NCBI GenBank assembly: GCA_003152315.1
Contig: PLZV01000022.1
Coordinates: 65,671 to 129,670 of the forward strand
Source: Verrucomicrobiota bacterium
GTDB taxonomy: Bacteria; Verrucomicrobiota; Verrucomicrobiia; Palsa-1439
DNA: 64,000 nucleotides
Direction of reading: 5' to 3'
A program made the translations under genes and the position numbers. The notes beneath the pieces are model-generated. The model saw nothing but the letters and a program-made list of their open reading frames with translations. It did not search any database and had not been told where the DNA came from. How positions within the stretch are numbered: position 1 is the first letter of the stretch; each line of letters begins with the position of its first letter. Positions 1 to 64,000 of this stretch are shown here, piece by piece.

Positions 1-8
1 GGGGCAAG

Positions 9-614
9 GTGCGCTACATCAACACCGATGGGGGCGGCAATGCCATTAGTTTTGTTAGCGCCAATGGCGGCCAGCTTTACGTGGAGAACTCTTACAACGA
101 GGCCAGCAATACCTTCTCGAACAGAATCCTGCGCCTGTCGGGGGGCGGCACTGTTACATTTCTCGGCTCAAAAATGGTTGAGAACATCGGCAGTGCGGAA
201 GATTTTAGCCGTGCGACATCCAGTGGTTTTGCCCTCGCGAGTTTTACGGGACAACTGTCATTCCTCGGCATTCAGGTCATCGATTGGTTCAATATCAGCG
301 GCGCGACGACAGGCTCGATTTGGATTGAGGGGGCCAACACCTTCAGGAATCCAGTGAGCACCTGGCCGATCAACAACTCGACGGGCGATACCCCGGTCCA
401 GACGATGAACTACAACTTCACCGATGCTAGCGGCAGCACGAGAATCCCTGACATCGGCACAGCCTCAGCCGCCTTCACGCGCCAGATGCTTATGCAAGCG
501 CGAGCCGAATACGTGGACCGAACTCCCATGTCTCGGAGGACGAATCAAACGGACGTCTTCTTGGAGCAGGTTTACTTTCAGCTGGGGACTCAAAACCTCG
601 CAGTGTCGCCATGA
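9..614 (+). CDS. C-terminal fragment (5'-truncated by window edge) of a Gly/Ser/Thr/Asn-rich secreted repeat protein (adhesin/autotransporter-like)
   Basis: ORF is open to window start (upstream in-frame codons, no stop); low-complexity G/S/T/N-rich beta-strand-like composition; no catalytic motifs. Confidence 0.35.
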   Translation: MRYINTDGGGNAISFVSANGGQLYVENSYNEASNTFSNRILRLSGGGTVTFLGSKMVENIGSAEDFSRATSSGFALASFTGQLSFLGIQVIDWFNISGATTGSIWIEGANTFRNPVSTWPINNSTGDTPVQTMNYNFTDASGSTRIPDIGTASAAFTRQMLMQARAEYVDRTPMSRRTNQTDVFLEQVYFQLGTQNLAVSP

Positions 615-936
615 TGGGTGTTTCGCTCACCGTAGGCGCAGTGTAGCGTCATATCTCACGCTCTCAACGAGACATCTCGCACGCATGAGCATGAGCGACC
701 GCGAGCTTCCTGCCCAGTGCGGCTCATTTACCGATGCTTTGCACATTCATCGCCCTCGATGGTTGAATTTGCTGCCTGGGAATTGAACGAACTTCGCTTG
801 TGTTGCACGACTGATGGTCGCCACGGCGCTCGAGCGAATGTTTAGCCGTTCCCGCCTCTGGTTGAACCACGAGCGCGGCACAGATGAACTTGTTGATGCT
901 CTAGGCGATGACTAGGTCGCCGCAAGTCCCAGCCGC

Positions 937-2868
937 TCAGAAACCTGACTTTTTCAGTGGCCCCTCAACGTCTGAGAAGAGGTATGTGGAGGTTCCTGGT
1001 TGTGGCAATTCCTCCAGCGAGACGCGGAACTGGCGCACCGTTACATCGTGTTGGTGACACAATTCCTTGAGTTGCTCAAGTTGCTGGGGCGCGAGCTTGG
1101 TGGTGGCAATGATCAATTCTTCAATACCACCGTCACGGAGGACCTCGGGGAGAACCATAAACGACCCAAGAATCGGGTATCCATGCAAAATCTTGCGGTT
1201 CTTTCCGTGATACTCGTCGATGAAACCAACCGGGGCGAGTGAATGATGTTGGTTGGCAAGAAGTTCGCAAATCAACAGGCTGGCGCTGGGACCCGTCCCG
1301 TAAATGAGCACCCGCTTCTTGTGAGCGGGATTGGATTGCGCGTAATAATGGATCAGGCGCGCGGAGAATCGCGAACCCAGCAGGAAAGAACTCACAACGT
1401 AAAAATCAATTACCAGTGTCGTGGCGCCGATGTTTCCCACCTGCATATAGGTCAACACCACAGCCGCTGCGGCACTTCCCAGTACCATCGAGCGGCAGCC
1501 GCGCAGCATTTCTGGAACACCGGCCTGCCGCCAGCGGATACGGTATAAGCCCGTCAGGTGGAAAACGACAATCTTGGTCAGCAGCATCGCCGGCAATGTC
1601 GCAATGAATGTGGCCTTCACCGGGCCGGTGAACACACCGTCGTAGCGCAGCCAGTAGGCGACATAGTAGGCCAGCGACACCATCACGAGATCGATGGGGA
1701 TCTGGAACGACTCATATCCCAGCACCGGGAAACGGGAGAGTGGAACTAGCGAACCGTTGCGGAGGAACTGCAACTCTTCGTAACGCAGTTTGCGGATACC
1801 AATCACGACGGCAATGCCAATTGCGGCAAGAACGACGCCCGTGTCGATGTTGCGATACGACGCAATGACGAGGGCGGACACACTCATCGCCGCACAAATC
1901 GCGTAGAGGAATATGACCGCGTTGCGATGGTAGATTCCCAGGCGCATCAGGCGATGGTGAATGTGATCGCGGTCAGCCTCAAACATCGATTTGCCGCGCA
2001 AAAAAAACACCCGGTAGGTTCCTTGGCCTGTCGTTTCCCAGACGTGCATCGCGCGTAGGAAACGGCGAATCATCGCCAGCAGGGCATCCATGATCGGCAG
2101 GCCAAACGCCATCATCGGGATCAGGATCGACACGGCGACTGTGCTCTTCTGCGAGGTTGTGATGCTCAGGACGGCGAGCGTGAAGCCCAGAAAGAGACTG
2201 CCGGAATCACCAAGGAAAATCGACGCGGGGTGGAAGTTGTAAGGCAAGAACCCAAGGAGGCAGCCCGCCAACGCGGAGCACACGAGCGCCAATTCAACAT
2301 TCTGACCGAGTAGCGCCACGCCCATCAACGTTAACGACGAGATTAAAGCCACGCCATTGGCCAAGCCGTCCAAGCCATCAATGAGGTTGAAGGCGTTCGT
2401 TAGTCCCACGATCCAAAGGAGAGTAACCGGAATGCCCCAGAGACCCAGATGGATGGAAACACCCCACGGTAGATTCAGGCGATCAATGACGTATCCGAAA
2501 TACATCGCGCAGCAGGCGGCGAGTGCCTGGGTCAGGAACTTCACCCGCGCGCCCAGTGGTCGCAGGTCGTCGAACACGCCCAGGCCAACGATAATGCTGG
2601 CGGCTGCGAGATAGCCTCTCCACCAATGTTTCCCGACCGAGACAAACGGATTCGTGACCAGTGCGAAGGGTGAAAACGCGAGGAAAACCATGGATGTGAA
2701 CGCCACAAAGATGGCCACGCCGCCAAGCCGGGGGATGGGACGGTCATGGACCTTCCGTTCATTTGGAATATCCATGGCGTTGACACGGATCGCCAGCCAT
2801 CGCACTAGCGGCGTCAGCGCGAACGAAACAGCGAAACCACCCAAAAACAATAGTAAATACTTGCCCAT
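937..2868 (-). CDS. Polyprenyl-phosphate N-acetylhexosamine-1-phosphate transferase (WecA/MraY GT4 family) fused to a C-terminal Rossmann-like (CoA-binding/CapD-N-like) domain
   Basis: Multi-TM N-terminal ~400 aa with MraY/WecA motifs (NAFNLIDGLDGLA, DxxD, FLGDSGS); C-terminal ~200 aa KRVLIYGTGPSA...GFIDEY resembles N-terminal nucleotide-binding domain of WbpM/PglF/WcaJ-type proteins. Confidence 0.8.
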   Translation of the reverse strand: MGKYLLLFLGGFAVSFALTPLVRWLAIRVNAMDIPNERKVHDRPIPRLGGVAIFVAFTSMVFLAFSPFALVTNPFVSVGKHWWRGYLAAASIIVGLGVFDDLRPLGARVKFLTQALAACCAMYFGYVIDRLNLPWGVSIHLGLWGIPVTLLWIVGLTNAFNLIDGLDGLANGVALISSLTLMGVALLGQNVELALVCSALAGCLLGFLPYNFHPASIFLGDSGSLFLGFTLAVLSITTSQKSTVAVSILIPMMAFGLPIMDALLAMIRRFLRAMHVWETTGQGTYRVFFLRGKSMFEADRDHIHHRLMRLGIYHRNAVIFLYAICAAMSVSALVIASYRNIDTGVVLAAIGIAVVIGIRKLRYEELQFLRNGSLVPLSRFPVLGYESFQIPIDLVMVSLAYYVAYWLRYDGVFTGPVKATFIATLPAMLLTKIVVFHLTGLYRIRWRQAGVPEMLRGCRSMVLGSAAAAVVLTYMQVGNIGATTLVIDFYVVSSFLLGSRFSARLIHYYAQSNPAHKKRVLIYGTGPSASLLICELLANQHHSLAPVGFIDEYHGKNRKILHGYPILGSFMVLPEVLRDGGIEELIIATTKLAPQQLEQLKELCHQHDVTVRQFRVSLEELPQPGTSTYLFSDVEGPLKKSGF

Positions 2869-2978
2869 ACCCCTCTCTATGTCAAACTTGACGACCCCCT
2901 GAGCCTACAATAAACTGGCCTGGAAGGCAATTAATCTTTCACGAAAAATGTGGCGTTTCTCATCGAAAGTAGCATCTG

Positions 2979-4693
<1,715 letters not shown>

Positions 4694-4705
4694 TTAGTTC
4701 CGGAA

Positions 4706-5728
4706 TCAGTGCTGTCCCACATCCACCCTGGCAACCTTGCCGGCCAATTGATCTTCCAGCGTCTTGAGGTCGGCATCAACCATCAACTTCACCAGGTCTT
4801 TGAACCGCGTCTTTGATTCCCACCCCAAAACCCGTTTCGCCTTGGACGCGTCCCCAATCAATAAATCGACTTCCGCCGGGCGGTAGTAGCGCTTATCGAT
4901 TTCGACGTACTTGCCCCAATCCAGCCCCGCGTGCGCGAAGGCTTCTTCGCAGAACTCCTTGACCGAATGAGTCTCGCCCGTGGCGATGACGTAATCATCC
5001 GGCTTGTCCTGCTGCAAAATCAACCACATCGCCTCCACGAACTCCGGAGCGTATCCCCAATCGCGCTTCGCATCCAGATTGCCGAGATAGAGCTTCTCCT
5101 GAAGTCCGAATTTGATGTGCGCGATGGCGCGGGTAATCTTCCGGGTGACGAAAGTTTCGCCGCGCCGCGGCGATTCATGATTGAATAGTATCCCATTGCA
5201 GGCGAACATGTTGTATCCCTCACGGTAATTGACCGTTGCCCAATAGGAGAATACTTTTGCGACGGCGTATGGGCTGCGGGGATGGAAGGGAGTCGTTTCC
5301 CGTTGTGGGATCTCCGCCACTTTACCAAACATCTCGCTCGACGAGGCCTGGTAAAATCGAGGGTTGCTCTCGGTTTCGCGGATCGCCTCAAGGATGCGGA
5401 TGGTTCCAACGCCCGTGATGTCCGCCGTGTATTCGGGAATGTCATAGCTGACACGCACATGACTCTGGGCACCGAGGTGGTAAACCTCATCGAATTTCAA
5501 GTCGTACATCATTTTCACCAGGCTCACCGAATCACTGAGATCACCATAATGCAGGAACAGTTTGACACCCCGCTTATGGCGGTCTTGGTAAAGGTGGTCG
5601 ATGCGACTGCTGTTGATGCTGCTGGCGCGGCGGATGATGCCGTGAACCTCGTAACCCTTTTGCAGAAGCAGCTCGGCCAAATAAGATCCGTCCTGTCCTG
5701 TGATGCCGGTGATAAGTGCTCGTTTCAT
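4706..5728 (-). CDS. gmd: GDP-mannose 4,6-dehydratase
   Basis: [51 protein letters not shown]: canonical Gmd signature throughout. Confidence 0.92.
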
Positions 5729-5762
5729 GCCGTCCTCTTAGTATGCGATTTTGTCCGCCGCG

Positions 5763-7016
5763 TCACGCCGATTCTCCGGATGTCTGGATCGGTTGCCCAT
5801 CAGCGCGCGCAGCAGCGGACTCGATTGTCTCAAGCATCCGTGGAAGTTGCGCGGCCTTCGAGAAACGGGCGGCTATGGGGCTTTGTTTTGGCCCGGTCGC
5901 GGTTATCTCCACTTCGGCCAGCTCTCGGAGATGTTTCACCAGGATTTCAGTTTGACCATGTGCAACGGTGCGCGCGCGCCCGTCAGCACGAGTCTCTCGG
6001 ACAATGTCCGAGAGGTGACTCTCGAGAGGTCCGATGATGAGATAGGACAATCCGATCGCCAGGATATTGTAAATCTTACAGGGATGGATAATGCCAACGA
6101 AGGGCTCTCCCATCACGACGACATGAAGGTCAGCGCTGGACAAGGAGGCTGCGAGTTGATCCAGAGGCTGGTAGGGGAGGCAAATGATATTGCCCAGGCG
6201 CTTCTCCTGCGCAAACCCGCGCACCTTGTTGAACTCACTGCCACCACCGACGAAGCAAAAGACAATCGCGGGATGTGCGGCGAGTTGCTCGGCTGCCTGG
6301 AGCAGGGTGTTCAGCGGATGACAGGGACTGTGATTGCCCGAGTACATCACGACGAATTTCTTTGACAGCCCGTGGCGGGCGCGGAACGATTGCCGTCCCT
6401 CGGGGTCGTATTGGACAGCATCATCGTGTGACCAGGGAGGTATGACCACCAGCTTTTCCTCCGGGATTCCCTTGTCGAGGATCCGTCGCACCATGAAACG
6501 GTCGAGCGCCACGATCCGTTCTGCATGCCGTAGACTGTAGCGCAGCATCGACCCCAGGATCCGTGCCGCGGCGGACTGCTCGCGCAGCCAACCGGCGGCG
6601 AGCGCTTCATCAGGGTTTAAATCCATCACCCAAAACACGAATCGCCCGCCTTTGAGACGCACGAACAATGCCCCCAGAAGGGAGATCAGCGGCGGGGATG
6701 TCAAGGCCACAACGACGTCAAATTTCGGGAGAATGGCCAGCCGCAAAGTGCAATTGAACAGGAAGCTGGCGAAGCCGAGCGCTCGCCGCAATTTCGTCTT
6801 CTTCCCCAATGCGAGCGAGGGGATACGGATGATCGTGACGCCTCGCCACTCTTCACGCGCTGGAAACCGTATGCTCGGGTCGTCGTAGCCGCGTCGACTG
6901 GCCACAACCGTTACCGAATGCCCGCGTTCCGCCAGTGCCACGGCCAGATCCGTCAAGTGCTGCGCGGTGGAGACGACGTCGGGGTGGAAACACTGGTTTA
7001 ACAGTAATACTCTCAT
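5763..7016 (-). CDS. GT4 glycosyltransferase, WcaI-like (colanic-acid type)
   Basis: N-terminal MRVLLLNQCFHPD.. and C-terminal block LHVVVMGEP...PCKIYNILAIG closely parallels E. coli WcaI (CHLVVQKRG..PSKLTNILAVG); adjacent to gmd/fcl. Confidence 0.8.
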   Translation of the reverse strand: MRVLLLNQCFHPDVVSTAQHLTDLAVALAERGHSVTVVASRRGYDDPSIRFPAREEWRGVTIIRIPSLALGKKTKLRRALGFASFLFNCTLRLAILPKFDVVVALTSPPLISLLGALFVRLKGGRFVFWVMDLNPDEALAAGWLREQSAAARILGSMLRYSLRHAERIVALDRFMVRRILDKGIPEEKLVVIPPWSHDDAVQYDPEGRQSFRARHGLSKKFVVMYSGNHSPCHPLNTLLQAAEQLAAHPAIVFCFVGGGSEFNKVRGFAQEKRLGNIICLPYQPLDQLAASLSSADLHVVVMGEPFVGIIHPCKIYNILAIGLSYLIIGPLESHLSDIVRETRADGRARTVAHGQTEILVKHLRELAEVEITATGPKQSPIAARFSKAAQLPRMLETIESAAARADGQPIQTSGESA

Positions 7017-7043
7017 GCAGTATTCACGGTGCAAATCAGCAAT

Positions 7044-7871
7044 TTACTGGGAGGTGACCTGCGCACGTTCGAGTCCCTTCAGTTTCATGACAATCATTCG
7101 CTCATAAGTGGCCAATAGGCGGCAGTATACGAATCCCGGCCACCCATCCAGGAAACCGAGGCGGAGCACATACATATACAGAAAACGCAGGGTAGGGCGG
7201 CACGGAAGCCGCGTCGAAAGTCTCTTGAGTGCACGTCGCCGTGCGACGGGATCGGTTCCCCACAGGTCGCGCCAAGCAATCTGCCCGTTCTGTCGCTCTC
7301 GCAGGCTCTCCTCAGCTTCCTTGGTCGAGTACCGATCATGCTTCTCCCGCCAATCGTCGAGGCCCTTCGAGAAATTGTAGTGCAGGTACGGTTCGCGCAA
7401 CTTGCCGACCCCGCGTTTGGCCTCCGCCTCCCGTTGGCCGTGGCCAGTCTGGATAAACCGGATTTCCCCGAGCTTCATCAACCGCATCTGATACACGGGA
7501 TACATGGCCGACCAGCGCAGCCATTTGTCCATGAGCATTAGTTTGCTCGGTACGAGAAACCCGCTCTGCCTGTCCGCCGCGATCACGGCCTCGCACTCGC
7601 CCTGCAGCGACTCCGTGAACCGTTCATCTGCGTCGAGATGAAACACCCAGGGATGCTGGAACGGGATCTTGTCGAGCGCGTAATTGCGCTGGGTGGCAAA
7701 ATCGTCGAAGGAGCGCTCCACCACGCGCGCTCCGGCGCTCCTCGCGACTGCGACCGTCCGGTCCGTGCTAAGTGAATCGAGCACGACAATATCGTCGCAC
7801 CACTTTACCGACGCCAGACAGTCGGGAAGGTTTTGCTCTTCGTTCCGTGTGAGGATCAGAACGGAGAACAC
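7044..7871 (-). CDS. GT2 family glycosyltransferase (WaaE/KdtX-like)
   Basis: FSVLILTRNEE..., DDIVVLDSLSTD, DADE DxD motif; GT-A fold. Confidence 0.8.
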   Translation of the reverse strand: MFSVLILTRNEEQNLPDCLASVKWCDDIVVLDSLSTDRTVAVARSAGARVVERSFDDFATQRNYALDKIPFQHPWVFHLDADERFTESLQGECEAVIAADRQSGFLVPSKLMLMDKWLRWSAMYPVYQMRLMKLGEIRFIQTGHGQREAEAKRGVGKLREPYLHYNFSKGLDDWREKHDRYSTKEAEESLRERQNGQIAWRDLWGTDPVARRRALKRLSTRLPCRPTLRFLYMYVLRLGFLDGWPGFVYCRLLATYERMIVMKLKGLERAQVTSQ

Positions 7872-7874
7872 GGA

Positions 7875-9620
7875 TCATCCCTTCGTGATAACGTAGCGAC
7901 CGAGGCACAGGGCGTCCATGTCGGTGCGCTTAAAGCAATCGACCGCCTGCGCGGGCGTGTCAACGATGGGCTCGTTTTCGTTGAAGCTAGTATTCAAGAC
8001 GATCCCGATGCCGGTGCGTTTGCGGAACGCGTCAATCAGGTCGTAATACAGCGGATTATGCGATCGGTCGATGCTCTGTAGGCGGCCCGTGCCATCGACA
8101 TGCGTGATCGCGGGCAGTTTCGGCCGCCACTCGGGCCGAATCTTCACGACGTGCATCATGAAGGGACTGAGGATGTCCTGCTCAAAATAGGTGCTGACGT
8201 ATTCCTTCAGCACGGTGGGTGCGAAGGGACGGAACGATTCGCGCCGCTTGATCTTCGCGTTGATGATCTCCTTCATGTTGGGGATGGCGGGATTGGCCAG
8301 GATTGAACGGTTGCCTAGGGCGCGCGGGCCCCATTCGCTCCGGCCCTGATACCAGCCGAGCACCTTGCCCTGAACGATCAAATCAGCCACGGCCTCGACC
8401 AGTTGCGCGTCGGTCGCATGATGACGCACCGCATAACCGCAGGATTCAGCCGCCTTCTTCAAGTCAGCGTCTGGATAGCCGGGACCCCAATACGCGTGGT
8501 TCATGTAAAAGCGCTTCTTTTGGCCCAGCACCTCGTGCCAGCAATAATACGCCGCGCCCAGGCACGTGCCATCGTCGGAAGCGGCGCTTTGATTGTAGTA
8601 TTTCTTAAAGTTTGTCTCCCGCAGGATGCGGGCGTTGGCGACACCGTTGAGCGCACAGCCGCCGGCCATAGCCAATTGATCGGTTTTCACAAGTTTTTCC
8701 AGCTTGTGCATACAGTGCATCGCCGCTTCCTCGAACCGTACCTGTACGGAACGCGCTATGTCCTTCTCGCGTTGGCTGATTGGTTCGGCGCGTTGGCGTG
8801 GGGGGCCAAGTCGTTTCACGATCTCATCGCTGTAAAGCCGGCCCATGATGAGGTGGTTGCGGTCATCCACCGCGCCGCTCTCGCCACCTTCGTGCATTCC
8901 GAAATAACCCGGCTTCAACCGAAACCAACTCTTGCCGTTCAGCAGCACGAGTTCGCGCATCAGGTCGGCGTACTTGTCTTCGCCGTACGGCGCCAGGCCC
9001 ATCACCTTGTATTCTTCGCCGAATTCGTCAAAACCAATGTACTGGCAAAGTGCCGTGTAGAAGAAACCGAGGCTGTGCGGCAGATGCACACGGTCGAGTA
9101 CTTCGATGCGCGGGCCTTCGCAACGCGCCGCCATGGCGCTCACAAAGTCGCCGGAGGCGTCATACGAGAAACCGGCCGTGAGGCTTTCGAACGGTGAAAG
9201 GTAGTACGAACTTGCAATGTGCGCGAGATGATGTTCCACCCACACGGTCTCAAATTTCATCGGCGCGGCGTCTTCGCCGCAGACCGTGGCGAGCTGCTCC
9301 AGCATGCTTTCCGTGTGCGTGTTGCGGCGGAAATGTTCGACTACCGCGCTGGCGGCCTTTATCGGGTGCTTGGCGACGTAGGCCATCTTCCTGGCGTAGT
9401 TTGCCTTGGGATTCCGCGCAATGGCGACGTGGGTCACGTCCTGCAATCGCACGCCCGAGTCTTGCAGGGCGCGGCGAATGGCGTTTTCGGGGAAGCGCGG
9501 ACAATGTTTCTCGCGTTTTCCCAGCCGCTCTTCGGCTACGGCAAATTTCAGTTCGCCATCGATGACCACGCATGCCGCCGAATCGGCGTGAAAGGCGTTG
9601 ATTCCAAGTATGACCACCAT
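7875..9620 (-). CDS. Carbamoyltransferase, NodU/CmcH family (O-carbamoylation of a sugar)
   Basis: ILGINAFHADSAACVV.DGEL, AEERLGKREKH, HHLAHIASSYY, C-terminal NTSFN; YrdC/Kae1-like carbamoyltransferase architecture. Confidence 0.88.
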   Translation of the reverse strand: MVVILGINAFHADSAACVVIDGELKFAVAEERLGKREKHCPRFPENAIRRALQDSGVRLQDVTHVAIARNPKANYARKMAYVAKHPIKAASAVVEHFRRNTHTESMLEQLATVCGEDAAPMKFETVWVEHHLAHIASSYYLSPFESLTAGFSYDASGDFVSAMAARCEGPRIEVLDRVHLPHSLGFFYTALCQYIGFDEFGEEYKVMGLAPYGEDKYADLMRELVLLNGKSWFRLKPGYFGMHEGGESGAVDDRNHLIMGRLYSDEIVKRLGPPRQRAEPISQREKDIARSVQVRFEEAAMHCMHKLEKLVKTDQLAMAGGCALNGVANARILRETNFKKYYNQSAASDDGTCLGAAYYCWHEVLGQKKRFYMNHAYWGPGYPDADLKKAAESCGYAVRHHATDAQLVEAVADLIVQGKVLGWYQGRSEWGPRALGNRSILANPAIPNMKEIINAKIKRRESFRPFAPTVLKEYVSTYFEQDILSPFMMHVVKIRPEWRPKLPAITHVDGTGRLQSIDRSHNPLYYDLIDAFRKRTGIGIVLNTSFNENEPIVDTPAQAVDCFKRTDMDALCLGRYVITKG

Positions 9621-9629
9621 GTTAATCCA

Positions 9630-11519
9630 TCACTTTGTCGTTGCTAGTTGCTCCCGCGAATTCGGAAGCGGTTGTTGTTTGAAAAAACTGTCTTCCAACC
9701 AATGGCCGAGCACGGCAAATTGCCAGACACGCGACCATTGGAGCCTGCCGTGTTCAAAATCGTCCAAGAGCTGACCTGTCTTGATCTTTGACAATGCCTT
9801 CAAGCCATCGATTACAGCAAGTCCTTCGCCAACGAATCCCTTCAACGGCCCGCGCATCCATTCCGCCATCGGCAGGATGAACCCTTGCTTGGGACGATCC
9901 GCGACCCCGCGGGGAAGCAAATCGCCGGTGGCCTTCAGCAGCCACGCCTTGTTCAACAGCGAACCCTCCGGGTCGGCCAGACCGTACTTGAGGCACGTTT
10001 CCACGAGCACATGGTCGAGGAAAGGAACGCGCAATTCCAGCCCGTGCGCCATGCTCAATACATCGCTATCGCGCAGGAGCACGCTCCGCATGTAGCCGCT
10101 CAGTTCCAGCACGCTCACCCGTGACGCCAGCGGCGCATCACCGTCCACGGCATCACCCCAATCGGGCGCGTCGGCCAGTCCCATCTGCTCCAGATCGTTT
10201 CGTGACCAGAGAGCACGCAGGCTGGCGTAACGCGCTGAGAGAGACGCATTTCGATCCAGAAACTCCGCCGCTCGACGTCCTTTGTTTCCGCCGCCCGCAG
10301 CCAGCGCCCGTAGCGATCGCGGTACGAGCCCCAGGGACGGCGCCCAGCGTTCCGCCCAAGCGGCCCGCTGAAAGCTCGGATAACCGCCGAACAGCTCGTC
10401 GCCACCAAGCCCGGAGAGCACGACCTTGAACCCGTGGTCCGCCACGGCTTTCGAAATGATGTAGGTATTGGCGCCGTCCATCGTGGGCAAGTCCATCGCT
10501 CCAACCGCGATGGGAATCTGGGCGGCCACTTCGTCGTGCGACAGTCGTACCAGATGGTGTGTTGTCCCGCACTTTCGTGCGACCGCGTCGGCATACGCGG
10601 ACTCGTCCGCCCTGGTTTCGTGAAAGCCCAGGGTAAAGGTCTGAAGCCGCCTGCCGAGTTCCTTCGCGGCGATAGCAGTGACGATGGACGAATCGATCCC
10701 ACCGCTCAGGAAACAAGCCACAGGTACATCAGAAAGCAGATGCTCATGCACGGCGCGCTCGAGCTGTGTCCGGATCTCGGACACGATCGATCCGCGCTCC
10801 ACATCAGCCTGCCGCGGCTCGGGATGCCAGTACGGTTCCACTTTCTCAATGCAGCCCGCACGAACGAGCATCCAATGGCCCGCAAGGAGGGACTGGACAC
10901 CCTTGAGCAACGTGTACGGTTCGGGTACCGCACCGAAGCGGACGTAACCGGCCAAGCCGACGTGATCCAGTTCCGACCGCAACCAGCCACTTGCCAGCAG
11001 CGCGCGAACTTCGGACGCAAACAGCAGGGCATTCTTCTGCGCACAATAGTAGAGAGGTTTGATGCCGAGTCGATCGCGGGCGCACCACATCGTGCCGTTT
11101 GTCGCATCCCAAATCGCGAAGGCGAACATACCGCGCAATCGCAGGACGCAATCCCGTCCCCACAGTCGATACGCGTGCAGGATCGTTTCGGTGTCGCTCA
11201 GTGAATGCCATTTACCAGCGCGCTCGCCAATCTCCGCACGGACTTCGAGGTGGTTGTAGATTTCGCCATTGAAGACAATCCAGTTGCCCGTCTCAGGATC
11301 GTGCATCGGTTGATGGCCGGCGGGACTCAAGTCGAGGATCGCCAGCCGGGTGTTGGCCATCGCAGCCAGGCCATCGGCTTCGCGTGACGTGGATACGATC
11401 TGGAAGCCGTCATCATCCGGCCCGCGGTGTTTGATGCCCGCGACCATGCGTCGGATCGCCGACTCTACCTCGGAGAGCGGACGATCAGCGCGACTGCAAA
11501 TTCCAGCGATGCCACACAC
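9630..11519 (-). CDS. Asparagine synthase (glutamine-hydrolysing)-family amidotransferase, EPS/exosortase-system-associated type
   Basis: N-terminal MCGIAGI Cys nucleophile, Ntn glutaminase domain, PP-loop FLSGGIDSS; in polysaccharide loci these amidate uronic acids. Confidence 0.88.
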   Translation of the reverse strand: MCGIAGICSRADRPLSEVESAIRRMVAGIKHRGPDDDGFQIVSTSREADGLAAMANTRLAILDLSPAGHQPMHDPETGNWIVFNGEIYNHLEVRAEIGERAGKWHSLSDTETILHAYRLWGRDCVLRLRGMFAFAIWDATNGTMWCARDRLGIKPLYYCAQKNALLFASEVRALLASGWLRSELDHVGLAGYVRFGAVPEPYTLLKGVQSLLAGHWMLVRAGCIEKVEPYWHPEPRQADVERGSIVSEIRTQLERAVHEHLLSDVPVACFLSGGIDSSIVTAIAAKELGRRLQTFTLGFHETRADESAYADAVARKCGTTHHLVRLSHDEVAAQIPIAVGAMDLPTMDGANTYIISKAVADHGFKVVLSGLGGDELFGGYPSFQRAAWAERWAPSLGLVPRSLRALAAGGGNKGRRAAEFLDRNASLSARYASLRALWSRNDLEQMGLADAPDWGDAVDGDAPLASRVSVLELSGYMRSVLLRDSDVLSMAHGLELRVPFLDHVLVETCLKYGLADPEGSLLNKAWLLKATGDLLPRGVADRPKQGFILPMAEWMRGPLKGFVGEGLAVIDGLKALSKIKTGQLLDDFEHGRLQWSRVWQFAVLGHWLEDSFFKQQPLPNSREQLATTK

Positions 11520-11520
11520 T

Positions 11521-12447
11521 TCAGGATTTGCGCTCCAAGGTGGTGACCAGATACGAACCCATCCGCAACCGATTGAGCAACACGCGGGTAAAAGAGTCGG
11601 GAATCACCCTCAGCGCCATGTCCTTGAACCGCCCGCGGGGTAGCGGCAGCGCTTCCGCCTTGCTCCCGTAGACGCGAACCTGGCGAACATGGAAGAGGTC
11701 GCCAACCAACTCTTTCCATTCGTTGGTCGTATAGAATCGCGCCAGGGCGCCGTCAGTCCAGCGCTGCATGATGTCGTGAATGGTCTTGCCTCGGAACAGC
11801 TCGCCCTGGATCAGTCCGTGGAGCAGCCCGCAAGTCACGTAGTAATTCCACCAACTCCGGTAGTAGACCATCACGGTGGCCGTACCGCCCGGCCGCAGGA
11901 CGCGGTGGATTTGTTGGAGCACCTTGCGCGTGTTTGAGGAGTGATGGATGACTCCCCAGCTCCAGACGAAGTCGAAGGAACCATCCGGGAATTCCAGTTG
12001 CTCGGCATCCATGCGCAAGATCCGTGCGGTAATTCCCTGTAGACCCAGTCTCTTGGTAGTGCTTTCCACGGCGTACGCGGTGAGGTCGACGCCGGTAAAC
12101 GATCTCGCGTGGGCAGCCAGCAGTTGTGCGTGGCTGCCATTGCCGACACCGATTTCCAGCACGTCCTGGCTCCGCAGCAATTCAAAGTCAATCAAGGCAT
12201 CAAAGGGGAGCACTTTCCACGGCAGATAGGTCCGCGCGTCGGAGAAAAAACGCCGGTCGATCTCCAGATAGAACTCGCGGCTGAATTCCGGCGCGTCGAT
12301 CTTGGCCCGCCAATCGTAGCGCATGGAGTTGTTTTCCCACCAGGAGCGGTTGGTGTCCTGCCACAGTTGAGCCTCTTCGGATGTTAGTGGCAGTGCGGTC
12401 GGGGTGGTGAACCCATTCGGCGCATGATCCTTGAGATTAGCTTTCAT
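11521..12447 (-). CDS. Class I SAM-dependent methyltransferase
   Basis: VLEIGVGNGSH motif I, DFVWSWGVIHH; start set at internal Met (MKANLK) because longer ORF overlaps upstream GT by 140 nt. Confidence 0.7.
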   Translation of the reverse strand: MKANLKDHAPNGFTTPTALPLTSEEAQLWQDTNRSWWENNSMRYDWRAKIDAPEFSREFYLEIDRRFFSDARTYLPWKVLPFDALIDFELLRSQDVLEIGVGNGSHAQLLAAHARSFTGVDLTAYAVESTTKRLGLQGITARILRMDAEQLEFPDGSFDFVWSWGVIHHSSNTRKVLQQIHRVLRPGGTATVMVYYRSWWNYYVTCGLLHGLIQGELFRGKTIHDIMQRWTDGALARFYTTNEWKELVGDLFHVRQVRVYGSKAEALPLPRGRFKDMALRVIPDSFTRVLLNRLRMGSYLVTTLERKS

Positions 12448-12463
12448 ATATATTCCTTTCAAA

Positions 12464-13618
12464 TCAAACAGGCCCCAGTCCCAGCGCCGCCAACAGGCGA
12501 GCGCGGAAATGGTCCTCGGTGAAATGATGCAAGTATCGTTCCCGACCCGTGCGGCCCATCCGGGCGCAGAGCACCGGATCGTTGAAAAAAAGAGTGAGCG
12601 CCTCAAGCAGGGCTTCGCGGTTCTGGTCGGGTACGATCAAGCCGGTGATACCTTGCTCGGTGACCTCCTCTGCCGCCCCTTCGCCAGCGATACAGGCCTT
12701 GCCGGCCCGCATCGCCTCCAAAAAGGCCAACCCAAAGCCTTCCAACCGGCTGCTCGGCATTACGAAAAAAGCGCAATTTGAATAAAGGCGGCCGAGTGTT
12801 TCCTCATCAACCCGGCCAAGAAAATCGACCGAATCTCGGAGACCAAGATTCACGCTCTTTTCTTCCAGCCGCTGTCGATCATCACCATCACCAGCGATCA
12901 CCAGGCGGGCGGTGCCAACACGCTGCCGGATTGAGGGCCAAAGGTCCAGCAGTAAATCATGTCCTTTATGTCGTTCGGTGGATACGATGCGACTGACAAT
13001 CAGTGCATATGGCTCTTTCGGACTGTCCCCGGGGACTGTGGACTGCCCCGGCGGGACGCCGAGCGGACAGACACGGATCGCCGTATCGGCAAAGTCCGGG
13101 TTCACCCTCTTGAAGTGATGAATCGTGTGGCGTGAATTCGCCATCACGAGCCCGGAGTGCTCCAGCGCGCGGGTTCGTATTTCGCTCAATGGCTCCCAAG
13201 CCTCGCTCCCATGCAAAAAAACAGCGAGACGCGCTCCGCGCTTGACGAGCGGCACAGCCAGTGGCGCCAGATGCAGATGCGTTGCAAATACAAGTGTATG
13301 TCGTGCGTCGCCCAATCCGGCCTTCAATCCCCACCACGCCGCCGTGGCCTTGCTTCCGTGCGCATAACGAAGCATCCAGCCCGGAACATGCTGGAATGAA
13401 GTCTCAGGGGCGGGCTCACCATACGACCACACCTGGCCGTGACAACCATTCGCGGCACCGTACGATTGCAGCGCCCGCAACGCCAGCCGCGAGACCATGC
13501 CGATGCCACCGACCTCGTGCAGATCGGGGCAGAGCAGAATAAGGCGGCGCACTTCTCCTGCGGGCAGGGGAGCCGGCCGCGCTTGCACAGAATCAGTGGC
13601 AGTCGACGGTGTGCTCAT
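12464..13618 (-). CDS. GT4 family glycosyltransferase
   Basis: GT-B retaining family; C-terminal LGRVDEE..L..LYSNCAFFVMPS..EGFGLAFLEAMRAGKACIA (EX7E region). Confidence 0.75.
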   Translation of the reverse strand: MSTPSTATDSVQARPAPLPAGEVRRLILLCPDLHEVGGIGMVSRLALRALQSYGAANGCHGQVWSYGEPAPETSFQHVPGWMLRYAHGSKATAAWWGLKAGLGDARHTLVFATHLHLAPLAVPLVKRGARLAVFLHGSEAWEPLSEIRTRALEHSGLVMANSRHTIHHFKRVNPDFADTAIRVCPLGVPPGQSTVPGDSPKEPYALIVSRIVSTERHKGHDLLLDLWPSIRQRVGTARLVIAGDGDDRQRLEEKSVNLGLRDSVDFLGRVDEETLGRLYSNCAFFVMPSSRLEGFGLAFLEAMRAGKACIAGEGAAEEVTEQGITGLIVPDQNREALLEALTLFFNDPVLCARMGRTGRERYLHHFTEDHFRARLLAALGLGPV

Positions 13619-14810
13619 GAACAGCCAAAGTCTCCTCTCTAGCTCGTGAAAGTTTCTTGTACACTACGACCCATTCGTCAGCAATTCTCGGCCAGGTGAA
13701 GCGTTTGCGCACCAGCGCGCGTGCGACAATGCCGCGGGCGGATAACTCCAGGGGGGCACTGGTTGCCTCCGCGAGTCCGGCGCGCAGCCCGGTGGGATCC
13801 AGATTAATGACCCAACCAGCCCCGGCCGCCAGCACCTCCGAGGCCAAGCCGACTTGTCGGCTCAACAGTACCGGCGTACCGCAGGCCATCGCTTCCACTG
13901 CGCCGATGCCAAAGTTCTCCTGGAAAGAACTCAAGGCGAACAAATTGGCTTCCGCTAGCGCCGCAGATTTCGCCGCGCCTTCAAGCCAACCAACCCAATG
14001 GACCGCATCCTCAAACCCGGTTCCACGCGTGATCTTGCGCAGCCGCTCGACGTACTGCGCCTCGCCATCGCCCGCGACGACGAGATGCCACGTGGCGAGT
14101 TTACCCTCCGCGTGCAGATCAAGGAAAGCTTCCAACAGCAGATCGACGCCCTTTTTGGGATGCAGGCGCGAGAGGCACAGCAACACCGGCGCGTTGGCAG
14201 GGATGCTGTGTTGCTCGCGGAACTTGCCGGTTGGCTCGACCGCCAGCAAGGCCTCGTCAACGCCGTTTGGAATGGTAATCCCTTTGTTCAGGTGCAAGGA
14301 TCGTTCGGTCAGTTCCCGCTCCTGTTCAGTTGTGTAATGGATCGCAGCCGCCTCACGGAGCTCGCGGCGGAAGAGGAAGTGCCAGGCCAACACCTTGCGC
14401 GACCATTTTTGTTGCATGCTCCATGGCTCCAGTGTGCCGAGGGGTCGCACGATATAGGGTACCCGGTGCCGCCGGCATGCCCGTGCGGCGGCGTGGGTCG
14501 CGTGGGAGAATACGGCGTGAATGTGAACGATGTCGTACCGTGCCACGTTTTCGTCCAGCCATTTCTGTAGCGAGCGCGAGAACTTGAACGCCTCGCTCCG
14601 GTCACGGCGAAAGAAGTGCGTCCGCACGCCGTGGTACAGGCTCGGTTTGTCGAGTACGACGGCGAGTCGGCCATTCCCGTCGGCGTCGGTCGTGCACAGC
14701 TCGATATCGATACCGGCGCGCTGTAGCGCGAGGCACATCTCGATGGCAGCCTGACTCGGGCCGCCGTAACGGGGAGCGACGGCTGGAATGACCTGGAGAA
14801 TCTTCATAAT
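13593..14810 (-). CDS. GT4 family glycosyltransferase
   Basis: MKILQVIPAVAPRYGG N-term, C-terminal LSSFQENFGIGAVEAMACGTPVL; start at internal Met to avoid 180-nt overlap. Confidence 0.75.
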   Translation of the reverse strand: MMKILQVIPAVAPRYGGPSQAAIEMCLALQRAGIDIELCTTDADGNGRLAVVLDKPSLYHGVRTHFFRRDRSEAFKFSRSLQKWLDENVARYDIVHIHAVFSHATHAAARACRRHRVPYIVRPLGTLEPWSMQQKWSRKVLAWHFLFRRELREAAAIHYTTEQERELTERSLHLNKGITIPNGVDEALLAVEPTGKFREQHSIPANAPVLLCLSRLHPKKGVDLLLEAFLDLHAEGKLATWHLVVAGDGEAQYVERLRKITRGTGFEDAVHWVGWLEGAAKSAALAEANLFALSSFQENFGIGAVEAMACGTPVLLSRQVGLASEVLAAGAGWVINLDPTGLRAGLAEATSAPLELSARGIVARALVRKRFTWPRIADEWVVVYKKLSRAREETLAVHEHTVDCH

Positions 14811-16156
14811 TGCGGTGAATCGGTGGACGTATCCACGGAGCCTTCCGGCAGACCCATGCTCGGGTGGTCCGGATAGAGGTACCGGAGCCCGGCCGTCAGG
14901 ACCACAGCGAGGACCAGGTTCGGCACAATCTCGATAATGGAACCACCAACGAGGAGGAGGAATTCGCCGATCAGAAACCACCTTGCGAAGGCAATCGGGG
15001 ATCCCCAGCGTAACTCCACGCCCGCTCGACGATCAGCGTACCGAACAAGAGCGCCGACGATGAACATACCGATGAGCACACCGTACGTGCCAAAATTCAC
15101 GTAGAATTCGAAGATCAGGCCCATCCCAACGGAAGTTCCTTCAGCAAACTTCACTCCCGTATAGTGGCTGACGAAGTTCATGCTTCCGGCCTGAATCGGT
15201 TTGTCCGGCCAGAGGACGCGTGGAATGATCGCCAGGACGCCCATCCACAGAGTCTCGCCTTTGCCGAAGTCGTTAGGAGTCCTCAGGTGAGCCATCGCGG
15301 CGCCGACCATCCAATTGTAATTCAACCGGCGATCAATGTCATCCAAGTGCCTTCGGTTGAGCGGATCGAACCACTCAAATTGTTGGAACGTTTCCTCCGC
15401 TTGATTGATACGCTCCTCCATTCGGCCACCCCCCCAGACGACGGAGCGTATTTGATTGCGATCACGCATGTACGTGACAAAAAACGAAAGCGCCAAATAA
15501 CCCACGGGAATTACTAGCAGCGCCATTGTCCAGCGCGGTCGATAAATCGCCACAAAAAAGCAGACCACAATGATGGTGTAGCCCACCCCGAAGCCCAGAA
15601 ACCCCTGGAGAATCAATGTCAGCAACGGGAATGCGGGTGCGGCCGCCAGGCAAAGCAACAGTTGCTTCCGGTCTTGATGGAGGTACGACTGCCAAATTCC
15701 AAAGCCGATCCCGGCAAATCCAAAGGCCTGCCCGCCCGACAGGATTGCCGCCGCTGACGGGATCTCACGGGCGCCCACGGCCCCCAAGACCAGGGAACCA
15801 ATACCGATTGTTAAAAAAAGACGGAGAAACTTGGAATCCGACTCCGCTATGCGAAACGGCGACGTCTCGTCCTCGACGTGAAAAAACAACGGGGCAAATC
15901 CAAAACATCCGATTGCGAACGCCGCCATGCCGGCGGTGCTCACTCCAAACCCGGCTGTCGTCGTAGAATACTCCGCTGACGAATACCACGGGAAAAAGGT
16001 GATTACGCCGCTGAACCAGTGGATGAGCGCCATGTTGCAGAAGAACGCCAGGACCAGTCCCGTCCCCTGTCCCTGGCGGCTCCACATGATGGTCAGCGAC
16101 AACACGCCGATGATCACCCAGGCCATCAGGCAAACAATGTAAAGGTTCTCACTCAT
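14804..16156 (-). CDS. O-antigen polymerase/ligase-like integral membrane protein (Wzy/WaaL superfamily)
   Basis: ~10-12 predicted TM helices with a large soluble loop (residues ~235-330) between TM blocks; no enzymatic soluble-domain motifs. Confidence 0.55.
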   Translation of the reverse strand: MSENLYIVCLMAWVIIGVLSLTIMWSRQGQGTGLVLAFFCNMALIHWFSGVITFFPWYSSAEYSTTTAGFGVSTAGMAAFAIGCFGFAPLFFHVEDETSPFRIAESDSKFLRLFLTIGIGSLVLGAVGAREIPSAAAILSGGQAFGFAGIGFGIWQSYLHQDRKQLLLCLAAAPAFPLLTLILQGFLGFGVGYTIIVVCFFVAIYRPRWTMALLVIPVGYLALSFFVTYMRDRNQIRSVVWGGGRMEERINQAEETFQQFEWFDPLNRRHLDDIDRRLNYNWMVGAAMAHLRTPNDFGKGETLWMGVLAIIPRVLWPDKPIQAGSMNFVSHYTGVKFAEGTSVGMGLIFEFYVNFGTYGVLIGMFIVGALVRYADRRAGVELRWGSPIAFARWFLIGEFLLLVGGSIIEIVPNLVLAVVLTAGLRYLYPDHPSMGLPEGSVDTSTDSPQL

Positions 16157-16208
16157 GTATTCACAGGTTCGCCGCTCGGTAACGGCACCAAAGGGGCAAT
16201 CCGGAATT

Positions 16209-17234
16209 TCATGTCGTCACGCGCTCCAGCATCGCTTCGAGCCGGTCGCGATAGGTGTTGTGGCCCTTGGTGACGACGCGATGCGCCGCTTCCTTCAGGC
16301 GGCTGCGCTCGCCATTATGCGCCAGCAAGTGCCGCAGCTTTACAACCATTTCCTCGCGTGTGCGAAAAAAGCTCACGGCTTCGCCGTCGTCACCGAAGAT
16401 CTCCCGGTGCTCCTCCGTGTCCTCGGTCAACATGCATGCGCCCATTGCAGGTAATTCAAAAGTGCGCATCACATTGCCGTCGCGGTTGGCGCGCCGCACC
16501 AGGCACAGGGAAACCTTCGCGGCGCTGACGGCTTTGCGCAGCGTTTGGGCATCGGCGTGGCCGCGCGCGGAGCCGGCGGTCTGCGGGTAGCGCTCCCAGT
16601 AGCCCCCGTAGAGCGCAACTTGAAAGCCCGCGTGGATTAGTGTAGCCATGTAAGGTACCCGGTCACGATCAGCTCCACCCGCAAACAGGATATCGGACGC
16701 GAACCGGGCGCGTTCGGAATCATTGGCCGGTGATTCGGGGAAATGCAATTCGGGCTCGTACGCAAACGGCAGATGACAGGCGCTCATGCATCCGAGTTGC
16801 CGCAAGTCGCTCAATATGGCGCGCCGCGGCGAGAAGACGTAGTCGTATTGCGGCAGTGCTCGCAAAAACCACGGCGCGCGGTGGGCGCGGTTCCATGGAT
16901 CGTCCGTCAGGTAATTCATGCGCCGCACATGAAGCTTGCCAATCTCTTTGAGTGCGGCCTCTTCGAGGGGCGCAACGCCGGTGGTCAACAACCATTTTGG
17001 CTGGACGTTGCGGCACGTCTCCAGCACCTTGGCACTGAACTCCTGCAGTCGCGTCGGACGCCGTCCGTGAAGCCACCAATTGACACGGTTCTGCCAGAAA
17101 GCCCCGTCGTATGCCTCGGTCAGGTCGCAGACGACGGTGTGGAGGCCCAACGCTTCGGCGGAGGACCTGAAATGCGCCCCCACGTGGACTGGGTCCGGGT
17201 TGCCAACCAGCAGCAGTGTCTCGTTCATGCGCAA
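16209..17234 (-). CDS. CgeB-family (Glyco_trans_1_2) glycosyltransferase-like protein
   Basis: C-terminal block KVSLCLVRRANRDGNVMRTFELPAMGACMLTEDTEE...FFRTREEMVVKL typical of CgeB/DUF3880 GT-B C-domain. Confidence 0.6.
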   Translation of the reverse strand: MRMNETLLLVGNPDPVHVGAHFRSSAEALGLHTVVCDLTEAYDGAFWQNRVNWWLHGRRPTRLQEFSAKVLETCRNVQPKWLLTTGVAPLEEAALKEIGKLHVRRMNYLTDDPWNRAHRAPWFLRALPQYDYVFSPRRAILSDLRQLGCMSACHLPFAYEPELHFPESPANDSERARFASDILFAGGADRDRVPYMATLIHAGFQVALYGGYWERYPQTAGSARGHADAQTLRKAVSAAKVSLCLVRRANRDGNVMRTFELPAMGACMLTEDTEEHREIFGDDGEAVSFFRTREEMVVKLRHLLAHNGERSRLKEAAHRVVTKGHNTYRDRLEAMLERVTT

Positions 17235-18430
17235 TGGAGGACGGGTTGTTCGTGCCGGACAATACTGCGGAACGCTTGCGCGATGCCCGCGGCAGCCTTC
17301 TCAGTGGTGTAGACGCTAACTTTTTCGCGACAATTCGCACGCGTTTCGGCATGTTCCGTTAGCGGCAAAATCCGGCAAATAGCCTGAGCCAGGCTTACGG
17401 CTGATCCGGTCTCGAATACCTCGCCGGTCTTACCGCGCTCAACCAAATCCGGAGCGCAACCCACAGCGTCGGACACAAGACACGGCAGACCGTGGTGCAA
17501 GGCGTCGTTGACGACCAAGCCCCACGTTTCCGACTGCACACTGGGCAACGCGAGCAAATCCGCGGCATGGTAGTACTGGCTCAATTGAGTTTGATTCTGA
17601 AAACCAAGAAAGTGCGCCGGGACAACAGGTGTTTGCTGGGCCAGCGATTGGAGTGCGTCCTGTAACTCACCACTGCCGAGGAAAAGAACCACGATCCTCT
17701 CGCGTGTCTTCGCTGGCAACTGTTTGATAGCTCGCAGCAGGATGTCGGGACCTTTCCGTGCACTCAGCTTGCCTGAGAAAAGGACCGCTTTCTTGTCGAC
17801 ACTGATCTGGAGCGCCGCACGCGTCAGGTCGCGCAACCGGACACGGGCTTCTTCGTCAGAATGGAATGGAGTTGTGTCCACGCAGTATGGCGAGAAGACC
17901 AGTTTGTCTTCCGGGCATCCGAGCCGGCAGAAATGTTCGTGCGAGCGCTGACCGACGTAGAGCAGGCGCTCGCAGCGCCGATAAAACCAGCGCAAGGCTT
18001 GATCGCGGGCCCAGGTTTTCAGCGCACTACGCTGGCGCGCATGGTCAGCCGTCTCACCGCGGAAAAGAATCGGAAAACCGGCATGACGGGCAGCCAGGAA
18101 GGCTTCGCGATGGAAGCGTGGGCGGTAGCCGAGCACCATCACGGCATCGGGCGCGGTTTCAACGAGTGCGTCCCGCAGTCCGCGCGTCGTCACTTCTCCA
18201 GCCGTGCTCGCGCCACCTTCGGCGACCCGTGAGAGAAACCGGGTACTGTAGCCCGAAAGCAAATCCGTGTCCCATGCGAATGTGGTGCCAAACTCGGAGT
18301 CGCGGTAGCCAGCCACGCTGAAGTCCGAACCGTAGATTGCCGTCACGGAAATGCCCCAATTCCTTTGGAGTTCCCGGTAGACCGGCGCGTGGTATTGGAT
18401 CGGATGCGTCTCGATGACGGTCAAAGACAT
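17225..18430 (-). CDS. GT4 family glycosyltransferase
   Basis: GT-B; LPSVQSETWGLVVNDALHHGLPCLVSDAVG (EX7E-region), LLFLGSGE. Confidence 0.8.
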   Translation of the reverse strand: MSLTVIETHPIQYHAPVYRELQRNWGISVTAIYGSDFSVAGYRDSEFGTTFAWDTDLLSGYSTRFLSRVAEGGASTAGEVTTRGLRDALVETAPDAVMVLGYRPRFHREAFLAARHAGFPILFRGETADHARQRSALKTWARDQALRWFYRRCERLLYVGQRSHEHFCRLGCPEDKLVFSPYCVDTTPFHSDEEARVRLRDLTRAALQISVDKKAVLFSGKLSARKGPDILLRAIKQLPAKTRERIVVLFLGSGELQDALQSLAQQTPVVPAHFLGFQNQTQLSQYYHAADLLALPSVQSETWGLVVNDALHHGLPCLVSDAVGCAPDLVERGKTGEVFETGSAVSLAQAICRILPLTEHAETRANCREKVSVYTTEKAAAGIAQAFRSIVRHEQPVLHCA

Positions 18431-18439
18431 GAGAAGTTT

Positions 18440-19321
18440 CTAGGCGAATACGGCATCGATACCGGTACGTCGTTCGGACGGACACAGCAGCAAAGTGCCC
18501 CAAACGCCGTGTGGATGGGGATGAATTTGATCAGGAACGGTCACCCATTGGTTGTTGTCCACGCGATACGCGGCGTAGTCGTGTCGACGGATCAGGTCGC
18601 GAATGGCGCAGTCCTCGTCCGGCGTGTGGGACTCGATCAAGAATAGTGGGCGGGTTTTGGCCACGACCCGGTCGCATCCCCGCAGTGCAAAGACTCCACC
18701 ACCTTCGATATCCATCTTGATGAAGTGCGGGCAGGGGTGGGGCTGCGCTCCCAAAAAGAACTCGTCCAGAGTCATACCCGGGACAGAAATCTTCTCGGCT
18801 TGAACCCGATCGCCCCCGGCCCACTCAGCGTTCAGCGAGGAGGTATGGTGATGGTGGCCCAGAAAAAACTCGACTGGACCGATTCGGTCCGTACAAGCGA
18901 AGGGGACAACCTCGATGTTCGACGCGTTGTTCAAGGAGAGATGGTCACGCAGTTTTTCGAGGGTTTGCGGCGCAGCCTCGAAGGCATAGACCCGCCCTTG
19001 GGGCACATAGTGGCGCGCGAACCAGAGCGAGAACAAGCCGATGTTGGCCCCCACGTCGCAGACGACCGCATCCGGAGCGACCAATGGATGGCCGTTCCGG
19101 TTCAATGTCGTGAGCACACGGAAGTTTGCCACTTCCCAGAGGCCGAGCATCGCGTGATAGTTGATGGTGGAGTTATAACGGAGACGGAGACCGCGCAAGG
19201 GGCCGAAAGGCACGCGGTACACATGTCCCTCACGGTAGTACAAACCTAGGATGCCGCGCACCAGACGAGAGTTCCATCGCGCATCACGCAATTCGTTAAA
19301 AAAAGAAAGACTCAAGAGCAC
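18440..19321 (-). CDS. FkbM-family SAM-dependent methyltransferase
   Basis: CDVGANIGLFSLWFA (TIGR01444 signature), HFIKMDIEGGG; start assigned to GTG overlapping upstream stop (alternative ATG at 19150). Confidence 0.65.
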   Translation of the reverse strand: MLLSLSFFNELRDARWNSRLVRGILGLYYREGHVYRVPFGPLRGLRLRYNSTINYHAMLGLWEVANFRVLTTLNRNGHPLVAPDAVVCDVGANIGLFSLWFARHYVPQGRVYAFEAAPQTLEKLRDHLSLNNASNIEVVPFACTDRIGPVEFFLGHHHHTSSLNAEWAGGDRVQAEKISVPGMTLDEFFLGAQPHPCPHFIKMDIEGGGVFALRGCDRVVAKTRPLFLIESHTPDEDCAIRDLIRRHDYAAYRVDNNQWVTVPDQIHPHPHGVWGTLLLCPSERRTGIDAVFA

Positions 19322-20463
19322 CTCGCATGGCGGGGCTGTTCCGTGAGCCGCAGCAGCACCGGGGCAAACTGCTCGGCGTAGTTCCACTCGCGCAGAATTC
19401 GTTGCCGCCCTCGCTCGCCCATGGCTCGCACCTCGGATGGGTGCTCTAGTAGCCACCGCACCGCTGTTGCAATACTGTGGGGATCGGCGGGATCCACGGC
19501 CAGCGCGTACCCACCGTCCACGAACAGTGCCCGCCAATCCGGCAGGTCGGACACGAGCAATGCCAAACCGCACGCGAGGTAGTCGAACGGTTTGTTCGAC
19601 GCCCCCGTCATGGCCTGTTCGTTATTGTCGAGGCTTTGCTTGGGCATCAGGGACAATCCCACGTCACATTGACGGCATAGCGCGAGCAATTCCTCCCGCT
19701 GCGGCACCGCACCAAGAAACTCCACGCGGTCGATAATTCCCAGTTGCGCGGCCAATTCCTGCAGTTGACGGACGTACCCCTTGTGGCCGATCGTTTCGTA
19801 GCCGACGATGCGCAGGTGCACTCCCTTGGGCAGCATGGACAGGGCAGTCAACGCCGTCGTGGGCAGGCGCGCTGGGACAATCGAGCCGTGGTAGAGCATC
19901 CGCAATGTAACGCCGTCCAGTGGTGGGCGCGTATCGGAAACTTCACTGCGCGCGGGACAGTTCCAGACACAGTCAACGTGGACGCCATTTCCGATTTCCT
20001 GCGCGAACCGTCCTGCGCGTTGCTCGTTCGGTAGAATGCATAGCTGCGCCCGAGCGGACAATGGACGTCGCGTCCAGAGCACGAATCGCATGAACCGGGT
20101 GCCCTCCGAATTCGGTGAGTCGTGTTCGTGATAGACCATTTGGATCCCGGGCAGGTAACTTAGCAACAAAGCCACGGGGCAGGACAGTGGGTCCGAAGCG
20201 TACACCCATGCCGGTCGCCAGCGGATTATCCAGGACAGCGTCCAGAGCGCGAACCACACGTAGTGCAGCTTTTGCCGCCAGCCCGCGGAGCGAAACGGAA
20301 GTTCCCTCACGGTGATCCGTTCGTGATGCGGGAACCGGAGGCCCTCCGCTCCCGTTCCCAGGAAGAGCACGTCCCAGCCGGCATCGGCAAGCAGTCGTGA
20401 GCTGTGTTCCAACGGAGGATAAAGGGCAGGATTGGTGTACTGGATGTAGACGATGCGGCGCAT
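19312..20463 (-). CDS. GT4 family glycosyltransferase
   Basis: GT-B; start at internal Met MRRIVYIQY to abut upstream gene; C-terminal GT4-like block. Confidence 0.7.
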   Translation of the reverse strand: MRRIVYIQYTNPALYPPLEHSSRLLADAGWDVLFLGTGAEGLRFPHHERITVRELPFRSAGWRQKLHYVWFALWTLSWIIRWRPAWVYASDPLSCPVALLLSYLPGIQMVYHEHDSPNSEGTRFMRFVLWTRRPLSARAQLCILPNEQRAGRFAQEIGNGVHVDCVWNCPARSEVSDTRPPLDGVTLRMLYHGSIVPARLPTTALTALSMLPKGVHLRIVGYETIGHKGYVRQLQELAAQLGIIDRVEFLGAVPQREELLALCRQCDVGLSLMPKQSLDNNEQAMTGASNKPFDYLACGLALLVSDLPDWRALFVDGGYALAVDPADPHSIATAVRWLLEHPSEVRAMGERGRQRILREWNYAEQFAPVLLRLTEQPRHARCS

Positions 20464-20470
20464 GAAGAGT

Positions 20471-21844
20471 TCAGGAAAGTTTTCCGGCAGAGTGCTCGAT
20501 GTGCGGCCTCGACTTCCGCGCAAGGAGAGCCTCGTACAACACCAACATTTCGCGCGCGACCTCGACGCCAGTTCGGGGCGGGCGGACTCCGTCCTTGAGC
20601 CGCGCCCGCAGGGTGGCATCCTCCGCCACGCGGCACAGAGTCTCCTCCCAGCCCGCACTGGAGTGCGGCTCAATTAGCAGGCCATTGACCCCGTGCTGCA
20701 CGATTTCACTGATACCGCCGCGGTTCCAACCGATCACGGGAATTCCCGCGGCAAAGGCTTCCAGCGCAACCAGTGGCCCTGTCTCGAGCCATTGGGAGGG
20801 GATGGCCAAAAAATCGTACTGTCGCAGGCGGGAGACGACTTCCTGCGGCGCGATGGGCTCACAGAACGAAATGCGCGGATCATTGCTGGCGAGCGCCTGC
20901 ATTTTCTTCTGATAGTCGGCGCTGGCGGGACCTTGCACGACACCATAAACGTCGAGCCTGGCCTTGAGCGTCGGTGCCATTTTGAACGCCTTGATGAGGA
21001 TATGTAGCCCTTTTGTGGAATCAAACCGGCCGACAAAAGCGATGTGTGTCTCCGCGCGGAGGTCGCGCGTCGAAGATCGGTTGGTCACAGTCTTTTGACC
21101 TGGTGTCCAGTTGATCCCGTGCCGTGAGAGGGAGACTTTCGCTGCGGGAACGTCGTTAAGAAGAATCACGTCCCGAACCCAATTGCAAACGGCCACAATG
21201 TGATCCACCTCCGCAGCCAACTTGCGGAAACCAGCGTGACGCACGCTGATTAGTTCGCTCATGCGCAAGGCTGTCCAGATACCGCCCTGCAAACCACGTT
21301 CACCCAGCCAGTGACCAATCCCGGGGGACAATCGACCCATCTGAGCCGCCAGCGGCGCATATACCCCGAGGCCGTGGAGCGTGCAGCCGGTACAGCGGAT
21401 GATGTCCAGCTTGCCATCGCACAAGTCCTCTCCCCACAGCAACAGCGTGCCGCGCTGACAACTTACCGTCGGCGTGTGATACGTAAAAACCACCGGAATG
21501 CCGCGCTCTTTGGTCGCCTGGATCAGCCTCAACGACACCCCGCGTGTAAAGGCGTGCATATGCACCAGGTCCGGCATCTCTTCGTCGAGGATCTTTGCAA
21601 ATTCGGTCGCTGCCAATACATCGCCCGGTCCATAAAGTTCCTTAATGTCGGTTAGGTTGCCGCTGACGGCATAGCGACGGACCCGCAAATCATCGATCGT
21701 GTACGCCCGACTTGTCTCGCTGGGGGCGGCCACCATGGTCTCCACGCCAAGCCCTTGCAGGTCCTGCGCGAGGTTGGCGACGTACACTTCCGTCCCACCG
21801 GAGGGATCAGGCGCGAAGCAGAATGGAACGTGGATGACTTTCAT
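20471..21844 (-). CDS. GT4 family glycosyltransferase
   Basis: MKVIHVPFCFAPDPSGGTEVYV N-term; C-terminal IPSQWLETGPLVALEAFAAGIPVI (EX7E). Confidence 0.8.
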   Translation of the reverse strand: MKVIHVPFCFAPDPSGGTEVYVANLAQDLQGLGVETMVAAPSETSRAYTIDDLRVRRYAVSGNLTDIKELYGPGDVLAATEFAKILDEEMPDLVHMHAFTRGVSLRLIQATKERGIPVVFTYHTPTVSCQRGTLLLWGEDLCDGKLDIIRCTGCTLHGLGVYAPLAAQMGRLSPGIGHWLGERGLQGGIWTALRMSELISVRHAGFRKLAAEVDHIVAVCNWVRDVILLNDVPAAKVSLSRHGINWTPGQKTVTNRSSTRDLRAETHIAFVGRFDSTKGLHILIKAFKMAPTLKARLDVYGVVQGPASADYQKKMQALASNDPRISFCEPIAPQEVVSRLRQYDFLAIPSQWLETGPLVALEAFAAGIPVIGWNRGGISEIVQHGVNGLLIEPHSSAGWEETLCRVAEDATLRARLKDGVRPPRTGVEVAREMLVLYEALLARKSRPHIEHSAGKLS

Positions 21845-21873
21845 TTGTGCTTCTGTGAAAACCACATCGTTCG

Positions 21874-22857
21874 TCAGTGTGGACGCTGCCCGCTCGTGGA
21901 AGCCTTGAGCATTGCCTTGCTCTTACGATACGTGACCGCCAGCGCTTCAGCGCGCCGATAACCGACGAGTTTCGCTGCGAGCGCGAGATGTTTCGGATGC
22001 GACGGGACGTACCCGCCGGGGCTGAGCCGTTCGAGCGCCCCGAACGCCGCCTCAAATGTGTCGGGATCGTTGTCAAATGTGGCGCGTGCGACCTGCTCGA
22101 AGACCTTGATGAGCGCGGCCCGGCGTTTTGCCGTGATGCCGCCATGTTCCTGGAACCATTCCTCGACTTCGCACGCGCTACGGAAGCAATCGGTGATGAA
22201 AGCCGCCGGATCGCGGCGGGAGAGGGAATCATGTGAGTGGATGCGATAATACGCCATCGTACCGCGGCAATACGTGAAGGTGGCTCCGTGCAGAGCACAG
22301 TCGAGCGCGAAACGCGCATCCTGAATGACCGGCAAATTCACGTTCCAGCCACCGACCCGCTTGACCAACTCGCGATGAAAAAGATACGCGGCGGGTGGGC
22401 ACCAGAAATCCACGAGCAAGGCGATCTCAGGTTCTTCTTCCATCTTTCGTTGCATTACATCACCGTGTTTGAATGTGCCATCGCCTTGCAGGACCAACCC
22501 TTGCCAATCGCCGTACGCCACTTCCGCGCCGGTGTTTTCGAGCGCCTGGACCTGCCGCACCAGCTTGTCGCGCACCAGCAGATCGTCCGCGTCCAGGTAC
22601 TGAAGGAATACGCCACGGGCGACCGCCGTTCCGGCGTTTCGGGCCCGGCTTGCCCCGCCGTTTGCGGTGCGGAGCAGGCTCACTCGGGGGAACTCCCGTG
22701 CGACGATCTTCGCGCTGGCATCCGCCGAGCCATCGTCGATGACGATGACCTCAACGAGTTCCCGTGGGTAGGTTTGGGCCTCCACGCTGGCGAGGGTCTC
22801 GACGATCCACCGCTCGGCGTTGAACATGGGAATGATGACACTAACGAGTTGGTTCAT
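21874..22857 (-). CDS. GT2 family glycosyltransferase
   Basis: VSVIIPMFNAERW, VIDDGSAD, LDADD DxD motif. Confidence 0.8.
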   Translation of the reverse strand: MNQLVSVIIPMFNAERWIVETLASVEAQTYPRELVEVIVIDDGSADASAKIVAREFPRVSLLRTANGGASRARNAGTAVARGVFLQYLDADDLLVRDKLVRQVQALENTGAEVAYGDWQGLVLQGDGTFKHGDVMQRKMEEEPEIALLVDFWCPPAAYLFHRELVKRVGGWNVNLPVIQDARFALDCALHGATFTYCRGTMAYYRIHSHDSLSRRDPAAFITDCFRSACEVEEWFQEHGGITAKRRAALIKVFEQVARATFDNDPDTFEAAFGALERLSPGGYVPSHPKHLALAAKLVGYRRAEALAVTYRKSKAMLKASTSGQRPH

Positions 22858-22867
22858 AGATTACTTC

Positions 22868-23878
22868 CTATTTGTCTTCGGTGGCAGTCGCGGGGAACAA
22901 CACCCGCCGGATAGTTCCCAGCGTGAAACGCGTCAGCCGAGTTCGCGGATCGCGACATGCCGCAGCGCCGAGCCAGAGCACGCGCAGCAGACGCGATCGC
23001 TGGCGATCTTCACGGGTCGTGTTCACGAAGTCCCTCCAATCCAAGCGGCGGATCTGCTGACAACAAGCCGTGCGGGTCAACGATTGGGACGAGGTTTCGC
23101 TGAGTTTGTGCAGAATGCGATAGCGTTCCTGCATGAAACGCTCCCAATTGGAAACCGTTTTGGATTCCGGGTGTAGACGAAAGTGCACCAGCACGTCCGG
23201 GAGACGGTTCACGCGGTTAAACCTGCCCAAATAACGGATCGTGAGGTCCCAATCGAATGAATAGTGGTACGAGTCGTCGATTCCACCGCAGGCAATCACG
23301 CCCTGGCGCCGGAGCCACAGTCCAGGCTGATGCCATCTTGTGGAAGATTCGGCAAAGATAAGCTTCACAGCGTCCAATTCACCCGGTACCAGGGTTTCCC
23401 GAATACCTGTCTCATCGAAATTGATAACAACACCGGCGACGGCGTCCGCGTCTTCAAGGGCTTCGGCGACTTTTCCCAGTGAGCCGGCGAGCAGATAGTC
23501 GTCGGAGTTGATCCATTGGAAGATCTCGCCGGTGCAACGCGCGAGGCCTTTGTTGATCGCTTGTGGTTGCCCCTGGTCGGGCTCGCTCACCCAATGCGTC
23601 AGCCAGGGCTCGTATTTCTTGATGATCGCGACACTTTCGTCGGTGGAACCACCGTCGACGATGATGTATTCGAGGTTCGGATAACCCTGCAATAGAATCG
23701 AGCGGATCGTCTCTTCGAGGTAGGCTCCTTGATTGAAAGAGGGAGTCACGATCGAGATTGACGGCCACGGCCGGCCCGCCTGCGCCGTCGCGGGCAGAGA
23801 CGGTGTCCCCTCCGTCCACGGCCAACCGACGCGGCCAGGCGGCGGCGGCGGCAGCTCAGCTAATCTTGGGCAGTTCAT
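22868..23878 (-). CDS. GT2 family glycosyltransferase
   Basis: ISIVTPSFNQGAYLEETIRS, IIVDGGSTD, NSDD; start at internal Met MNCPRL. Confidence 0.75.
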   Translation of the reverse strand: MNCPRLAELPPPPPGRVGWPWTEGTPSLPATAQAGRPWPSISIVTPSFNQGAYLEETIRSILLQGYPNLEYIIVDGGSTDESVAIIKKYEPWLTHWVSEPDQGQPQAINKGLARCTGEIFQWINSDDYLLAGSLGKVAEALEDADAVAGVVINFDETGIRETLVPGELDAVKLIFAESSTRWHQPGLWLRRQGVIACGGIDDSYHYSFDWDLTIRYLGRFNRVNRLPDVLVHFRLHPESKTVSNWERFMQERYRILHKLSETSSQSLTRTACCQQIRRLDWRDFVNTTREDRQRSRLLRVLWLGAAACRDPRTRLTRFTLGTIRRVLFPATATEDK

Positions 23879-23955
23879 GAGATAGTTCGGATGGATAGTG
23901 TGCGTGGTACCAAGCCTGCCTGACCAGCCGTGCCCCACCAGTCACCTGCGGCCGT

Positions 23956-24915
23956 TCACCTGAATGCGGACAATGCCTTGGAGATTCTCTCGCGAAGTCC
24001 GTATGGGCTTGATCCCTCGGCTACCAACACGCGCTCGTTAAACGCCAGATCCGCGGCGGCGTCCGGCGTTACGACGGAGGGATGCACGAGCGGAAACTTC
24101 ATCGGCTCCGTCTGTGCCACGCGCCACGGGCAATTGGCCGAAAAGATGTGCGTCGCATCCTGGTCGAACCCGATATTCCGGCACAATTCGACATTCGGAA
24201 TCACCGACAGCCCGTTTTCCACCCAGCAAGTAAACGTCCATTGATAGTCCGAATAGGATGCCCGTGTGCCCGCCGTGTGCGCCTCGTCAAATATCCGACG
24301 CCACACCGCCGCGCCGCGCGACTCGCCCACGATGTAATTCAACCACGGCGTGTCCCGCAGCGCCGGCCAGCGCTTCAACTCGATGTCATAACACCGCCAG
24401 GCGCGCGCCCATGTAGCCCAACCACCGAGGCAGATGTTGTGACGCGAAAAGAAGTAGCTCGTGTTCACAAACCGTTGATTGTCTTGAAAGTGGTTTCCCG
24501 CCACATGCATAATGCGCTCATCCTCGCGGTAGCGCTCAAGTACCTCTTCGCAGAAAGGGAAGAACGACGGATCGGGCACGCAATCATCCTCGAGCACGAT
24601 CGCACGATCGACATTCTCGAAGACCCACGTCAATCCGCTGGCCGGGCACATTCCACAACCCAGGTTGCTGCCCGAGTACTTGCGTTGAACTTCGCATTCC
24701 CAGTCCACCTGCGCGACCACCGCGCGAGCGGCGGCGCATTTTTCGACATCCGTCGCGACATGGGGGCGCGGACCGTCGGCGATTAAGAACAGTTTCTTCG
24801 GTTTTGCCCGGGCAATTTCAGCAAAGACGCGGGCCGTTGTGTCGGGACGGTTGAAGAGAATGAGTGCAATGGGAGTGTTCACAGTAATTGTCCGGAATAC
24901 TTCTGGTGCCGCCAC
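23956..24915 (-). CDS. GT-A fold glycosyltransferase, GNT-I (GT13)-like; paralog A
   Basis: IALILFNRPD...KLFLIADGPR, VLEDDCVP; ~45% identical by eye to 28641-29687 product. Confidence 0.55.
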   Translation of the reverse strand: MAAPEVFRTITVNTPIALILFNRPDTTARVFAEIARAKPKKLFLIADGPRPHVATDVEKCAAARAVVAQVDWECEVQRKYSGSNLGCGMCPASGLTWVFENVDRAIVLEDDCVPDPSFFPFCEEVLERYREDERIMHVAGNHFQDNQRFVNTSYFFSRHNICLGGWATWARAWRCYDIELKRWPALRDTPWLNYIVGESRGAAVWRRIFDEAHTAGTRASYSDYQWTFTCWVENGLSVIPNVELCRNIGFDQDATHIFSANCPWRVAQTEPMKFPLVHPSVVTPDAAADLAFNERVLVAEGSSPYGLRERISKALSAFR

Positions 24916-26153
24916 GAGTGATGAACCAGCACGGTTGCGCCACGCCAGTCCGGCGGGTAGTTGCGGCCCGTGCCGTAGAAATCACCGTCAATCACCGACA
25001 TCTCCGCGGCCCGATCCACCCAGTCCTGAACGTCCGGGCCCGATTGGATGAAGGTGGTCAGATCGTAATTGCCGGCGGTAAGTGGCAACTCCGGGACAAC
25101 GAGATCGATAGTCCCTTCGCCTTCGAGATCGATTTGCGTCTTGTCGACAAGGTCCGTAGATAAGAGGAAGTAGAGTGCCTCGGCTTTGTGGACCGTTATG
25201 CAGACCCGGCAATTCCGGATGACCTTTCCGGGTTCAGTTCGATAATGCAGCCGGAATATGACCTGCTGGCCTGAGACCGGATGGCCCAGCGCGTTGTCCG
25301 TGGCGTCCCGCAACTCGACTGCCACGGCGCGGACATCGCCGCGTCCCTGGCGGTCAGTGCGGTGGGCGAGGGGAGTGCTGCTCATCTGCGAGAGTTCCGC
25401 GAGATAGCTGCTGATGACGTCGCTCGGAGCGCCATCCCGGGCTATACGACCATCCTTCAGCCAGATCACGCGCTGGCAGAGGTTATGGATCATCGCCATG
25501 TTATGGCTCACGAACAATACCGTGCGACCTTCCTTGTTGGCGACTTCGCCCATTTGGCCAAGGCACTTTTTTTGAAATGCCGCATCACCGACGGCGAGGA
25601 CCTCGTCCACCAGGAGGATTTCCGTTTCAAGGTGCGCCGCGACGGCGAAGGCCAGGCGGACGTACATGCCACTGGAGTACCGCTTCACGGGTGTATCGAC
25701 GAACTTTTCTATCTCCGCGAAATCAATGATCTGCTCAAGCTTGCGGTCAATCTCTCCCTTCGACATGCCGAGGATCGCGCCGCTCAAATAGATGTTCTCG
25801 CGGCCCGTCAACTCCGAATGAAAGCCGGTACCAACTTCCAGCAGCGAGCCGACACGCCCATAAATCCTGGCCAGGCCGTCCGTGGGATCGGTGATCCGCG
25901 AAAGCAGCTTTAGCAGCGTGCTCTTCCCGGCGCCATTGCGTCCGACGAATCCCACAATCTCACCGCGCGGCACATCGAAGGAAACGTCCCGCAACGCCCA
26001 GAATTTATTGCTCGCGGCCGGGCGGTTTTTCCATCGGGTCAGTGACCGCAGGCCACTGCTTAAGCGGTCGCGCAACGTATTGTACCGCTCCTGCCTGGCG
26101 CCGATGTCGTACACCTTGGAAAGATGTTCGGCGCAAATGGCTATCGAGTTCAT
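24879..26153 (-). CDS. wzt: Polysaccharide ABC exporter ATP-binding protein with C-terminal carbohydrate-binding extension
   Basis: Walker A GRNGAGKST, signature YSSGM, Walker B LLVDE, H-loop; extra ~170 aa C-terminal domain as in O-antigen-terminus-binding Wzt. Confidence 0.88.
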   Translation of the reverse strand: MNSIAICAEHLSKVYDIGARQERYNTLRDRLSSGLRSLTRWKNRPAASNKFWALRDVSFDVPRGEIVGFVGRNGAGKSTLLKLLSRITDPTDGLARIYGRVGSLLEVGTGFHSELTGRENIYLSGAILGMSKGEIDRKLEQIIDFAEIEKFVDTPVKRYSSGMYVRLAFAVAAHLETEILLVDEVLAVGDAAFQKKCLGQMGEVANKEGRTVLFVSHNMAMIHNLCQRVIWLKDGRIARDGAPSDVISSYLAELSQMSSTPLAHRTDRQGRGDVRAVAVELRDATDNALGHPVSGQQVIFRLHYRTEPGKVIRNCRVCITVHKAEALYFLLSTDLVDKTQIDLEGEGTIDLVVPELPLTAGNYDLTTFIQSGPDVQDWVDRAAEMSVIDGDFYGTGRNYPPDWRGATVLVHHSWRHQKYSGQLL

Positions 26154-27017
26154 TTAGATGATGTCTGCAAAGAACCGCTCGGTACGCTTGAAATAGACAA
26201 GGCCACCCAGCAAGAGGACGGACGCGACGACCACGCCCATGGCCATCACGGCGAAATCAGGCCGGGCATTGCCCAGCAGCGCCCAACGGAAACCTTCGAT
26301 GACCCCGACCATTGGATTCAGGCCGTACAGCAGCCGCCATTTTGCGGGGACGAGGTGCAGCGAATAGACGACGGGTGAAGCGTACATCCAAAACTGGATG
26401 AGGAAAGGAATCGCCTGTCCGACGTCGCGATATTTTACGTTGAGCGCTGAGAGATACAGGCTCACAGCCACCGCCGTCACCACCGCCAGAAGCGTGAAAA
26501 ACGGCAGCGCGAGCACACCCCACGTCGGCGCCACTCTATACCACGCCATCATGCCCAGCAGGATGACGAACGAGACCGCGAAATCGACCAAGGGGCCGAG
26601 CGCGCCCGAGATCGGTATGATCAATCGCGGGAAATAGACCTTGCTGATCAAGTTGGAGTTGCTGACGAGGCTGATGCCGCTGCGGGCGATGGCTTGGGAA
26701 AAGTAATTCCACGGCAACAACGCCGTGAAGGCAAAAATCGGGTAGGGCGACCCGTCCGAGGGCAGTTTCGCAAACAGGCCGAAGATCACAGTGAAAACAA
26801 CCATGGTGAGCAAGGGTTGCAAGACGACCCACGTGATGCCGATGGCGGCCTGTTTGTAGCGTACCAGTACGTCGCGCCAGACGAGAAAATAGAGCAACCC
26901 GCGATAGCGATAGACCGCCTCCAAGTCGAAGCTCAACCAGCCCGTGCGGGGCCGAATCAACACAACTGGCTGATTGTCTGTTAGCGACGGAATGGCGGCT
27001 GTGTGCACCAAGCTCAT
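26154..27017 (-). CDS. wzm: Polysaccharide ABC exporter permease (ABC-2 type)
   Basis: 6 TM ABC-2 permease; ATGA overlap with upstream gene when started at MSLVHT. Confidence 0.85.
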   Translation of the reverse strand: MSLVHTAAIPSLTDNQPVVLIRPRTGWLSFDLEAVYRYRGLLYFLVWRDVLVRYKQAAIGITWVVLQPLLTMVVFTVIFGLFAKLPSDGSPYPIFAFTALLPWNYFSQAIARSGISLVSNSNLISKVYFPRLIIPISGALGPLVDFAVSFVILLGMMAWYRVAPTWGVLALPFFTLLAVVTAVAVSLYLSALNVKYRDVGQAIPFLIQFWMYASPVVYSLHLVPAKWRLLYGLNPMVGVIEGFRWALLGNARPDFAVMAMGVVVASVLLLGGLVYFKRTERFFADII

Positions 27018-27898
27018 TTTCCGGTGACGATCAGTTTCTGGCCTTCTTTGGGGTCCGCCTTGAGCAAGTACGGCTCCCAAAAGGCGCGGTCGTACCGTGC
27101 CCAAGCGTGGCAACCGAATGGGAGTTGATGGTGATTGCGCTCCAGGCAAACGCGCGGCGAAACTTCGAAGGCAAAACGCAAGCCGGTTGCCACATCCGCG
27201 ATCTTGAACTCCGGATAGTAGTGCACCGCCTCGTCCGACCAGAAGATGTCGGCCTCGGTGCGGCGCCGAAGCCAGCGAAACATGTGAAACTGTGACGAGT
27301 TAAAGACGGGCAACCGCTTCAAGAATCTCTTGGGCAGGTTCAAGTATTGGATGTACTTCGGCTTCGACCCGTAGTACTCCTGCCAATATTGATCGGGATC
27401 GACGGTGGGTTTCGGGGAGTACAGTACCTTGAGGAAGCTCTGGACCTTCATCAGCGCAAAACCATTGTTGCCGACACGCTCCCTCTTAACCCAGGGCGAG
27501 TCAGGACAATGGATCCACGGCGGGCCGACGTAGTCGAGACCCGACTGGCACCATTGCTCGAGCTGATCGGACAAGACCAGGCTGTCGAGGTGATACATGA
27601 GGATGTACTTGTAATCAGCGAATGTCTCATAGAACAAGGGCGCTGTCACCAGCCGCGCATGCGCTGCGGCGCTGCCAAAGAATTTCCTCGCAAACGACTT
27701 TACTTGAAAGCCGGGGTGATCGAAAGTTACCGCACTCGGCGAGACCAGATACTTGTCGTAGCACGACAAGTAATGGATGGCGTGCCGTAGAGAGATTTGC
27801 TCATCGGGCGTCAGTGTCAACCGTTTCGAAAGAGGCACCACGACTGCCACGAGCTTGGTCGGCTCCTTCAGAACGGGGGTGTTAACGTGTAGGATCAT
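27014..27898 (-). CDS. Conserved hypothetical protein of polysaccharide loci (possibly DUF5672-like)
   Basis: No catalytic motifs recognised; GNNGFALMK block; translationally coupled to wzm. Confidence 0.45.
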   Translation of the reverse strand: MILHVNTPVLKEPTKLVAVVVPLSKRLTLTPDEQISLRHAIHYLSCYDKYLVSPSAVTFDHPGFQVKSFARKFFGSAAAHARLVTAPLFYETFADYKYILMYHLDSLVLSDQLEQWCQSGLDYVGPPWIHCPDSPWVKRERVGNNGFALMKVQSFLKVLYSPKPTVDPDQYWQEYYGSKPKYIQYLNLPKRFLKRLPVFNSSQFHMFRWLRRRTEADIFWSDEAVHYYPEFKIADVATGLRFAFEVSPRVCLERNHHQLPFGCHAWARYDRAFWEPYLLKADPKEGQKLIVTGK

Positions 27899-28644
27899 CG
27901 TCCGGCTCCCTGGAAATGGATCTGTTCGACTTCGCTCAATTCACTCCGCATTCTCACCACGCGTGCCGGCGACCCAACCACGACCGCGCCGTCCGGCACG
28001 TTATGCGTTACAACCGCACCCGCGCCAACCACGGCTCCTTTGCCGATGCGGACGCCCGACAGCACGATGACACCAAAGCCAAGCCACGCGTCGTCTTCGA
28101 TAATGATCGGACCCTTCGATTGCAGCGGCTGGTTGCGAATCAACGCTCCCGGCGCGATCCCGTGGTCGTACGAATAGAGTGCGCATTGGGGTGCGATCTG
28201 AACGCCGTTGCCGATCCGAATCGGCGCCACCGCCGCCGTGAAGTGGCAGCGTGGTTGAATTGCGGTGTCCGCGCCGACATGCAGGCTACCACCGGCGAAG
28301 GTTTCCACGATGATCTCCTGGAACAACATCACGCGGTCAGCCAACTCAACAGCGCCGCCACCTTCGTGTTGATAGATGATCACGCGGTCACCGATGAAGA
28401 CATTATTCCCTAATGTCAGGTTCGTGTGCGAGATCTGCGCGCTGGCGGAGACGTAGCCTTTGAGCTGAATCCGCGCCAATTCGAGGCCGCCCGTGTATGG
28501 CGGATACCCACATCCAGCGAGGCGCGTGGCAATCCGGCCGAAAAACCCACGGCCGGACCGTGCGAGCCAGAAGTTCACCCACATCCACGCAAGTCGCTTC
28601 CAGGCGCGAGCACCGAGGCCATCCGTATGCTTGGATACAGTCAT
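27895..28644 (-). CDS. Left-handed beta-helix (hexapeptide-repeat) acetyltransferase
   Basis: Repeated [LIV]G-x4 hexapeptides (IGNGVQIAPQCALYS, IIEDDAWLGFGVIVLSGVRIGKGAVVGAGAVV). Confidence 0.8.
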   Translation of the reverse strand: MTVSKHTDGLGARAWKRLAWMWVNFWLARSGRGFFGRIATRLAGCGYPPYTGGLELARIQLKGYVSASAQISHTNLTLGNNVFIGDRVIIYQHEGGGAVELADRVMLFQEIIVETFAGGSLHVGADTAIQPRCHFTAAVAPIRIGNGVQIAPQCALYSYDHGIAPGALIRNQPLQSKGPIIIEDDAWLGFGVIVLSGVRIGKGAVVGAGAVVTHNVPDGAVVVGSPARVVRMRSELSEVEQIHFQGAGR

Positions 28645-29687
28645 GGACGTGTCCGAAGGTTTCGCAGAAACATCCGTGTGGGCTTTGGGACAGCAGCGGT
28701 ATAGGCCGTGCGCGCCTTGTTGAACGCCCGCCGCAACGTGCTTTGCGTCCGTGGCATATCCATCAGCACGACTTCCTGAACGAAGAAATCATCGGCTTGT
28801 TTGTCGCGCAACATGCCTGATGGATGCTGCAAAGGGAAGGGCATTTCTGCAAGCGGAAGATTCGCCCATTTGCTTCCCGTCCAGGTGGTGTGCGTCGCAT
28901 CCTCGCCAAAGCCAATATTCGAAACCAAGTTGACGTTGGGCATGATGCAGAGGCCGTTGTGCACCCACGTTGCGAAGAGCCACTGGTAGTCCCAGTAATT
29001 GATCATACCACTCGCACGGTAGGCGTCTTCGAATTTCGTGGCCCAGTGTTGCGCCACCCGCGCATCGCCGACGAGATCCACCAACCACGACGTGTCGCGC
29101 AAGGCGGGCCATCGTTTCACGCCCATATCCATGTGCCGCCACGCACGACGCCAGGTGGCCCAGCCCCAGCAGATCTTGAATTGCGACAGGAAATAACTGG
29201 CGTCGCCGCGTTTGTGGCCGCGCTGGAAGTTGCTGCCGGCAATCTGCATGATTCGTTCATCATCACGATACAATTCGAGCAACTCGTCGCAGTAACGAAA
29301 GAAAGACGGGTGGGGCAGGCAGTCATCTTCCAGAATGATTGCGCGATCCGTTTGCTCAAATACCCAGTCGACCCCCGATGTGGGACCGCGACCGCACCCG
29401 AGGTTTATGTTCGAGTATTTTTTCACGACTTCGCACGGCCAGTCGATGCGCTCGATGACGGCGCGGGTGGCGGCGCATTTCTCGGCCTCGCCTGGTCGGT
29501 CGGGGCGGGGACCATCCGCAATAACGAACACTTTGGGAGGCTTGGCTTGGGCAACGGTCTCCGCCACCTTCGCGATCAGATCCGGTCGATTGAAGATAAT
29601 CAATGCCACTGGAGATTGCACGAAACGCCCTCCCAGTCTCTTACTGCTGCCGCTGCAGCATACATTGCCGCCATGAACGCGCCCCAA
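28641..29687 (-). CDS. GT-A fold glycosyltransferase, GNT-I (GT13)-like; paralog B
   Basis: VALIIFNRPD...KVFVIADGPR, ILEDDCLP; paralog of 23956-24915; alternative GTG start at 29621. Confidence 0.55.
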   Translation of the reverse strand: MGRVHGGNVCCSGSSKRLGGRFVQSPVALIIFNRPDLIAKVAETVAQAKPPKVFVIADGPRPDRPGEAEKCAATRAVIERIDWPCEVVKKYSNINLGCGRGPTSGVDWVFEQTDRAIILEDDCLPHPSFFRYCDELLELYRDDERIMQIAGSNFQRGHKRGDASYFLSQFKICWGWATWRRAWRHMDMGVKRWPALRDTSWLVDLVGDARVAQHWATKFEDAYRASGMINYWDYQWLFATWVHNGLCIMPNVNLVSNIGFGEDATHTTWTGSKWANLPLAEMPFPLQHPSGMLRDKQADDFFVQEVVLMDMPRTQSTLRRAFNKARTAYTAAVPKPTRMFLRNLRTRP

Positions 29688-30534
29688 GATCGATCAATTT
29701 CATTTCGACCAGCGATCCGCCGCCGAAATGTAGGAAGTAGCTGTTGGTCATGGTCGCGTTCAGGCAGGACCGCCGAACGTCGGAATATCGCAGACCGCCC
29801 AGATGGCGTGCGAGTTTTCGACCGATCCGCGCCACATAGGGCAGTTGTGGCTCTTCATTGATAAGAAACGGATAATGCAGGCAGATCTGGTCGAAGAGTG
29901 TGACATTGAAGCGCGGGTCGATCCAGCTTACGGCCTTGGCTCGAAGTAGTTCATAGGAGAGCGGGCGCATCTCGTAATTCCATTCCGCACCGCCCTTTTC
30001 CTCATGGTCGCGGTACGTTGTTTCAAACAATTCCCGATGATATCGTGGTGAGAACACGAGAACACCACATTGTACGACGTCGTCGAACTCCACAGCCAAA
30101 CCATAGTTTGCATAATATTGTTTAGCCGTGGCGTTTGGAATGGCCCTGTCACCCCAGTACTCCTGCAGGCGCTCGAGAATCTGCGCGTATTCCCCAACCG
30201 AAGGAGCGGCCCATTGATTGACCGCGCCGACCTTGTCGACAGGCACCATGGCGCAGATGCACGGGGCCGCGGCAATGTTGATCAGGATGTCAGAATCGAT
30301 CCACACGACTTGATTGTAGTTCTTCACGAATTCCTGACCGGGAATCAAGCATTTTTGCCAGGAAGGTGATCGTCGGGAAGCGCGTACGGAATTATCCAGA
30401 GGCTGATCGATGCAGATCAGGTCATACCCGTGCCGGTTGGCGTATTCGTTCCAATTCGCCTCGCACGACTCTTTCCAGGCATGGAGATAACGGTCCCCGA
30501 CGGCCATCGTCACAATTGCTTTCGAATGTTTCAT
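29641..30534 (-). CDS. Putative nucleotide-diphospho-sugar glycosyltransferase (GT-A, DxD motif; GT8-like), tandem paralog 1
   Basis: AIVTMAVGDRYL, SPSWQK, VVWIDSDILIN (DxD), FLHFGG; three tandem paralogs. Confidence 0.6.
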   Translation of the reverse strand: MKHSKAIVTMAVGDRYLHAWKESCEANWNEYANRHGYDLICIDQPLDNSVRASRRSPSWQKCLIPGQEFVKNYNQVVWIDSDILINIAAAPCICAMVPVDKVGAVNQWAAPSVGEYAQILERLQEYWGDRAIPNATAKQYYANYGLAVEFDDVVQCGVLVFSPRYHRELFETTYRDHEEKGGAEWNYEMRPLSYELLRAKAVSWIDPRFNVTLFDQICLHYPFLINEEPQLPYVARIGRKLARHLGGLRYSDVRRSCLNATMTNSYFLHFGGGSLVEMKLIDLGARSWRQCMLQRQQ

Positions 30535-30564
30535 TCGGTGCCCGTCCCTTGCCGTCTCTGGCCG

Positions 30565-31452
30565 CTAAAACTGGAAATCGCGCCATGAGTTCACGCGTTG
30601 GTTGACGAGCCTCATTTCATCGGTTGCCAGACCGCCAAAATGCAGGAAGAAACTGTTCAGGTACGTTGCTGTCAAACACGCTTCCTTGATCGTGGTCAAG
30701 GACGGCAAATTCATGATTGCGCCCAGTTTGCGCTTTACCCTGGCGACGTAACTGTGGTCCATCGTGGGTCTGATCAGAAAAGGGTAATGCAAGAATAAGA
30801 CCGCCGGCCACATCACGTTGAATCGGGGGTCGATCCATTGCACGCAACCCGCCTTGAGCATCTCATAGGACAGTGGACGCATCTCCATTTGCCATTCGCG
30901 TCCTCCCTTTTCTTCGTACTCGAAATACGTGCGCTCAAGCACAGCCCGGTGATGGCGCGGTGAAAGCACCAGCACACCGGTGTTGGCAACTTCATCGAAA
31001 CCGGAAGGCAACCCGTAGGTCATGTAGTATTCTCGGGCGGTATAGTTCACGACCGCGTGGCCTTCGCAGAAATCGTAAATCCGGTCGTGCACGGTCTGTC
31101 GGTAATGGCGCCACTCGCGCGAATACGGGTATTCCTCGACGGCCCCGATCTTTTCCGGGAGAACGCCTGCAATAATGTCGAGAGCCGCCGCGGCGTTGAT
31201 CATGATGTCCGAATCGATCCAAACGATTCGCTCGTAGTCTTGCGCAAAGTCCTGTTCCAAGATAAGGCATTTCTGCCACGCCGGCGAGCGTTTGCGGGCG
31301 CGTTCCGAATTATCGAGCGGTTTGTCGAGGCAGATGACATCGAAGCCGTGCTGCGCTGCGTAGGCGCGCCAATTCGCTTCGCAAGTGCTCCTCCAGTGGT
31401 GGAGGTACCGGTCGCCAACGGCTAACGTAACAATTGCCTTGGTATGGTTCAC
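30565..31452 (-). CDS. Putative nucleotide-diphospho-sugar glycosyltransferase (GT-A, DxD), tandem paralog 2
   Basis: AIVTLAVGDRYL, SPAWQK, IVWIDSDIMIN, FFLHFGG; start set at GTG forming GTGA overlap with upstream stop, giving 296 aa like paralogs. Confidence 0.55.
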   Translation of the reverse strand: MNHTKAIVTLAVGDRYLHHWRSTCEANWRAYAAQHGFDVICLDKPLDNSERARKRSPAWQKCLILEQDFAQDYERIVWIDSDIMINAAAALDIIAGVLPEKIGAVEEYPYSREWRHYRQTVHDRIYDFCEGHAVVNYTAREYYMTYGLPSGFDEVANTGVLVLSPRHHRAVLERTYFEYEEKGGREWQMEMRPLSYEMLKAGCVQWIDPRFNVMWPAVLFLHYPFLIRPTMDHSYVARVKRKLGAIMNLPSLTTIKEACLTATYLNSFFLHFGGLATDEMRLVNQRVNSWRDFQF

Positions 31453-32342
31453 AAGTGACCGGCCACCAACGTACACTGTTTCCATGAGGTGATGGACGGG
31501 TCCAACAGCCGCATATCTTCCTTCGTATCGCCGCCGAAGTGGAAAAAATAGCCGTTCAAGAATGTCGTGTTGATACACGCGCGCTTTACCTCTTCGAAGG
31601 AATCGCCCCCCATCCACTGCACCAACTTGCGCCGGATCCTTGCGGGATAGCCTGATACCAGCGGCTGTTGCAACAGGAACGGATAAAACAGGAATCGCAG
31701 TTCCCACCAATTCATATTGAACCGATGATCCAGCCAATGATCGCAACCCGCCTTCAGCAGTTCGTAGGAAAACGGTCGCATCTCCGCCAACCAGGCCGGT
31801 CCGCGATCTTCATAAGCGTGGTAATTGTGCTCCAGCAATTTCTGATGATGTCGCGGCGAGAGTACCATCACACCGTTGCCCGCCACGCGGTCGAACGCGC
31901 GATCGAACCCATAATTCTCGTAGTACTGCGGTGGATCATAATTCACCACCGCGCCGTCACCCCAAAACTCGTACATGCGGCGTAAACACTCGCGGTAAAG
32001 ATGTGGCACCGGTTGCTCCCAGTAATCGGGTACGCCGATCTTTTCCAGCGGCACACCCTCGGCAATGTCCGGTGCCGCCGCCACGTTGATCACGATGTCG
32101 CTGTCCATCCACACCACCCGCTCATACTGCGCCGCGAAATCCTGGCTCAAGATCAAACACTTCTGCCATGACGGTGACCGCTTCCGCGCACGTTCCGATG
32201 TGTCAAGCGCGCCCTCGAGGCAAATCACATCGTAGCCATGCTTGTCCGCGTATTGTTTCCAATTCGTTTCACAGCAATCCCTCCACAGCTTTGTGTAATA
32301 GTCGCCGACAACGAGCGTCGCGATGGCTTTTGTGGGCTTCAT
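31449..32342 (-). CDS. Putative nucleotide-diphospho-sugar glycosyltransferase (GT-A, DxD), tandem paralog 3
   Basis: AIATLVVGDYYT, SPSWQK, VVWMDSDIVIN, YFFHFGG; start at MKPTK (ATGA overlap with SDR gene). Confidence 0.55.
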   Translation of the reverse strand: MKPTKAIATLVVGDYYTKLWRDCCETNWKQYADKHGYDVICLEGALDTSERARKRSPSWQKCLILSQDFAAQYERVVWMDSDIVINVAAAPDIAEGVPLEKIGVPDYWEQPVPHLYRECLRRMYEFWGDGAVVNYDPPQYYENYGFDRAFDRVAGNGVMVLSPRHHQKLLEHNYHAYEDRGPAWLAEMRPFSYELLKAGCDHWLDHRFNMNWWELRFLFYPFLLQQPLVSGYPARIRRKLVQWMGGDSFEEVKRACINTTFLNGYFFHFGGDTKEDMRLLDPSITSWKQCTLVAGHL

Positions 32343-33046
32343 GGTTTTTGCATGGGTCGAATGTCGATCTCGGTGACTTCGGCCGTGCGCGGCAGGCACA
32401 GTGTGTGGGCCACCACCGACGCGATGTCCTCCGGCTGGAGCAACCGCTCGGGTCGATACTCTTTGCCTTCCAACCGATAAATCGCTGCCTGCATCGGCGT
32501 GGCCGTCCGTCCGGGGAAGACGCTCAAGACACGGATGCCAGCGGGGTTCACTTCGTCTCGCAGGTTGTCCGCGAACGCCTTCAGCGCCGTCTTCGTCGCG
32601 GTGTACTGACAAACGCCCGCGGGCAATCTGCGGGCAACGCTGGAGTTGATAAAGACGATCTGGCCGTGGCGGACTCGCAGTGCGGGCAGGAGTTCCTGCG
32701 TAAGCAAGGAGGGCGCACGCGTGTTTATGCGATGCTGTAAATCAAAATCAGCCAGTGTGGCTGGATCGACCCGATCTTGAACGAATACGCCCGCGCTATG
32801 AATGAGAATGTCCACGCCTTCGAAATCTTTCCGCAGCCTGGCGGCGACTTCACGAATCTGCGGTTCATCACCCAAATCAATGGGGAACGTCGTCACGCGC
32901 GGAGCCGCGAGTTGCAGCGCTTTGGCGTTACGACCGAGGAGGCAGAGAGTCGCACCTTGGGTGCCGAGCGCCAGGGCGATGGCCTTGCCGATGCCGCTGC
33001 TGGCGCCGGTGATCACCGCAACTTGATTCGTGAACGCGCCGTGCAT
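32339..33046 (-). CDS. SDR-family short-chain dehydrogenase/reductase
   Basis: VAVITGASSGIGKA (TGxxxGxG), NSS, YTATKTALK (YxxxK). Confidence 0.85.
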   Translation of the reverse strand: MHGAFTNQVAVITGASSGIGKAIALALGTQGATLCLLGRNAKALQLAAPRVTTFPIDLGDEPQIREVAARLRKDFEGVDILIHSAGVFVQDRVDPATLADFDLQHRINTRAPSLLTQELLPALRVRHGQIVFINSSVARRLPAGVCQYTATKTALKAFADNLRDEVNPAGIRVLSVFPGRTATPMQAAIYRLEGKEYRPERLLQPEDIASVVAHTLCLPRTAEVTEIDIRPMQKP

Positions 33047-34332
33047 TACACGGTCTCCTTCAACAGGGTATGTTGAACAAGCGTATCCGCAGCTTTGCGG
33101 ATGAGCCCAAACTCGAGACCTGAACGCTCTGCGATTTGAAGGAGCGTATGCTTGCCATCGGAGAGGTTTAACACCCAGAGCATCGCCAACTCAAACTGGC
33201 GCGCATCCGCCTGCCCGCCGATGGTTTGATACAGGCCACGCTTGCCGAGTTGCGGTTCACATTTTGGGTTGAGGTTTACGTACGCTTGGTTGCCCTCAAG
33301 CACCGCCAACGCCGCGAGGCATTTTGTGAAGGAGTCAGCCAGGCTGGCTGGCTTTACGAAATCGAGATTGTCCGCGGACGTGTGATACTCGGGGTAGCAA
33401 CCGTTCGGCGTGCGCATGAAACAACCGACCGGCAGGTTGAAACCGGGCGAGCAGTATTGGCGCTCGTCGAAACCATACGGCGTGAATTCGAGGATTTCAT
33501 GGTCCTGGCCGGAATGCTTCAACACGTGGGCCACGGCTCGATCAATCTCGGCGTCACCGCGCCGGCTCTTCTTATAAGTCAACCGGCCCGCGTCACCGAC
33601 GCAGGTGATCACCAACCCATGCTGGATGTTCGCGACGTTCGCCTCGTTGCGTGCGAGCCAGGTGATCGAGCCGATGGTGCCGGGGATAAACAAGAAACGA
33701 TAGGAATAGCGCGATTTGGATTCACCCAGGCGTTGCGCCAGAAATGTCGCGAGCGCAATGCCCGAAAGATTGTCGTTGGCCAACGATGGGTGGCAGGCGT
33801 GACAGGAGATAAGAACCTCGTCAGAACTCTGTCCGCGCAGGAGAAATTCGCCGTACGTGAGATGGCCATCTTGCAGCGTTGAGTCGATGCAGACTTCATA
33901 GACGTCGTCGGGGAGCGCGAGGAGCTGGCGGTGGCTCAAGCAGAACCCCCAGCGCTCTGCGTAGTAGGACGTGCGATACGGGATCCAATCCGGGTGCTCG
34001 GGAAGTGAGAACAGATGCGATCTCAATTCGGCGAGTGATAACTTCGTCCGGATCGGCGTGCTGTAGTTGAGGACGTGGAGGTTTGACTCCTGGAAGTCAA
34101 CGATGCGTTCGCCCCGGGTATTCTTGATGTAGGCGTCGCGAATATTCCATTCCTTGGGCACGATCCAGTCAAATACCGGCGTACCGGTCGGCACCTCAAC
34201 GACTTCGAGCGGGATATACCGGTGAATCGCTTGCAGCGTTTCCCGAAAGCCATTGCCTGTGATGCTGCGGCAAATCGGGTACAATTCGGCAATCAGCCGG
34301 TGCATCTCGTGGCCGATGTTGTCGGTCATCAT
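33046..34332 (-). CDS. Aminopeptidase-like (M28/DUF4910, COG4310) domain protein of polysaccharide loci
   Basis: HACHPSLANDNLSGIA block typical of M28-like metal-binding region; family commonly found in LPS clusters; function unknown. Confidence 0.55.
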   Translation of the reverse strand: MMTDNIGHEMHRLIAELYPICRSITGNGFRETLQAIHRYIPLEVVEVPTGTPVFDWIVPKEWNIRDAYIKNTRGERIVDFQESNLHVLNYSTPIRTKLSLAELRSHLFSLPEHPDWIPYRTSYYAERWGFCLSHRQLLALPDDVYEVCIDSTLQDGHLTYGEFLLRGQSSDEVLISCHACHPSLANDNLSGIALATFLAQRLGESKSRYSYRFLFIPGTIGSITWLARNEANVANIQHGLVITCVGDAGRLTYKKSRRGDAEIDRAVAHVLKHSGQDHEILEFTPYGFDERQYCSPGFNLPVGCFMRTPNGCYPEYHTSADNLDFVKPASLADSFTKCLAALAVLEGNQAYVNLNPKCEPQLGKRGLYQTIGGQADARQFELAMLWVLNLSDGKHTLLQIAERSGLEFGLIRKAADTLVQHTLLKETV

Positions 34333-34859
34333 GGTTTGAAATCGGGGTAGTTGCGGTCGCGGTCGGCAATCACCTTCACGTCACCGGGCCACTGGATGCC
34401 GAAAGCCGGGTCATTCCAGCGGACGCCCGCGCCGTGCTGGGGTGCGTAGTACACGGACATTTGGTAGGCGACCTCGGTGTTCGCTGTCAGTGTCAAGTAT
34501 CCATGCGCACAGCCCGGCGGAATCACGAGCATCTCCCGGTTTTCCGCGGTGAGAGGCGCGCCGACCCACTGCCGGAACGTGGGGGAGTCGCGTCGCAGGT
34601 CCACGGCCACATCGAAGATGGCGCCCATCGTGCAGCGCACGACCTTGGTCTCCTCATGCGGCGGAAGTTGATGGTGCATGCCGCGCAGCGTGCCCGGGTG
34701 CGGGTTGAAGGAGAGATTACATTGCACGAGGCGTGAATCGATTCCGTGCTTCGCGAACTCCGTCTGGCACCACAGGCGGCCGAAGAAGCCGCGTTCGTCG
34801 GCTATCCGCTCGAGTTCCAGTAGGCACACGCCTTGAATTCTGGTTTTTTTGAAGATCAT
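34329..34859 (-). CDS. NDP-4-keto-6-deoxyhexose 3,5-epimerase (RmlC-like cupin)
   Basis: GMHHQ..., KVVRCTMGAIFDVAVDLRRDSPTF, PPGCAHGY, WNDPAFGIQWP; start at internal Met MIFKKT. Confidence 0.8.
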   Translation of the reverse strand: MIFKKTRIQGVCLLELERIADERGFFGRLWCQTEFAKHGIDSRLVQCNLSFNPHPGTLRGMHHQLPPHEETKVVRCTMGAIFDVAVDLRRDSPTFRQWVGAPLTAENREMLVIPPGCAHGYLTLTANTEVAYQMSVYYAPQHGAGVRWNDPAFGIQWPGDVKVIADRDRNYPDFKP

Positions 34860-34890
34860 TGTGATAACAGTCGCGTTGCCGCCGGGCTCG

Positions 34891-35553
34891 TCAAAGTAAC
34901 AGCATTTTCTGGCAGTAGAAAGCCTCAGCGTATTTACCGGGCGCATTCGATTCAATGCCGCGGAGCCGCAGCAGGGCCAGGAACGTGTCCTCGCTGAACC
35001 ACTGTTTGGACTTTTGGGTCTTGAACTGCTCGCAAATGTGGCGGACCTTGCGTTTCGCCATCTCTTTGCTGAGATGGACGTAGGCATTGGGGGCGCCCAT
35101 GTCGCCGTCGTATTTCGGAATTTCGTACTCGAGAATCAGGTGGTTACGAAAAGCATTCCACGTTAACTCGGCCAACAGACGATGATCCTGATGCAGATCT
35201 TTGCGGTGGTGGGTGAAGATCAGGTCCGGCGCGACCTCGTGACTCAACTGTTGGACGAACTTCTTGATCCGCTCGCCCATGAACGGGAAGTAACTGTCCC
35301 GAAAACGCTTGACCACGATCCTCTTTGCAACAGCGCTCCGAAGGAAAACCTGTGCGCTGCCTTTGGCCTCGCGGGCGCGCAAGGGCGTAGCGCTGAAGAC
35401 GACCCAATGGATGGTAACGTTGGGATTCTGTTCGGTGAGTTTCAAGAGCGTGCCGCCGCAGCCGATCTCAATGTCGTCGGCGTGCGCGCCCAAGCACAGC
35501 ACGGTTCGTGGAGCGCGGGGTCGACTGTCGAGGTTGAGGGTGATCATGGGCAA
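34891..35553 (-). CDS. PIG-L/LmbE-family N-acetyl-sugar deacetylase
   Basis: LCLGAHADDIEIGCGGT signature, HHRKDLHQDH metal-binding region. Confidence 0.8.
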   Translation of the reverse strand: MPMITLNLDSRPRAPRTVLCLGAHADDIEIGCGGTLLKLTEQNPNVTIHWVVFSATPLRAREAKGSAQVFLRSAVAKRIVVKRFRDSYFPFMGERIKKFVQQLSHEVAPDLIFTHHRKDLHQDHRLLAELTWNAFRNHLILEYEIPKYDGDMGAPNAYVHLSKEMAKRKVRHICEQFKTQKSKQWFSEDTFLALLRLRGIESNAPGKYAEAFYCQKMLLL

Positions 35554-35571
35554 ACGTGATGAACGTGACCT

Positions 35572-36369
35572 TCAGGCAACGGCAGCCGGCGGTGGCTGCT
35601 TCCAGACTTCCCACGGGGCCTCACCGCGGGCGTGCATGTCTTCGAGTTGTTGTTTGTCTTTGAACGTATCCATGCCCGCCCAGAAGCCATCGTAGGTGAA
35701 GGCGCTGAGTTGGTTGTCGTCAGTAAGCCGCTGGAGCGGGCCGGGGACGAGTTCCTCCCCATTCTTAATGTAGTCGAAAATCCCCTGACGGAAAACGTAG
35801 AACCCGCCGTTAATGCGAATATTGGAGCCTCGAATGTCGCTGATCTCGGTCACCCTGCCATGATCACTCATGGTGACGAAGTGATAGGTGAGGTTCGGTT
35901 TGACGCAGAGGAATGTGGCGATCCGACTCTCTTGCTGGGCGAAGTTGATGAGATCGGACAGGGGTACGTCGGTCAGCCCATCACTGTAGTTGGCCAGAAA
36001 CATCTCTTCGCCCTCGAGGTGGTGTCGGACGAGCTTGAGTCGCTGGCCAACGGTGCAATACATGCCGGTGTCGACGAACGTGATCCGCCAGTCCTTCATG
36101 TCGTGGTTGAGCAACTGGATGTCGTGACCGCCGTTGGTCATGACGAAGTCGTTCAGAATGCACTCGTTATAGGTGAGGAAATACTGTTTGATCACATCGG
36201 CCTTATAGCCAAGACAGAGAATGAAGTCCTTGTGTCCGAAATGAGCGTAGTACTTCATGACATGCCACAAGATCGGCATGTAGCCAATTCTTACGAGCGG
36301 CTTGGGGAGGCTTTCCTCGGTTTCCTTCAAGCGCATCCCGAGACCGCCGCAGAACAAGACGACCTTCAT
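35572..36369 (-). CDS. Sugar-1-phosphate cytidylyltransferase, RfbF-like divergent paralog
   Basis: MKVVLFCGGLGMRL...LPKPLVRIGYMPILWHVMKYY, collinear with RfbF but diverged. Confidence 0.7.
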   Translation of the reverse strand: MKVVLFCGGLGMRLKETEESLPKPLVRIGYMPILWHVMKYYAHFGHKDFILCLGYKADVIKQYFLTYNECILNDFVMTNGGHDIQLLNHDMKDWRITFVDTGMYCTVGQRLKLVRHHLEGEEMFLANYSDGLTDVPLSDLINFAQQESRIATFLCVKPNLTYHFVTMSDHGRVTEISDIRGSNIRINGGFYVFRQGIFDYIKNGEELVPGPLQRLTDDNQLSAFTYDGFWAGMDTFKDKQQLEDMHARGEAPWEVWKQPPPAAVA

Positions 36370-36402
36370 GGTTTCATTCCTTTCACATTGTGCGTGTGTT
36401 CA

Positions 36403-37680
36403 TCACGGGTTGCCGGAAGTGCCCCGTGACGGATAGATCCTGACCTCGGGTATCGGCACCACAAATTCTCCACCCCATTCGCGGATAAACGCCATCTGTT
36501 GCATGATTTCATCTTTGATGTTCCAAGGCAAGATGATGACGTAATCGGGCTTTGTCTCCCGAATCTTGTCCGGATGATGGATCGGGATGTGCGTGCCCGG
36601 CAGAAACAACTTCTGCTTGTGCGGGCTGCGGTCAACAGTGTAGTCGATGAAGTCCGTGCGCACGCCGCAATAATTCAGCAGCGTGTTGCCCTTCGCCGGA
36701 GCGCCGTAACCGACAATCGTCTTGCCGCTGCGCTTCGCGGCAATCAGGAATTCCAATAGCTTGCGCTTGGTCTCTTTGACGCGCTCCGTAAAGGAAAGGT
36801 AGGTATTCAGCTGATCGTAACCGGCCCGCAACTCACGCTGGCGCAAGTCCTCGACGCGAGGTGTGCGGGGCCGTGACTCATCGCTAGTAAGCCGCGCGTA
36901 GATTCGCAGCGAGCCGCCGTGCGTGGGAAGTTCTTCGACATCGAACACCGTGAGTCCATGGGTGCCGAAGATCTTCTCGACCACGAGCAGGGACAGGTAT
37001 TGGTAGTGCTCATGGTACATCGTGTCGAATTGATTGTCCGCGATCAACCGTAACAGGTGCGGAAACTCCATCGTCAGGACACCCTTCGGCTTGAGCAACA
37101 GGCGCAGGCCTTCAACGAAGTCATTGATGTCCGGCACGTGCGCAAGCACATTGTTGCCGATCAGCAGATCGGCTTGACGGCCGCCTCGCGCCAGGTCCCG
37201 CGCGGTTTCTTCACCGAGAAATTTTACGACGGTCGGGATACCCTTCTGCGTCGCGGCGGCGGCGGTGTTGGCTGTAGGCTCGATACCCAAGACGGGAATT
37301 CCTTTCGCAACGAAGTACTGGAGCAGGTAGCCATCATTGCAAGCGACTTCGATAACGTGGTGTTGCGGACCGAGTTGGAGCCGCCCGGTGATCATCTCGA
37401 CATACGCTTTCGCGTGCGCCAACCAGCTATCGGAGAACGAGGAGAAATACGCGTAGCTGTCACTGAAGATATGCCGGGCGCTGATACAATCGGCAACCTG
37501 CACCAGAAGACAGCGGTCGCAGACCTTCACGTGGAGCGGGTAGAATGGCTCCATCTCGCTGAGCTGCGACACATTCCGATAATCATTCGCAATTGGTGAA
37601 GCGCCGAGGTCGAGGAAGGTATGCTCCAGGTCCGCGCCGCAGAATCGACACTGGCCGGGTTTGGTCATGCGGGTCTCCAA
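36403..37680 (-). CDS. NDP-hexose C-methyltransferase-family protein (TylCIII/EryBIII-type; Zn-ribbon + SAM MTase + C-terminal C-MT domain)
   Basis: N-terminal CRFCG...C..C zinc ribbon, VIEVACNDGYLL motif I, C-terminal GYGAPAKGNTLLNYCG nucleotide-sugar binding-like domain. Confidence 0.75.
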   Translation of the reverse strand: METRMTKPGQCRFCGADLEHTFLDLGASPIANDYRNVSQLSEMEPFYPLHVKVCDRCLLVQVADCISARHIFSDSYAYFSSFSDSWLAHAKAYVEMITGRLQLGPQHHVIEVACNDGYLLQYFVAKGIPVLGIEPTANTAAAATQKGIPTVVKFLGEETARDLARGGRQADLLIGNNVLAHVPDINDFVEGLRLLLKPKGVLTMEFPHLLRLIADNQFDTMYHEHYQYLSLLVVEKIFGTHGLTVFDVEELPTHGGSLRIYARLTSDESRPRTPRVEDLRQRELRAGYDQLNTYLSFTERVKETKRKLLEFLIAAKRSGKTIVGYGAPAKGNTLLNYCGVRTDFIDYTVDRSPHKQKLFLPGTHIPIHHPDKIRETKPDYVIILPWNIKDEIMQQMAFIREWGGEFVVPIPEVRIYPSRGTSGNP

Positions 37681-38693
37681 TGAAGGTTTTTATCAATCTG
37701 TGCCGTGCGCAGCAGATGCTCGAGTTGTTTCAGTCGCGTAAACGCGCGAAACTCAAATATCTCTCGTGTCATCTGGATCTTCTCAAACACTCCGTGGAGT
37801 TCCTGCGCGCCCGTGCGCGCGTCGCGCTGGCAGCGGAAACCGGGGAGCCGCGAGTTGATCTTGTCGAAATTAACCCGGTAGCTTCGATTGTCGGCGGCAT
37901 TCGCGCCGAAGCTGAGTCGGCAACCAGGGAACACGTCGGCTACGATCTCCGCGATCTCACGAACACGGTAGTTCTGGCCGTTGTCGCCGACATTGAACAC
38001 TTGATTGTGCACGATCTCGCGAGGCGCATTGAGGGCGCAAGCCACGGCGTCGCAAATATCCAGCACATGCACCAGCGGTCGCCATGGCGTGCCATCGCTG
38101 ATCATCTTGATTTCCTTCGTCGTCCACGCGAGGCCCGCCAGATTGTTCAGCACGATGTCGAACCGCATCCGCGGCGACGCGCCGAAGGCGGTCGCGTTGC
38201 GCAGGAACGTCGGCGAGAAGTTGTTGTCCGCAAGCGCCGAAACGTCACGTTCGACGAACACCTTACATTCAGCATAGGCGGTTTGCGGATTTGTGGGGGA
38301 TGTTTCCGTGACATTCTCGCTGGAGGCAACACCGTAGACACTGCATGAGGACGTATACACGAAGCGTGCGATCCCAACCTCCTTGCATTTTGTGGCCAAC
38401 GCGACACTGCCGCGATGATTGATCTGGAAGGTGAGTTCGGGATTGTGTTGCCCGAGCGGGTCGTTGGATAGTTCTGCGAGGTGGACCACCGCGTCGTAAC
38501 CGCGCAGGTCCTTGTGCGTGATATCGCGAATGTCCTGCTTGATTTGCCGCGCCGGGGGTAACACGCCGTTGTAGAGCAAACCATCACGGTAGAAGCCGGC
38601 ATCCAGTCCGGTGACGTGATGGCCGCGTTTCGCAAGCACATCGGCGAGCAATACGCCGATGTATCCGTCAGTTCCTGTGACTAGTAACTTCAT
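37665..38693 (-). CDS. NAD-dependent epimerase/dehydratase-family protein (likely NDP-sugar epimerase/4-ketoreductase)
   Basis: LLVTGTDGYIG Rossmann, SSCSVYG (Ser, no TDE dehydratase triad), YAECK YxxxK. Confidence 0.8.
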   Translation of the reverse strand: MKLLVTGTDGYIGVLLADVLAKRGHHVTGLDAGFYRDGLLYNGVLPPARQIKQDIRDITHKDLRGYDAVVHLAELSNDPLGQHNPELTFQINHRGSVALATKCKEVGIARFVYTSSCSVYGVASSENVTETSPTNPQTAYAECKVFVERDVSALADNNFSPTFLRNATAFGASPRMRFDIVLNNLAGLAWTTKEIKMISDGTPWRPLVHVLDICDAVACALNAPREIVHNQVFNVGDNGQNYRVREIAEIVADVFPGCRLSFGANAADNRSYRVNFDKINSRLPGFRCQRDARTGAQELHGVFEKIQMTREIFEFRAFTRLKQLEHLLRTAQIDKNLHWRPA

Positions 38694-38723
38694 GTTTCCT
38701 CGTTGCCGGAGTTCTATCCATTA

Positions 38724-39497
38724 TCATTTCCAGATCTTCCAGGGGACGTGGCCTGAGTTCCACAACTCCTCGAGGAGGTTCTTCTCCTTCAGCGTGTCCA
38801 TGCACGACCAGAAGCCAGTGTGCCGGTAGCCCATGAGTTGGCCGGCGTGCGCGAGACGCTCGACCGGTCCGCGCTCCCAGGAACAATCATCGCCGTCGAT
38901 GTAGTCGAGACATTTGCGATGCAAGACGAAATAGCCGCCGTTGATCCAGCCCTCCCGGGCCCCGGATTTCTCATAAAATTCGCGGACCTGGTTACCGTCG
39001 AAACCGATGCGGCCAAAGCGGGCTGGGGAGTGAACGGTGGTAACCGTCGCCAGTTTGCCATGCGCCTGATGGAATTTGATCAGCGACGTGATATCGATGT
39101 CGGCCACACCGTCGCCGTAGGTGAACATGAATGTCTCATCGTCGTCGATCCAATGGGCCAGCCGCTTGAGCCGCCCGCCGGTATTAGGATTGAGGCCGGT
39201 GTCTACAAGGTGGATCTTCCACTTCGGCTGGTTGCCCTTGTGGATACTCACCTTGCCGGTTGCGAGGTCAATGGTCACATCGTTGTTGAACGTATGGAAG
39301 TTCAGAAAGTAATCCTTGATGACCTCGCCGCGGTACCCGAGGGCAATGATGAACTCAGTGACATTATGGGCTGCGAAGATGTTCATGATGTGCCAGAGAA
39401 TCGGGCGTCCGCCGATCTCGACCATCGGCTTGGGTCGCAGGACGGTTTCCTCTGAGAGGCGGGAGCCGAATCCACCAGCGAGGATGATTGCTTTCAT
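38724..39497 (-). CDS. rfbF: Glucose-1-phosphate cytidylyltransferase
   Basis: MKAIILAGGFGSRLSEET..PKPMVEIGG.PILWHIM, near-collinear with Salmonella RfbF including C-terminal GHVPWKIW. Confidence 0.88.
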   Translation of the reverse strand: MKAIILAGGFGSRLSEETVLRPKPMVEIGGRPILWHIMNIFAAHNVTEFIIALGYRGEVIKDYFLNFHTFNNDVTIDLATGKVSIHKGNQPKWKIHLVDTGLNPNTGGRLKRLAHWIDDDETFMFTYGDGVADIDITSLIKFHQAHGKLATVTTVHSPARFGRIGFDGNQVREFYEKSGAREGWINGGYFVLHRKCLDYIDGDDCSWERGPVERLAHAGQLMGYRHTGFWSCMDTLKEKNLLEELWNSGHVPWKIWK

Positions 39498-39564
39498 GTT
39501 GTTACCTCAATACTTCGGCGCGTTCTTTTATAAGTGCTGTTTCCGATGGCGGACCTTCATCAAA

Positions 39565-40944
39565 TCACACTGTTGGCAATGTCTGCAAACGGCTAGCGGG
39601 ATGGAGGATGGACTCGTACCACTCGAGATAGGCATCTACCTGTTGTTCCAGATCGAAACGCGATCGGGCCGCCATGGCGGCACATCGCCCCATGGCGGAT
39701 CGGCGGCTGGTGTCGCGCAGCAACTGCTCGATACGCCCGGCCATGGATTGTTGGTCACCAGCCTCGATCAGGAAGCCGGTTTGGCCTTCATCCACTTGCT
39801 CAGGGATACCGCCCACAGCGGACGCAATGACTGGCCGACCACAGGCCAGCGCTTCCAAGACCGTCGTGGGGAAGGTGTCGGCACGGGCGGCGTGAACATA
39901 GAGATCAGCTGCCTGATAGTACTTCGCCATCTTCGCGGGGTCCGGCTCGAACGGCAGAAAGCGGATCTCGGCATTTCCGATTTTCTCCGGGGGAGACTCC
40001 TGGCCGATCGCCAGGAATAGCAACGGGTGGCCGGCCATCTGTTTTGCCACCGTGATCACCGCTTGATGCAGCATCTGAAAGTCCTTCCAGCGGTTATGGC
40101 GAACGCCGTAAGCCGCGAACATAAGGATGGACGTGTCTACCGGTAGGCCCAATTCCTGGCGGACTGTTCGTTGATCAGCGGGCTTGAACGTGCGCAGATC
40201 CACGCCATTGGGGATAACCCGTTTTTCGATGATCGCGGGTGCGAGGATCGACTGCTCGACCTTTCTCATCAACCATTGCGACGGTGTGGCAATATAGATG
40301 CGTAAGTTTTCGAAAATCTGTTTCTTGCGTCTCCAGTTGTAAGCAGTCCCGTCGCGTTTGAGGGCCGGGTAGATCGTCAGATCGGGACACTGGCCACAGC
40401 CGGTTCGCCACCGGTCACAATCGAAGGAATGCGCGCAATGACCGCTCAGGAGCCAGGCGTCGTGCAAGGTGATCATAAGCGGTGCCTGGCGACTCAGCCA
40501 GGGCAGCATCCGCAGGTCGAAGTAATCTCCTCGAGGTCCGCTGCGGGGGCCGTGGAGGTTGTGGCAATGGACAATATCGGGACTGCCGGGTGTTAGCGCC
40601 AGGAGATCCCGTGTGCCTGGGAAATCGAAGTACTCATGGCCGAATTGCCAATTGAGCCAGCGGCCGGGCTGTGAAAGATACTCCGACCATTGCTTGCCGC
40701 GACCAGCTCCCTTCGTGCTGCCGATGTGGGGACTCAATTTGGCGGCGACATGTGTCCAGAGCCGATACCAGAAGTGCTCGGCATCGGCGTGGTCCAGCGT
40801 TACCACGTTAGGATCGCGCGTACGCTTCGTGCCCACCGCCAGCCACGACTCGTGCCCGAGCTCGCGGTACCGATCAAAGAGCCCGAAGGCCACGCGTTCC
40901 GCGCCACCTGCAATATCGGCTGTGCTAACTTGAAGAATTCTCAT
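39565..40944 (-). CDS. GT4 family glycosyltransferase with Cys-rich insertion
   Basis: MRILQVSTADIAGGAERV N-term, CDRWRTGCGQCPD insertion, C-terminal EALACGRPVIASAVGG. Confidence 0.8.
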   Translation of the reverse strand: MRILQVSTADIAGGAERVAFGLFDRYRELGHESWLAVGTKRTRDPNVVTLDHADAEHFWYRLWTHVAAKLSPHIGSTKGAGRGKQWSEYLSQPGRWLNWQFGHEYFDFPGTRDLLALTPGSPDIVHCHNLHGPRSGPRGDYFDLRMLPWLSRQAPLMITLHDAWLLSGHCAHSFDCDRWRTGCGQCPDLTIYPALKRDGTAYNWRRKKQIFENLRIYIATPSQWLMRKVEQSILAPAIIEKRVIPNGVDLRTFKPADQRTVRQELGLPVDTSILMFAAYGVRHNRWKDFQMLHQAVITVAKQMAGHPLLFLAIGQESPPEKIGNAEIRFLPFEPDPAKMAKYYQAADLYVHAARADTFPTTVLEALACGRPVIASAVGGIPEQVDEGQTGFLIEAGDQQSMAGRIEQLLRDTSRRSAMGRCAAMAARSRFDLEQQVDAYLEWYESILHPASRLQTLPTV

Positions 40945-41921
40945 TATCCATTGCGAACGCAGGCGTGCAACCGTTTGGTAAACTCATCGCCATCCCAGTC
41001 GCGCACCATGAATCGGGGCAACTGGAAAGGGTCTGATTCACAGCGTGTCGCCCGCTCGATGCACGTGCAAGCACCGCTGTAACCAGCCTGACGGACCAGT
41101 TCGATCGTAGGGTTCGCGTAGAACCCGTAGGGATAGGAAAAATCATGAACAGGACGCCCGATCATCTGCTCGAGGGCGATTTTGCCGCCGGAAATCTCCT
41201 CACGTTGAACCGCAAGCTCTTGTTCCGGCAGAAGTGGGTGTGTCACGGTGTGGCCCCCGATATCGATGAGGCTTGTCTTCACCAGGACCGCGAGTTCCTC
41301 GGTGGTCAGTGTCCGATACGGCGGACGAGCCTCGAGGGCGGCACCGGACCATTTCAGGAGCGCATCCATGGTTGCCGTCCGCTGCACCGATGGCAATCCG
41401 CGCAGGAGCTTGTGGACTGTCTGGTACAACTCGTGACGGCGAGCAGGTAGTGATGCCACATCAATATCCCAATGATGAGTGTGTCCGTTGACTTCCAACT
41501 CCAAATGTTGCGGTAGCGGGCCTGACAGGAGCAAGACCTTCTCCAGTTCGTCCCACCAGAACTCACGGGGGTTGTTGATTTGGCCGGTGGTGATGAACAG
41601 GGTGGCCGGAAACTCGTGACGTTCGAGCAGCGGCTTCGCGGCATGGAGATTGTCGGCATAACCATCATCGAAGGTAATCACAACAACATGACGCGGGAGG
41701 CGACCCTGGCGCATCGCGTCCACGCACTGTGGCAGTGACAGGGGCGTGTAGCGCTGTTTGAGGACCGTGAGTTGTTCGGCGAAGTGTCGGGGACTAACGC
41801 ACAACTGGTGCGGATCAATTTCAGTATCCGCGATGCGGTGGTACAAGAGGACGATGGCCTTCGGCGCAACGAGATCCCGTGCCCGCCAAATCGCTCCGCC
41901 TACTTTTTGGGAAAGAAGCAT
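40944..41921 (-). CDS. Polysaccharide deacetylase (NodB homology/CE4)
   Basis: VVITFDDGYADN, HTVTHP motifs. Confidence 0.8.
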   Translation of the reverse strand: MLLSQKVGGAIWRARDLVAPKAIVLLYHRIADTEIDPHQLCVSPRHFAEQLTVLKQRYTPLSLPQCVDAMRQGRLPRHVVVITFDDGYADNLHAAKPLLERHEFPATLFITTGQINNPREFWWDELEKVLLLSGPLPQHLELEVNGHTHHWDIDVASLPARRHELYQTVHKLLRGLPSVQRTATMDALLKWSGAALEARPPYRTLTTEELAVLVKTSLIDIGGHTVTHPLLPEQELAVQREEISGGKIALEQMIGRPVHDFSYPYGFYANPTIELVRQAGYSGACTCIERATRCESDPFQLPRFMVRDWDGDEFTKRLHACVRNG

Positions 41922-41923
41922 TC

Positions 41924-42955
41924 CTAGCCTCGACTGGGCCTTTCTGCAAACGCACGCAGATGGTTACGGACGGAGGAAGGAAGAATCCGTCTCGCGATGC
42001 CACGGGAAGCTGTTTTCGCACGCTGGGCTCTTTTCGAGAATCGGAACAAATGTGGATGGCGGTAGGGCCACAGTTCTTCCTGCAGGGTCTTCCACACTTC
42101 CGTGCCAACCAATCCTGTGCTCCTGAGGTAACTTTCAAGCCAGACCAGATACTCACCACGCGCGGGGCTCGGGCCGTCGTAACTGAGTAAGCCTGTGCGG
42201 AGCGCCACCGCGCAGCTGCCATCGGGATGTTGGCGATACCAAGCCCAACATCCTTCCGCCACAAACACCGGGTAGCGGAGGAGAATCTTCTGGTTCAGCA
42301 CCAGGTCGTCGTACTGATCGCGGAAGGCATCCTCAAATCCGCCCACGGTCTCGACCGCGTCACGACGCAAGAGCATGCTGCACGGGCTTGGCAAGAAGGC
42401 TTCGCTGCGGATGAATTGGTTAGCCAGGGTAGGGGGACTGACCAAAGTATTTGGAGGCACACCAGTTTCTGCCAGGTAATCCCTGGATTGGTCTTCCGGT
42501 TTTCCCGACCAGCTAAACCACACGAGCGTCCGAGTGTACAACATGGCCGCTTCAGGATGCGCCTCCAGGGCCGGTACCTGATTGGCCAATTTACCCGGCA
42601 GCCAGACGTCATCAGCGTCCAGCAAGGCCACATATTCTCCACGCGCATGCCGCAAGCCAAGATTGCGCGCTGCGCTCTTACCGCGGTTCTCGTGACCGGG
42701 ATGCTCCAGGTAATGTATGCGATCCGGGGATTTTGCGGCGTAGTCGCGGGCGAACTGTGAACTACGGTCGGTCGAGCCGTCGTCCACCAGCCACAGTTCC
42801 CAGGTCGGGTAGGTCTGGGCCAGGACGCTTTCAACGGCTTCGGCAAGGAATTTCTCCGCGTTCAGAAAGATGATAATTGTCGAAACCAGCGCCTTGGTGA
42901 CGGGGCGATTGTGTTTTTCCGTGGCCATGGCCTGTTCTGGTGAATGATCGGACAT
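41924..42955 (-). CDS. GT2 family glycosyltransferase
   Basis: VSTIIIFLNAEKFL, LVDDGSTD, LDADD; start at internal Met (MSDHSP) abutting upstream gene. Confidence 0.75.
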   Translation of the reverse strand: MSDHSPEQAMATEKHNRPVTKALVSTIIIFLNAEKFLAEAVESVLAQTYPTWELWLVDDGSTDRSSQFARDYAAKSPDRIHYLEHPGHENRGKSAARNLGLRHARGEYVALLDADDVWLPGKLANQVPALEAHPEAAMLYTRTLVWFSWSGKPEDQSRDYLAETGVPPNTLVSPPTLANQFIRSEAFLPSPCSMLLRRDAVETVGGFEDAFRDQYDDLVLNQKILLRYPVFVAEGCWAWYRQHPDGSCAVALRTGLLSYDGPSPARGEYLVWLESYLRSTGLVGTEVWKTLQEELWPYRHPHLFRFSKRAQRAKTASRGIARRILPSSVRNHLRAFAERPSRG

Positions 42956-43641
42956 CAGCCTCGATGGTGGGGACGGAATTTCAGGTCGCCCACATACGTC
43001 ACTTTGAGGTTGTCGGGGGAACCGGGAACGAGGCGGACCTTGTGCCCCGCTCGTTTGACGACGGCCGCGGTGCCTTCTTCGTTCCAATTGTTGCGTGCCG
43101 CGAGGCGGTTCGCGTGAAGGAGGATTTCCCGTCGGTATGCGTGCGGAATCTGCAGTGCGACAACCGAACGGCGAGGCAGAATCATTTTCAGCCCCTGCTT
43201 TTCCAAAAGACCCAGGCTGTCCCGCACGGGGACTTCCGTGTACAAGGCCACCGCACCGTGGCGTTGCACCTCTGCCAGCAGCCTCTCGAATAACTCGGCG
43301 GTGACAAACGGTCTTGCGACTTCGTGGAGTAGTATAATCGGCTTCGTACAGCACCGCAGGAGGCGGGACAAGGTTTCCTGCCGGGTCGCACCGCCGGCGA
43401 CCACCTGTACGGTTTTCGGCACGAGCCGACGGGCTCGCGCCAGATCCTCGGGTCGTACCCCAACGATGATCTCGGTGGCGAAGGGCGTTACAAGCGCCAC
43501 GGCACGTTCGAGCAGCGTCCGGCCTTCAAGACGAAGAAACGCCTTGGGGCGTCGACCGATACGATCACCCGAGCCGGCGGCCAGGATCAGGACGCTGACG
43601 CAGTCGGGTTTCACTTGCGAAGCGCGATTTACAGTGACCAT
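42955..43641 (-). CDS. IspD/TarI-family sugar-alcohol-phosphate cytidylyltransferase
   Basis: VSVLILAAGSGDRIG..PKAFL motif of IspD/TarI nucleotidyltransferases; adjacent to TagF-like gene. Confidence 0.75.
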   Translation of the reverse strand: MVTVNRASQVKPDCVSVLILAAGSGDRIGRRPKAFLRLEGRTLLERAVALVTPFATEIIVGVRPEDLARARRLVPKTVQVVAGGATRQETLSRLLRCCTKPIILLHEVARPFVTAELFERLLAEVQRHGAVALYTEVPVRDSLGLLEKQGLKMILPRRSVVALQIPHAYRREILLHANRLAARNNWNEEGTAAVVKRAGHKVRLVPGSPDNLKVTYVGDLKFRPHHRG

Positions 43642-44720
43642 AGCCGGGTTATTCCTTGTACGGCACGACGAGCCGCCCACTTGACCTTCCTCGCAGCGAG
43701 GCGCGCCGCAGGTACGCTGGCGAGATAAGACAGGTGATTCGAAGGTATGGTGGCCGCCAGCTTCTCCACGTTATGGCAAAGTCGCTCCACCGCCTTGCCA
43801 TCCGTCAGGTCGCCGAAAAGAAGTTTCCGATAATGCGCGCGGCGGTCAGATCCCCGCACGGGATCGGACAGGGCGGCGGCTACCGTTGCTGGCAATTCTT
43901 CCACGTTTTCAATTTGTCTTCCCATATCTCGCCAACTCCATTCGAAGCCGCGCGGATCGAAATACTCACAGCCGAACCGATCAGGATTGTTGATCAGGAT
44001 CATCGGCCGATCGAGGGCCAGGTAATAGAGTTGGACGCTGGAAGCGTCCGTGATGAGGGCGTCCGCGGCGCGGAGGTAGGGCATCACATCGTCGTTTGCG
44101 TTCGCAACCAGGTGAACGTCTTCGTGCTCGTGCGCGAGACGGCGCCAGGTCTCCATCCATTCCGGGCTCTGTTCGGCGATCAACGGATGCGGCTTGATGA
44201 TGATGGAGATGTCCTGTCGGGAACCGCGAATCAATTCGACCAGACGAGCGCCCAGCATACCCGCTGAAGAAAGAGGACGGTTGAATGTTGGTGCGTAGAG
44301 TACGGTCTTCTGTCCGGGTTTCCGGTCGAACGGCAAAGCCGGGCTGTCGCCGCGAAAGAGAGGATCCAGACCCACGTAGCCAATGACCCAGAAATCCTGG
44401 CGCGGCTTGGAGCCGCCCTGTTGGTACCAGTCCCGCATGAAATCACTTGTCACGCACAGGTAGTCGCATTCGTTGGCGCCCTGGTACGCCACCATCTTGC
44501 TGGCCAGTCCATGTCGCGTGTGAACGAAGATGGTCTTCGGCAGACGCGGTCGCAATTCCCCGAAGATGGCCTCGGCCATGATCGTCACGTGTGGCTGAAA
44601 ATCGAAAAGTGCCTCACGGTTCTCGGTATACAAACACCAATGCCTGCGGCTCAACATTTCGTGGATCGGTCGCAGGATAGCGTCGTGAAACTTATTGCAG
44701 GGAAGAAATGCAACGCGCAT
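43629..44720 (-). CDS. CDP-alditol:polymer phosphotransferase, TagB/TagF (Glyphos_transf) family
   Basis: KTVLYAPTFN, IIIKPHP, LITDASSVQLYYLALDRPMI: TagF-family signature blocks. Confidence 0.72.
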   Translation of the reverse strand: MRVAFLPCNKFHDAILRPIHEMLSRRHWCLYTENREALFDFQPHVTIMAEAIFGELRPRLPKTIFVHTRHGLASKMVAYQGANECDYLCVTSDFMRDWYQQGGSKPRQDFWVIGYVGLDPLFRGDSPALPFDRKPGQKTVLYAPTFNRPLSSAGMLGARLVELIRGSRQDISIIIKPHPLIAEQSPEWMETWRRLAHEHEDVHLVANANDDVMPYLRAADALITDASSVQLYYLALDRPMILINNPDRFGCEYFDPRGFEWSWRDMGRQIENVEELPATVAAALSDPVRGSDRRAHYRKLLFGDLTDGKAVERLCHNVEKLAATIPSNHLSYLASVPAARLAARKVKWAARRAVQGITRLWSL

Positions 44721-44839
44721 ATCACTCTCGTCCAAACCGGGTGAGTGTACTGGCTCGCCTTGAAAATACTGCCGGCCGAAACTGCTCGGCCGAGGGCAGG
44801 CGCGACACTGGCAATCCCGCGAAGACGGTCCGGATGGGC

Positions 44840-45412
44840 CTAGGACGCGTCAACGAGTTGGGAACGGCTGACGATCAATCGGGCCTGGCAACCCAGGGTT
44901 GAAAGCAGAACGGCGACACGATCATGGTCGCTCATCTCTTGCAGCACGACCGCCTGCAAACCGCGCAACGGGCCGTCGGCGATCTCGACGAGATCGCCGG
45001 GGTGAAAGCCGGGGCGTACCGTCACGATATCGACCGCCTCGCCCGCCCATTGCTGGAGTTGCTCGATGATGGAATCATCGACCGGGGTGGGGTGGCCGCC
45101 AAAGCTGACGACCCCGACAACTTGCGGCGCGTATTGCACCGCTCGGAAATTCTGGGCCAGATTCAGACGGCAAAAGAAGTAGCGTGGGAACAGCGGGCCG
45201 ACAATCCAGCGCTTGACGCGGCGGATGGTTTTGAGGTGCTTGAGTCGCGGATAAAAGGTATCGAAGCCGAGTACTTCGCGACAATAGCGCTCGGCGCCGG
45301 CTTCCTTGCGCGGGCGCGTGTGGACGCAGAGCCAGCGCGTGACGTTGGGCAGGGGATCGACGGGGGTGGCGGCCCGTCGGGAACTGGGCTCGTTGTTCAC
45401 AGGATCAATCAT
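44840..45412 (-). CDS. NusG-family transcription antiterminator paralog (RfaH/UpxY-like)
   Basis: N-terminal NGN-like WLCVHTRPRKE, C-terminal KOW-like GDLVEIADGPLRGLQAVV; 190 aa. Confidence 0.72.
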   Translation of the reverse strand: MIDPVNNEPSSRRAATPVDPLPNVTRWLCVHTRPRKEAGAERYCREVLGFDTFYPRLKHLKTIRRVKRWIVGPLFPRYFFCRLNLAQNFRAVQYAPQVVGVVSFGGHPTPVDDSIIEQLQQWAGEAVDIVTVRPGFHPGDLVEIADGPLRGLQAVVLQEMSDHDRVAVLLSTLGCQARLIVSRSQLVDAS

Positions 45413-45563
45413 TGCTCAAATGCCTGCCTTTGTACAGCCCGGGCATGCTGCCGCCATTCCGGTGCATTCTCCCCGCTCCAACGCGAATGCCGGCTGACTT
45501 CCTTCGCCCGTTTGTCGGTTGCCGCACATTGCGGCGCACCATCACTGCTCCACGGGAGGAGCG

Positions 45564-47687
45564 TTACGCGGCGCCATTACCTTTCCGCTTCTTGTGGTAG
45601 TAGGAGTACTTGTACGGATAGTAGTAATATCCGTGCAGTTCCTGGTCGATGTTGTTCATGACCACACCGACGAGCGGAGCGCCGCACTCGCGCAGTCGTT
45701 GCATTGTGCGCGCGACGATTTCACGACGAATTTTGCCAAAGCCAATGACATAAATAACACCTTGCACGTACGGCAACAGCACGAGCGGATCGCTGACTGC
45801 GGTGACCGGCGGGCTGTCAATGATGACGCGGTCGTACTGCTGGCACGCATCGGCGATCAATTCGCGGATGCGGTCGGACGCGAGCAATTCCGGCGCGTTG
45901 GGCGGTATGCTGCCAACGTGAAGTACGTCCAGATTAGGGACGTTCGTCGGTTGGACGACCTCTTGCAAGGTGACGTTGCTGGTCAGGTAAAGTGAGATTC
46001 CCTTGTCGGGGTCGGCCGGGAAGACGTGGTGTTGCACCGGGTTGTGCAAATCACAATCAATCAGCAGCGTACGTTGTTTATTGGTCGCGAACGCGATGGC
46101 GAGGTTGGCGGAAACAACGGACTTGCCTTCTCCGGGCGCCGTGCTGGTGACGAGCAGCGGCTTGGCCGAGTTTGCCTCCGGCTTCAAGCTGATGCTCGCA
46201 CGCAGGTTGCGGAAGGCCTCGGCGGAGATGGAATGCGGATCGGCCTGGAGCACGCGGCCATTCTGGGAAGCATCCTTGAGATCAATGTGCGGCACGCCGG
46301 TGAGCAGCGGTAACCCGAGCGAATCGACGTCCTCGTAGGTCTTGATCTTGTCATCGAACGTGTTGAGCAAATAGCTGGCGGCGAAGGCGGCGCAGACGCC
46401 GAGGAGCAGCCCGACCGCCAAGTTGCGACCTTTCTGCGGCTTGAATGGAGAGCCGGGAACCTGAACGGGATCAATGAGACGGATATTGTTGGATTGCAGC
46501 TTATCGGCGACGCCGGTTTCTTTTATACGGGTGAGGATGGAATCATAAAGCTGGCGGTCAGCCTCGGCATTGCGCTTGAGCATATTGTAATCCGGCTGCT
46601 TGCTATCCATCTCCATCGATTCCTGTTCCTGTTCATGGAGCGCTTTTTGCAGGATTTCCTCATTCGCCTTGGCCATCAAATACCCGGCTTGTAGGGCATT
46701 GATGGCATCGTTGCACGCACTGGTGAGCTTGCCAGAAATCTCGTTCAGTTCGGTTTGGATGGCGACCATCGACGGGTGCTGGTTGCGGTAACGCTCGCGG
46801 AGGACGGCGAGAGTAATCTGTTTGTCGTTCAATTGTTTGCGCAACTCGCTTACCTTCGAGTTGTTCATAATGACCGGGATCTCGGAGGCGCTGCGCCCGG
46901 CATCCAAAAGGGCTTTGACCCCGTTCCATTCAGCTTCAGCGCTGAGGCGCGCTTTTTGTGCCTGGGTCACCGAGTTGTTCAGATCCTTCAGCTTATCGAC
47001 CACGCTGTTCTGGCGTTCCTCGCCGGACTGCGTGCGCTGCCGGTATTCAGCCAAAGCGAATTCGGATTTCTTGACCTTGAGCTTATATTCATCCGCCTGT
47101 TCGCTGAGCATGCGAACGGCGTCGGTCGACGCCAGCATCTTTTTTTCGAGGTTCTGCTTGATGTATTGCTGGGCTACCCCGGTGGCAAGATCCGCGGCCA
47201 GTTTCGGATCGGGATGATCCACGTGAATGTCAATGATGGTGGTGTTACGTTCTGGCACAACGCTGAGACGTCCTTGGAGCGCCCCGGCGAGGTCACCCTG
47301 GGAGCCAGCGTAGGCGAGGAAGCTGGGATTCCTGTCCAGACGGAGCGTCTGGACGACCTGTTCGCACAGGGTGCGGCTCTGCATGATCTTGATCTGGGTG
47401 TTGAAGTATTGGTCGTCACGCGTATCGGTGCTCAATACGTCCTGGATATTCAGCACCTTCATCGTTTCCGATGCCACCTCCAGCGCAGCCGTCGCCCGGT
47501 AAATGGGGGTCTGGTGGTAGGTGTAGATGAGATTGATCGCCAGTACGGTCAGAAACGAAATGAGAGCCACCCATTTGTGTTCGAGGACAATCAGGAGATA
47601 ATGTCGCCAATGCAAACCGACCGTGGGGCGCCGCCCGCTGGGAGCGCGCTGCTGCCCGTTAGGGTTATAGGGAATGAGGGCTTGCAT
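45564..47687 (-). CDS. wzc: Polysaccharide co-polymerase/BY-tyrosine kinase (Wzc/GumC/EpsG-like)
   Basis: N-terminal Wzz-type TM+coiled-coil periplasmic domain, C-terminal Walker A TSTAPGEGKS, Walker B VIIDSPP, C-terminal Tyr cluster YYYYPYKYSYY. Confidence 0.88.
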   Translation of the reverse strand: MQALIPYNPNGQQRAPSGRRPTVGLHWRHYLLIVLEHKWVALISFLTVLAINLIYTYHQTPIYRATAALEVASETMKVLNIQDVLSTDTRDDQYFNTQIKIMQSRTLCEQVVQTLRLDRNPSFLAYAGSQGDLAGALQGRLSVVPERNTTIIDIHVDHPDPKLAADLATGVAQQYIKQNLEKKMLASTDAVRMLSEQADEYKLKVKKSEFALAEYRQRTQSGEERQNSVVDKLKDLNNSVTQAQKARLSAEAEWNGVKALLDAGRSASEIPVIMNNSKVSELRKQLNDKQITLAVLRERYRNQHPSMVAIQTELNEISGKLTSACNDAINALQAGYLMAKANEEILQKALHEQEQESMEMDSKQPDYNMLKRNAEADRQLYDSILTRIKETGVADKLQSNNIRLIDPVQVPGSPFKPQKGRNLAVGLLLGVCAAFAASYLLNTFDDKIKTYEDVDSLGLPLLTGVPHIDLKDASQNGRVLQADPHSISAEAFRNLRASISLKPEANSAKPLLVTSTAPGEGKSVVSANLAIAFATNKQRTLLIDCDLHNPVQHHVFPADPDKGISLYLTSNVTLQEVVQPTNVPNLDVLHVGSIPPNAPELLASDRIRELIADACQQYDRVIIDSPPVTAVSDPLVLLPYVQGVIYVIGFGKIRREIVARTMQRLRECGAPLVGVVMNNIDQELHGYYYYPYKYSYYHKKRKGNGAA

Positions 47688-47692
47688 GGGGG

Positions 47693-48418
47693 TTAAAAAA
47701 TGGTTTCGGGCACGGATACAACGTCATCGGGTTTCAGTCCAACATCCTTGCTCCGGTCTCCACCCTTGATGATGGCGGCGACGTTCACGACGATCTTTGT
47801 AACGCCGCCATTCTCGGTGCGGATGACGGTGATACGGTCGGTAGCCGCTACATCCGTGAATCCCCCCGCTCGCGCGATGGCCTGCACCACCGTGAGCCCT
47901 TCGTCGCCAATGTCGTAGGAACCGGGTGACTTTACCTGGCCGAGAATGACGAGGCGGCGGCTGTTGGGGTGATCCACGAGAACCGTGACCTGCGGGTTGA
48001 CGAGGTAGCTGCGTCCCAGCAAGTCCTTGAGTTTGGTTTCCGTCTCACCAACGGTCAGTCCGCCGACCTGGACGGAGCCAAGAAGCGGATACGTGATATA
48101 GCCTTGCGGCGAGACACGCCTTTGCACGGAAAGGTCAGCCTCGTTGAAGACGGAGACCTGAATCGTGTCCAACGGCTGGATGCGATAATCGTTTTGGACG
48201 GGCGAGGGTTTGTTGGCGGCCGGTTGGGCGTCATGCGGGATGCCCGCTGTGCCTAGCGGAAGTTGTGGCGCACCGGGGGTGACAGTGCGCACCTGTATCG
48301 TTGTCGGGCTGCAAGAGGTGAGTGCCAAGCAAAGCAATACACCCAGCGCCATGTCTGCGTGTGCGAGCGTAGCCTTTCGCGTCCTGTTCAAACTCTGTTC
48401 AGCCTTCGTCATATGCAT
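47693..48418 (-). CDS. wza: Polysaccharide export outer-membrane lipoprotein (Wza/Poly_export + SLBB)
   Basis: Lipobox LALTSC, PLDTIQVSVF...GYITYPLLGSVQVGGLTV (Poly_export), SLBB-like C-term; start uncertain among 3 Met. Confidence 0.78.
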   Translation of the reverse strand: MHMTKAEQSLNRTRKATLAHADMALGVLLCLALTSCSPTTIQVRTVTPGAPQLPLGTAGIPHDAQPAANKPSPVQNDYRIQPLDTIQVSVFNEADLSVQRRVSPQGYITYPLLGSVQVGGLTVGETETKLKDLLGRSYLVNPQVTVLVDHPNSRRLVILGQVKSPGSYDIGDEGLTVVQAIARAGGFTDVAATDRITVIRTENGGVTKIVVNVAAIIKGGDRSKDVGLKPDDVVSVPETIF

Positions 48419-48883
48419 TTTTAGCAAACCTCTACCAGAAAAACTCGTCGATCTTCCAGCGCGGACTCGGCTGGTCGACGGTCGTGGAACGATTTGTTCG
48501 TCTGGCCACCAATCTATCAAATGCCTCATCCGCCACTCGCACCTCAAGCGGCGTTCGCCCCGCTTGATTGTAGCGCAATTATGCTCGTTTTCAAAACTAC
48601 GTCAACCGCAAACCAGCCCGCGTGGGGGCAACTTCGGCGTATCACATTCTATTCAGAAGACTTATCATCAGCGCGCCGCGTGCCAAAAGCCAGTCTTTCC
48701 CTCTTCCGAATGGGTCCTGCGGTGGCCAGAGCCGTAAGTGGGTTCAGGGACGCGGGTTACTGCGAAAAAACGTTTCCAGAGCGGGCTAACGCATGGTCTA
48801 CGAAATAGTTACGTCTGCCTGTTATTGTCCAAAGTTCTGGCCGAGGCGTTCAGTTTGACGACCCACCTTCTCAGCGCAAGCGA

Positions 48884-50035
48884 TCAGAAGTGCAAGAGCG
48901 CATCGACGCTAGCGAGGTCCTGCTCGAAGGAGATCGAAGTTGCGGTCGATGCGTTGTGCTGATAGCGATAGGATGCGCCAAACTCCAACCACTTCGTCGC
49001 GAAATACTTGGCGCCAACCCGGCCCTCCCAAATATTATCTATGCGGCTTACTCCTGAGTATTCATCGTGCTCGTAGGCGCCACCGGCATAGACTAGGAAC
49101 TTCTCCCGGTAAATCTTCTGATTGATCTGAAGATCCGCGCGCGTCGTGGTGACGGAAGTTGAAGCGTTGGTGATCGAGGGACTGATCTGTCGCGCGATCA
49201 CAAGATCCGCGAAGGTGTGTTTCGTAAAATCTCCATGTAACGAGACCGTGCTAACCACGGTGTCAATGCTGGGGCTGGAGCCGGAGAAATCACGATGTTC
49301 ATAGCCGACCCCGATATTGCCCGTGATTTTGCTGGTGACCTTCCCGCGCAGGCCGAGATTTACGGTTTCAAATTGCGCATTCTCGCCCTGCGAGACATCG
49401 GCCAACCCATAATCGAATTCCCCGAATACGTCCGTCTTGGGCGACACGTGGTAGTAGATGGCGACACCGGGTTCGAAGAGTTCATTATCAATCTGCCCCG
49501 GGGTCGGAAAATGATGGAATTCCTGGTGATACAGTGCGCCAAGCGAGAAATACTGGTTCACGCTGTACTCCGCGCTGGCGCTGGTCAGATTCTGCTGTTG
49601 TTCAACGCGCGCACCTGCCTCAAAGTCTTCCGAGGTTTCGTCTTTGAATGTGTGGTCGATCTTTAGTTTGACACGGCTGAACTGAAAAAGACCCTTAAGC
49701 ACCACGTCGTGATTGATGGCATTGAGGGTTGTCAGGCGGTAGAACTCTTCGATCCCCATTGTGTAATCGAGCGACAAGTAATTGTGGTCAAGGTTGCCGT
49801 ATTCCAACTGCAGTCCCGGGCTGACCGTGAAGTAAAAGTCGGCGAGCTGGTTTGCAGAGGAGATCAGCACGTTGTCGTCATAGCTCGACTGGAGGTCGAG
49901 GTGTGGATGAAATTTGATGGGCCAATCATCCATGAGGGCTGCGCGGCTACTACGGCCGGACCACAGCAGGGCGGCCAGCACGAGGACGGTCCAAACTGTT
50001 GCGAGCATTGAGAACCGGTATCGGATGTTATTCAT
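48884..50035 (-). CDS. Outer-membrane beta-barrel protein, EPS-locus associated
   Basis: Signal peptide MNNIRYRFSMLATVWTVLVLAALL, alternating amphipathic beta-strands, C-terminal aromatic (LLHF). Confidence 0.6.
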   Translation of the reverse strand: MNNIRYRFSMLATVWTVLVLAALLWSGRSSRAALMDDWPIKFHPHLDLQSSYDDNVLISSANQLADFYFTVSPGLQLEYGNLDHNYLSLDYTMGIEEFYRLTTLNAINHDVVLKGLFQFSRVKLKIDHTFKDETSEDFEAGARVEQQQNLTSASAEYSVNQYFSLGALYHQEFHHFPTPGQIDNELFEPGVAIYYHVSPKTDVFGEFDYGLADVSQGENAQFETVNLGLRGKVTSKITGNIGVGYEHRDFSGSSPSIDTVVSTVSLHGDFTKHTFADLVIARQISPSITNASTSVTTTRADLQINQKIYREKFLVYAGGAYEHDEYSGVSRIDNIWEGRVGAKYFATKWLEFGASYRYQHNASTATSISFEQDLASVDALLHF

Positions 50036-50437
50036 GGGTGAACCTTTCGCTGTTTCGTTCAAACATGCGGCGGAGTGTAGGGTCAACTACAGGTGCCGAC
50101 AAGTGTGAAATACGTATGCTGGCGTGCCGAGGCCCGCGCAAATCGCCACTATTCCCAGTGCATTCATTGTGGGATACGAAATCCTGCGCCTAATGGTTCA
50201 GCAGGGCCAATGCCGACGTGAGAAGGAGTATTGCCTGCCGGGAAGATGTCCTTCGGCGCGTGAAATACTCAGGAATGAAACCAATGATGATGCGTCGCAG
50301 GTACGAGGTTGTGCTGTACATAATTGTCATGGTGACATTTCTGTTCGGCAGGTGTCTACCGCTCACCAACCAGATGCCGGTGATCCAAACCGGAGCGCGG
50401 GCATCTGCGATGCGGGCGCCAGATAGTGCATTCGCTT

Positions 50438-51301
50438 CTACTTCTTCTGGGAATACTTCTTGAGAAGCAAGCCCAGTTTCTTGCGCGTGGCCGGCCGCAG
50501 GAGCCGGTTATGCGTCATAACTGCCGTCGCCAGCGCGTGACGGCAGGTGCAATCCGCCGTGGGGTCGAGTGCCGCCACGGCGCGACGGATAATCTCCTGC
50601 GCGGTCTTCGAGTTCTTCATCAGGTTGGCAACGACCATTTCCACCGTGACAGCCTCGTGGGCCTCGTGCCAGCAATCGTAGTCGGTTACCATCGCCAGCG
50701 TCGCGTAGCAAATCTCCGCTTCGCGCGCACACCGCGCCTCGCCGTAGTTCGTCATGCCAATGACATCCCATCCCATCTGGCGGTGGAACTGCGACTCGGC
50801 GCGCGTCGAAAACGCCGGTCCTTCCATGTTTACATAGGTGCCCCCCACGTGTACGGTCGCCCCCGCATCCTGGGCGCAGGCCGCGAGTGTCTGCTGGACC
50901 CGCCGACAGATTGGATCGGCAAACGAGATATGCGCCACAATGCCGCCGCCAAAGAAGGTGAATTCCTCGCTGCGCTTCGTGCGATCGAAGAACTGGTCGA
51001 TGACCACGATGTCTGTCGGCTGGTACTCTTCCTTTAAGGATCCGACCGCGCTAACGCTGACAATGTGGCTGACCCCCAGCTTCTTCATGCCATAGATATT
51101 TGCCCGATGATTCAATTCGCTGGGAAGAATCGTGTGACCTCGCCCGTGGCGGGGCAGAAACACAACCTCGCGCGCACCGATGCGCCCGCTAAGATACTGG
51201 TCGGATGGTTTGCCGAACGGCGTCGTTACCCGGCTCCAGCGCTTCCGCTCGATGCCTTCCATCTCGTAAAGTCCGCTGCCGCCAATGACACCGATTTTCA
51301 T
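50438..51301 (-). CDS. mtnP: S-methyl-5'-thioadenosine phosphorylase
   Basis: MKIGVIGGSGLY, PNP/MTAP fold motifs GMTN, VIGMTNYGEA. Confidence 0.88.
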   Translation of the reverse strand: MKIGVIGGSGLYEMEGIERKRWSRVTTPFGKPSDQYLSGRIGAREVVFLPRHGRGHTILPSELNHRANIYGMKKLGVSHIVSVSAVGSLKEEYQPTDIVVIDQFFDRTKRSEEFTFFGGGIVAHISFADPICRRVQQTLAACAQDAGATVHVGGTYVNMEGPAFSTRAESQFHRQMGWDVIGMTNYGEARCAREAEICYATLAMVTDYDCWHEAHEAVTVEMVVANLMKNSKTAQEIIRRAVAALDPTADCTCRHALATAVMTHNRLLRPATRKKLGLLLKKYSQKK

Positions 51302-51423
51302 GGACCCACCCGTTTGTTAATGAGAATTCCCGCTCGCATTGCTTCCGGATACGGAATTTGGAGACGAAGGGCAAGACGATTCATATCTGGGAGGTTCTGC
51401 CGCCGGCAGAACACCTCGCAGGC

Positions 51424-51450
51424 AAAAGGCCCTCGGGATGGGGAGGGCCC
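51424..51450 (-). terminator. Candidate intrinsic terminator downstream of pseudopilin gene
   Basis: Minus-strand RNA GGCCCUC-CCCAUCCC-GAGGGCC followed by UUUUG; only 4 U. Confidence 0.35.
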
Positions 51451-51535
51451 GATTGCGTGACGACGCTGTGGCGTGCTAGGGTTCCCCTTGCTCCCGCGCG
51501 CCACAGCGTGCCACGACACAGTCACTGACGTATCA

Positions 51536-51919
51536 TCAGTACGCGCCCCAGTCGATGCCCACACCATCCAGGGACGACTTGGTCGATGCGTTCACCGCAA
51601 TCTGGGTGCCCCCGACCACGGTGAGTGCATAGGAATTGCCGAGGAGGTCATTTGGTTTCCAAGTGGTCTTCAAGTACGTTTGCGCGGCGACGGTATCGAT
51701 GGTGTTGCCATCCGTCTGCCCGGTCTCAAGAGCCCATTGATTGATGGCGGAATCCATCTGACGGCAGTCGTTCAGGATGCGGCGGCCCTGCGATTGCTTG
51801 CGCGCTTTGACGAAACCTGGAATCGCCAGGGCGGCCAACAATCCAATAATTGCGACGACTATCATTATTTCAACCAGAGTGAAACCCTGGTTATCCCGTT
51901 TGAGATTATTATATCTCAT
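51536..51919 (-). CDS. Prepilin-type N-terminal cleavage/methylation domain protein (type II secretion pseudopilin / type IV pilin-like)
   Basis: GFTLVEIMIVVAIIGLLAALAIP class-III signal; strong SD AGGGAG 5 nt upstream of ATG (MRYNNLK). Confidence 0.75.
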   Translation of the reverse strand: MRYNNLKRDNQGFTLVEIMIVVAIIGLLAALAIPGFVKARKQSQGRRILNDCRQMDSAINQWALETGQTDGNTIDTVAAQTYLKTTWKPNDLLGNSYALTVVGGTQIAVNASTKSSLDGVGIDWGAY

Positions 51920-52048
51920 AACTCCCTCTGCTCCCTTAAGTATGATGTTGATTATTGCTGTTCCCACGGGAGTAATCCGGCAGCACTGGAGATGCCAAAA
52001 GCTAACTAGCGGATAACCCTACTGGTTAGTTTATACTTGGCAACCTAA

Positions 52049-52630
52049 CTATGCTGATTCGCCTCTTGGCGGGCCGATGATTTCGGCGGAGATAACGATA
52101 TTCCGGATGTTCTGTCGGTCGCGCAAAGCTTGTGCCCACTGTGTGGCGCGCGACGGTTGCGTCGGTGCCGGTGCGTCCGCAATCGTTTGCTTTAGCTCGG
52201 GCGCATCCGTGACCGGCTCTGGCGTGGGGGGTGAAGGAGGGGGCGACGCTGTGGGAATGGGTGGCGGAGCGACGGGCGGGATCGGCGTTGGTTGGCCGCT
52301 TAACTGTTCCACAAAGCGGCGGATCTGATCAGCGTCGATTCTTCCGGCTTTGCCCGCCGGCGCGGTAACAGAGCGGGGACCCATCGGTGCCGCAGTCCGC
52401 GGGACCGTCGCGGTCGTGCGCGGCGACGGCACCACCACCGGGCGCGGTTGTGGCTGCCGGCGTGGTTGCGCTTGCGGGCGTGACGTCCTGGGGAAGGCCA
52501 CCGGCGGCGTTTCGTCCGAATCAGTCGTGTCTTCATCGGCCGGCTTTTGTAGCTTCGTCAAGCCTTTGACGATGGCGACCACGATGACAATGATCACCCA
52601 AATCAGGCCGTCGATATTGGCAAGTTTCAC
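52049..52630 (-). CDS. Membrane-anchored proline-rich hypothetical protein
   Basis: N-terminal TM helix LIWVIIVIVVAIV, long Pro/Thr/Ala-rich low-complexity region; sits between floA and pseudopilin. Confidence 0.45.
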   Translation of the reverse strand: MKLANIDGLIWVIIVIVVAIVKGLTKLQKPADEDTTDSDETPPVAFPRTSRPQAQPRRQPQPRPVVVPSPRTTATVPRTAAPMGPRSVTAPAGKAGRIDADQIRRFVEQLSGQPTPIPPVAPPPIPTASPPPSPPTPEPVTDAPELKQTIADAPAPTQPSRATQWAQALRDRQNIRNIVISAEIIGPPRGESA

Positions 52631-52634
52631 GATT

Positions 52635-53669
52635 CTAACTGGCTGTGCCGGATTTGCTGACGTCTTCTCCCGCTATCGACTGGCGCATCCGGGTATCTGA
52701 TTGGATGTTCTGCATGCGATAGTAATCCATGACGCCGAGCCGGCCGCTGCGGAATGCTTCCGCCATAGCCATTGGAATCTGGGCCTCCGCTTCGACGACC
52801 TTCGCGCGCATCTCTTGCGTGCGGGCCTTCATTTCCTGTTCGTTGGCAACCGCGATGGCGCGCCGCGTTTCGGCGTTGGCGATGGCCATCTGCTTGTTGG
52901 CTTCGGCTTGTTCCTGCTGCAGACGCGCGCCGATGTTGTCGCCGACGTCGACATCCGCAATATCAATGGACATGATGCCAAAGGCCGTGCTGGCATCGAG
53001 TCCCTTTTCCAATACGCGCTTGGAGATCGTGTCGGGATTCTCCAGCACATCCTTGTAGGAATTCGCCGAGCCGATGGCCGTGACGATGCCTTCGCCGACA
53101 CGGGCAATGATGGTCTCCTCCGTGGCGCCGCCGACAAACCGGTCGAGATGCGTGCGCACCGTGACCCGCGCCTTGACCTGAAGCTGGATGCCGTCCTTCG
53201 CAACGGCGGCGATCGTTTGCTTGCCGCTGGCCGGGTTGGGGCAGTCGATGACCTTGGGGTTCACGGAGGTCATCACGGCTTCGAACACGCTCTTGCCGGA
53301 CTGATGGGTGGCGAGGTCGATGGCTGCCGCCTGGTTGAAGCCAAGATTCAAGTTGGCTTTTTCCGCAGCGATGAGGGCACGGACGACCTGGTTGACATCG
53401 CCACCAGCCAGATAATGCGCTTCGAGTTGGTCGGTCGTGAGGGGTATACCGGCTTTCACCGCGGTGATGCGGCTCTGGACGACCAGTCCGATGGGCACGC
53501 GCCGCAGCCGCATGCTCAATAGCGTGAGGAACGACACCGGTGCGCCGGTCATGCGGGCTTGAATCCAAATATTGATAAATGAAAGGACCACAAAGAAAAC
53601 GATCAAGACGACGATGATGCCGACCGCCAAGAGCGCCATCAGAATGAGTGAGCCAATGTTGTTTTCCAT
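52635..53669 (-). CDS. floA: Flotillin-like protein FloA (SPFH domain, UPF0365/YqfA)
   Basis: N-terminal TM, SPFH domain, C-terminal Ala/Glu-rich coiled coil [31 protein letters not shown]; collinear with B. subtilis YqfA. Confidence 0.85.
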
Positions 53670-53682
53670 AATTCCATTTCCT

Positions 53683-54159
53683 TTAACCAAGTTTCCTTAC
53701 CACGAGTCGATTTTTATGCACCGCCACAATTTTGATGGGACTGCCGCTCTCGATCATGCCGGATTCGGCCTCCACATCGAGCCGTTTGCCACCAATCATC
53801 GCCATGCCTGCGGGCCGCAACACCGTCTGGGCGACCCCTTCGCGCCCGATCCATTCCTTCACTCGCTCCGCCGGGGCGCTGGCACCCGTTTCCATCTTTG
53901 CCAAAATCATTTTCCGGCCGACAGCCGTCCGCGGGAAATACTTGATGGAGGCATAACCCACACCGAGGCCCAGCGCTACTTCCATACAGAACAGGGCGAT
54001 CGTCTGATCCCGGCTGCCGGTGCTACTGTAACAGATTGCCGTCGCGAACAACATCAGCACCGCGCCGATACTGCCCAGCACAAGGCTGGGCAGGTAAAAC
54101 TCGACGGCGATGAACACCAGACCCACGACTGTTAGCAGGACAATGGCCGTCCAGTTCAT
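53683..54159 (-). CDS. NfeD-family short membrane protein (OB-fold C-terminus), flotillin partner
   Basis: 3 TM N-term + C-terminal beta/OB segment [18 protein letters not shown]; immediately upstream of floA as in yqeZ-yqfA. Confidence 0.72.
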
Positions 54160-54166
54160 ATCGCTC

Positions 54167-55666
54167 CTACGCCATTGCCTTCACCACGACGCGGCTGCCC
54201 TGGACTTCCACAATCGTGATCGGCTTGCCCCTTTCGATCAGATCGCCCTCCGTCACAACATCCACCAGCTTGTCGCCAAAGCGCCCTTTGCCGGACGGAC
54301 GCAGGTTTGTCTCCGCGACACCGGCCGCGCCGAGTAATGCTTTTGCTTCGCCCAGGCTCGCCGAGTACCCTTCCGCCGTGTTCGTTGCCGCCACCAGTTC
54401 CATTTTCCGAAACAGTGTGCTCTTTGGCAGGTAGCGGCCGAGCAGTATCGCGACCAGGAAGGCGCCGATCATACTTCCGAATACTTTCATCAGCGGGAAC
54501 TGCACCTGCTCCCAGCTCGGCAGTATCGGGCCGCCCGGAACATGGCCGGTCATAGCCAGCACCAGGGCCGCCAGCACCGCGACCGTGCCCAGTGCCGCAG
54601 AAAGAAAGTGACCCGGAAACAGGAAGAACTCCAGCGCCAGCAGTAACAGCCCGAAAACAAACAGCCCCACTTCCTCCCAGCCCGCCAGTCCTGCCACGAA
54701 ATAGCCGAGGAAATAAATGGCAAAACAAATCACGGCCACAATTGCCGGCAGCGCGACGCCGGGGTGTGACAACTCGATGTACAAGGCGAGGAATCCAACC
54801 AGGATGAGCAGCGGGGAGATCGTCGTAATCCACCGGGCCAGTTGCTCGAATCCGGACGGTGCCACTTCGAACGTGCGGGCTCCCGACAACCCGACTTTCT
54901 GGAACAACTCATCAAGTGATTTTACCGTGCCCGCGGACAACAGCGGTGTGGGTGGGTGACCGTACTCGCGAGCCGCCTCTTCATTTGTCAGGGTCAATAG
55001 TTTGCCCTTGGGTGTGATCTCCTTGCCGTCAATGGTCAACCCAAGCTCGGCATCAACCATCGCCTCGAAGACCGCCGCGTTATGGCCTTTCTCCTGCGCC
55101 GCGCTGCGAATCCGTCCGCGCATGGCCGAAATATTTTTTTCCTCATCACTCTTCGGCAACTGCTGCACCCCCGAGGGGCCAACCACTATGGGCGTCGCGG
55201 CGCCAATCACGCTTCCGGGCGCCATGAAAATCTTGTCCGTGGCCGCGGCGATGTAGGCCCCGGCCGAGTAGGCCTTGTCATCCACGTACGTGTAGGTCTT
55301 CATCGGCGCGCGACCGAGCAGGCCAATGATCTCTTCCATCACGTCCACGCTGCCGCCGTTGGTCCGCATCTCGATCACGACCGCCGCCGCCTTCTTCTCT
55401 TCCGCCTCACGCAACCCGCGCCGGACCAGGTACAGCGTGTTGGGTGTGATGTCCTCGTGAATGGTCAGGACGCACACGGATGGGTTATCGGCGGCGCGGA
55501 CGGAAACCGGGACGGCCAGCGCTACCGTAAGGGCCATCACGGCCCGCACCAGAAACAGCACCACGCCGCACCCGTCGATCTTCGCACTCGGACGCTCTGT
55601 CTGCCTCAACAACATTGCCTCAACTCCTTCCACCGTATCGTGCCGCAATGGTGCAGCCAGCGCCAC
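54167..55666 (-). CDS. NfeD-family membrane-bound ClpP-class serine protease (long form)
   Basis: ClpP/crotonase-like N-domain (CVLTIHEDITP...MRTNGGSVDV), multi-TM middle, C-terminal OB domain; start uncertain (alt Met at 55537). Confidence 0.72.
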   Translation of the reverse strand: MALAAPLRHDTVEGVEAMLLRQTERPSAKIDGCGVVLFLVRAVMALTVALAVPVSVRAADNPSVCVLTIHEDITPNTLYLVRRGLREAEEKKAAAVVIEMRTNGGSVDVMEEIIGLLGRAPMKTYTYVDDKAYSAGAYIAAATDKIFMAPGSVIGAATPIVVGPSGVQQLPKSDEEKNISAMRGRIRSAAQEKGHNAAVFEAMVDAELGLTIDGKEITPKGKLLTLTNEEAAREYGHPPTPLLSAGTVKSLDELFQKVGLSGARTFEVAPSGFEQLARWITTISPLLILVGFLALYIELSHPGVALPAIVAVICFAIYFLGYFVAGLAGWEEVGLFVFGLLLLALEFFLFPGHFLSAALGTVAVLAALVLAMTGHVPGGPILPSWEQVQFPLMKVFGSMIGAFLVAILLGRYLPKSTLFRKMELVAATNTAEGYSASLGEAKALLGAAGVAETNLRPSGKGRFGDKLVDVVTEGDLIERGKPITIVEVQGSRVVVKAMA

Positions 55667-55841
55667 TATAAAAGCATACCCTCGTTTGTAATGACCTCCA
55701 GACGCTCCATTCCCATCCTGGTGGCATCACCTCTACAGATTGACCTGTGCGGCTGCATGGTGACTTTGTCCTTGATCTTTACGCCCAAGCAAATGAAGAT
55801 TGCTGCCCAGATCACTTCCAGACGGAAAGGGAGAAGGCGCC

Positions 55842-56717
55842 ATGAGAATGAATTTGTGCAAGGAATATTTTTACCTCAAGAGCCTCGGTGTATTATTGCT
55901 CGGTGCGGCGATCACGAGTTGTTCCCCGAGCGAGACCGCCACACCCGCAAAATCTGATAAATCGGGAGCCGTCGTTCTCACCGGCTCGAACACGATTGGC
56001 GAGGAATTGGCGCCCCGGCTGATTGCCGAGTACAAGAAAGATCATCCAGCCGCGACGTTTCAAACCGAATTCAAAGGAACCGGGTATGGAGTGGCGGCAA
56101 TGCTGGGTGGACTCAGCGACATCGCGGCAGCTTCCCGGGTGCTCACCACGAACGAAATGGAGTTGGCCCGGACTCGCAATATCAATTGTAACGATTACAC
56201 CATCGGCTCGTACAGCGTCGCGGTGATTGTCAATCTTGGCAACTCTGTCGGAAATCTGACACGGGACCAGGTGCGGGACGTTTTTACCGGCGTTATCCAG
56301 AACTGGAAGGAAGTGGGTGGGTCGGATGGGCCCATTCACCTGTACATCCGCGACCCCATTTCCGGAACGCACCTGGGCTTTCGCGAGTTGGCGATGGAGA
56401 ACAAGCCGTACGGCGCAAGCATGAAGACCTTCCCCAGTTACGCGGCCATCGTTCAGGAGGTTGCCGGCGATGCGAACGGAATTGGTTATAGCAGCATTGA
56501 GTTGTCGACGAAACCCAACGTCAAAGGCGTGTCCATCGGCGGAATCGCCCCGACGTCTGCGATGGTGAACCAGGGCCAGTATCCCTATGCGCGCGTTTTG
56601 CATCTTTTTACCGACAAGGACAAGGAAGCACCTGCGGCGCACGATTTTATTCAATTTGTCCAATCTTCCACGGGACAAAAGCTCCTCGATCAACTGGGCT
56701 TCATACCACATTCGTAA
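55842..56717 (+). CDS. PstS-like phosphate-binding periplasmic lipoprotein (PBP superfamily)
   Basis: Lipobox LGAAITSC, PBP type-2 fold blocks YIRDPISGTHLGF, GIGYSS; no adjacent pstCAB. Confidence 0.68.
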   Translation: MRMNLCKEYFYLKSLGVLLLGAAITSCSPSETATPAKSDKSGAVVLTGSNTIGEELAPRLIAEYKKDHPAATFQTEFKGTGYGVAAMLGGLSDIAAASRVLTTNEMELARTRNINCNDYTIGSYSVAVIVNLGNSVGNLTRDQVRDVFTGVIQNWKEVGGSDGPIHLYIRDPISGTHLGFRELAMENKPYGASMKTFPSYAAIVQEVAGDANGIGYSSIELSTKPNVKGVSIGGIAPTSAMVNQGQYPYARVLHLFTDKDKEAPAAHDFIQFVQSSTGQKLLDQLGFIPHS

Positions 56718-56871
56718 GTCGCGACCGGAAGTCGGCATCGTCAATCAGTCACCGACTTACGGTCGTTTGTTCGCGGTCCAAGCCTCCGGCAACCTTCCTC
56801 TCCGACTGGCCCTGCTTCTTCCGCTTTGCCGTTGGAGTTGGCGGCAGGGCGCACAAATAGTTGAGAGGGAC

Positions 56872-58017
56872 ATGAATCGCGCATTCATCAGCATTGTGAT
56901 TGGCCTCGCGCTTCTAGGTGACACACCGAACCTCCCCGCCGAGACGGCGCAATCGACACCGACCGCGACGCCCGAGCAAACGCTCTCGCCCGCTCAAGTG
57001 GCCCAGAGGCAGTTCGATTTCGGCGTGCAGTTGATGCGTGATCGCAAGTGGGCGGGCGCGGCGCAGGCGTTCGAACGGGCGATCCGTGCGCGCACGAATT
57101 TCCCGCAAGCGTATTACAACTGGGGCATCTCGCTCGTGCAACTCGGCAAACAGGGTTTGACGGGGCCGGAGCAGTTGCAGTCCTTCCAGGCCGCCGCCGA
57201 GAAGTTCAGCAGGGCGGCAGCCCAGAAGCCGGACGACAAGCTTACTTATGCGTCCTGGAGCGAGACCCTCGTGTTGATCGGTGATTTGCCCGTGGAATCC
57301 CGCATCCGCCTGGCTTGTTATCAAGGCGCTGTGGAGAAATGCCGCAAAGCCGCCGAACTCGCGCCCGACGACTGGGAATCCTACAACCAGTGGGCGGTGA
57401 TCCTCTCCACAAAACTGCCCGATTATGCCGTGAACGATCGGGCGCGTTTTCAGTTGTATAAGGAGGCTGCGGCGCTCTTCGCCAAGACTGCCGAACATGC
57501 GCGCTTCAGCGGCGAGATCAGCCCCGTGTGCAACAACTGGGCCAGTGCGCTCGTGCGCGCGGCGCAGGTCACGACCGACCGTGAGATGGAGCAATCACTG
57601 CTGCGCGAGGCGCTGGAGAAATTCGAGCGCGCCGCGAGGGCGCAACCGGGCGCGGCGGCCACGTACACGATGTGGGGCGACGCGCTCATTGATTTGGGCA
57701 GGGTCAGCCGCCTCCGGGGCGATTTCCGCGATGCCATCGAGAAGTTCAACACCAGCCTCGCCCTGCGGCCCGATGACCCCGCCACGCTTTTCAGCCTCGC
57801 CCGCGTTTACGCGCAGCTCGACGATCCTGTCATGGCCGTGCAGAGCCTCAAGAAATGTTTCGACGTTGATACCAGCCGGCTTTATCGCCAGTCCGCGTTA
57901 CAGGATGCCGACCTCGCCGCCCTCCGCGGCACTCCCGAATTCGACGACCTGATGGGCAAGCCCGGCCCGCGCGGCCTCCCCAACTACAACCCCCACCTGA
58001 GCGACAGGCCGCAATAG
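56872..58017 (+). CDS. Secreted TPR-repeat protein
   Basis: SD GAGAGGGA immediately upstream of ATG; signal peptide MNRAFISIVIGLALLG; multiple 34-aa W/Y..A....AL-type TPR-like repeats. Confidence 0.68.
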   Translation: MNRAFISIVIGLALLGDTPNLPAETAQSTPTATPEQTLSPAQVAQRQFDFGVQLMRDRKWAGAAQAFERAIRARTNFPQAYYNWGISLVQLGKQGLTGPEQLQSFQAAAEKFSRAAAQKPDDKLTYASWSETLVLIGDLPVESRIRLACYQGAVEKCRKAAELAPDDWESYNQWAVILSTKLPDYAVNDRARFQLYKEAAALFAKTAEHARFSGEISPVCNNWASALVRAAQVTTDREMEQSLLREALEKFERAARAQPGAAATYTMWGDALIDLGRVSRLRGDFRDAIEKFNTSLALRPDDPATLFSLARVYAQLDDPVMAVQSLKKCFDVDTSRLYRQSALQDADLAALRGTPEFDDLMGKPGPRGLPNYNPHLSDRPQ

Positions 58018-58222
58018 CCGATACTTCCACGAATTGCCCGAAGCAGACACGAAGAGCACGGAGTGGGGTGGGATGGCTACAAGTGTGTGATTATGGGGGA
58101 CTGAACCTTGGCGACAGCATTCTTCTACGGGATCGGCTCGCGTCTCTCGAGGAATCCGTTAATCTCCTCGACTGAATGCTCATCGAGATGGGGGCTGATC
58201 TCTACGGCTATCATACCAGCAC

Positions 58223-58303
58223 CATGTGTGGCCGCTACACTCTAACCGCTGACTTGAAGAAAGTGGCGGACCGGTTCGGGGCGACGGTGCGGGGATTGAG
58301 GTA
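58223..58303 (+). pseudogene. Truncated remnant of an SOS-response-associated peptidase (SRAP/YedK/HMCES) gene: first 26 codons only
   Basis: Encodes MCGRYTLTADLKKVADRFGATVRGLR then stop; MCGRY with Cys2 is the hallmark SRAP N-terminus; no remainder of the ~220-aa protein in any frame. Confidence 0.5.
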
Positions 58304-59069
58304 AGGAACTCAGCCCAAGCCGAATCGAGACGACCTTAACGACAGAGATGCTTCGACAAGCTCAGCATGACAGGCTGAGGAATTGAGGTAGAGCACCCAC
58401 CGCATTATCCCCTCCGAAGAGGGGAACATACTTGCCTATCGTTAAGCGATATTTTTTGCTGGACAAGGTGTTGGGGGAGGGGTATAGTTGGGGAAACTGG
58501 GAACAGATGAACGCTCAACATGAAACGCTCAACGCTCAACTTTCAAGGGGCCGGGGAAAGACGACAGCGGATGGGCAAGCGCGGACGGCTGGGCCAGCCG
58601 TCCCTACCATTCTGGTTGCGACGGTTGTGGGGCATGTTTTGATGAACGGCGCGGCGCGATACCCACACGACAGGCATCGCGCCCTACAATCTTCATTAAA
58701 ATCGCGAAGGGCAATGGGAGCTCAAAAACATGCGTTTCTGCGAAACGAACCGGATTGGCAAACGCGAAATTACGAATGGATGTGGCAGGGCTGCAGGAGG
58801 TTAGGATGCGCAGAAATATTTTTTCAATCCGGTTCGTTTCAGTTCGTAATGCTCATGCCCATTCGCATTACCCTTCGGGCCTCGAAACTACACGAGGCGG
58901 TTTGCCGCATACAACAGCGGCGTCTCGTCCGACTCGGCTTGCGCCTTCCCGAGGCGCTCGGCTTGGCAATGAAATGGACTCGTTTCAGGGAAACGAAACC
59001 ACAGAGGGAGTCGCGACGGTGACGTCCCTTCGACGTTCAAGCCCCGAATTGGAAACGCGCCAGAACCGA

Positions 59070-59840
59070 CTATCGGGTCGCCGCTTTGGAAGGGCGGGTC
59101 TTCGTGGGCTTCCCCACGAGCTCGCGCGCGGTCAAAGAGGTGTCGATATCCGGCACGCGGTAACGCAGCCAATGGATGGCGAAGCGCGCCAGTTCTTCGC
59201 CCGTCTTCAGATTCAGCTTCTCTTTGATGTGTTCCCGATGAGACGCCACTGTTTTGGAGCTGAGATGCAGACGGCGGGCGATTTCGTGGGTGGCATAGCC
59301 GTCGCCGATCAACTGGAAGACCTCCAACTCGCGGTTACTCAGTCGCTGGGCGAGGGAAGTGATCTTGCCCTCCGGCACGTTGCCCCCGATGCGGTTGACG
59401 ATCGAATCCCTGACCTTCTCGCTCAAATAGACCTGGCCGCGCAGCACCTGGCGGATCGCCTGCAACAGGATGGCCGTTTCCTGCTGCTTCATCACATAGC
59501 CCTTGGCGCCGGCGTGCAAGCTGCGTTCGGCATAGAGCGCCTCGTCGTGCATGGACAACACGAGCGTGGGCAGTTGCGGATAGCGTACTTTGACGTCCTT
59601 GATCAGTTCGATCCCATTGCCTTCGCCCAAGCCGATGTCCACGACGGCGATGTTGGGCCGCAACTTCTCGATCGCTGCCAGGGCGGCATGGGCATCCCGC
59701 GCCTGGCCGCAAACCTCCAGGTCCTGTTCCGCGTTGATCCGCTGGGCCAATCCCTCGCAAACGACCGGGTGATCGTCCACCAACAGAACTCGCTGCTTGA
59801 CGCCGACAGCTTCCAACTGTTTTCCCCGTGCGCTTTTCAT
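59070..59840 (-). CDS. NarL/FixJ-family response regulator (REC + LuxR HTH)
   Basis: VLLVDDHPVV (D-D), phospho-acceptor VVDIGLGEGNG region, LuxR HTH LSNRELEVFQLIGDGYATHEIARRLHLSSKTV; start MKSARG gives ATGA overlap with kinase gene. Confidence 0.85.
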   Translation of the reverse strand: MKSARGKQLEAVGVKQRVLLVDDHPVVCEGLAQRINAEQDLEVCGQARDAHAALAAIEKLRPNIAVVDIGLGEGNGIELIKDVKVRYPQLPTLVLSMHDEALYAERSLHAGAKGYVMKQQETAILLQAIRQVLRGQVYLSEKVRDSIVNRIGGNVPEGKITSLAQRLSNRELEVFQLIGDGYATHEIARRLHLSSKTVASHREHIKEKLNLKTGEELARFAIHWLRYRVPDIDTSLTARELVGKPTKTRPSKAATR

Positions 59841-61546
59841 TTTGGTCTTCGCACCCGAGCGGGCAGCGTGCAGCACATAATCGTCCCGCCTCCGCGGCAG
59901 GGGGCAAATTGAATCCGTGCGCCGATTGTGCGGGCGCGGCAATTCATGTTTTCGATACCCATTCCCCAGTCTTCGACGGAAACGTTGGACAACCCACGAC
60001 CGTTGTCGATAACGCTGAGGACAGTCCCCCGGCGTTTCCGGTGGAGGGAGACGCGGATCTCGGTGGCTTTCCCGTGAGTGATGCTATTGTGAATTGCCTC
60101 TTGCGTGATGCGGTAGAGATGGACGGCGGCGCCATGGTCCCGAATGCGGACACGGTGAGTGGATTCAAATCGGCAAGAAATGGAGAACATCGTCCCGATG
60201 GAAGACGCCAATTCCTCCAGTGCCGCGACCAGTCCCATGGTTCCCAGGTTCACCGGGTTGAGTCCGCGCGCGATCTGGCGTGCCTGCACGGCGGTCGCCC
60301 GCGACAGCTCGGCAATTCGCGCCGCCATGACCGCTTCCGCGGGGGATTGCTTCGCGAGCTTGCTGTGCAGGTTGCTGGCAATGTAAGCAATGCCAGCCAA
60401 CTGTTGGCACAGGCCATCATGCAAATCCCGCCCGATGCGCTGCTGTTCGCGTTCGCTAATTTCCAGCAACTGCCTCTCCGCGCGCCTCCGTCCCATCACC
60501 TGACCGATCTGGCTGCAGATGTCCTTGAGCAACTGCAGCAAATGTTTGTCAGGCGGCAACACGCGCCGGCTGAAAACGGTGATGACTCCAAGGACTTCCC
60601 GGTTCAATCGGATCGGGAACGCGAACACGGTTCGCAGGCCGTACTTGTCAGCCGCCCGCGTTCGGTGCGCGGCCGGCTGCTGGGAGATGTCGGCGATCCA
60701 GAGCGGCTTGTTGCTCGCCCAGACCGAACCGGGGATTCCTTCGCCGCGCGCAAAGCCCATGTCCCGCGTGGCCCGCTCGACTCGTGGCAGCCGTTGCGAC
60801 GCGGGATGCCAGGTCTGCGCACAGCGCAAGATGTTCGCCGCCGGATCGACAGTCCACAACTCGCCCCAGTCGCCACCCAGGTTTTCACAAATGGCCCGAA
60901 AAATCTTCGGACCGGCTTCGGTCAGAGTGTAGGATTCCGCCAGCGCCTGGGTAGTGGCTTGGTGCGCCCGCAACCGCTGCTGGGCGCGCCGCTTTTCGGT
61001 GACATCCTGAGCCAAGAGCAAAAACAGCCGCCTGCCTCGCAAGGGGATCACGGCTGCATCGATCTCGACGTCGATCAGGCTGCCGTCCTTTCGACGATGG
61101 CGAAAGACGTTGTCCTGCCCGTCAGTCGTGCCGCGTTGCGGCGAAGCCAATTCCTGGCAGAACGTTTTAAAACTTCCGAGGGACTCCGGCACGCTCAGGT
61201 CAGTCACCTTCATGCGGTGGAATTCGGATCGCGAGTACTTGTACTGGCGAACAGTCGCCTCATTCACGGCGAGAATGCGCAGCGTCTTGGCATCGCAGAC
61301 GAAGCGTGGTTGCGGAATCTTCACAAACAGCAGTCGATGCAGTTCCTCCGCTTCCCACAAGGTTTCGAGCGCCTCTTGAGTCCTGCTCAGAGCTTCGCCA
61401 ACCCACTCAAATCCTTGCTTTTCATCCAGGCGCTCGACACGCCCTCGATTCCTGCCAAAAGGAAGGATGGACGGGAGCTTCGGTTTCAATGCCGACACCG
61501 AGGCCGACCGCCTTGCATCCACTCGAATCAATTCGCCCGCCATCAC
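59837..61546 (-). CDS. Sensor histidine kinase with PAS and GAF domains (HisKA_3/HATPase_c)
   Basis: PAS-like segment, GAF (GIPGSVWAS...), H-box RIGRDLHDGLCQQL (HisKA_3), N/G1/G2 boxes ITHGKA...DNGRGL...GMGIENM. Confidence 0.85.
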   Translation of the reverse strand: MMAGELIRVDARRSASVSALKPKLPSILPFGRNRGRVERLDEKQGFEWVGEALSRTQEALETLWEAEELHRLLFVKIPQPRFVCDAKTLRILAVNEATVRQYKYSRSEFHRMKVTDLSVPESLGSFKTFCQELASPQRGTTDGQDNVFRHRRKDGSLIDVEIDAAVIPLRGRRLFLLLAQDVTEKRRAQQRLRAHQATTQALAESYTLTEAGPKIFRAICENLGGDWGELWTVDPAANILRCAQTWHPASQRLPRVERATRDMGFARGEGIPGSVWASNKPLWIADISQQPAAHRTRAADKYGLRTVFAFPIRLNREVLGVITVFSRRVLPPDKHLLQLLKDICSQIGQVMGRRRAERQLLEISEREQQRIGRDLHDGLCQQLAGIAYIASNLHSKLAKQSPAEAVMAARIAELSRATAVQARQIARGLNPVNLGTMGLVAALEELASSIGTMFSISCRFESTHRVRIRDHGAAVHLYRITQEAIHNSITHGKATEIRVSLHRKRRGTVLSVIDNGRGLSNVSVEDWGMGIENMNCRARTIGARIQFAPCRGGGTIMCCTLPARVRRPK

Positions 61547-61884
61547 TTTTCTCCAAGTACGCCATTAGCCTACCTGAGGTTACGCAGTTTGCAAGCCTAA
61601 TACGGCCTATGTTAGCCTGTGTGGCAGTAACATATTGGCTTGGGAGGGAGCAAACATTATAAGGGTTTTGGCCCTATTAGACGTTTGTTTCCGGTTCAGA
61701 ATCAGGGAAATGCGGGGCTTTTACAGGACCCTGCGTGCGCCAGGACTGGGGACGCGAGAAAAACGAGTGGGAAGATGAAGAGGGGATTCTGGGAGTCTTC
61801 GTTGCCGCCGGGGCGATTCCGCCAGACCCTGAGACTCCTGCCGGGATTGCGAAGAATACCGGGCCTAGTACAGCAAGGCCCTTC

Positions 61885-62286
61885 TTATCGCTTCGGTTTC
61901 GGCTGGTGATTATTGCCCGGAGACGGTCCCTGCAGATCGCGCAGGGAGACGATTCCCACCAGGTGCTTCTGCCGATTCTGCACGGGCAAACGGCTGAGCT
62001 GCCACTTCTGCATCAGGTCGGCGGCTTCGTTGACGTTTTGGCCTTCGCGACCGCAAATGGCTGGAAACATCATTACCTCCCGCACCTGACTGGTTCGCGG
62101 GTCACACCCTTCGGCCGTCGCCCGCACGGTAAGGTCCCGCGCGGTCAATAAACCCACGATTCTCCGGCCTTCACAAACTGGGAGCACACTAACGTTGTGA
62201 ACGCTCATCTTGCGTGCCGCCTCGTGCAATAGGGTGTCGGGGGCGACCACCTCGACGCTTCTCTTCATGACGTTCTTAACTTGCAT
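61885..62286 (-). CDS. CBS-pair domain protein
   Basis: Two CBS motifs (VSVLPV..GRRIVGLLTARDL; HLVGIVSLRDL). Confidence 0.75.
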   Translation of the reverse strand: MQVKNVMKRSVEVVAPDTLLHEAARKMSVHNVSVLPVCEGRRIVGLLTARDLTVRATAEGCDPRTSQVREVMMFPAICGREGQNVNEAADLMQKWQLSRLPVQNRQKHLVGIVSLRDLQGPSPGNNHQPKPKR

Positions 62287-63060
62287 GATGCCTCGTCAGC
62301 CGATGGTCGCTGGCGACGCGAGCAACGAGGCGGCCCATCATGCCGCTACGCATCTTTATCCAGCTTGGCATGCGGCTACTCTATCCTGCCCATTCGGGTC
62401 GGCACAATAGCCACCGGGCCGATTTGTACATCGGACGAATTCCCATACGCTCTCAGCCGATCTCCGAGTAGAAAACCGTCCTCCTACCGATTGTGGAGGG
62501 GCCCGCCATTGGCGTAATAAAGGGAGCGTAAGAACACTCATGAACAACGAGCCTACAGTAGTCGAAGAAAAGAAGGTCGGCCCAAGAATGACCGGGTCGG
62601 CCAGCCATCATCAGGCGGGAGGCGGTTGCCGCGTTGCGTTGCGCAACTCTTCCATTGATGAACATGAGTTTGTATTGAATGTGGTCGGATCAGGGGCATC
62701 AGCGGCGTTAGCGTCGGACTCTCCCCGTGCAATAAACTCGCTTCGTGACTTGTCGCTTCTCCAAGTGCAAGACACCCTCACCAAATTGCACAAACTCGCA
62801 CCGAGCTACCGCCAGTTGATGCCCCAACCACCCTCCTCGTCGCTCTTACCGACTTGGAATTGAGATCCATGAAACGCTTTCAACAATTCCCCAATGAATC
62901 AGCCAAAGTCGGGCAGATCCTGTTTTGGCTGTTTCCGTACGAACAGAGCACGTTTTGCCGTCGCTCGGCACGGGCACGCCGCGAAACCCGCGGTGCCGCC
63001 TATGTTCGCGCATATCAGGAGGCGCGCCAAATCAGTCGCGCCGGGGTCCGATAGACGCAA

Positions 63061-63310
63061 CCACGCGCAGGGGTAAGTCAAGGGAGCGCGTGGGGAGTCG
63101 TCAATCGACAGGGTGAACCTGATGTGAACACGGGCTGAAGCTGCCACCAAGGAAATCAGGGGGGTGGCAGCTCAAGCCGAAAAAAGATGTGCGTCGAGTC
63201 GTAAATCTGGAAGCTGCAGCTGGCGTCAGGGAAAAAAGGGATCGGCCAGCCGCAGCTTCAGAAACATAGGCCGGAACTGCCACTAGGGAAAAGGGAGTGG
63301 CAGCTTCAGT
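63061..63310 (+). ncRNA. Candidate structured RNA / regulatory leader: four tandem hairpins with GGGA-rich loops
   Basis: Hairpins at 63061-93 (8 bp), 63137-73 (10 bp), 63210-59 (14 bp, 1 mismatch), 63274-307 (8-11 bp); loops contain AGGGG/AAGGGA, AAGGAAAUCAGGGG, CAGGGAAAAAAGGGA, UAGGGAAAAGGGA; spacers share GTCGAGTCG motif; strand inferred from GGA orientation only. Confidence 0.3.
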
Positions 63311-63417
63311 CGATAAAAATGAAAGTCTGTCGAGTCGTTCGTCGACAAGCGTAAACGGAAGCATCACGCCTAGACAAATGTCTCTTACGTTAGCCGGGGC
63401 TTTAAGGGTAATCGGGT

Positions 63418-64000
63418 ATGAAAACAGTTGTGCGGGGCCTCGTCGCCTTGGCCTTATTTATCGTCGGCAACGCCGCTCATGGTTTGACCTACACCGCAAC
63501 CAATAAGACGCTGAGTGCCTCGGCCACATTCGCCATCTCCGACCTGAAGCTGGTCATCACGCTATCGAATACCGCCACGAACGACCCGGACAAGAGCGCG
63601 GAAATCCTCACCGGGATCTTTTTCACGCTGGCCGGAGATCCGTCGCTTACTCCGGCTTCGGCATTTCTCGGCACTGACACGGCGATCAAAGTTCGTCCCG
63701 GAGTGAGCGGTCCCGGTATGAACGTTGGCGGCGAGTGGGCTTATCGCAACGATGTGACTGGCCTGCCGCATGGAGCCAACGAGGGCATCTCCAGTACAAC
63801 CCTGAACAAATTCAACCAGCACTTCCGTTTCCCCGGCCCAAACCTTCAGGGACCAGCCGCACCCAGCGGTGTGCAATACGGGGTCACGACGGATTTCGAT
63901 AACCTGGGCAATGACAAGAGTAGTATCAAGCATCAACAGCTCATCGAGAATACGGTCATCTTCACGCTGGGCGGATTACCCACAAATTTCACGCTCGCGG
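63418..64000 (+). CDS. Secreted protein, 3'-truncated by window end (possible PEP-CTERM-type surface protein)
   Basis: ATG at 63418 with AAGGG SD; signal peptide MKTVVRGLVALALFIVGNAAHG; Thr/Asn/Gly-rich beta-rich mature region; ORF open to window end. Confidence 0.55.
   Translation, partial: MKTVVRGLVALALFIVGNAAHGLTYTATNKTLSASATFAISDLKLVITLSNTATNDPDKSAEILTGIFFTLAGDPSLTPASAFLGTDTAIKVRPGVSGPGMNVGGEWAYRNDVTGLPHGANEGISSTTLNKFNQHFRFPGPNLQGPAAPSGVQYGVTTDFDNLGNDKSSIKHQQLIENTVIFTLGGLPTNFTLA

Follow-up and report, generated by a model that had tools for sequence, protein, structure and literature searches.

The window, i.e., the whole 64,000-nt stretch of DNA analysed, comes from an uncultured metagenomic organism and carries a surface-polysaccharide cluster of about 49 kb (937–50035), which lies on the minus strand and runs in a single direction throughout. 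The cluster encodes the ABC exporter proteins Wzm and Wzt, a Wzy-like membrane protein (designated WzyL here), Wzc, an OPX lipoprotein with a β-barrel protein, about 20 glycosyltransferases (GTs) and one initiating transferase (PGT). Components of the ABC-exporter route and of the Wzx/Wzy route are mixed in one locus without Wzx. Such a mixture of parts of the two canonical routes had been claimed in an earlier note on this DNA, and the gene content of the 64 kb bears it out; Pfam and NCBIfam searches and gene calls recovered all the elements named there, at coordinates that coincide with gene boundaries. The features are as follows.

937..2868, minus strand: initiating transferase, WecA/MraY-type PNPT with a C-terminal CoA_binding_3 region (PF00953, E 3e-44; PF13727, E 4.5e-10)
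2979..14807, minus strand: conserved downstream block of GT4, GT4, methyltransferase, AsnB-like amidotransferase, NodU-like carbamoyltransferase, GT2, GT4, Gmd, GDP-sugar epimerase/reductase and methyltransferase (Pfam, NCBIfam, synteny)
14804..16156, minus strand: WzyL, Wzy-like integral membrane protein, putative repeat-unit polymerase, 450 aa (sub-threshold Wzy-family matches)
16209..23878, minus strand: conserved block upstream of WzyL, with GT2, GT2, GT4, GT4, FkbM methyltransferase, GT4 and Glyco_trans_1_2 (Pfam)
23956..24882, minus strand: 308-aa conserved protein right after Wzt (52% identity to the paralog 28641–29609)
24879..26153, minus strand: Wzt, ABC ATPase with a C-terminal Wzt_C carbohydrate-binding domain, 424 aa (PF00005, PF14524)
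26154..27017, minus strand: Wzm, ABC-2 permease, 287 aa (PF01061 ABC2_membrane, E 8e-17)
27014..32342, minus strand: six genes, encoding three tandem DSDI paralogs of ~300 aa, a GNT-I-like EDD protein, a hexapeptide acyltransferase and a DUF5672 protein (paralogy, weak GNT-I, Hexapep, DUF5672)
32339..39497, minus strand: sugar-nucleotide module (Pfam matches)
39565..44720, minus strand: TagF-like glycerol/ribitol-phosphotransferase, IspD/TarI-like cytidylyltransferase, GT2, polysaccharide deacetylase and GT4 (PF04464, PF01128, PF00535, PF01522, PF00534)
44840..45412, minus strand: RfaH/UpxY-like NusG paralog, putative operon-specific antiterminator (PF02357; TIGR01955 RfaH, E 7.8e-24; UpxY, E 4.7e-18)
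45564..47687, minus strand: Wzc, PCP-2a copolymerase with a BY-kinase domain (Wzz, GNVR, TIGR01007)
47693..48418, minus strand: short OPX (Wza-like) lipoprotein, 241 aa (Poly_export PF02563, 82.8 bits, cutoff 28; SLBB)
48884..50035, minus strand: outer-membrane β-barrel of the BBP2_2 family, 383 aa (PF10082, 73.7 bits, cutoff 23.7)

Gene products of the cluster

The wzm gene adjoins wzt directly upstream. The ATPase domain of Wzt occupies residues 54–185 (PF00005, 74.7 bits), with the Walker A motif GRNGAGKS and the signature YSSGM, and the C-terminal extension of about 170 aa, described earlier as an extra domain, proved to contain Wzt_C (residues 266–390; PF14524, 36.2 bits, cutoff 30.4). 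The best solved relative is the full-length WzmWzt of Aquifex aeolicus (8DKU, E 1.7e-65), and the alignment spans Wzt residues 15–386, the carbohydrate-binding domain included. To our knowledge, Wzt proteins with Wzt_C export a fully polymerised, end-capped glycan in every characterised system; FkbM and other methyltransferases and the carbamoyltransferase are candidate capping enzymes of the cluster.

Pfam and NCBIfam scans found no Polysacc_synt or MOP match among the large ORFs picked as likely genes in the 64 kb, and a six-frame hydropathy scan of the same stretch left no multi-TM ORF unexplained; the five ORFs with at least three hydropathy peaks encode the PGT, WzyL, Wzm, Wzc and an NfeD protein (54167–55666). 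The claimed lack of Wzx, which a Wzx-family gene uncovered on re-annotation would have overturned, therefore holds within these 64 kb. No initiating transferase other than the product of 937–2868 is encoded in the 49 kb; this product resembles WecA (TIGR02380, E 9.7e-41, under the model cutoff).

WzyL shows ten hydropathy peaks (10-TM) and matches three Wzy families below their curated cutoffs: PF14296 O-ag_pol_Wzy (E 8.7e-5, 21.8 bits, cutoff 26.6), NF046084 XrtY-associated Wzy-like (E 3.6e-12, 45.7 bits, cutoff 420) and TIGR04370 repeat-unit polymerase (E 4.8e-6, 25.8 bits, cutoff 40). PF14296 was matched by 20 of the 24 WzyL family members compared, and Wzy_C/WaaL (PF04932) at E ≤ 0.05 by none of them, nor by the WzyL of the window; hhalign against E. 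coli WaaL gave a probability of 0.5%, and an ‘IPxxxWPxxP’ motif is common to WzyL and E. coli WzyE (the longest hhalign alignment obtained). The 24 aligned members share 37 invariant residues, with the invariant motifs FVTYMRDR, PRxxWPDKP, GTSxGxG and EFYxNFG. An AlphaFold2 model of WzyL (pLDDT 84.4, pTM 0.87) resembled no PDB structure (best TM-score 0.18), and profile searching against PDB sequences gave no match. Since the family scores fall below the curated cutoffs and the PDB offers no match, the putative polymerase activity of WzyL rests on remote similarity. Judged by these profiles, WzyL belongs to the Wzy superfamily, not to some unrelated transporter, and is polymerase-like rather than WaaL-like; of the label ‘Wzy/WaaL-like’ given in the earlier note, the first half is supported by this remote similarity and the second is not, and the ‘O-antigen-ligase logic’ attached to it is not upheld.

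The tyrosine autokinase domain of Wzc scores well above the model cutoff (TIGR01007, 174.6 bits, cutoff 108), and the C-terminus carries a tyrosine cluster, HGYYYYPYKYSYY. Kinase-bearing PCP-2a proteins partner Wzy polymerases, and PCP-3 proteins belong to ABC capsules. The OPX lipoprotein has the lipobox LTSC and contains Poly_export and SLBB domains only, ending with SLBB. The BBP2_2 gene lies 466 bp upstream of the OPX gene and encodes a protein with a signal peptide and the C-terminal end ...LLHF, which probably forms the pore for the short OPX protein. A composite OPX/β-barrel translocon is defined by an OPX protein of ≤280 aa without a C-terminal pore helix and a coupled barrel gene (Schwabe et al. 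2022, PMC9601211), and the two proteins of the cluster agree with this definition in length, domains and the adjacent barrel.

The 16209–23878 block has orthologs in the same order across phyla. The 308-aa protein encoded after Wzt (23956–24882) also follows Wzt in the related loci L008 (650 bits) and L087 and is probably a GT-A glycosyltransferase; in 27014–32342, the three tandem paralogs (48–53% identity) and the GNT-I-like protein are probably extra glycosyltransferases. The sugar-nucleotide module (32339–39497) comprises two nucleotidyltransferases, a 4,6-dehydratase-like SDR, a C-methyltransferase, a PIG-L deacetylase, an RmlC-like epimerase, a DUF4910 protein and an SDR; its product would be an unusual deoxy sugar, probably C-methylated, and the gene order is kept in the Verrucomicrobiae relative L087. 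The RfaH and UpxY scores of the 44840–45412 product are both under the cutoffs; an ops-like sequence is located at 45444–45455 and a terminator-like hairpin at 44793–44772.

Related loci in other phyla

The WzyL family comprises 620 cluster representatives at E ≤ 1e-30, and a conserved block, [Wzc]-[AsnB]-Wzm-Wzt-GTs-WzyL-GTs-carbamoyltransferase, is found in Verrucomicrobiota, Acidobacteriota, Gemmatimonadota, Planctomycetia, Thermodesulfobacteriota, Omnitrophota and Nevskia. Of the related loci, 82 had 9 kb or more of sequence upstream of WzyL; at least 30 of these encode a Wzt ortholog (150–380 bits) there, 17 encode Wzm and 11 encode Wzc. The Wzt count is a lower bound, because the Wzt–WzyL distances pile up at 8–9 kb and the fetch limit was 10 kb. 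Locus L007, for instance, has no Wzt within 10 kb, but Wzt is present about 11.6 kb upstream on the same contig (L087). Neither Wzt nor Wzx was in the fetched range of about 50 of the 82 loci. The order Wzc-AsnB-Wzm-Wzt-GT2-GT4-WzyL occurs in L033 and L035, compact loci with about six glycosyltransferases in which Wzm, Wzt, WzyL and Wzc are still together and a methyltransferase-like gene (weak match, E 0.036) follows Wzt; the order Wzc-AsnB-Wzm-Wzt-GT2 is found in L088, a short contig that stops before any WzyL. WzyL family members also occur in cyanobacteria and in Chloroflexaceae MAGs. The cyanobacterial locus L089 encodes a close Wzt homolog with no WzyL within the fetched stretch; Wzt proteins of this clade are thus not confined to WzyL clusters.

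The arrangement in the window is not a one-off mosaic, and its recurrence across phyla suggests that the ABC exporter does the usual job of Wzx. Polysaccharide loci are known recombination hot spots, and the gene order could be an accident, with Wzm/Wzt or WzyL a non-functional passenger and an active route that uses only one of them. This explanation, which has no direct support beyond the recombination-prone type of locus, is highly improbable: the Wzm/Wzt and WzyL genes are both intact in the window, the invariant residues of WzyL persist over 24 members, and Wzt and WzyL occur together in those 30 or more loci of several phyla.

One confirmed sub-clade, comprising L080, L090 and L175, is of the Wzx type. 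In L080 and L090, a Polysacc_synt_3 Wzx (E 1.6e-85) is encoded between AsnB and the first GT2, which is the slot of Wzm-Wzt elsewhere, and is accompanied by orthologs of most glycosyltransferases of the block and of the carbamoyltransferase. In L175, the Wzx is 65% identical to this one and is encoded first in the glycosyltransferase block, where the fetched contig begins; the upstream glycosyltransferases are present, and the fetched stretch ends inside WzyL. No Wzm or Wzt was found in the fetched stretches of the Wzx-type loci, which retain most of the conserved glycosyltransferases. The WzyL of L080 is about 50% identical to the WzyL proteins of Wzt-type loci and is closer to them than they are to the WzyL of the window; the flippase type has therefore changed within the family. 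Locus L051, from an assembly riddled with frameshifts, has just part of a Polysacc_synt_3 gene.

These loci bear on the suggestion, made in the earlier note, that one locus yields two polymers. In such a scheme, Wzm/Wzt with some of the glycosyltransferases would make an O-antigen-like glycan, and WzyL, Wzc and OPX a separate EPS or capsule, with a Wzx encoded elsewhere. Some 20 glycosyltransferases plus sugar-nucleotide modules are indeed far above the usual need of one repeat unit, they include the lineage-specific TagF/IspD and CDP-sugar modules, and dual-route loci are reported for Gram-positive rhamnose cell-wall polysaccharides (PMC9574508). However, two polymers appear quite unlikely, because the 49 kb encode a single initiating transferase, Wzm-Wzt is part of a block conserved across phyla and Wzx takes the slot of Wzm-Wzt in one sub-clade; moreover, the compact loci keep all four proteins with few glycosyltransferases, and the fetched Wzx-type stretches, in which Wzm/Wzt is absent, have most of the conserved glycosyltransferases.

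A proposed assembly pathway

We propose, with a probability of roughly one half, that Wzm/Wzt stands in for Wzx in a pathway that otherwise depends on Wzy, Wzc and OPX and forms a single assembly line; we infer this mechanism, with each biochemical step and the ligand of Wzt_C, from gene content and synteny. The WecA-type transferase (937–2868) would start the glycan on undecaprenyl phosphate, and the approximately 20 mostly single-domain glycosyltransferases, together with methyl-, carbamoyl-, acyl- and amidotransferases, would assemble a lipid-linked unit of defined, decorated structure at the cytoplasmic face. The carbohydrate-binding domain of Wzt may recognise a decoration at the end of the completed unit, for which O-methyl is the leading candidate, and Wzm/Wzt would carry this unit across to the periplasmic side, driven by ATP. 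WzyL would then polymerise the units under the control of the Wzc autokinase, and the polymer would exit via the short OPX lipoprotein and its β-barrel partner, while the RfaH/UpxY-like factor would keep the ~44-kb operon transcribed. The proposed product is a large, heavily modified surface or secreted heteropolysaccharide; the numerous single-domain GT2 and GT4 enzymes are easier to reconcile with a defined large unit than with a homopolymer made processively.

The replacement of Wzx is favoured because all the parts are present with one PGT and no Wzx in 64 kb, because the combination is conserved over phyla (Wzt in at least 30 of 82 loci), because Wzx fills the Wzm-Wzt slot in L080, L090 and L175, because the copolymerase is the kinase-bearing, Wzy-partnering PCP-2a and not a PCP-3, and because WzyL matches polymerase families and not WaaL. 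Counting against it, characterised Wzt_C exporters take an end-capped polymer, and potential cap-making methyltransferases are present here; in addition, the similarity of WzyL to Wzy polymerases is remote, a wzx gene may lie elsewhere in the genome, about 50 of the 82 loci have neither Wzt nor Wzx in the fetched range, a single Wzx-type sub-clade is confirmed, and close Wzt homologs also occur in clusters whose fetched stretch lacks WzyL. A classical ABC-dependent pathway is the main alternative: polymerisation and end-capping of the whole glycan would take place in the cytoplasm, Wzt_C would recognise the product for export by Wzm/Wzt, WzyL would be a periplasmic ligase or transferase acting from undecaprenyl diphosphate to lipid A-core, protein or another lipid, and Wzc, OPX and the barrel would lead to the surface. 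Glycans exported on Und-PP by ABC transporters depend on a transferase of the Wzy/WaaL superfamily in the periplasm (for example, WaaL or the S-layer O-oligosaccharyltransferase WsaB), and WzyL could be this enzyme; the above-cutoff Wzt_C, the A. aeolicus O-antigen exporter as the closest solved relative, the methyltransferases and carbamoyltransferase as possible capping enzymes and the weak methyltransferase-like match after Wzt in the compact loci are in line with this pathway. Nevertheless, it seems somewhat unlikely, given that the ligase family was matched by 0 and the polymerase family by 20 of 24 WzyL members and that the copolymerase is of the kinase type. In addition, Wzx, which normally flips single repeat units, occupies the exporter slot beside most of the same glycosyltransferases; the glycosyltransferases are numerous and single-domain, whereas ABC O-antigen loci typically have few multi-domain polymerising enzymes; and WzyL relatives occur in Chloroflexaceae, which are generally held to lack LPS.

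Returning to the replacement of Wzx by Wzm/Wzt, the ABC flippase PglK and Wzx are reportedly mutually substitutable (Alaimo et al. 2006, EMBO J), and our literature search found no Wzx-for-ABC replacement inside a single cluster family. Tentatively, the clusters may represent a hybrid route, widespread in soil and freshwater phyla, in which Wzt_C would check the completeness of a large lipid-linked unit, which would then be flipped and handed over to WzyL with Wzc and OPX/barrel, the ABC exporter and Wzx being swapped in one lineage; if so, polysaccharide assembly gains a fourth bacterial route.

Comparison with known systems

The combination of an ABC-2 exporter, a periplasmic copolymerase and OPX recalls group 2/3 capsules (KpsMT-KpsE-KpsD), but the PCP of the cluster is a kinase PCP-2a and not a KpsE-type PCP-3, and a Wzy-like protein is present. 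The score of Wzm with the KpsM model is low (NF050053, 35.2 bits, cutoff 300), and Pfam scans of the window gave no match to KpsC/KpsS-like Kdo-linker transferases; the ‘group 2/3 capsule logic’ suggested earlier is thus not supported. An XrtA/PEP-CTERM EPS locus was also considered and rejected: TIGR03007, TIGR03018, TIGR03027, TIGR03016 and TIGR03108 were all below their cutoffs, and the scans of the window gave no exosortase match. Cyanobacterial EPS genes are mostly scattered over the genome and are not known to form one conserved operon. Cyanobacteria resemble the cluster in having wzm/wzt (kpsM/kpsT), wzc, wza and wzy in one genome (Pereira et al. 2015, PMC4594306; KpsM Slr0977 study, PMC7885315).

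The export systems of E. coli O9a and A. aeolicus WzmWzt (PDB 8DKU/7K2T) share with the cluster the adjacent permease and ATPase genes, Wzt_C, the WecA-type initiator and possible cap methyltransferases. Unlike them, the cluster adds a Wzy-like protein, a kinase-type PCP, OPX/barrel and numerous single-domain glycosyltransferases; no WaaL was found in the window. In PglK of Campylobacter and Wzk of Helicobacter (PMC2841628), an ATP-driven transporter takes the role of Wzx on an Und-PP-linked glycan, as proposed here for Wzm/Wzt, but these proteins are fused half-transporters with a different ABC fold and without a carbohydrate-binding domain, and their glycan goes on to an oligosaccharyltransferase or WaaL instead of a Wzy polymerase. 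The system of Schwabe et al. (2022, PMC9601211) likewise has a Wzy-family protein, a PCP-2a Wzc with a tyrosine cluster, a short OPX lipoprotein without an α-helical pore, an adjacent β-barrel, many single-domain glycosyltransferases and one PGT; the cluster differs from it in having Wzm/Wzt instead of Wzx, a WecA-type and not a WbaP-type PGT, and a WzyL that scores below every curated Wzy cutoff.

Organisation of the locus

The ORF survey and composition profile delineated a single run of co-directional genes on the minus strand, starting at about 50.0 kb and ending at 0.9 kb. The large ORFs of the run and the remaining 14 kb were searched against Pfam and NCBIfam, and gene boundaries were adjusted by the gene calls of identical public contigs.

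Features of the gene run, in order of transcription

48884-50035 (-): BBP2_2 beta-barrel
47693-48418 (-): OPX lipoprotein, 241 aa
45564-47687 (-): Wzc
44840-45412 (-): RfaH/UpxY-like NusG paralog
39.6-44.7 kb (-): TagF-like phosphotransferase, IspD-like cytidylyltransferase, GT2, deacetylase, GT4
32.3-39.5 kb (-): sugar-nucleotide module including a C-methyltransferase
27.0-32.3 kb (-): four unassigned proteins, hexapeptide acyltransferase, DUF5672 protein
26154-27017 (-): Wzm, ABC-2 permease
24879-26153 (-): Wzt, ATPase
23956-24882 (-): conserved 308-aa protein, next after Wzt
between the 308-aa protein and WzyL (-): GT2, GT2, GT4, GT4, FkbM methyltransferase, GT4, Glyco_trans_1_2
14804-16156 (-): WzyL, the Wzy-like membrane protein
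after WzyL (-): GT4, GT4, methyltransferase, AsnB-like amidotransferase, NodU-like carbamoyltransferase, GT2, GT4, Gmd, epimerase/reductase, methyltransferase
937-2868 (-): WecA-type phosphoglycosyltransferase (PGT) fused to a CoA_binding_3 region

All of the machinery named in the earlier note (Wzm, Wzt with Wzt_C, WzyL, Wzc and Wza) is present in the window, and the span assigned to it fits the gene borders, 14804 being the end of wzyL and 48418 the start of the OPX gene. The extra C-terminal domain of Wzt is real (Wzt_C, residues 266-390; 36.2 bits, Pfam cutoff 30.4), and Wzt residues 15-386 align with full-length Aquifex aeolicus WzmWzt (E 1.7e-65). Wzc contains Wzz and GNVR domains, a tyrosine autokinase domain above the cutoff and a C-terminal tyrosine cluster. 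Wzx is missing, as the earlier note had it: a hydropathy scan of the entire window in six frames picked out no more than five ORFs with at least three peaks, namely the PGT, WzyL, Wzm, Wzc and an NfeD protein.

Several proteins of the locus have unusual features. The PGT is an uncommon fusion: a WecA/MraY-type PNPT domain occupies residues 84-238, and residues 392-612 resemble the N-terminal portion of WbaP/WcaJ-type transferases (TM and CoA_binding_3), the catalytic Bac_transf domain of those enzymes being absent. Three tandem paralogs of about 300 aa (29641-32342; 48-53% identical to one another) have in common VGD...W(I/M)DSDI, which looks like a DxD glycosyltransferase signature; Pfam, NCBIfam and PDB-sequence searches with them returned no match, and neither did phmmer searches of PDB sequences with the unassigned paralog families. 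The genes 28641-29609 and 23956-24882 encode another pair of paralogs (52% identical, with FNRP...ADGPR...LEDDC motifs in both), one member of which has a weak GNT-I match; the place of 23956-24882 after Wzt is kept in the Verrucomicrobiae relatives L008 and L087. The module at 33046-39497, also kept in L087, encodes a C-methyltransferase (Methyltransf_13/14), a PIG-L deacetylase, an RmlC-like epimerase and an aminopeptidase-like DUF4910/DUF2172/HTH_47 protein, which points to a deoxy sugar with a branched chain or some other unusual structure.

The NusG paralog is preceded by an ops-like GGCGGCAGCATG (45444-45455, one mismatch) and followed, right before the long biosynthetic operon, by a GC-rich terminator-like hairpin (44793-44772); this layout suggests operon-specific antitermination, the motif count being not significant (seven one-mismatch ops/JUMPStart matches, 3.8 expected). 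An operon of one FloA flotillin gene and two NfeD genes (52635-55666) lies directly upstream of the locus, and a small prepilin-type N_methyl protein is encoded near 51.5-51.9 kb. At 59828-61600, two ORFs of about 570-590 aa on opposite strands overlap almost completely; domains (PAS-GAF-HisKA_3-HATPase sensor kinase) were found in the minus-strand ORF only, and the plus-strand one is probably a shadow ORF.

A conserved cluster in several phyla

Loci were fetched around WzyL homologs (79 genomic and 80 metagenomic, plus those from contig look-ups), and their six-frame ORFs were annotated by comparison with the window's own proteins. The following order recurs across phyla: [Wzc]-[AsnB]-Wzm-Wzt-GT2-GT4-GT4-GT4-Glyco_trans_1_2-WzyL-GT4-GT4-(AsnB)-GT2-carbamoyltransferase-GT4-(Gmd/epimerase)-(PGT). 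In 82 loci the sequence extends 9 kb or more upstream of WzyL. Of these, at least 30 contain an ortholog of Wzt, at least 17 of Wzm and at least 11 of Wzc; these counts are lower bounds, since Wzt-to-WzyL distances crowd at 8-9 kb, just within the 10-kb reach of the fetch, and since one locus (L007) was scored as lacking Wzt, which actually lies about 11.6 kb upstream of WzyL, in L087 of the same contig. The suspicion, raised by L007, that the ABC module is a recent insertion or a mosaic was rejected, as L087 has the order of the window including Wzt. The compact clusters L033 and L035, with about six glycosyltransferases, retain Wzc, Wzm, Wzt and WzyL together, and the short contig L088 begins in the same way as these (Wzc-AsnB-Wzm-Wzt-GT2); the gene after Wzt in L033 has a weak methyltransferase similarity only. 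Wzt_C is present in the best 120 Wzt homologs listed, save a couple of truncated entries. The recurrence across loci and phyla indicates that the combination of ABC exporter, Wzy-like protein and Wzc is a conserved arrangement rather than a chance feature of one locus.

An additional multi-TM gene of GT-C-like type (PMT_2, GT87 or DUF1420) is found in many related clusters, often near the GT2 and carbamoyltransferase genes (L005/L013 15572-16969, L077 13741-15147 and L037 17845-20088, among others). It points to a decoration of the polymer in the periplasm; the window itself has no such gene. Among complete or nearly complete genomes, the cluster is found in OY970256.1, OY969780.1, OY970174.1, OY969918.1, OZ244991.1, NZ_CP182236.1, KE650771.1, the assembly of Nevskia soli and the bin to which ENA ERZ28653421 scaffold_329 belongs; culturable carriers would be Nevskia soli, Fischerella or Anabaena strains and relatives of Bryobacter. 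L043 (CAZOAZ010000045.1), filed as an uncultured Bifidobacterium MAG contig, has a complete cluster of Gram-negative type (Wza, Wzc, Wzm, Wzt, WzyL) and is probably mis-binned.

WzyL and the place of the flippase

Identical proteins were found on metagenomic contigs only, and the closest named relatives of WzyL belong to Verrucomicrobiia MAGs (56-60% identity). Searched with a family profile, 1.84 billion cluster representatives yielded 620 proteins at E<=1e-30 (1,593 at E<=1e-10). Members of the family were seen in Verrucomicrobiota, Acidobacteriota, Gemmatimonadota, Planctomycetia, Cyanobacteria, Chloroflexaceae, Thermodesulfobacteriota, Omnitrophota, Methylomirabilota and the gammaproteobacterium Nevskia soli. 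Across 24 aligned members, 37 residues are invariant, among them the motifs FVTYMRDR, PRxxWPDKP, GTSxGxG and EFYxNFG. The window WzyL has ten hydropathy peaks, and its domain matches are all sub-threshold and all in polymerase families. PF14296 (O-ag_pol_Wzy) is matched by 20 of the 24 members and PF01901 (putative O-antigen polymerase) by three; none matches Wzy_C/WaaL. The O-antigen-ligase logic raised in the earlier note is not supported by these matches. The AlphaFold2 model is confident (pLDDT 84.4, pTM 0.87) and has no significant neighbour among solved structures. Comparisons of the family profile with E. coli WaaL, WzyE, WcaD and WzxE were all insignificant, the only long alignment being with WzyE (210 columns, likewise insignificant), where the family's IPRxxWPDKP is paired with IPSWLWPGRP. 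From these domain matches and the structure and profile comparisons, WzyL appears to be a Wzy-superfamily protein leaning to the polymerase side. Tandem pairs of WzyL paralogs occur in a Bryobacteraceae MAG (L027) and in metagenomic loci (L098, L101-L103, L114, L116-L118, L120, L122), with three WzyL-matching ORFs in L118 and in the short contig L103, a hint that polymerisation is redundant or makes two or more linkages.

In a Methylomirabilota MAG (L080), a Polysacc_synt_3 Wzx flippase (E 1.6e-85) lies between AsnB and the first GT2, the position of Wzm-Wzt in other loci, and a near-identical metagenomic copy (L090) has it at the same position; both are accompanied by WzyL, the carbamoyltransferase and orthologs of most of the block glycosyltransferases. 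In the more distant L175, Wzx shares 65% identity with the L080 flippase, the fetched part of WzyL (N-terminal 127 residues) is 61% identical to its L080 counterpart, and the order is Wzx-GT4-methyltransferase-GT2-GT4-FkbM-GT4-Glyco_trans_1_2-x-WzyL. The L080 WzyL is about 50% identical to WzyL of Wzt-type loci, closer than those proteins are to the window WzyL; the flippase type has thus changed within the family.

Multi-TM ORFs of related loci were scanned for a hidden Wzx. In the first two scans, 2 of 20 were Polysacc_synt_3, that of L080 and a fragment at a comparable position in L051, a frameshift-ridden assembly; the other recognisable ones were Acyl_transf_3, UbiA, DUF1420, GT87, a Bac_transf PGT and a weak DUF6044, PMT_2 being present among the L005 gene calls. 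The remaining ORFs had no match, and ten more in a third scan gave nothing. Wzx homologs of about 43-44% identity lie in unrelated clusters (Coleofasciculus L176, Gemmatimonadaceae L177), and a Cyanophyceae Wzt homolog (51% identity) belongs to a cluster rich in sulfotransferases, the fetched stretch of which has no WzyL (L089); neither the Wzt clade nor the Wzx clade is exclusive to WzyL clusters.

The replacement by Wzx, the single PGT and the compact relatives all speak against the synthesis of two polymers from one locus, an option raised in the earlier note; the very large enzyme complement of the window locus would suit that explanation, which we consider improbable.

Proposed pathway and comparison with known systems

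The Wzx/Wzy-dependent and ABC-transporter-dependent routes are regarded as alternatives that differ in the site of polymerisation. The simplest account of the gene content and synteny, to which we give about even odds, is that there is one pathway only, with Wzm/Wzt in the role of Wzx. The glycan would be started by the WecA-type enzyme, and a large lipid-linked unit would be built and decorated by many single-domain transferases; Wzt_C would recognise a terminal decoration and Wzm/Wzt would move the unit across the membrane, where units may be polymerised by WzyL under the control of Wzc and the polymer exported via the short OPX protein and the beta-barrel. The main argument against it is that, to our knowledge, Wzt_C-bearing exporters, wherever studied, transport finished, capped polymers. 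Because of this precedent and of the candidate capping methyltransferases present in the locus, a classical ABC route with WzyL as a ligase is kept as a serious, if rather unlikely, rival.

If the single pathway is correct, the conserved multi-phylum cluster would show that membrane translocation is a swappable module, a case strengthened by the natural replacement of the ABC exporter by Wzx alongside orthologs of most of the block glycosyltransferases, and the carbohydrate-binding domain of Wzt could gate single repeat units as well as finished chains. The ABC-type and Wzx-type clusters are natural paired variants and could help to engineer the export of repeat units that are large or bear many decorations. 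In abundant, little-studied soil phyla (Acidobacteriota, Verrucomicrobiota, Gemmatimonadota), the product is probably a major polymer of the matrix or capsule.

In the part of the literature covered, neither this conserved hybrid cluster nor the substitution of an ABC exporter for Wzx inside a single family of clusters was found to be described. As a near precedent, Alaimo et al. reportedly found in 2006 that PglK and Wzx are interchangeable. Others are Helicobacter Wzk (PMC2841628) and the cyanobacterial genomes repeatedly said to hold components of both routes (PMC4594306, PMC7885315). The group 2/3 capsule logic suggested in the earlier note is not borne out by the Pfam and NCBIfam scans, the window differing from such systems in having no PCP-3, no KpsC/KpsS-like match and a Wzm below KpsM level. 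The 241-aa OPX protein (Poly_export and SLBB, no C-terminal pore helix) and the adjoining BBP2_2 barrel fit the composite translocon of Schwabe et al. 2022 (PMC9601211), where OPX/barrel pairs were assigned by genomic context to Wzx/Wzy (185) or ABC (14) systems or left unassigned (287); the pair at 47693-50035 matches the composite class known from Myxococcus EpsY/EpsX.

Follow-up and report, generated by a model that had tools for sequence, protein, structure and literature searches.

Retaining glycosyltransferases of the GT-A fold are the described enzymes closest to the genes analysed here. In the GT8 family, represented by LgtC, glycogenin and E. coli WaaO/WaaJ, an N-terminal nucleotide-binding strand is followed by D/N-x-Y, a hydrophobic strand ends in the DxD motif, and a C-terminal His is found in the context H-[FY]-x-G. 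WaaO and WaaJ add successive alpha-linked hexoses in the synthesis of the E. coli LPS core. In the O-polysaccharide polymerase WbbM, a retaining module of the GT8 type is joined to a second transferase activity, and the product is an alternating polymer. At the level of the locus, a recombining glycosyltransferase cassette placed between conserved precursor and export genes is well known from the O-antigen and capsule loci of pathogens.

The window is a stretch of 64,000 nucleotides from a Verrucomicrobiota bacterium, and it contains three consecutive genes that share the GT8 features given above. According to the ORF calls, all three lie on the minus strand and are read in the order C, B and A. 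Paralog C (31449..32342) has an ATG start and encodes 297 residues, paralog B (30565..31452) has a GTG start and encodes 295 residues, and paralog A (29641..30534) has an ATG start and encodes 297 residues. A reading made from the sequence only had described the paralogs as linked by GTGA and ATGA overlaps. The GTGA overlap does join C and B, the GTG start of B lying on the stop codon of C, whereas the ATGA overlap joins an SDR gene (32339-33046) to C, the ATG start of C lying on the SDR stop codon. Between the stop of B and the start of A there is a 30-nt spacer. Promoters and terminators were sought in the interior of the array, and nothing above the chance level was found.

The pairwise identities (BLASTP or alignment) are 51% for A/B, 48% for A/C and 53% for B/C, and the paralog-versus-paralog BLASTP E-values of 4e-106 and 9e-109 are far past chance. 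The three genes are therefore tandem paralogs with shared blocks, as the sequence-only reading had proposed. All three proteins contain the blocks SP(S/A)WQK, (V/I)VW(I/M)DSDI(L/M/V)IN and (F/Y)F(L/F)HFGG. The N-terminal block AIVT(M/L)AVGD(R/Y)Y matches A and B, whereas C has AIATLVVGDYY and deviates slightly from the pattern. The motif W-[IM]-D80-S-D82 is found in every copy (D80-S-D82 codons at 32097-32105 in C, 31207-31215 in B and 30289-30297 in A, all on the minus strand). In an alignment of 63 homologs, D80, D82 and H271 are invariant. This His is located in the C-terminal [FY]F[LF]HFGG block, and corresponds to His268 of C (codon 31539-31541), His271 of B (30640-30642) and His269 of A (29728-29730). 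All 32 of the 32 family-invariant residues, including the DxD and the His, are kept by the three copies. In the alignment, the divergence among the paralogs is greatest in blocks 101-140 and 241-260 and in the C-terminal tail. No transmembrane segment was found in A, B or C; the 19-residue Kyte-Doolittle means peak at 1.2-1.75, in the core beta-strand.

The AF2 model of paralog B (pLDDT 93.4, pTM 0.91) has the single Rossmann-like alpha/beta/alpha nucleotide-binding domain of the GT-A superfamily and resembles solved GT-A enzymes. The DxD motif comes directly after strand E75-79, that is, at the end of a hydrophobic strand as in GT-A enzymes. Foldseek against the PDB gave 195 matches with E<=1e-3. 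The top 50 of these 195 are all retaining GT-A glycosyltransferases, among them A64R, UGGT, LgtC, XXYLT1, WbbM, glycogenin, GTA/GTB, XXT1 and GlyE. A non-glycosyltransferase fold, which would have spoken against the earlier proposal, is thus not what the model shows. The structural likeness is moderate, with TM scores of 0.4-0.5 on the query and 9-14% identity. The best match is the N-terminal domain of PBCV-1 A64R (PDB 2p6w; GT34-like), with an E-value of 6.5e-8 and a TM score of 0.67 on the target, whereas the TM score on the query is 0.49 and the identity is 13-14%. As A64R is ~90 residues shorter, about a third of the B query is unmatched. Since all the near structural neighbours are retaining enzymes, a retaining mechanism is suggested for the modelled protein.

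The description as DxD-motif GT-A enzymes, GT8-like by motif, is thus supported at the level of the fold, which resembles GT8/GT34-type retaining enzymes, and the caution that no clean family assignment could be made also proved right. The Pfam GT8 model (PF01501; cutoff 24.3) gives 11.7 bits for A and 14.4 bits for B, and does not match C. For Pfam GT34 (PF05637; cutoff 23), the scores range from 12.7 to 15.9 bits, and only residues ~18-86 are covered. Weak GT8 matches occur in 43 of the 63 family members (best E 8.8e-7), as do weak GT34 matches (43/63, best E 6e-5), and a precomputed PF01501 match is present in only three among the 120 homologs listed. The NCBIfam scan of the A, B and C proteins gave no match, and neither a 3-sequence nor a 63-sequence profile found a meaningful match among the PDB sequences. 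By hhalign, D80-x-D82 is placed on the DxD of the E. coli WaaJ/WaaO profile, in a weak local alignment of 45 columns (E 4e-4, probability 34%). WaaO and WaaJ are themselves adjacent diverged paralogs (34% identity), like A, B and C. The family differs from GT8 in being only 12-14% identical to the GT8 structures, and the B model has extra helices at residues 112-128 and 235-265. The GT8 motifs DQDxLN and KPW (of H-x-x-G-x-x-K-P-W) are absent by eye, EMRPLSYE and HFGG being present instead; thus, the catalytic centre may be unlike that of GT8. Taken as part of our best overall explanation, the family is probably a remote relative of the GT8/GT34/GT24 retaining clade, with the GT-A fold, a DxD motif and a C-terminal His.

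Directly downstream of A, a GnT-I (GT13)-like GT-A protein is encoded (28641..29621, minus strand; 326 residues from a GTG start), and it carries an EDD motif. Its Pfam GNT-I match (E 0.006) is below the threshold, and the top Foldseek matches of its AF2 model (pLDDT 92) are GnT-I (1fo8, E 7e-11) and POMGnT1. A paralog of this gene is located at 23956-24915 (minus strand). Wzt, an ABC ATPase with a Wzt_C carbohydrate-binding domain (24879-26153, minus strand), and the ABC-2 permease Wzm (26154-27149, minus strand) lie 2.5-4.8 kb downstream of the paralogs in the same operon, as in ABC-transporter-dependent polysaccharide loci. Their Pfam matches are PF01061 (E 8e-17), PF00005 (E 1e-20) and PF14524 Wzt_C (E 7e-9, above the cutoff), and the predicted transporter defines the export route of the glycan. 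The co-directional glycan operon also holds many GT2/GT4 genes and Wza/Wzc-like genes. Upstream lies a sugar-nucleotide cassette (32339..39497, minus strand), and Verrucomicrobiia relatives show synteny between this cassette and the paralogs. It includes genes for a glucose-1-phosphate cytidylyltransferase, an SDR epimerase/dehydratase, a sugar C-methyltransferase and a second NTP-transferase-like protein; the remaining genes encode PIG-L, an RmlC-like epimerase, a DUF4910 protein and an SDR. A DUF4910 protein, of the type encoded beside the paralogs, is treated in PMC4000134.

This arrangement recalls WbbM (PDB 6u4b), an ABC-transporter-dependent polymerase that matches the B model with a TM score of 0.48 on the query, in that a GT8-like gene has a gene for a GnT-I-like inverting transferase as its partner, beside Wzm/Wzt. 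In contrast to WbbM, the two putative activities are on separate proteins, and the partner is GT13-like, not DUF4422 (GT111).

The pairing is found beyond the window. The family comprises ~1,345 clusters at 50% identity, all labelled "hypothetical", and occurs in Verrucomicrobiota, cyanobacteria, actinomycetes, acidobacteria and other phyla. In 31 of the 78 species loci, a family gene immediately precedes a gene for an inverting GT-A protein of the GnT-I-like type. One locus (L099) with three ~290-aa genes was considered as another triplet and rejected; only one of the genes is a family member, and another is the GnT-I-like partner. By tblastn, no match to the family was found in the plasmid and phage collections. 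In the literature on DUF5672, HlpA-like proteins and CDP-sugar C-methyltransferases of O-antigens, nothing on the paralog family was found.

The three genes had been taken as a recent local triplication, possibly underlying phase variation. If one glycosyltransferase had been amplified recently, near-identical copies could feed copy-number or phase variation, and the tandem layout on one strand, the same length, the translational coupling at one junction and the differing copy number in relatives are all compatible with it. The divergence contradicts it. The nucleotide identity between the copies is 56-60%, and their synonymous divergence has reached saturation (pS 0.71-0.77). Each copy is far closer to its orthologs than to its neighbours, and the three fall in separate clades of an NJ tree, each subfamily being kept separately in other genomes. 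Orthologs of A are 79% identical in another Verrucomicrobiia genome (L001/L011) and 93% in L090; those of B are at 85%, 73% and 95%, the 73% one being in another Verrucomicrobiia genome alongside an A ortholog; and those of C are 81-98% identical in L089-L095. Recent tandem duplicates would be mutually closest with unsaturated synonymous divergence, and neither was observed. In-register DNA repeats reach no more than 18-29 nt, with 70-87% identity, and no long DNA repeats, tandem repeats or simple-sequence tracts beyond chance were found in the array. Because of this lack of repeats, slipped-strand or repeat-mediated phase variation was rejected. Recent amplification is therefore hardly credible; as judged from their sequences, the copies are anciently diverged. 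The dN/dS values against orthologs are 0.07-0.23 for every copy (C 0.07-0.21; A 0.07-0.23), indicating purifying selection, and together with the intact DxD and His in A, B and C they speak against copies disabled by mutation, which had been raised as a possibility.

Three further readings concern what the copies do. They might be dedicated to the CDP-linked C-methyl deoxyhexose of the upstream cassette, with a CDP-sugar rather than a UDP-sugar as the donor, since the cytidylyltransferase, C-methyltransferase, RmlC, DUF4910 and SDR genes immediately precede the paralogs in the window, and likewise the family gene or genes of Verrucomicrobiia relatives. A general tie between the family and this cassette was rejected, as outside Verrucomicrobiota, among the cyanobacteria, actinomycetes and acidobacteria, most of the 78 loci lack it; moreover, it would be unusual for one donor to be served by three transferases, and the closest folds among the Foldseek matches listed are all UDP-sugar users. 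We consider this dedication unlikely. It is still less probable that only one copy is catalytic and the others are scaffolds or regulators in a multi-transferase complex, or redundant back-ups. One copy suffices in related loci, and some cyanobacterial homologs bear TPR protein-interaction domains, but the retention of every invariant residue and the similar strength of selection on the separately maintained subfamilies speak against this. Equally improbable, in our estimate, is action on another acceptor (protein, lipid or small molecule), or self-glucosylation like that of glycogenin, instead of polysaccharide extension. The fold neighbours glycogenin, UGGT and the capsid-glycosylating A64R act on proteins, and in one cyanobacterial locus the family gene adjoins an O-GlcNAc-transferase-like gene and a pilin gene; however, in the window and at most of the loci surveyed the gene lies within operons for polysaccharide assembly and export, beside other glycosyltransferases and Wzm/Wzt.

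We therefore favour, as probable, the reading in which A, B and C are long-diverged, individually functional, soluble and metal-dependent GT-A glycosyltransferases of one surface-polysaccharide operon. The polysaccharide would probably be assembled in the cytoplasm and exported via Wzm/Wzt. Most likely, the three are non-redundant, Mn-dependent retaining transferases acting on this glycan. Each enzyme would bind an NDP-sugar with its conserved N-terminal half, together with a divalent cation bound by the DxD and the His, and would move the sugar, with its anomeric configuration retained, onto a different acceptor position of a lipid-linked glycan. The choice of acceptor may be set by the two most divergent internal segments of the paralogs (residues ~101-140 and ~221-260), which would give A, B and C distinct specificities. 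The adjacent GnT-I-like inverting transferase probably cooperates with them.

At the same syntenic site, related loci contain one, two or three family copies. The differences in copy number from strain to strain that had been suspected were thus observed, and they extend to differences between lineages. The sister strain L089 lacks A, and compared with the window it is 91-99% identical from upstream through C, 87% identical across 31290..31440, and 45-70% identical downstream. Through C the identity to this strain is 98-99%, and inside B it falls to about 60%. According to the sliding identity, an approximate recombination breakpoint is located at 31290..31440, in the conserved 5' part of B. 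The drop in identity inside B and the missing A indicate cassette exchange by recombination, and the paralogs here form a variable cassette of one to three copies swapped between strains. The variation in copy number fits a contribution of the paralogs to glycan diversity, and strains that differ in the cassette would make different glycans. In O-antigen and capsule serotype loci, likewise, conserved precursor and export genes surround a glycosyltransferase region that varies among close relatives with a sharp breakpoint. Unlike those loci, the one described here belongs to uncultured Verrucomicrobiia-like populations.

A further-reaching proposal is offered only tentatively, as we doubt that it holds in full. 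The family would be a separate, unclassified glycosyltransferase family with no Pfam, NCBIfam or PDB representative, and would form an obligate two-enzyme module with the GnT-I-like transferase that polymerises alternating alpha/beta glycans in ABC-transporter-dependent pathways of many phyla, C-B-A being the serotype-determining cassette, shuffled by recombination, of a Verrucomicrobiia surface glycan.

The tandem arrangement of glycosyltransferase genes is ordinary and will not surprise specialists, and no long-standing question is opened by it; the family itself is uncharacterised. The locus is a clear case of a familiar architecture in uncultured soil or freshwater Verrucomicrobiia. The value of the finding is chiefly in annotation: ~1,300 "hypothetical" clusters may be described as GT8/GT34-like DxD glycosyltransferases, often paired with a GnT-I-like transferase.

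The glycosyltransferase-like paralogs A (29641–30534, ATG start, 297 aa), B (30565–31452, GTG start used, 295 aa) and C (31449–32342, ATG start, 297 aa) are three consecutive genes on the minus strand, as the sequence-only reading described. The proteins can be aligned over their full lengths with just two short gaps, and their pairwise identities are 48–53% (BLASTP E-values of 4e-106 and 9e-109). All three contain the blocks SP(S/A)WQK, VW(I/M)DSDIxIN and (F/Y)F(L/F)HFGG as quoted, whereas the N-terminal pattern AIVT(M/L)AVGDRY is common to A and B and reads AIATLVVGDYY in C. According to the DNA, the claimed GTGA overlap joins C and B. The ATGA overlap, however, links C to the SDR gene upstream of it and does not connect paralogs; 30 nt lie between B and A.

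The array had been regarded as a recent local triplication. The paralog pairs show 56–60% nucleotide identity with saturated synonymous differences (pS 0.71–0.77), and each copy has much closer relatives elsewhere. For A, such a relative (79%) is found in a Verrucomicrobiia MAG (L001/L011), for B in the same MAG (73%) and as a metagenome protein (85%), and for C in metagenome contigs (81–98%). A neighbour-joining tree separates A, B and C into three clades, all of which include sequences from other genomes, and dN/dS against orthologs is 0.07–0.23 for all three copies. A recent triplication is therefore rejected, and A, B and C are old subfamilies, each maintained by selection. In the locus L051 of another lineage, two copies (10001–10828 and 12392–13228) flank Wzt and group together in the tree; thus, unlike the window's genes, this pair looks like a comparatively recent duplication. 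The locus L016, likewise from another lineage, also carries two family genes (6100–6954 and 8526–9413).

Related contigs differ in the family genes that they carry at this syntenic site, which is preceded by the SDR gene and followed by the GnT-I-like or DUF5672 gene. The set C-B-A is found in the window, L007–L010 and L090, and C with a divergent B-type gene in L089, L092 and L091 (the last contig ends within the second gene). Only C is present in L093 and L094, B-A without C in L001 and L011, and one B-type gene in L004 and L013. Copy number thus differs between strains. From the DUF4910 gene through C, L089 is 92–99% identical to the window in nucleotides; about 150–250 nt into B the identity drops to 87% and then to 45–70%, and A is missing. 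These features place a recombination breakpoint within the conserved 5' portion of B. The paralog cassette is exchanged between close relatives. Neither long DNA repeats or simple-sequence tracts nor promoter or terminator signals were found above chance inside the array. The variation is gene replacement, and not the phase switching previously considered.

The proteins had been called GT8-like but not cleanly assignable, and this description holds. Pfam detected GT34 (12.7–15.9 bits, cutoff 23) and, in A and B, GT8 (11.7–14.4 bits, cutoff 24.3) only below threshold, the NCBIfam scan gave no match to the three proteins, and profile searches of PDB sequences gave none for the family. A word-seeded search retrieved 710 homologs, and an exhaustive profile search 1,345 50%-identity clusters at E<=1e-3 (344 at E<=1e-30). 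Those with a name are entered as "hypothetical protein" or, in the case of cyanobacterial fusions, as "tetratricopeptide repeat protein". The cyanobacterial members P0070, P0087, P0101, P0105 and L097 8001–9218 (~405 aa) carry C-terminal TPR fusions. The L097 gene adjoins an O-GlcNAc-transferase-like (GT41) gene, a pilin gene and three methyltransferases, a setting different from polysaccharide operons.

Weak matches to GT8 (best 8.8e-7) and to GT34 (best 6e-5) were each observed in 43 of 63 family members. In profile-profile comparison, D80-x-D82 of the family falls on the GT8 DxD of E. coli WaaJ/WaaO (E 4e-4, probability 34%). All 63 homologs keep D80, D82 and the HFGG histidine, and so do A, B and C; no transmembrane segment was found in the paralogs. 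By eye, the GT8 motifs DQDxLN and KPW are absent from the family, and EMRPLSYE is its most conserved block. Therefore A, B and C are assigned to neither GT8 nor GT34, and they belong to a GT8/GT34-like GT-A family that has no curated model.

The remote sequence signals agree with the predicted fold. The AlphaFold2 model of B (63 homologs in the input) has a pLDDT of 93.4 and a pTM of 0.91, and Foldseek gave 195 PDB matches at E<=1e-3. The best 50 of the 195 are retaining-group GT-A glycosyltransferases, including the UGGT catalytic domain, LgtC, XXYLT1, glycogenin, GlyE, WbbM, blood-group GTA/GTB and XXT1; chlorovirus PBCV-1 A64R is the top match (E 6.5e-8, TM 0.67 on the target). Identities of 9–14% and query-normalised TM of 0.4–0.5 indicate that the kinship to solved enzymes is remote. 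The model supports the DxD GT-A glycosyltransferase reading at the fold level.

Directly downstream of A lies a gene for a 326-aa GnT-I (GT13)-like GT-A protein (28641–29621, minus), with a paralog at 23956–24915 (minus); both have an EDD motif. The 326-aa model (pLDDT 92) is closest to the inverting GT13 enzymes GnT-I and POMGnT1 (E 7e-11 to 5e-10). The protein scores below the Pfam GNT-I threshold, and neither it nor its paralog has a Pfam or NCBIfam assignment. Relatives form a very large family, with at least 7,999 matches, and are named "glycosyltransferase family 2" or "(hemolytic protein) HlpA-like" in the sources. In 31 of 78 species-level loci of GTDB genomes (Verrucomicrobiota, cyanobacteria, actinomycetes, Abditibacteriota, Planctomycetota and Chloroflexota), the family gene is followed downstream, within 400 nt, by a GnT-I-like gene, as a conserved pair. 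Among these 78, a CDP-sugar cassette beside the family gene occurs only in Verrucomicrobiia loci.

The surface-polysaccharide cluster around A, B and C exceeds 40 kb, and its genes are co-directional. The conserved upstream CDP-linked sugar cassette (32339–39497, minus), syntenic in several Verrucomicrobiia MAGs, comprises a glucose-1-phosphate cytidylyltransferase (TIGR02623, above cutoff), an SDR epimerase/dehydratase, a TylC3-type sugar C-methyltransferase, a second NTP-transferase-like gene (~35572–36369, minus), a PIG-L protein, an RmlC-type epimerase (TIGR01221, above cutoff), a DUF4910/DUF2172/HTH_47 protein and, directly before C, an SDR. In PMC4000134, DUF4910 was tied to modified-carbohydrate synthesis through gene neighbourhood. 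The cassette product is possibly a 3-C-methyl-6-deoxyhexose.

Downstream, the 326-aa protein is followed by a hexapeptide acyltransferase, a DUF5672 protein (27014–27898, minus, E 8e-41), Wzm, Wzt, the GnT-I-like paralog, and then GT2 and GT4 enzymes. The DUF5672 gene recurs with GT8-like, GnT-I-like and hexapeptide genes in L001, L013, L014, L093/L094 and L099; a literature search on DUF5672 found nothing relevant. Wzt (24879–26153, minus) carries a Wzt_C carbohydrate-binding domain, which in studied systems recognises a chain-terminating residue. Thus, the window's glycan may be capped; no chain-terminator enzyme was identified for it. The single-strand cluster is very long (~7875–50086, minus). 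It includes a carbamoyltransferase, an asparagine-synthase-like amidotransferase, several methyltransferases (FkbM-type included) and at least eight GT2/GT4 genes. A TagF-like glycerophosphotransferase (43629–44735), Wzc-like (45564–47687) and Wza-like (47693–48547) genes and an outer-membrane beta-barrel (48884–50086) are also on the minus strand. The cluster has both an ABC exporter and Wza/Wzc-type components.

Most likely, each paralog would bind an NDP-sugar by means of its conserved N-terminal half and of a cation coordinated by the DxD and the C-terminal His (His271 in B). A retaining transfer would then most likely attach the sugar to the undecaprenyl-linked glycan as it grows at the cytoplasmic face, and Wzm/Wzt would afterwards export the glycan. 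The paralogs diverge most at residues ~101–140 and in the C-terminal third (chiefly ~241–260 and the tail), and family-wide conservation is lowest at ~101–140 and ~221–260. As the acceptor side of GT-A enzymes is generally the C-terminal half, this divergence suggests that each of the three has its own acceptor or linkage specificity. Alpha and beta additions in sequence are suggested by how often the family gene is paired with a GnT-I-like inverting enzyme. A close analogy is found in E. coli WaaO and WaaJ, likewise adjacent GT8 paralogs (34% identical to each other), which add successive alpha-hexoses to the LPS core. A, B and C are predicted transferases in a well-known kind of system.

Follow-up and report, generated by a model that had tools for sequence, protein, structure and literature searches.

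A verrucomicrobial operon for a putative CDP-activated C-methyl-branched hexose, with a Cj1427-like dehydrogenase proposed in place of the dehydratase

The window, the whole 64-kb stretch of DNA analyzed here, contains an eight-gene operon on the minus strand (32339-39497) that is enclosed in a surface-polysaccharide cluster of ~49 kb. We propose, with moderate confidence, that this operon makes a CDP-activated C-methyl-branched hexose and that a Cj1427-like C4-dehydrogenase replaces the dehydratase and leaves the 6-hydroxyl in place. Replacement of the dehydratase by the extended SDR of the operon is the most likely reading of the locus, with a C-methyl hexose still bearing its 6-OH as the probable product. 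A dehydrogenase route of this kind has not yet been described for CDP-hexoses.

Six of the genes (34329-39497), all on the minus strand and with strong family matches, had been named in a first-pass annotation, and Pfam and NCBIfam searches confirmed their identities. They encode a canonical glucose-1-phosphate cytidylyltransferase (rfbF), an extended SDR, an NDP-hexose C-methyltransferase, a diverged RfbF-like nucleotidyltransferase (RfbF2), a PIG-L/LmbE-family de-N-acetylase, and an RmlC-like NDP-4-keto-hexose 3,5- (or 5-) epimerase. The end assigned to this block at 34329 was wrong, as the module continues to 32339 with two more genes, one encoding a DUF4910 protein and the other a short SDR. 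Junctions within the operon are tight (-4, -4, -1, and -4 nt): 4-nt overlaps join the methyltransferase start to the extended SDR stop and the DUF4910 gene start to the RmlC stop, and the short SDR gene overlaps the DUF4910 gene by 1 nt and the gene that follows by 4 nt. A 30-nt gap separates rfbF from the extended SDR gene. Modules of the same kind, likewise without rfbG, occur in a Verrucomicrobiae MAG and in metagenomes from peat and soil, and the DUF4910 and short SDR genes co-occur with the module in other genomes.

The extended SDR (37665-38693, 342 aa) matched PF01370 (E 4e-43). Its best NCBIfam match was galE, at 99 bits far under the cutoff of 262, and the NCBIfam search gave no match to TIGR02622, the CDP-glucose 4,6-dehydratase family. 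The protein contains the motif SSCSVYG (S115-G121), which is invariant across 25 homologs and places S116-C117-S118 where dehydratases have T-D-E (RmlB) or S-D-K (RfbG); the Glu that serves as base in TunA and RmlB is absent. The earlier view that this SDR lacks the dehydratase acid/base residues is thus borne out, and judging from these residues we do not consider it a dehydratase. Searched as a single sequence, its top PDB match was 6VO6/6VO8 (82.8 bits), the identity of which we confirmed as Campylobacter jejuni Cj1427. A family profile aligned with Cj1427 over the full length at 118.2 bits, the next match scoring 88.7, at an identity of about 26 to 30% only. Foldseek with an AF2 model (pLDDT 77, with low confidence in the substrate loops 118-134 and 168-176) did not separate Cj1427 from GalE, TunA, and ArnA. 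Together with its neighbors, these matches lead us to propose the extended SDR as a Cj1427-type CDP-hexose C4-dehydrogenase.

The first-pass annotation had recognized that the locus has no CDP-glucose 4,6-dehydratase, and tblastn of the 64-kb window with a genuine RfbG (TIGR02622, 489 bits; from L011, a Binatia MAG) found none. It had allowed for one encoded outside the locus; the kinship of the SDR to Cj1427 and the surveys of related loci argue against this, and against the enzyme being simply missing. Among 82 non-redundant loci anchored on the SDR, 80 of them from named genomes, rfbG lay within 10 kb in a single one. RfbF was present in 74/82, the RmlC-like gene in 73/82, and a gene for L-2-hydroxyglutarate oxidase (LhgO; NF008726, 628 bits, cutoff 299) adjoined the SDR in 68/82. 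This LhgO linkage is mostly cyanobacterial, so few independent events may lie behind it, and no LhgO was found in the 64-kb window. On the soil contig L118, a second, divergently oriented LhgO gene adjoins a methyltransferase-SDR-RfbF2-PIG-L row whose SDR is 51% identical. The second survey was anchored on RfbF2 (47 metagenome loci, each of at least 8 kb), and its SDR and rfbG calls were checked for the motifs of both enzyme types: 16 loci had only the SDR, 8 had only rfbG, and none had both (one-sided Fisher p = 0.025). The methyltransferase-containing loci of this set included the SDR in 12 of 19 cases and rfbG in none. Lack of rfbG is conserved among modules of this type. Because of the kinship to Cj1427, the frequency of LhgO compared with rfbG beside the SDR, and the mutual exclusion of SDR and rfbG in the RfbF2 loci, the dehydratase has most likely been replaced.

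Cj1427 oxidizes C4 without deoxygenation, and its bound NADH is recycled by α-ketoglutarate, yielding L-2-hydroxyglutarate (PMC10680097). In the GDP-D-glycero-L-gluco-heptose pathway of C. jejuni HS:2, this C4-dehydrogenase is followed by the C3/C5-epimerase Cj1430, a cupin, and the C4-reductase Cj1428 (PMC10680097). The operon resembles that pathway in its extended SDR without dehydratase residues, in the cupin 3,5-epimerase and separate reductase downstream, and in the 4-keto sugar with its 6-OH kept that we propose here; the L-2-hydroxyglutarate recycling also fits the LhgO neighbor of the module's relatives. The substrate in HS:2 is a GDP-heptose, whereas CDP and a hexose are expected here, and our module adds a C-methyltransferase, PIG-L, DUF4910, and a second nucleotidyltransferase, in a window without LhgO. 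Kinship to Cj1427 and the LhgO linkage thus favor a dehydrogenase route that retains the 6-OH over the 6-deoxyhexose that had been expected.

The gene callers start the methyltransferase at the ATG at 37668 (36403-37668, 421 aa), within an ORF that runs from a TTG (36403-37680). As had been predicted from its Zn-ribbon and C-methyltransferase architecture, it matched PF08421 (76 bits), PF13489, and PF08484 (231 bits). It aligned end to end with the sugar 3-C-methyltransferases MtmC (4RV9, E 5.5e-79), KijD1 (5T64), and TcaB9 (3NDI), including the zinc site CxxC...CxxC and the Y-H-E-H motif. A branched sugar was a reasonable call for the product. The RmlC-like epimerase (34329-34859, 176 aa) matched PF00908 (E 3e-63) and TIGR01221 (174 bits, cutoff 156), with RmlC enzymes as its top PDB matches (E 5e-44). 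Methyltransferases of the TylC3/TcaB9 type and RmlC require a 4-keto substrate, and the extended SDR is the only candidate supplier of one in the operon. In TDP-L-mycarose-type pathways, a 3-C-methyltransferase (TylC3/EryBIII) acts with a 5-epimerase (TylK/EryBVII) and a 4-ketoreductase (TylC2/EryBIV). Our module shares with them the three-domain methyltransferase (PF08421, SAM domain, PF08484) with its zinc site and Y-x-E-H, and the order of methyltransferase, RmlC-like epimerase, and reductase acting on a 4-keto sugar. Those antibiotic pathways, however, use dTDP-4-keto-2,6-dideoxy or 6-deoxy substrates made by a 4,6-dehydratase, whereas this module has a CDP carrier and no dehydratase and lies in a cell-surface polysaccharide cluster.

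From the identified genes and their motifs, the structure of the operon, and the statistics of co-occurrence, we infer the following chemistry. RfbF and/or RfbF2 would convert CTP and a hexose-1-phosphate to a CDP-hexose, and the extended SDR, with tightly held NAD+, would oxidize C4 to give a CDP-4-keto-hexose with an untouched 6-OH, as in the Cj1427 reaction. The bound NADH could be reoxidized by α-ketoglutarate, giving L-2-hydroxyglutarate, or by later reduction of the modified keto-sugar on the same enzyme. The TcaB9-type methyltransferase would then methylate an enolizable carbon beside the 4-keto group; C3 and C5 cannot be told apart from the sequence, and C3 is the most likely site. The RmlC-like enzyme would epimerize C5, the methylated C3 being blocked. 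C4 would be reduced by the 235-aa SDR, the extended SDR, or the methyltransferase, whose closest solved relative, MtmC, is reported to be a ketoreductase as well. The end product would be a CDP-3-C-methyl-hexose that retains its 6-hydroxyl, with an extra step contributed by the DUF4910 protein.

A conventional 6-deoxy pathway, in which CDP-4-keto-6-deoxyglucose comes from a CDP-glucose 4,6-dehydratase whose gene lies in another part of the genome and the extended SDR acts last as C4-ketoreductase or epimerase, seems to us unlikely, although it deserves weight. The Binatia MAG holds the SDR and its genuine rfbG in one row (RfbF-MT-SDR-RfbG-RmlC-DUF4910), where the SDR relative could be a reductase, and in the close relatives L003 and L088 no further gene stands out as a reductase. 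Yet rfbG is close by in just 1 of the 82 SDR-anchored loci, it never accompanies the SDR or the methyltransferase in the RfbF2-anchored set, and a simple reductase would leave the LhgO gene without a role. Characterized CDP-deoxyhexose clusters, moreover, carry rfbG within the sugar-synthesis gene cluster, as in Salmonella and Yersinia. The B. cereus CDP-cereose operon, described in JBC in 2017, reportedly combines a C-methyltransferase acting on a CDP-sugar with a CDP-glucose 4,6-dehydratase start. C. jejuni HS:41, which makes CDP-fucofuranose/6-deoxy-L-altrofuranose, has rfbG inside its cluster (PMC12369002). These classical pathways (Salmonella/Yersinia RfbF-RfbG, B. cereus, and HS:41) resemble the module in beginning with a glucose-1-phosphate cytidylyltransferase and in using a 3,5-epimerase and a C4-reductase, but they start from the CDP-glucose 4,6-dehydratase that is absent here; in the module's relatives, rfbG and the SDR are alternatives, found together in 0/47 RfbF2-anchored loci.

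We give a small chance to the extended SDR being another NAD-dependent enzyme of transient oxidation on a CDP-hexose, catalyzing 4-epimerization (GalE-like), 2-epimerization (TyvE-like), or TunA-like 5,6-dehydration, with the keto intermediate for the methyltransferase made otherwise. The galE family match, though far short of its cutoff, the presence of TunA and GalE among the top Foldseek matches, and the alignment of invariant Cys117 with the Cys of a T-C-E motif in TunA are consistent with this. Against it, no TyvE or RfbE structure was among the best 60 PDB matches, the SDR has no Glu base of the TunA and RmlB kind, the LhgO linkage would be left unexplained, and epimerases release no keto-sugar, yet the RmlC-like and C-methyltransferase neighbors need one. 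It is very improbable that, along the lines of the virenose pathway proposed for Coxiella, the methyltransferase and epimerase receive GDP-4-keto-6-deoxymannose by way of gmd (4706-5728) and the RfbF genes serve other sugars. The gene is genuine (TIGR01472, 541 bits), and one relative, L089, has gmd and fcl directly after DUF4910. The window's gmd, which had been suggested as a 4-keto source, nevertheless lies 29 kb from the module, adjoins its own Fcl-like partner (best match NF047922), and acts on a GDP-sugar. Well over 100 loci have the module without a nearby gmd, and the module always has its own cytidylyltransferase and oxidizing enzyme (SDR or rfbG). The gmd gene belongs to a separate GDP-fucose-type pair.

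Returning to the CDP-hexose dehydrogenase route, the two nucleotidyltransferases differ. RfbF (38724-39497, 257 aa) scored 371 bits against TIGR02623 (cutoff 300) and shares the motifs EKP and P-x-R-F-G with S. typhi RfbF (PDB 1TZF). RfbF2 (35572-36369, 265 aa) fell under that cutoff at 224 bits (1TZF, E 2.5e-51); its clade has lost EKP and P-G-R-F-G and kept GGxGxR, PKP, YxDG, and MDT. We read RfbF2, from these motifs, as a clade of its own, widespread and altered in its sugar pocket. Two RfbF-type genes are thus present, as first described, but a recent duplication does not fit a distinct clade without EKP. A canonical RfbF occurred in only 1 of the 47 RfbF2-anchored loci, RfbF2 normally being the sole RfbF-type gene of such modules. 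PIG-L follows RfbF2 in 45/47. The PIG-L protein (34891-35547, 218 aa; or 34891-35553) matched PF02585 (62 bits), has BshB-type GlcNAc-malate deacetylases as top PDB matches, and shows the metal motifs AHADD and HxDH. Its fixed pairing with RfbF2 suggests an N-acetyl-hexosamine-type substrate or intermediate.

The DUF4910/DUF2172/HTH_47 metallopeptidase-like protein (33046-34332, 428 aa; Pfam) is a close homolog of CA_C2195 (PDB 3K9T, E 1.5e-161), which is predicted from its gene neighborhoods to take part in the synthesis of a modified sugar (PMC4000134). As in those neighborhoods, an epimerase/dehydratase-type SDR, a nucleotidyltransferase, and a SAM methylase surround it here; that paper left the reaction unassigned, did not single out the combination of SDR, C-methyltransferase, RfbF2, and PIG-L, and did not remark on the absence of a dehydratase. 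The protein was found in 13/16 SDR-type RfbF2 loci and 0/8 rfbG-type loci. The short SDR (32339-33046, 235 aa), a classical short-chain dehydrogenase and candidate C4-ketoreductase, matched PF00106 and scored 212.6 bits against NF006073, slightly below the cutoff of 218. It is missing from L003 and L088, which are 91%-identical relatives, and has orthologs of 48 to 57% identity in several methyltransferase/DUF4910 modules.

The sugar genes lie within a single, very large surface-polysaccharide cluster on the minus strand, at 937-50086 of the window. The cluster starts with a porin, Wza, Wzc, a NusG paralog, a Glyphos_transf gene, and an IspD-like cytidylyltransferase, followed by a GT2, a polysaccharide deacetylase, a GT4, and then the CDP-sugar module. 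After the module come four proteins without a family match, an acetyltransferase, and a DUF5672 protein, then Wzm/Wzt, many glycosyltransferases, an FkbM methyltransferase, and a Wzy-like protein; AsnB, a carbamoyltransferase, gmd with an Fcl-like partner, and an initiating transferase complete the order. The module comprises, all on the minus strand, rfbF (38724-39497), an extended SDR of 342 aa (37665-38693), a three-domain C-methyltransferase (36403-37668/37680), the diverged RfbF paralog RfbF2 (35572-36369), a PIG-L gene (34891-35547), and an RmlC-like gene (34329-34859). All these genes, which the first-pass annotation had named from the sequence, are real ORFs with Pfam or NCBIfam matches. 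The left boundary that it drew did not hold, however, as the module runs on through a DUF4910/DUF2172/HTH_47 gene (33046-34332) and a classical SDR of 235 aa (32339-33046). Junctions of -4, -1, and -4 nt separate, respectively, the RmlC-like gene from the DUF4910 gene, the latter from the 235-aa SDR, and the 235-aa SDR from the next gene, and the start of the methyltransferase overlaps the stop of the extended SDR by 4 nt. An identical extended SDR protein is present on peat-metagenome scaffolds, and a Verrucomicrobiae MAG carries a copy that is 75 to 76% identical, with syntenic flanks.

The absence of a CDP-glucose 4,6-dehydratase (RfbG) from the locus, noted in the first-pass annotation, was borne out, since the extended SDR (PF01370) had no match to TIGR02622 and a tblastn search with RfbG found none in the 64-kb window. 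Also as annotated, the SDR lacks the T-D-E triad: residues S-C-S stand where RmlB has T-D-E and RfbG has S-D-K, and the true RfbG proteins of related loci carry a TSDKCY motif versus SSCSVYG in the SDR. Positions S115 to G121 are invariant in 25 homologs (69 to 91% identity), and the SSCS motif is retained even in relatives of 47 to 51% identity. The protein has the catalytic Ser/Thr-Tyr-Lys residues (S116, Y140, and K144) without the dehydratase acid/base pair. Judged by its sequence, the extended SDR is not a dehydratase.

We then compared the SDR with proteins of known structure. Foldseek searches with its AF2 model scored all extended SDRs alike (TM of ∼0.65, with TunA first), so we relied on sequence profiles instead. 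The top PDB match was 6VO6/6VO8, which is the Campylobacter jejuni C4-dehydrogenase Cj1427. With a profile of the SDR family, Cj1427 scored 118 bits over residues 2 to 310, a full-length lead of 30 bits over the next match, Pyrococcus GalE (88.7 bits). In addition, the SDR and Cj1427 have in common an FGxSPRMRxD segment that was unmatched in the one other alignment compared, that of Pyrococcus horikoshii GalE (8RDG). The SDR thus has the sequence features of a putative Cj1427-type NDP-sugar C4-dehydrogenase. A TyvE/RfbE-type 2-epimerase was rejected, with no such structure among the best 60 PDB matches listed.

To our knowledge, Campylobacter GDP-heptoses are the only substrates for which oxidation without deoxygenation of the Cj1427 type has been demonstrated to date. 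Cj1427 oxidizes C4 of GDP-manno-heptose without deoxygenation, holds NADH tightly and recycles it by converting alpha-ketoglutarate to L-2-hydroxyglutarate, and passes its product to a cupin C3/C5-epimerase and then to a C4-reductase (PMC10680097). At our locus, the RmlC-like gene is present, as is the 235-aa SDR, a candidate reductase that is missing in close relatives.

We analyzed the genomic context of the SDR family in species-representative (GTDB) genomes, where 570 or more relatives were detected. We kept the 80 best of these (65 to 70% identity, mostly cyanobacterial) and added two metagenomic relatives, giving 82 nonredundant loci in which neighbors were counted within 10 kb. RfbF was found in 74 of these 82 loci, an RmlC-like protein in 73, an NAD_binding_3/DRL_cat/SAF oxidoreductase in 61, and a C-methyltransferase in 20, versus a single locus for rfbG. 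A ∼410-aa FAD protein was present in 68/82 loci, a linkage that may go back to few independent events given that the loci are mostly cyanobacterial. This protein is encoded between rfbF and the SDR gene and matched NF008726, the L-2-hydroxyglutarate oxidase model (LhgO), with 628 bits (cutoff, 299). LhgO converts L-2-hydroxyglutarate to alpha-ketoglutarate and would thereby provide the recycling of alpha-ketoglutarate that a Cj1427-type dehydrogenase needs. No LhgO is encoded in the 64-kb window, and in a soil contig whose SDR is 51% identical (L118), LhgO again adjoins the methyltransferase, SDR, RfbF2, and PIG-L genes.

Many of these loci contain an apparently uncharacterized cyanobacterial gene set composed of RfbF, LhgO, the SSCS-type SDR, an RmlC-like protein, and a ∼440-aa NAD_binding_3/DRL_cat/SAF oxidoreductase (loci L008 to L087, e.g., L010 at 7828-11032 and L025 at 7849-13225). 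In 48/82 loci, the complete five-gene set is found within 10 kb, and in 6 more, a C-methyltransferase is added. The product of the five-gene set would be predicted to be a CDP-L-hexose that keeps its 6-OH.

The two cytidylyltransferase-like proteins of the module differ in their sugar-phosphate pockets. The product of rfbF scored 371 bits against TIGR02623 (cutoff, 300) and has both pocket motifs, EKP and P-G-R-F-G, as expected for a glucose-1-phosphate cytidylyltransferase, the function predicted for it. RfbF2 retains the nucleotidyl-transfer motifs GGxGxR, PKP, YxDG, and MDT, but its score falls below the cutoff (224 bits), and the EKP and P-G-R-F-G motifs, which line the pocket of RfbF (1TZF), are replaced across the whole RfbF2 clade. 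RfbF2 is thus a relative, at most a candidate glucose-1-phosphate cytidylyltransferase.

A metagenome scan anchored on RfbF2 yielded 80 loci, 47 of them of at least 8 kb. In these 47 loci, PIG-L follows RfbF2 in 45 and a canonical RfbF is found in only 1. The PIG-L protein of the window matched PF02585 with 62 bits (cutoff, 28), and its best structural matches are BshB-type deacetylases, consistent with a predicted de-N-acetylase of the PIG-L/LmbE family. As a speculation, the fixed RfbF2/PIG-L pairing might reflect an N-acetyl-hexosamine-type substrate or intermediate.

The SSCS-type SDR occurred alone in 16 of the 47 RfbF2 loci and the TSDKCY-type rfbG alone in 8, while none contained both (one-sided Fisher P = 0.025; P = 0.010 with the minimum length set to 10 kb). 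Since they never occur together in these loci, the SDR and rfbG behave as alternative routes to a keto-sugar. The rfbG-type loci encode a DRL-like oxidoreductase (8/8) and RmlC (7/8), and the SDR-type loci encode RmlC (15/16), DUF4910 (13/16), and a C-methyltransferase (12/16). As rfbG was absent from all 19 methyltransferase-carrying loci, the C-methyltransferase is associated with the SDR route in the RfbF2-anchored sample. In two loci (L123 at 380-4799 and L158 at 4313-8776), RfbF2, RmlC, a DRL-like oxidoreductase, and rfbG are accompanied by a FAD/NAD-fold protein with the N terminus MPNIVVLGSGMAGFGAA, which recalls the step in C. jejuni HS:41 that is catalyzed by a CDP-pyranose/furanose mutase.

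The C-methyltransferase consists of an N-terminal Zn-ribbon (PF08421, 76 bits), a class I SAM domain (PF13489, 49 bits), and a C-terminal PF08484 domain (231 bits), all above the cutoffs. The TylC3-type assignment made in the first-pass annotation, which had named PF08421 and PF08484 as its test, thus holds, and this TylC3/TcaB9 architecture is accompanied by end-to-end alignment with the solved sugar 3-C-methyltransferases MtmC (E = 5.5e-79), KijD1, and TcaB9, used for comparison in place of TylC3, EryBIII, and the Coxiella enzyme. The zinc CxxC...CxxC motifs are aligned, and the YHEH motif matches YHEH in MtmC and YDEH in KijD1; we take the zinc cysteines and the Y-x-E-H residues to have the catalytic role described for TcaB9. 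As all the solved homologs are C3-methyltransferases, C3 would be the most likely position of methylation.

Together, these results suggest that the "missing" dehydratase, an observation of the first-pass annotation that stands, is not missing but has probably been replaced by a C4-dehydrogenase, the reading favored by the SDR context. The module would then be predicted to produce a CDP-3-C-methyl-hexose that keeps its 6-OH. The main rival explanation, which we consider unlikely, is that a dehydratase is encoded elsewhere in the genome and that the SDR is a reductase. Consistent with it, some close relatives have no obvious separate reductase, and a Binatia MAG (L011) carries a genuine rfbG in addition to the SDR gene, the sole exception in either data set (82 and 47 loci). 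However, LhgO, encoded beside the SDR, would have no role next to a simple reductase or epimerase. The rfbG ORF of L011 (6762-8228) encodes 488 aa with a C-terminal PAS-like extension (TIGR00229 match).

The first-pass annotation had also suggested gmd as a supplier of the 4-keto intermediate. The gmd gene (541 bits) lies 29 kb from the sugar module and adjoins an Fcl-like gene, with which it forms its own GDP-fucose-type pathway. On the basis of this partner and the neighborhood counts of related loci, the supplier role was rejected.

Replacement of the dehydratase by a C4-dehydrogenase may extend beyond this locus. It is plausible, if somewhat short of probable, that the widespread SDR family (at least 570 GTDB matches and many more from soil and peat) consists of Cj1427-like CDP-hexose C4-dehydrogenases that replace the 4,6-dehydratase and lead to 6-OH hexoses, with the cyanobacterial LhgO regenerating alpha-ketoglutarate, the methyltransferase of the window yielding a 3-C-methyl-hexose, and RfbF2 and PIG-L forming a CDP amino-sugar branch. 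All characterized CDP-hexose modification pathways that we know of begin with a 4,6-dehydratase and give 6-deoxy or 3,6-dideoxy products. In a partial coverage of the literature, which is not proof of novelty, we found no description of a CDP-hexose C4-dehydrogenase or of an rfbF-LhgO linkage. The CDP pathway of C. jejuni HS:41 begins with a dehydratase (PMC12369002), and nondeoxy 3-C-methyl-mannose has been called a rare branched sugar (PMC12961483). If true, our proposal would explain hundreds of "NAD-dependent epimerase/dehydratase" annotations adjoining rfbF in cyanobacteria, Verrucomicrobiota, Chloroflexota, Burkholderiales, and soil metagenomes, and rare nondeoxy L-hexoses and C-methyl hexoses would be expected in surface polysaccharides. 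The LhgO encoded beside the SDR would be a dedicated cosubstrate recycling enzyme of a sugar-nucleotide pathway, and three role-less proteins, RfbF2, its PIG-L partner, and DUF4910, would gain starting points.

The RmlC-like protein scored above the TIGR01221 cutoff (174 versus 156 bits) and matched RmlC structures (E = 5e-44), as expected for a putative member of the dTDP-4-dehydrorhamnose 3,5-epimerase family. The DUF4910 gene product, with its three Pfam domains, matched 3K9T (CA_C2195) over residues 5 to 425 (E = 1.5e-161); the sole published analysis of the CA_C2195 family predicted a part in making a modified sugar, with the reaction unspecified (PMC4000134). A further protein of ∼310 aa is encoded, e.g., in L010 (12918-13859) and L044 (14725-15654), and of the 16 SDR-type RfbF2 loci, 9 encode it alongside the methyltransferase and DUF4910. 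It is absent from the window, and its only match, a faint one, was to a model named "sporadic carbohydrate cluster 2OG-Fe(II) oxygenase."

Several other features of the polysaccharide cluster were observed. At 42955-44735, the IspD-like cytidylyltransferase (TIGR00453, 142 bits, below the cutoff) overlaps a CDP-glycerol-type glycerophosphotransferase (PF04464), which suggests that the cluster uses an alditol phosphate as a third CDP-activated precursor. Directly after the sugar module, three tandem paralogs of 297 to 306 aa (29641-32342) carry a DxD-like VWIDSDI motif, and a fourth protein (28641-29621) has a paralog at 23956-24915 that is 51% identical. The four proteins at 28641-32342 had no match in Pfam or NCBIfam and are probably novel glycosyltransferase-like proteins. 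Two export systems are encoded in this one codirectional cluster (24879-27149, 45564-48547, and also 14804-16156), an ABC transporter (Wzm plus Wzt with a Wzt_C domain) and Wza/Wzc with a Wzy-like protein, suggesting either that two glycans are made or that assembly follows a hybrid route. A 643-aa protein (937-2868), encoded where the cluster ends downstream (3'), combines a WecA/MraY-type Glycos_transf_4 domain with a C-terminal CoA_binding_3 domain. Finally, the RfaH/UpxY-like NusG-paralog gene (44840-45412) lies just downstream of wza/wzc and upstream of ∼44 kb of biosynthetic genes, a placement that is the same in three relatives (L001, L003, and L005).

Follow-up and report, generated by a model that had tools for sequence, protein, structure and literature searches.

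Near the end of a 64-kb stretch of verrucomicrobial DNA (64,000 nucleotides, referred to here as the window), four tandem hairpins with purine-rich loops precede a gene for a secreted protein, which raises the question of whether they constitute a free regulatory RNA, a leader of the gene downstream, or a repeat of some other kind. The initial annotation wavered between a free sRNA of the CsrB/RsmY/RsmZ type and a long 5′ leader with several CsrA sites. The hairpins represent one copy of a structured RNA leader, conserved and not described before, that precedes a cell-surface protein gene in an uncultured soil lineage of Verrucomicrobiae, and the recurrence of the loop motif across the ribosome-binding site suggests translation control by a putative RNA-binding factor. 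Of the two proposals, that of a long structured leader whose loop motifs recur at the Shine-Dalgarno sequence is well supported: the structure forms in RNA of the sense strand, it adjoins the ribosome-binding site with no terminator in between, and it appears once more, singly, in the intercistronic spacer that follows. The free sRNA is not borne out, as the array has no terminator, matches no Rfam family and is always fused to the start of a coding gene.

A repeat finder (inverted repeats I17, I2, I1 and I3) and folding both recovered all four hairpins at the places first reported upstream of the gene (Table 1); the z-scores listed come from folding each hairpin alone against dinucleotide shuffles. 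The stem words CTGCCAC..GTGGCAG occur three times in the window, compared to 0.02 expected. The conserved core of HP3 is 6 bp (GCUGGC/GCCAGC), extended to ∼17 bp in the species of the window. HP1 is a degenerate first unit, the region of which is conserved in other species with a weak stem there, and among the populations compared the perfect HP1 stem was found in one other only, the closely related L163. The loops of all four hairpins, first noted as purine-rich, are nearly pure purine, and the count of at least eight GGA within them had to be revised to six. It is the G tract, not GGA, that recurs eight times in these loops, as seven runs of three or more G and one AAGGA. The GC content is lower than that of the surroundings, if modestly so (0.51–0.56 vs. 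∼0.58–0.64), the array region is strongly purine-skewed (GC skew +0.2, AT skew +0.3), and the reported lack of a U-tract terminator holds, with no terminator-like site on the + strand from 63061 to the ATG.

Table 1. Genes and RNA features of the array locus, in window coordinates (energies in kcal/mol).
Feature	Position	Strand	Description	Energy	z-score
'rep' ORF, 107 aa	62540-62863	+	Opens the same-strand unit; a context gene outside the RNA element		
'small' ORF, 61 aa	62869-63054	+	Invariant N-terminus ILFWLFPYEQ, Arg-rich tail; stop codon 6 nt before HP1		
HP1	63061-63093	+	8-bp stem CCACGCGC/GCGCGUGG, 17-nt loop AGGGGUAAGUCAAGGGA	-15.2	-3.8
HP2, type A	63133-63178	+	Core stem 63139-63148 / 63163-63172; 14-nt loop AAGGAAAUCAGGGG	-27.6	-4.3
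Spacer motif GUCGAGUCGU, copy 1	63193-63202	+	Between type-A and type-B hairpins; kept across species		
HP3, type B	63206-63262	+	20-nt loop GUCAGGGAAAAAAGGGAUCG	-28.5	-4.0
HP4, terminal type A	63269-63311	+	11-nt loop AGGGAAAAGGG	-17.7	-2.7
Third hairpin type	63325-63350	+	CUGUCGA-GUCGUUCG-UCGACAA; contains copy 2 of the GUCGAGUCGU motif (63329-63338)		
xdd4 translation start region	63404-63420	+	AAGGG-UAAUC-GGGU-AUG; window form UUUAAGGGUAAUCGGGUAUG		
xdd4, XDD4-family exosortase-dependent (PEP-CTERM) surface-protein gene	63418-64000, cut by the window end	+	276 aa in full		
Fifth hairpin (type A, perfect)	xdd4-pep2 spacer, just outside the window	sense	CUGAAGCUGCCAC-CAGGGAAAUCAGGGA-GUGGCAGCUUCAG	-27.7	-5.7

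The arrangement of the hairpins had been described as direct repeats of ∼70 nt. The repeat unit is instead ∼136 nt long (repeat families D2–D4) and comprises a type-A hairpin, a spacer with GTCGAGTCGT and then a type-B hairpin, the longer period arising because two different hairpin types alternate. The type-A consensus is GCUGCCAC-Y-[AGGGAAAWMAGGGA]-GUGGCAGC, with up to 16 pairs, and that of type B is GCYGGC-NNN-[AGGGRAAWAGGGAUC]-GGCCRGC. Conserved spacers that include GUCGAGUCGU separate the two types, and the last copy of this motif is housed in a third, small hairpin, the stem of which also covaries between species (pairs 72–78/101–107 of the consensus fold).

The hairpins lie in a row of genes on the same strand, rep-small-xdd4-pep2, the part beyond the window being read from metagenome contigs of the same species that are 99.5–100% identical. 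The product of xdd4 matches the XDD4 family model NCBIfam NF045504 with 168 bits (cutoff 40, E 2e-49), and the full-length protein has a PEP-CTERM tail with the terminal sequence VIPEPGTSVLIATGLLWTFALVRR. A second PEP-CTERM gene, pep2 (DUF4114-like), follows 107 nt after xdd4, outside the window, and the fifth hairpin directly follows the xdd4 stop codon. Upstream, rep encodes one module of ∼80 amino acids, present in one to four tandem copies in other strains; a role for its product as an RNA-binding protein found no support beyond a weak resemblance to the MurF N-terminal region. The neighbours transcribed divergently from this row encode a CBS-pair protein, a PAS-GAF histidine kinase and a NarL-type response regulator, and an exopolysaccharide export and chain-length machinery of the XrtA/PEP-CTERM type is encoded at 36–50 kb of the window. 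A few kb further downstream, RAYT-like genes accompany genuine REP-like palindromes, the sequence of which is unrelated to the array.

Homologues of XDD4 place the organism among uncultured Verrucomicrobiae, and arrays of three to six such hairpins are found in the orthologous loci of at least 12 related populations of this class. On the contigs L012–L015, the orthologues of which are 65–76% identical, a divergent cbs gene is followed by rep, small, a long spacer, xdd4 and pep2, and the spacer between rep-small and xdd4 carries a hairpin array in all of them. A scan of metagenomes with the type-A pattern added ∼22 loci. The leaders are 348–500 nt long, and in every complete leader the last array hairpin is of type A and lies ∼105–110 nt upstream of the ATG. 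In all ten pairs of species compared, the last ∼160 nt of the leader are more similar than the four-fold sites of xdd4 (62–81% vs. 47–68% identity). Within both hairpin types the two GGG tracts of the loop are invariant or nearly so, while the stems vary.

The element is locus-specific and limited to a narrow clade. A covariance model of the type-A hairpin, run with filters off on both strands of the 64 kb, scored HP2 at 61.2 bits (E 4e-13) and HP4 at 58.3, with a weak match to HP3 (23 bits), and found no further copy of the array elsewhere in the window. The ∼27 true matches in metagenomes all lie inside the cbs|rep-small-array-xdd4-pep2 locus, the remainder being isolated chance matches, and among 67 genome loci with XDD4 relatives only that of a close relative (L016) has the array. 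The possibility of a widespread REP-like intergenic element, which had been raised as a potential objection, is rejected, since the array is confined to a single locus and one orientation. An Rfam/Infernal scan, proposed alongside the initial annotation, gave no family match even at E ≤ 10: Rfam 15 returned nothing at gathering thresholds over the whole window, and at E ≤ 10 the interval 62800–63600 gave only one chance match each to a miRNA and a snoRNA, with none to CsrB, CsrC or RsmX/Y/Z.

Homologous loci, for which a covariation analysis had been suggested alongside the initial annotation, show compensated stems in both type A and type B. Across the type-A alignment of 48 distinct copies, 89.6% of cells are paired and 10 of the 16 pairs carry compensatory changes, such as C-G to U-A at columns 15/38 (in eight copies) and U-A to G-C at columns 13/40. 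None of 500 column shuffles reached the type-A values, although the shuffle statistics overstate significance because the copies are paralogous units in related genomes and not independent; sliding the 3′ partner by one to three columns gave 20–57% pairing. In the 6-bp stem of type B, pairing reaches 99.4%, and there are 14 G.U cells and three compensatory double changes. Even with copies that are not independent, the contrast between variable but compensated stems and fixed loops is unambiguous.

The same alignments identify the strand. Type-A stems contain 57 G.U cells vs. 21 A.C cells overall, 37 vs. 9 in pairs 8–18, and 22 vs. 0 in the seven innermost stem pairs (columns 12–18), and all copies are oriented as the flanking genes. 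This G.U excess, together with the sense orientation of every copy, indicates that the structure is formed by sense-strand RNA. A functional minus strand had been hinted at by two A.C mismatches in HP2 and HP3 and by a better minus-strand z-score (-7.5 vs. -3.3), a hint overturned by the G.U and A.C totals of the 48 copies. A coding function of the array is excluded by loop-length differences of 1–3 nt between close relatives. The hairpins are settled as a selected RNA structure on the sense strand, in cis to PEP-CTERM genes and with a conserved loop motif that recurs at their start sites, and from strand asymmetry and gene order the array is probably transcribed as part of the mRNA.

The initial annotation ended its region at 63417, the base preceding the xdd4 ATG, and noted a GGA-like site in the Shine-Dalgarno sequence of the downstream gene. 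What recurs there is the twin G-tract motif: the start region is a linear copy of the loop motif, with two G tracts 5 nt apart (4–7 nt in the loops), the first at Shine-Dalgarno distance and the second abutting the AUG. The start region of the window itself (AAGGGUAAUCGGGUAUG) contains no GGA. The start region is predicted to be unpaired in the consensus fold, with no excess folding in the window (z +0.86). The 25 nt leading up to the xdd4 AUG hardly vary among 18 distinct variants, with GGCAUUAAGGGYAAUAGGGAAUG in 15 and a close variant in the remaining three, and the GGA-containing AGGGAAUG is present in 16 of these 18 orthologous start regions. The start of pep2, UAGGGUUAAUAAAAGGGAG-N4-AUG, lies downstream of the single fifth hairpin and is a looser form of the xdd4 arrangement. 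XDD4 genes of other Verrucomicrobiia with only 40–47% identity keep AAAGGGYAUUCRGGGU..AUG; paired AGGG tracts persist across the XDD4 start codon even where the proteins have diverged by more than 50%. Upstream of these distant genes lies a single covarying hairpin, the GGGUAG hexaloop of which contains no GGA. AAGGG is also plausible as a weak Shine-Dalgarno sequence, and part of the start-site conservation may be ordinary.

In the reading we favor, to which we assign a probability of roughly one half, the array acts in cis as a multivalent platform: it would bind a trans factor specific for AGGG, and this factor, by occupying the start site as well, would gate translation and mRNA stability. 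The array would serve as the 350–500-nt untranslated leader, or intercistronic spacer, of xdd4 within the rep-small-xdd4-pep2 row, and a further single copy lies in the spacer before pep2. Each stem is proposed to hold open a purine loop displaying two A-GGG tracts 4–7 nt apart, and the loops would act as high-affinity sites for a candidate trans factor specific for AGGG(A). An RNA-binding protein resembling CsrA/Rsm, dimeric or multivalent, is the likelier candidate, and a C-rich small RNA the less likely one. By also binding the unpaired start region, the factor would regulate the surface-protein genes at translation initiation and, to a secondary degree, at mRNA stability. The three to six upstream hairpins could tether the factor and deliver it to the start site, or could compete with that site in cis and set a threshold. 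Factor binding, the identity of the factor and the sign of regulation are what we infer. Counting against any factor, stable intercistronic hairpins can work without one.

A possible, if tentative, version of the platform model is an undescribed post-transcriptional control system for PEP-CTERM/XDD4 surface proteins in Verrucomicrobiia that has no relation to CsrA. A new RNA-binding protein or a C-rich sRNA would read the paired AGGG tracts, and the hairpins would have been multiplied as mimics of the start site that compete with or load the real start, setting a threshold for expression. Neither hfq nor proQ was found in the window and its short flanks, and pairs of C tracts are not enriched in the window. 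One candidate C-tract partner, a hairpin at 61774–61803 with the minus-strand loop CUCCCAGAAUCCCC, was discarded, being absent from other species. The linear twin motif occurs four times in the window vs. two expected, which we do not count as enrichment, and the window thus gives no sign of a wider regulon. One linear twin motif lies at the start of a prepilin-like gene (51916–51945, minus strand) and is suggestive only. Pairing of G tracts between loops as a G-quadruplex was also considered and, by inference only, judged unlikely: closure of a loop by a Watson-Crick stem makes the G strands antiparallel, an arrangement disfavoured in RNA quadruplexes.

That the factor is CsrA/RsmA itself, with dimers bridging the GGA sites of the loops and the Shine-Dalgarno region as in the glgC, pgaA and hag leaders, is doubtful. 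The architecture is multi-site like that of known CsrA targets and places its motifs in hairpin loops, with a related motif at the start site of most species, and every one of 76 aligned loops has at least one A(N)GGA, with two in 59 of them. The invariant core is nevertheless AGGG, with G triplets that do not vary, and not GGA: in 10 of the 48 type-A copies the second G tract is followed by U or C, which leaves AGGGU or AGGGC without a GGA. The start region of the window and the GGGUAG loops of the distant XDD4 leaders, both free of GGA, tell against CsrA as well. In loops of 11–20 nt the two sites are only ∼9 nt apart from centre to centre, and such spacing is at or below the minimum that one CsrA dimer can bridge, according to published dual-site work. 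Searching the window and its short flanks by tblastn with three CsrA/RsmA queries gave chance-level matches only, a result covering these intervals and uninformative for the genome as a whole. In the literature we found no studied Csr system for Verrucomicrobiae and no paper in which CsrA control, or a leader like this one, is connected with PEP-CTERM genes or with Verrucomicrobia.

The main alternative to the platform model dispenses with a factor: the hairpins would stabilize the mRNA or block its processing, and the purine-rich, C-poor leader would resist RNases and Rho, giving high expression of the surface proteins. We consider such a passive stabilizer or Rho-resistant leader rather unlikely. 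It accommodates the very stable stems 5′ of xdd4 and directly after its stop codon, the strong purine skew, and a copy number of three to six as expected of additive elements. It leaves unexplained why the loops are more conserved than the stems, why a G-tract pair of fixed spacing is found in both hairpin types, and why the same motif lies across the start codon.

Improbable, by our estimate, is a ribosome standby or enhancer function, in which the loops present SD-like AAAGGG and capture the 30S subunit near the start in a genome otherwise poor in Shine-Dalgarno sequences. AAAGGG can pair with the CCUUU usual at 16S rRNA 3′ ends in general. In a crude survey with unreliable start calls, few genes of the window have SD-like upstream sequences, and GGGAG/AGGGA is not a general ribosome-binding site there. 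The array motif is this GGGAG/AGGGA and not GGAGG, the first loop tract (YAGGGA) and the type-B AGGGAUC are poor partners for the anti-SD, and the second start-site tract abuts the AUG, too close for a Shine-Dalgarno sequence.

Still less credence attaches to the Arg-rich 61-aa small protein as the binder, in a peptide–hairpin pair like lambda N/boxB or Tat/TAR. In all array-bearing loci with xdd4, 6–90 nt separate the end of its gene from the array, and the protein has 9–14 Arg/Lys residues with a conserved RRxxRxxRxxR pattern and a predicted long helix. A profile search shows it, however, to be homologous to the N-terminal cytoplasmic part of single-pass membrane proteins of 260–289 amino acids, in which the basic stretch precedes the membrane helix. 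A rep-small pair is found without any array in L205, a pair of rep and the full-length membrane protein without one in L203, and the L107 contig keeps a hairpin after loss of the small ORF; the AF2 model of the protein has low confidence (pLDDT 57) and no confident fold. Features of the lambda N/boxB type are also wanting, given the 11–20-nt loops, a C-terminal Arg-rich stretch that is the juxtamembrane segment of the longer homologues, and no predicted terminators in the leader.

The least probable set of readings comprises a free sponge sRNA, a dispersed repeat, a DNA operator and a chance repeat, the first three of them effectively excluded: the multi-hairpin look that suits a CsrB/RsmZ-type sponge meets the lack of terminator and Rfam match and the constant fusion to a start site, a REP/MITE-like origin, suggested by the real REP elements and RAYT-like genes nearby, meets an array that is not dispersed and keeps one orientation, an operator for the NarL-type regulator of the adjacent two-component system meets compensatory changes and a G.U excess that point to RNA and not to protein–DNA recognition, and chance does not account for conservation above that of four-fold sites.

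To our knowledge, almost nothing is known of post-transcriptional regulation in Verrucomicrobiota, or of any control other than transcriptional that is exerted on the PEP-CTERM/exosortase surface proteins, which are very abundant. What the locus offers is a compact, testable RNA element: its covariation is clear, its motif is defined (two AGGG tracts 4–7 nt apart in a closed loop), and the start site, which carries this motif too, is an obvious read-out. A CsrA binder would bring a new phylum, and exosortase cargo, under Csr-type control; with any other binder, the hairpins would be bait for a new G-tract-specific regulator. As the element is limited to a narrow uncultured clade, its immediate reach is limited.

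Several known systems share parts of this design. Tandem hairpins with GGA-containing loops and multivalency are also features of the CsrB, CsrC, RsmX, RsmY and RsmZ sponges (RF00018, RF00084, RF02144, RF00195 and RF00166), but the array does not stand alone as an RNA: it is joined to the start of a coding gene, has no terminator, matches none of these models at E ≤ 10, and its loops are twice as large with paired G tracts. The TwoAYGGAY RNA motif (RF01731) is likewise defined by hairpins with a conserved GGA-containing loop; it has one AYGGAY per loop and two hairpins, occurs in other taxa, and its model gives no match here. REP/BIME elements and intercistronic stabilizers (malE-malF, the puf operon) resemble the array in their stable spacer stem-loops and variable tandem copy number, whereas the array occupies one locus in one orientation and its loop is more conserved than its stem. 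In operator mimics, such as the thrS operator and ribosomal-protein leaders, leader and start region share recognition features so that one factor may occupy both, as may be the case here. Those leaders mimic a known RNA (tRNA or rRNA) and are bound by the gene product, while the array mimics the start site itself, and since its downstream products are secreted surface proteins, autoregulation is unlikely. The closest resemblance is to the CsrA-regulated leaders of E. coli (glgC, pgaA, cstA) and Bacillus subtilis (hag), which also combine a cis-acting leader, purine motifs in loops (A-N-GGA) and a related motif at the Shine-Dalgarno sequence, and with which control of translation initiation would be the expected outcome in common. 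Unlike these, the array consists of three to six long-stemmed hairpins (up to 16 bp) with two motifs in each large loop, alternates two hairpin types in a ∼136-nt unit, has AGGG and not GGA as its core, and has a second tract that abuts the AUG. By analogy, the array would work most like a CsrA-type multi-site leader, and it is best filed as a variant of the protein-binding structured leader and a candidate new RNA motif.

A single-hairpin arrangement is seen at distant XDD4-family genes (42-44% identity), each of which carries one upstream hairpin of the form GGGNGUGYUC-GGGUAG-GRRCACNCCC, with stem changes that are compensatory between loci, about 15-20 nt 5′ of a start region reading AAAGGGYAUUCRGGGU..AUG. 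This hairpin may represent a simpler, ancestral version of the hairpin array in the xdd4 leader. The twin G-tract arrangement of the xdd4 start region also recurs within the window, where a prepilin-type (N_methyl) gene has CUUAAGGGAGCAGAGGGAGUUAUG upstream of its start. This gene could be a further candidate target of the proposed trans-acting AGGG-specific factor; the window holds four occurrences of the twin G-tract motif against two expected, a count not above chance.

Two ORFs lie 5′ of the array. The first, rep, is built from an ~80-aa module (..DVVGSGASAALVSDSPRAINSLRDLSLLQVQDTLTKLHKLAPSYRRLMPQRP), present once in the window, twice in other strains of the same species and at the orthologous loci L012 and L013, and three times at L014, and a ~150-nt strain-level length difference is located within this ORF. 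The rep ORF matches the MurF N-terminal region weakly (E about 1e-5), and its homologues are named MurF in the JGI annotation. In all species rep is preceded by a conserved 5′ module, AAAACCGUCCUCCNACCGAUUGUGGAGRGGCC..GUAAUAAAGGGAGCGUAAGAACA-AUG, which contains a small CCUCC/GGAGG hairpin. In two rearranged contigs the module also stands ahead of a different, 300-aa PEP-CTERM gene, placed there after a single type-A hairpin (one of the two alternating hairpin types of the array). The second ORF, small (61 aa), is strongly indicated to be protein-coding, since its first 30 codons differ mostly synonymously between species. It corresponds to the N-terminal ~40 residues of longer proteins (260-289 aa); beyond this part, those proteins have a basic stretch, then a single membrane helix and finally an outer part rich in Ser/Thr/Pro. 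The gene appears to have been truncated in the window's clade immediately ahead of the membrane helix, and the apparent truncation point coincides exactly with the start of the hairpin array.

Coordinates of the features discussed (window positions unless a locus is named)
Feature	Position	Strand	Remark
Polysaccharide cluster	36403-50086	minus	long same-strand cluster; XrtA/PEP-CTERM-type genes
Prepilin-type gene start	51916-51945	minus	
Conserved block	about 61548-61640	minus	upstream of histidine-kinase gene
C-tract hairpin	61774-61803	minus (mRNA)	8-bp stem
5′ module of rep	62440-62539	+	
5′ module, other loci	L107 4440-4390, 4870-4810; L186		L107 in minus-strand reading
rep ORF	62540-62863	+	tandem ~80-aa modules
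rep homologues	L003 9178-9747; L012 2871-3440; L014 2633-3349	L003 minus	tandem ~80-aa modules
small ORF	62869-63054	+	
small, comparison set	P0208-P0212; L203 5001-5870; L205 1974-2192		
Distant XDD4 hairpins	L019, L025, L028, about 2945-3003		
tRNA and Y1_Tnp region	L001 5200-5950	minus	about 2.5-3.5 kb past window end
tRNA-Lys(UUU) gene	L001 5859-5934		
Second Y1_Tnp gene	L001 1191-1652		

In the interval separating the CBS-protein gene from the kinase gene, a block (UUAGGCUUGCAAACUGCGUAACCUCAGGUAGGCU..GUACUUGGAGAAA) is nearly identical across five species and looks like a promoter or leader. The loop of the C-tract hairpin, CUCCCAGAAUCCCC, could pair with the twin G tracts by complementarity; the hairpin is absent from the four other species compared and is therefore probably a chance occurrence.

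Beyond the window end, the tRNA-Lys(UUU) gene is followed by a 181-aa ORF that meets the Pfam Y1_Tnp (IS200-like/RAYT) threshold and has several copies of the palindrome TGTAGGGCGCGCGGCCCGCGCGCC on its flanks. The G-tract hairpins have no relation to this REP/RAYT system. Within the window, the polysaccharide cluster encodes an XrtA/PEP-CTERM-type polysaccharide export protein, a chain-length determinant/tyrosine kinase, a PEP-CTERM-associated outer-membrane protein and several glycosyltransferases. The distance from the surface-protein operon to this exosortase-type exopolysaccharide locus is thus about 13 kb.
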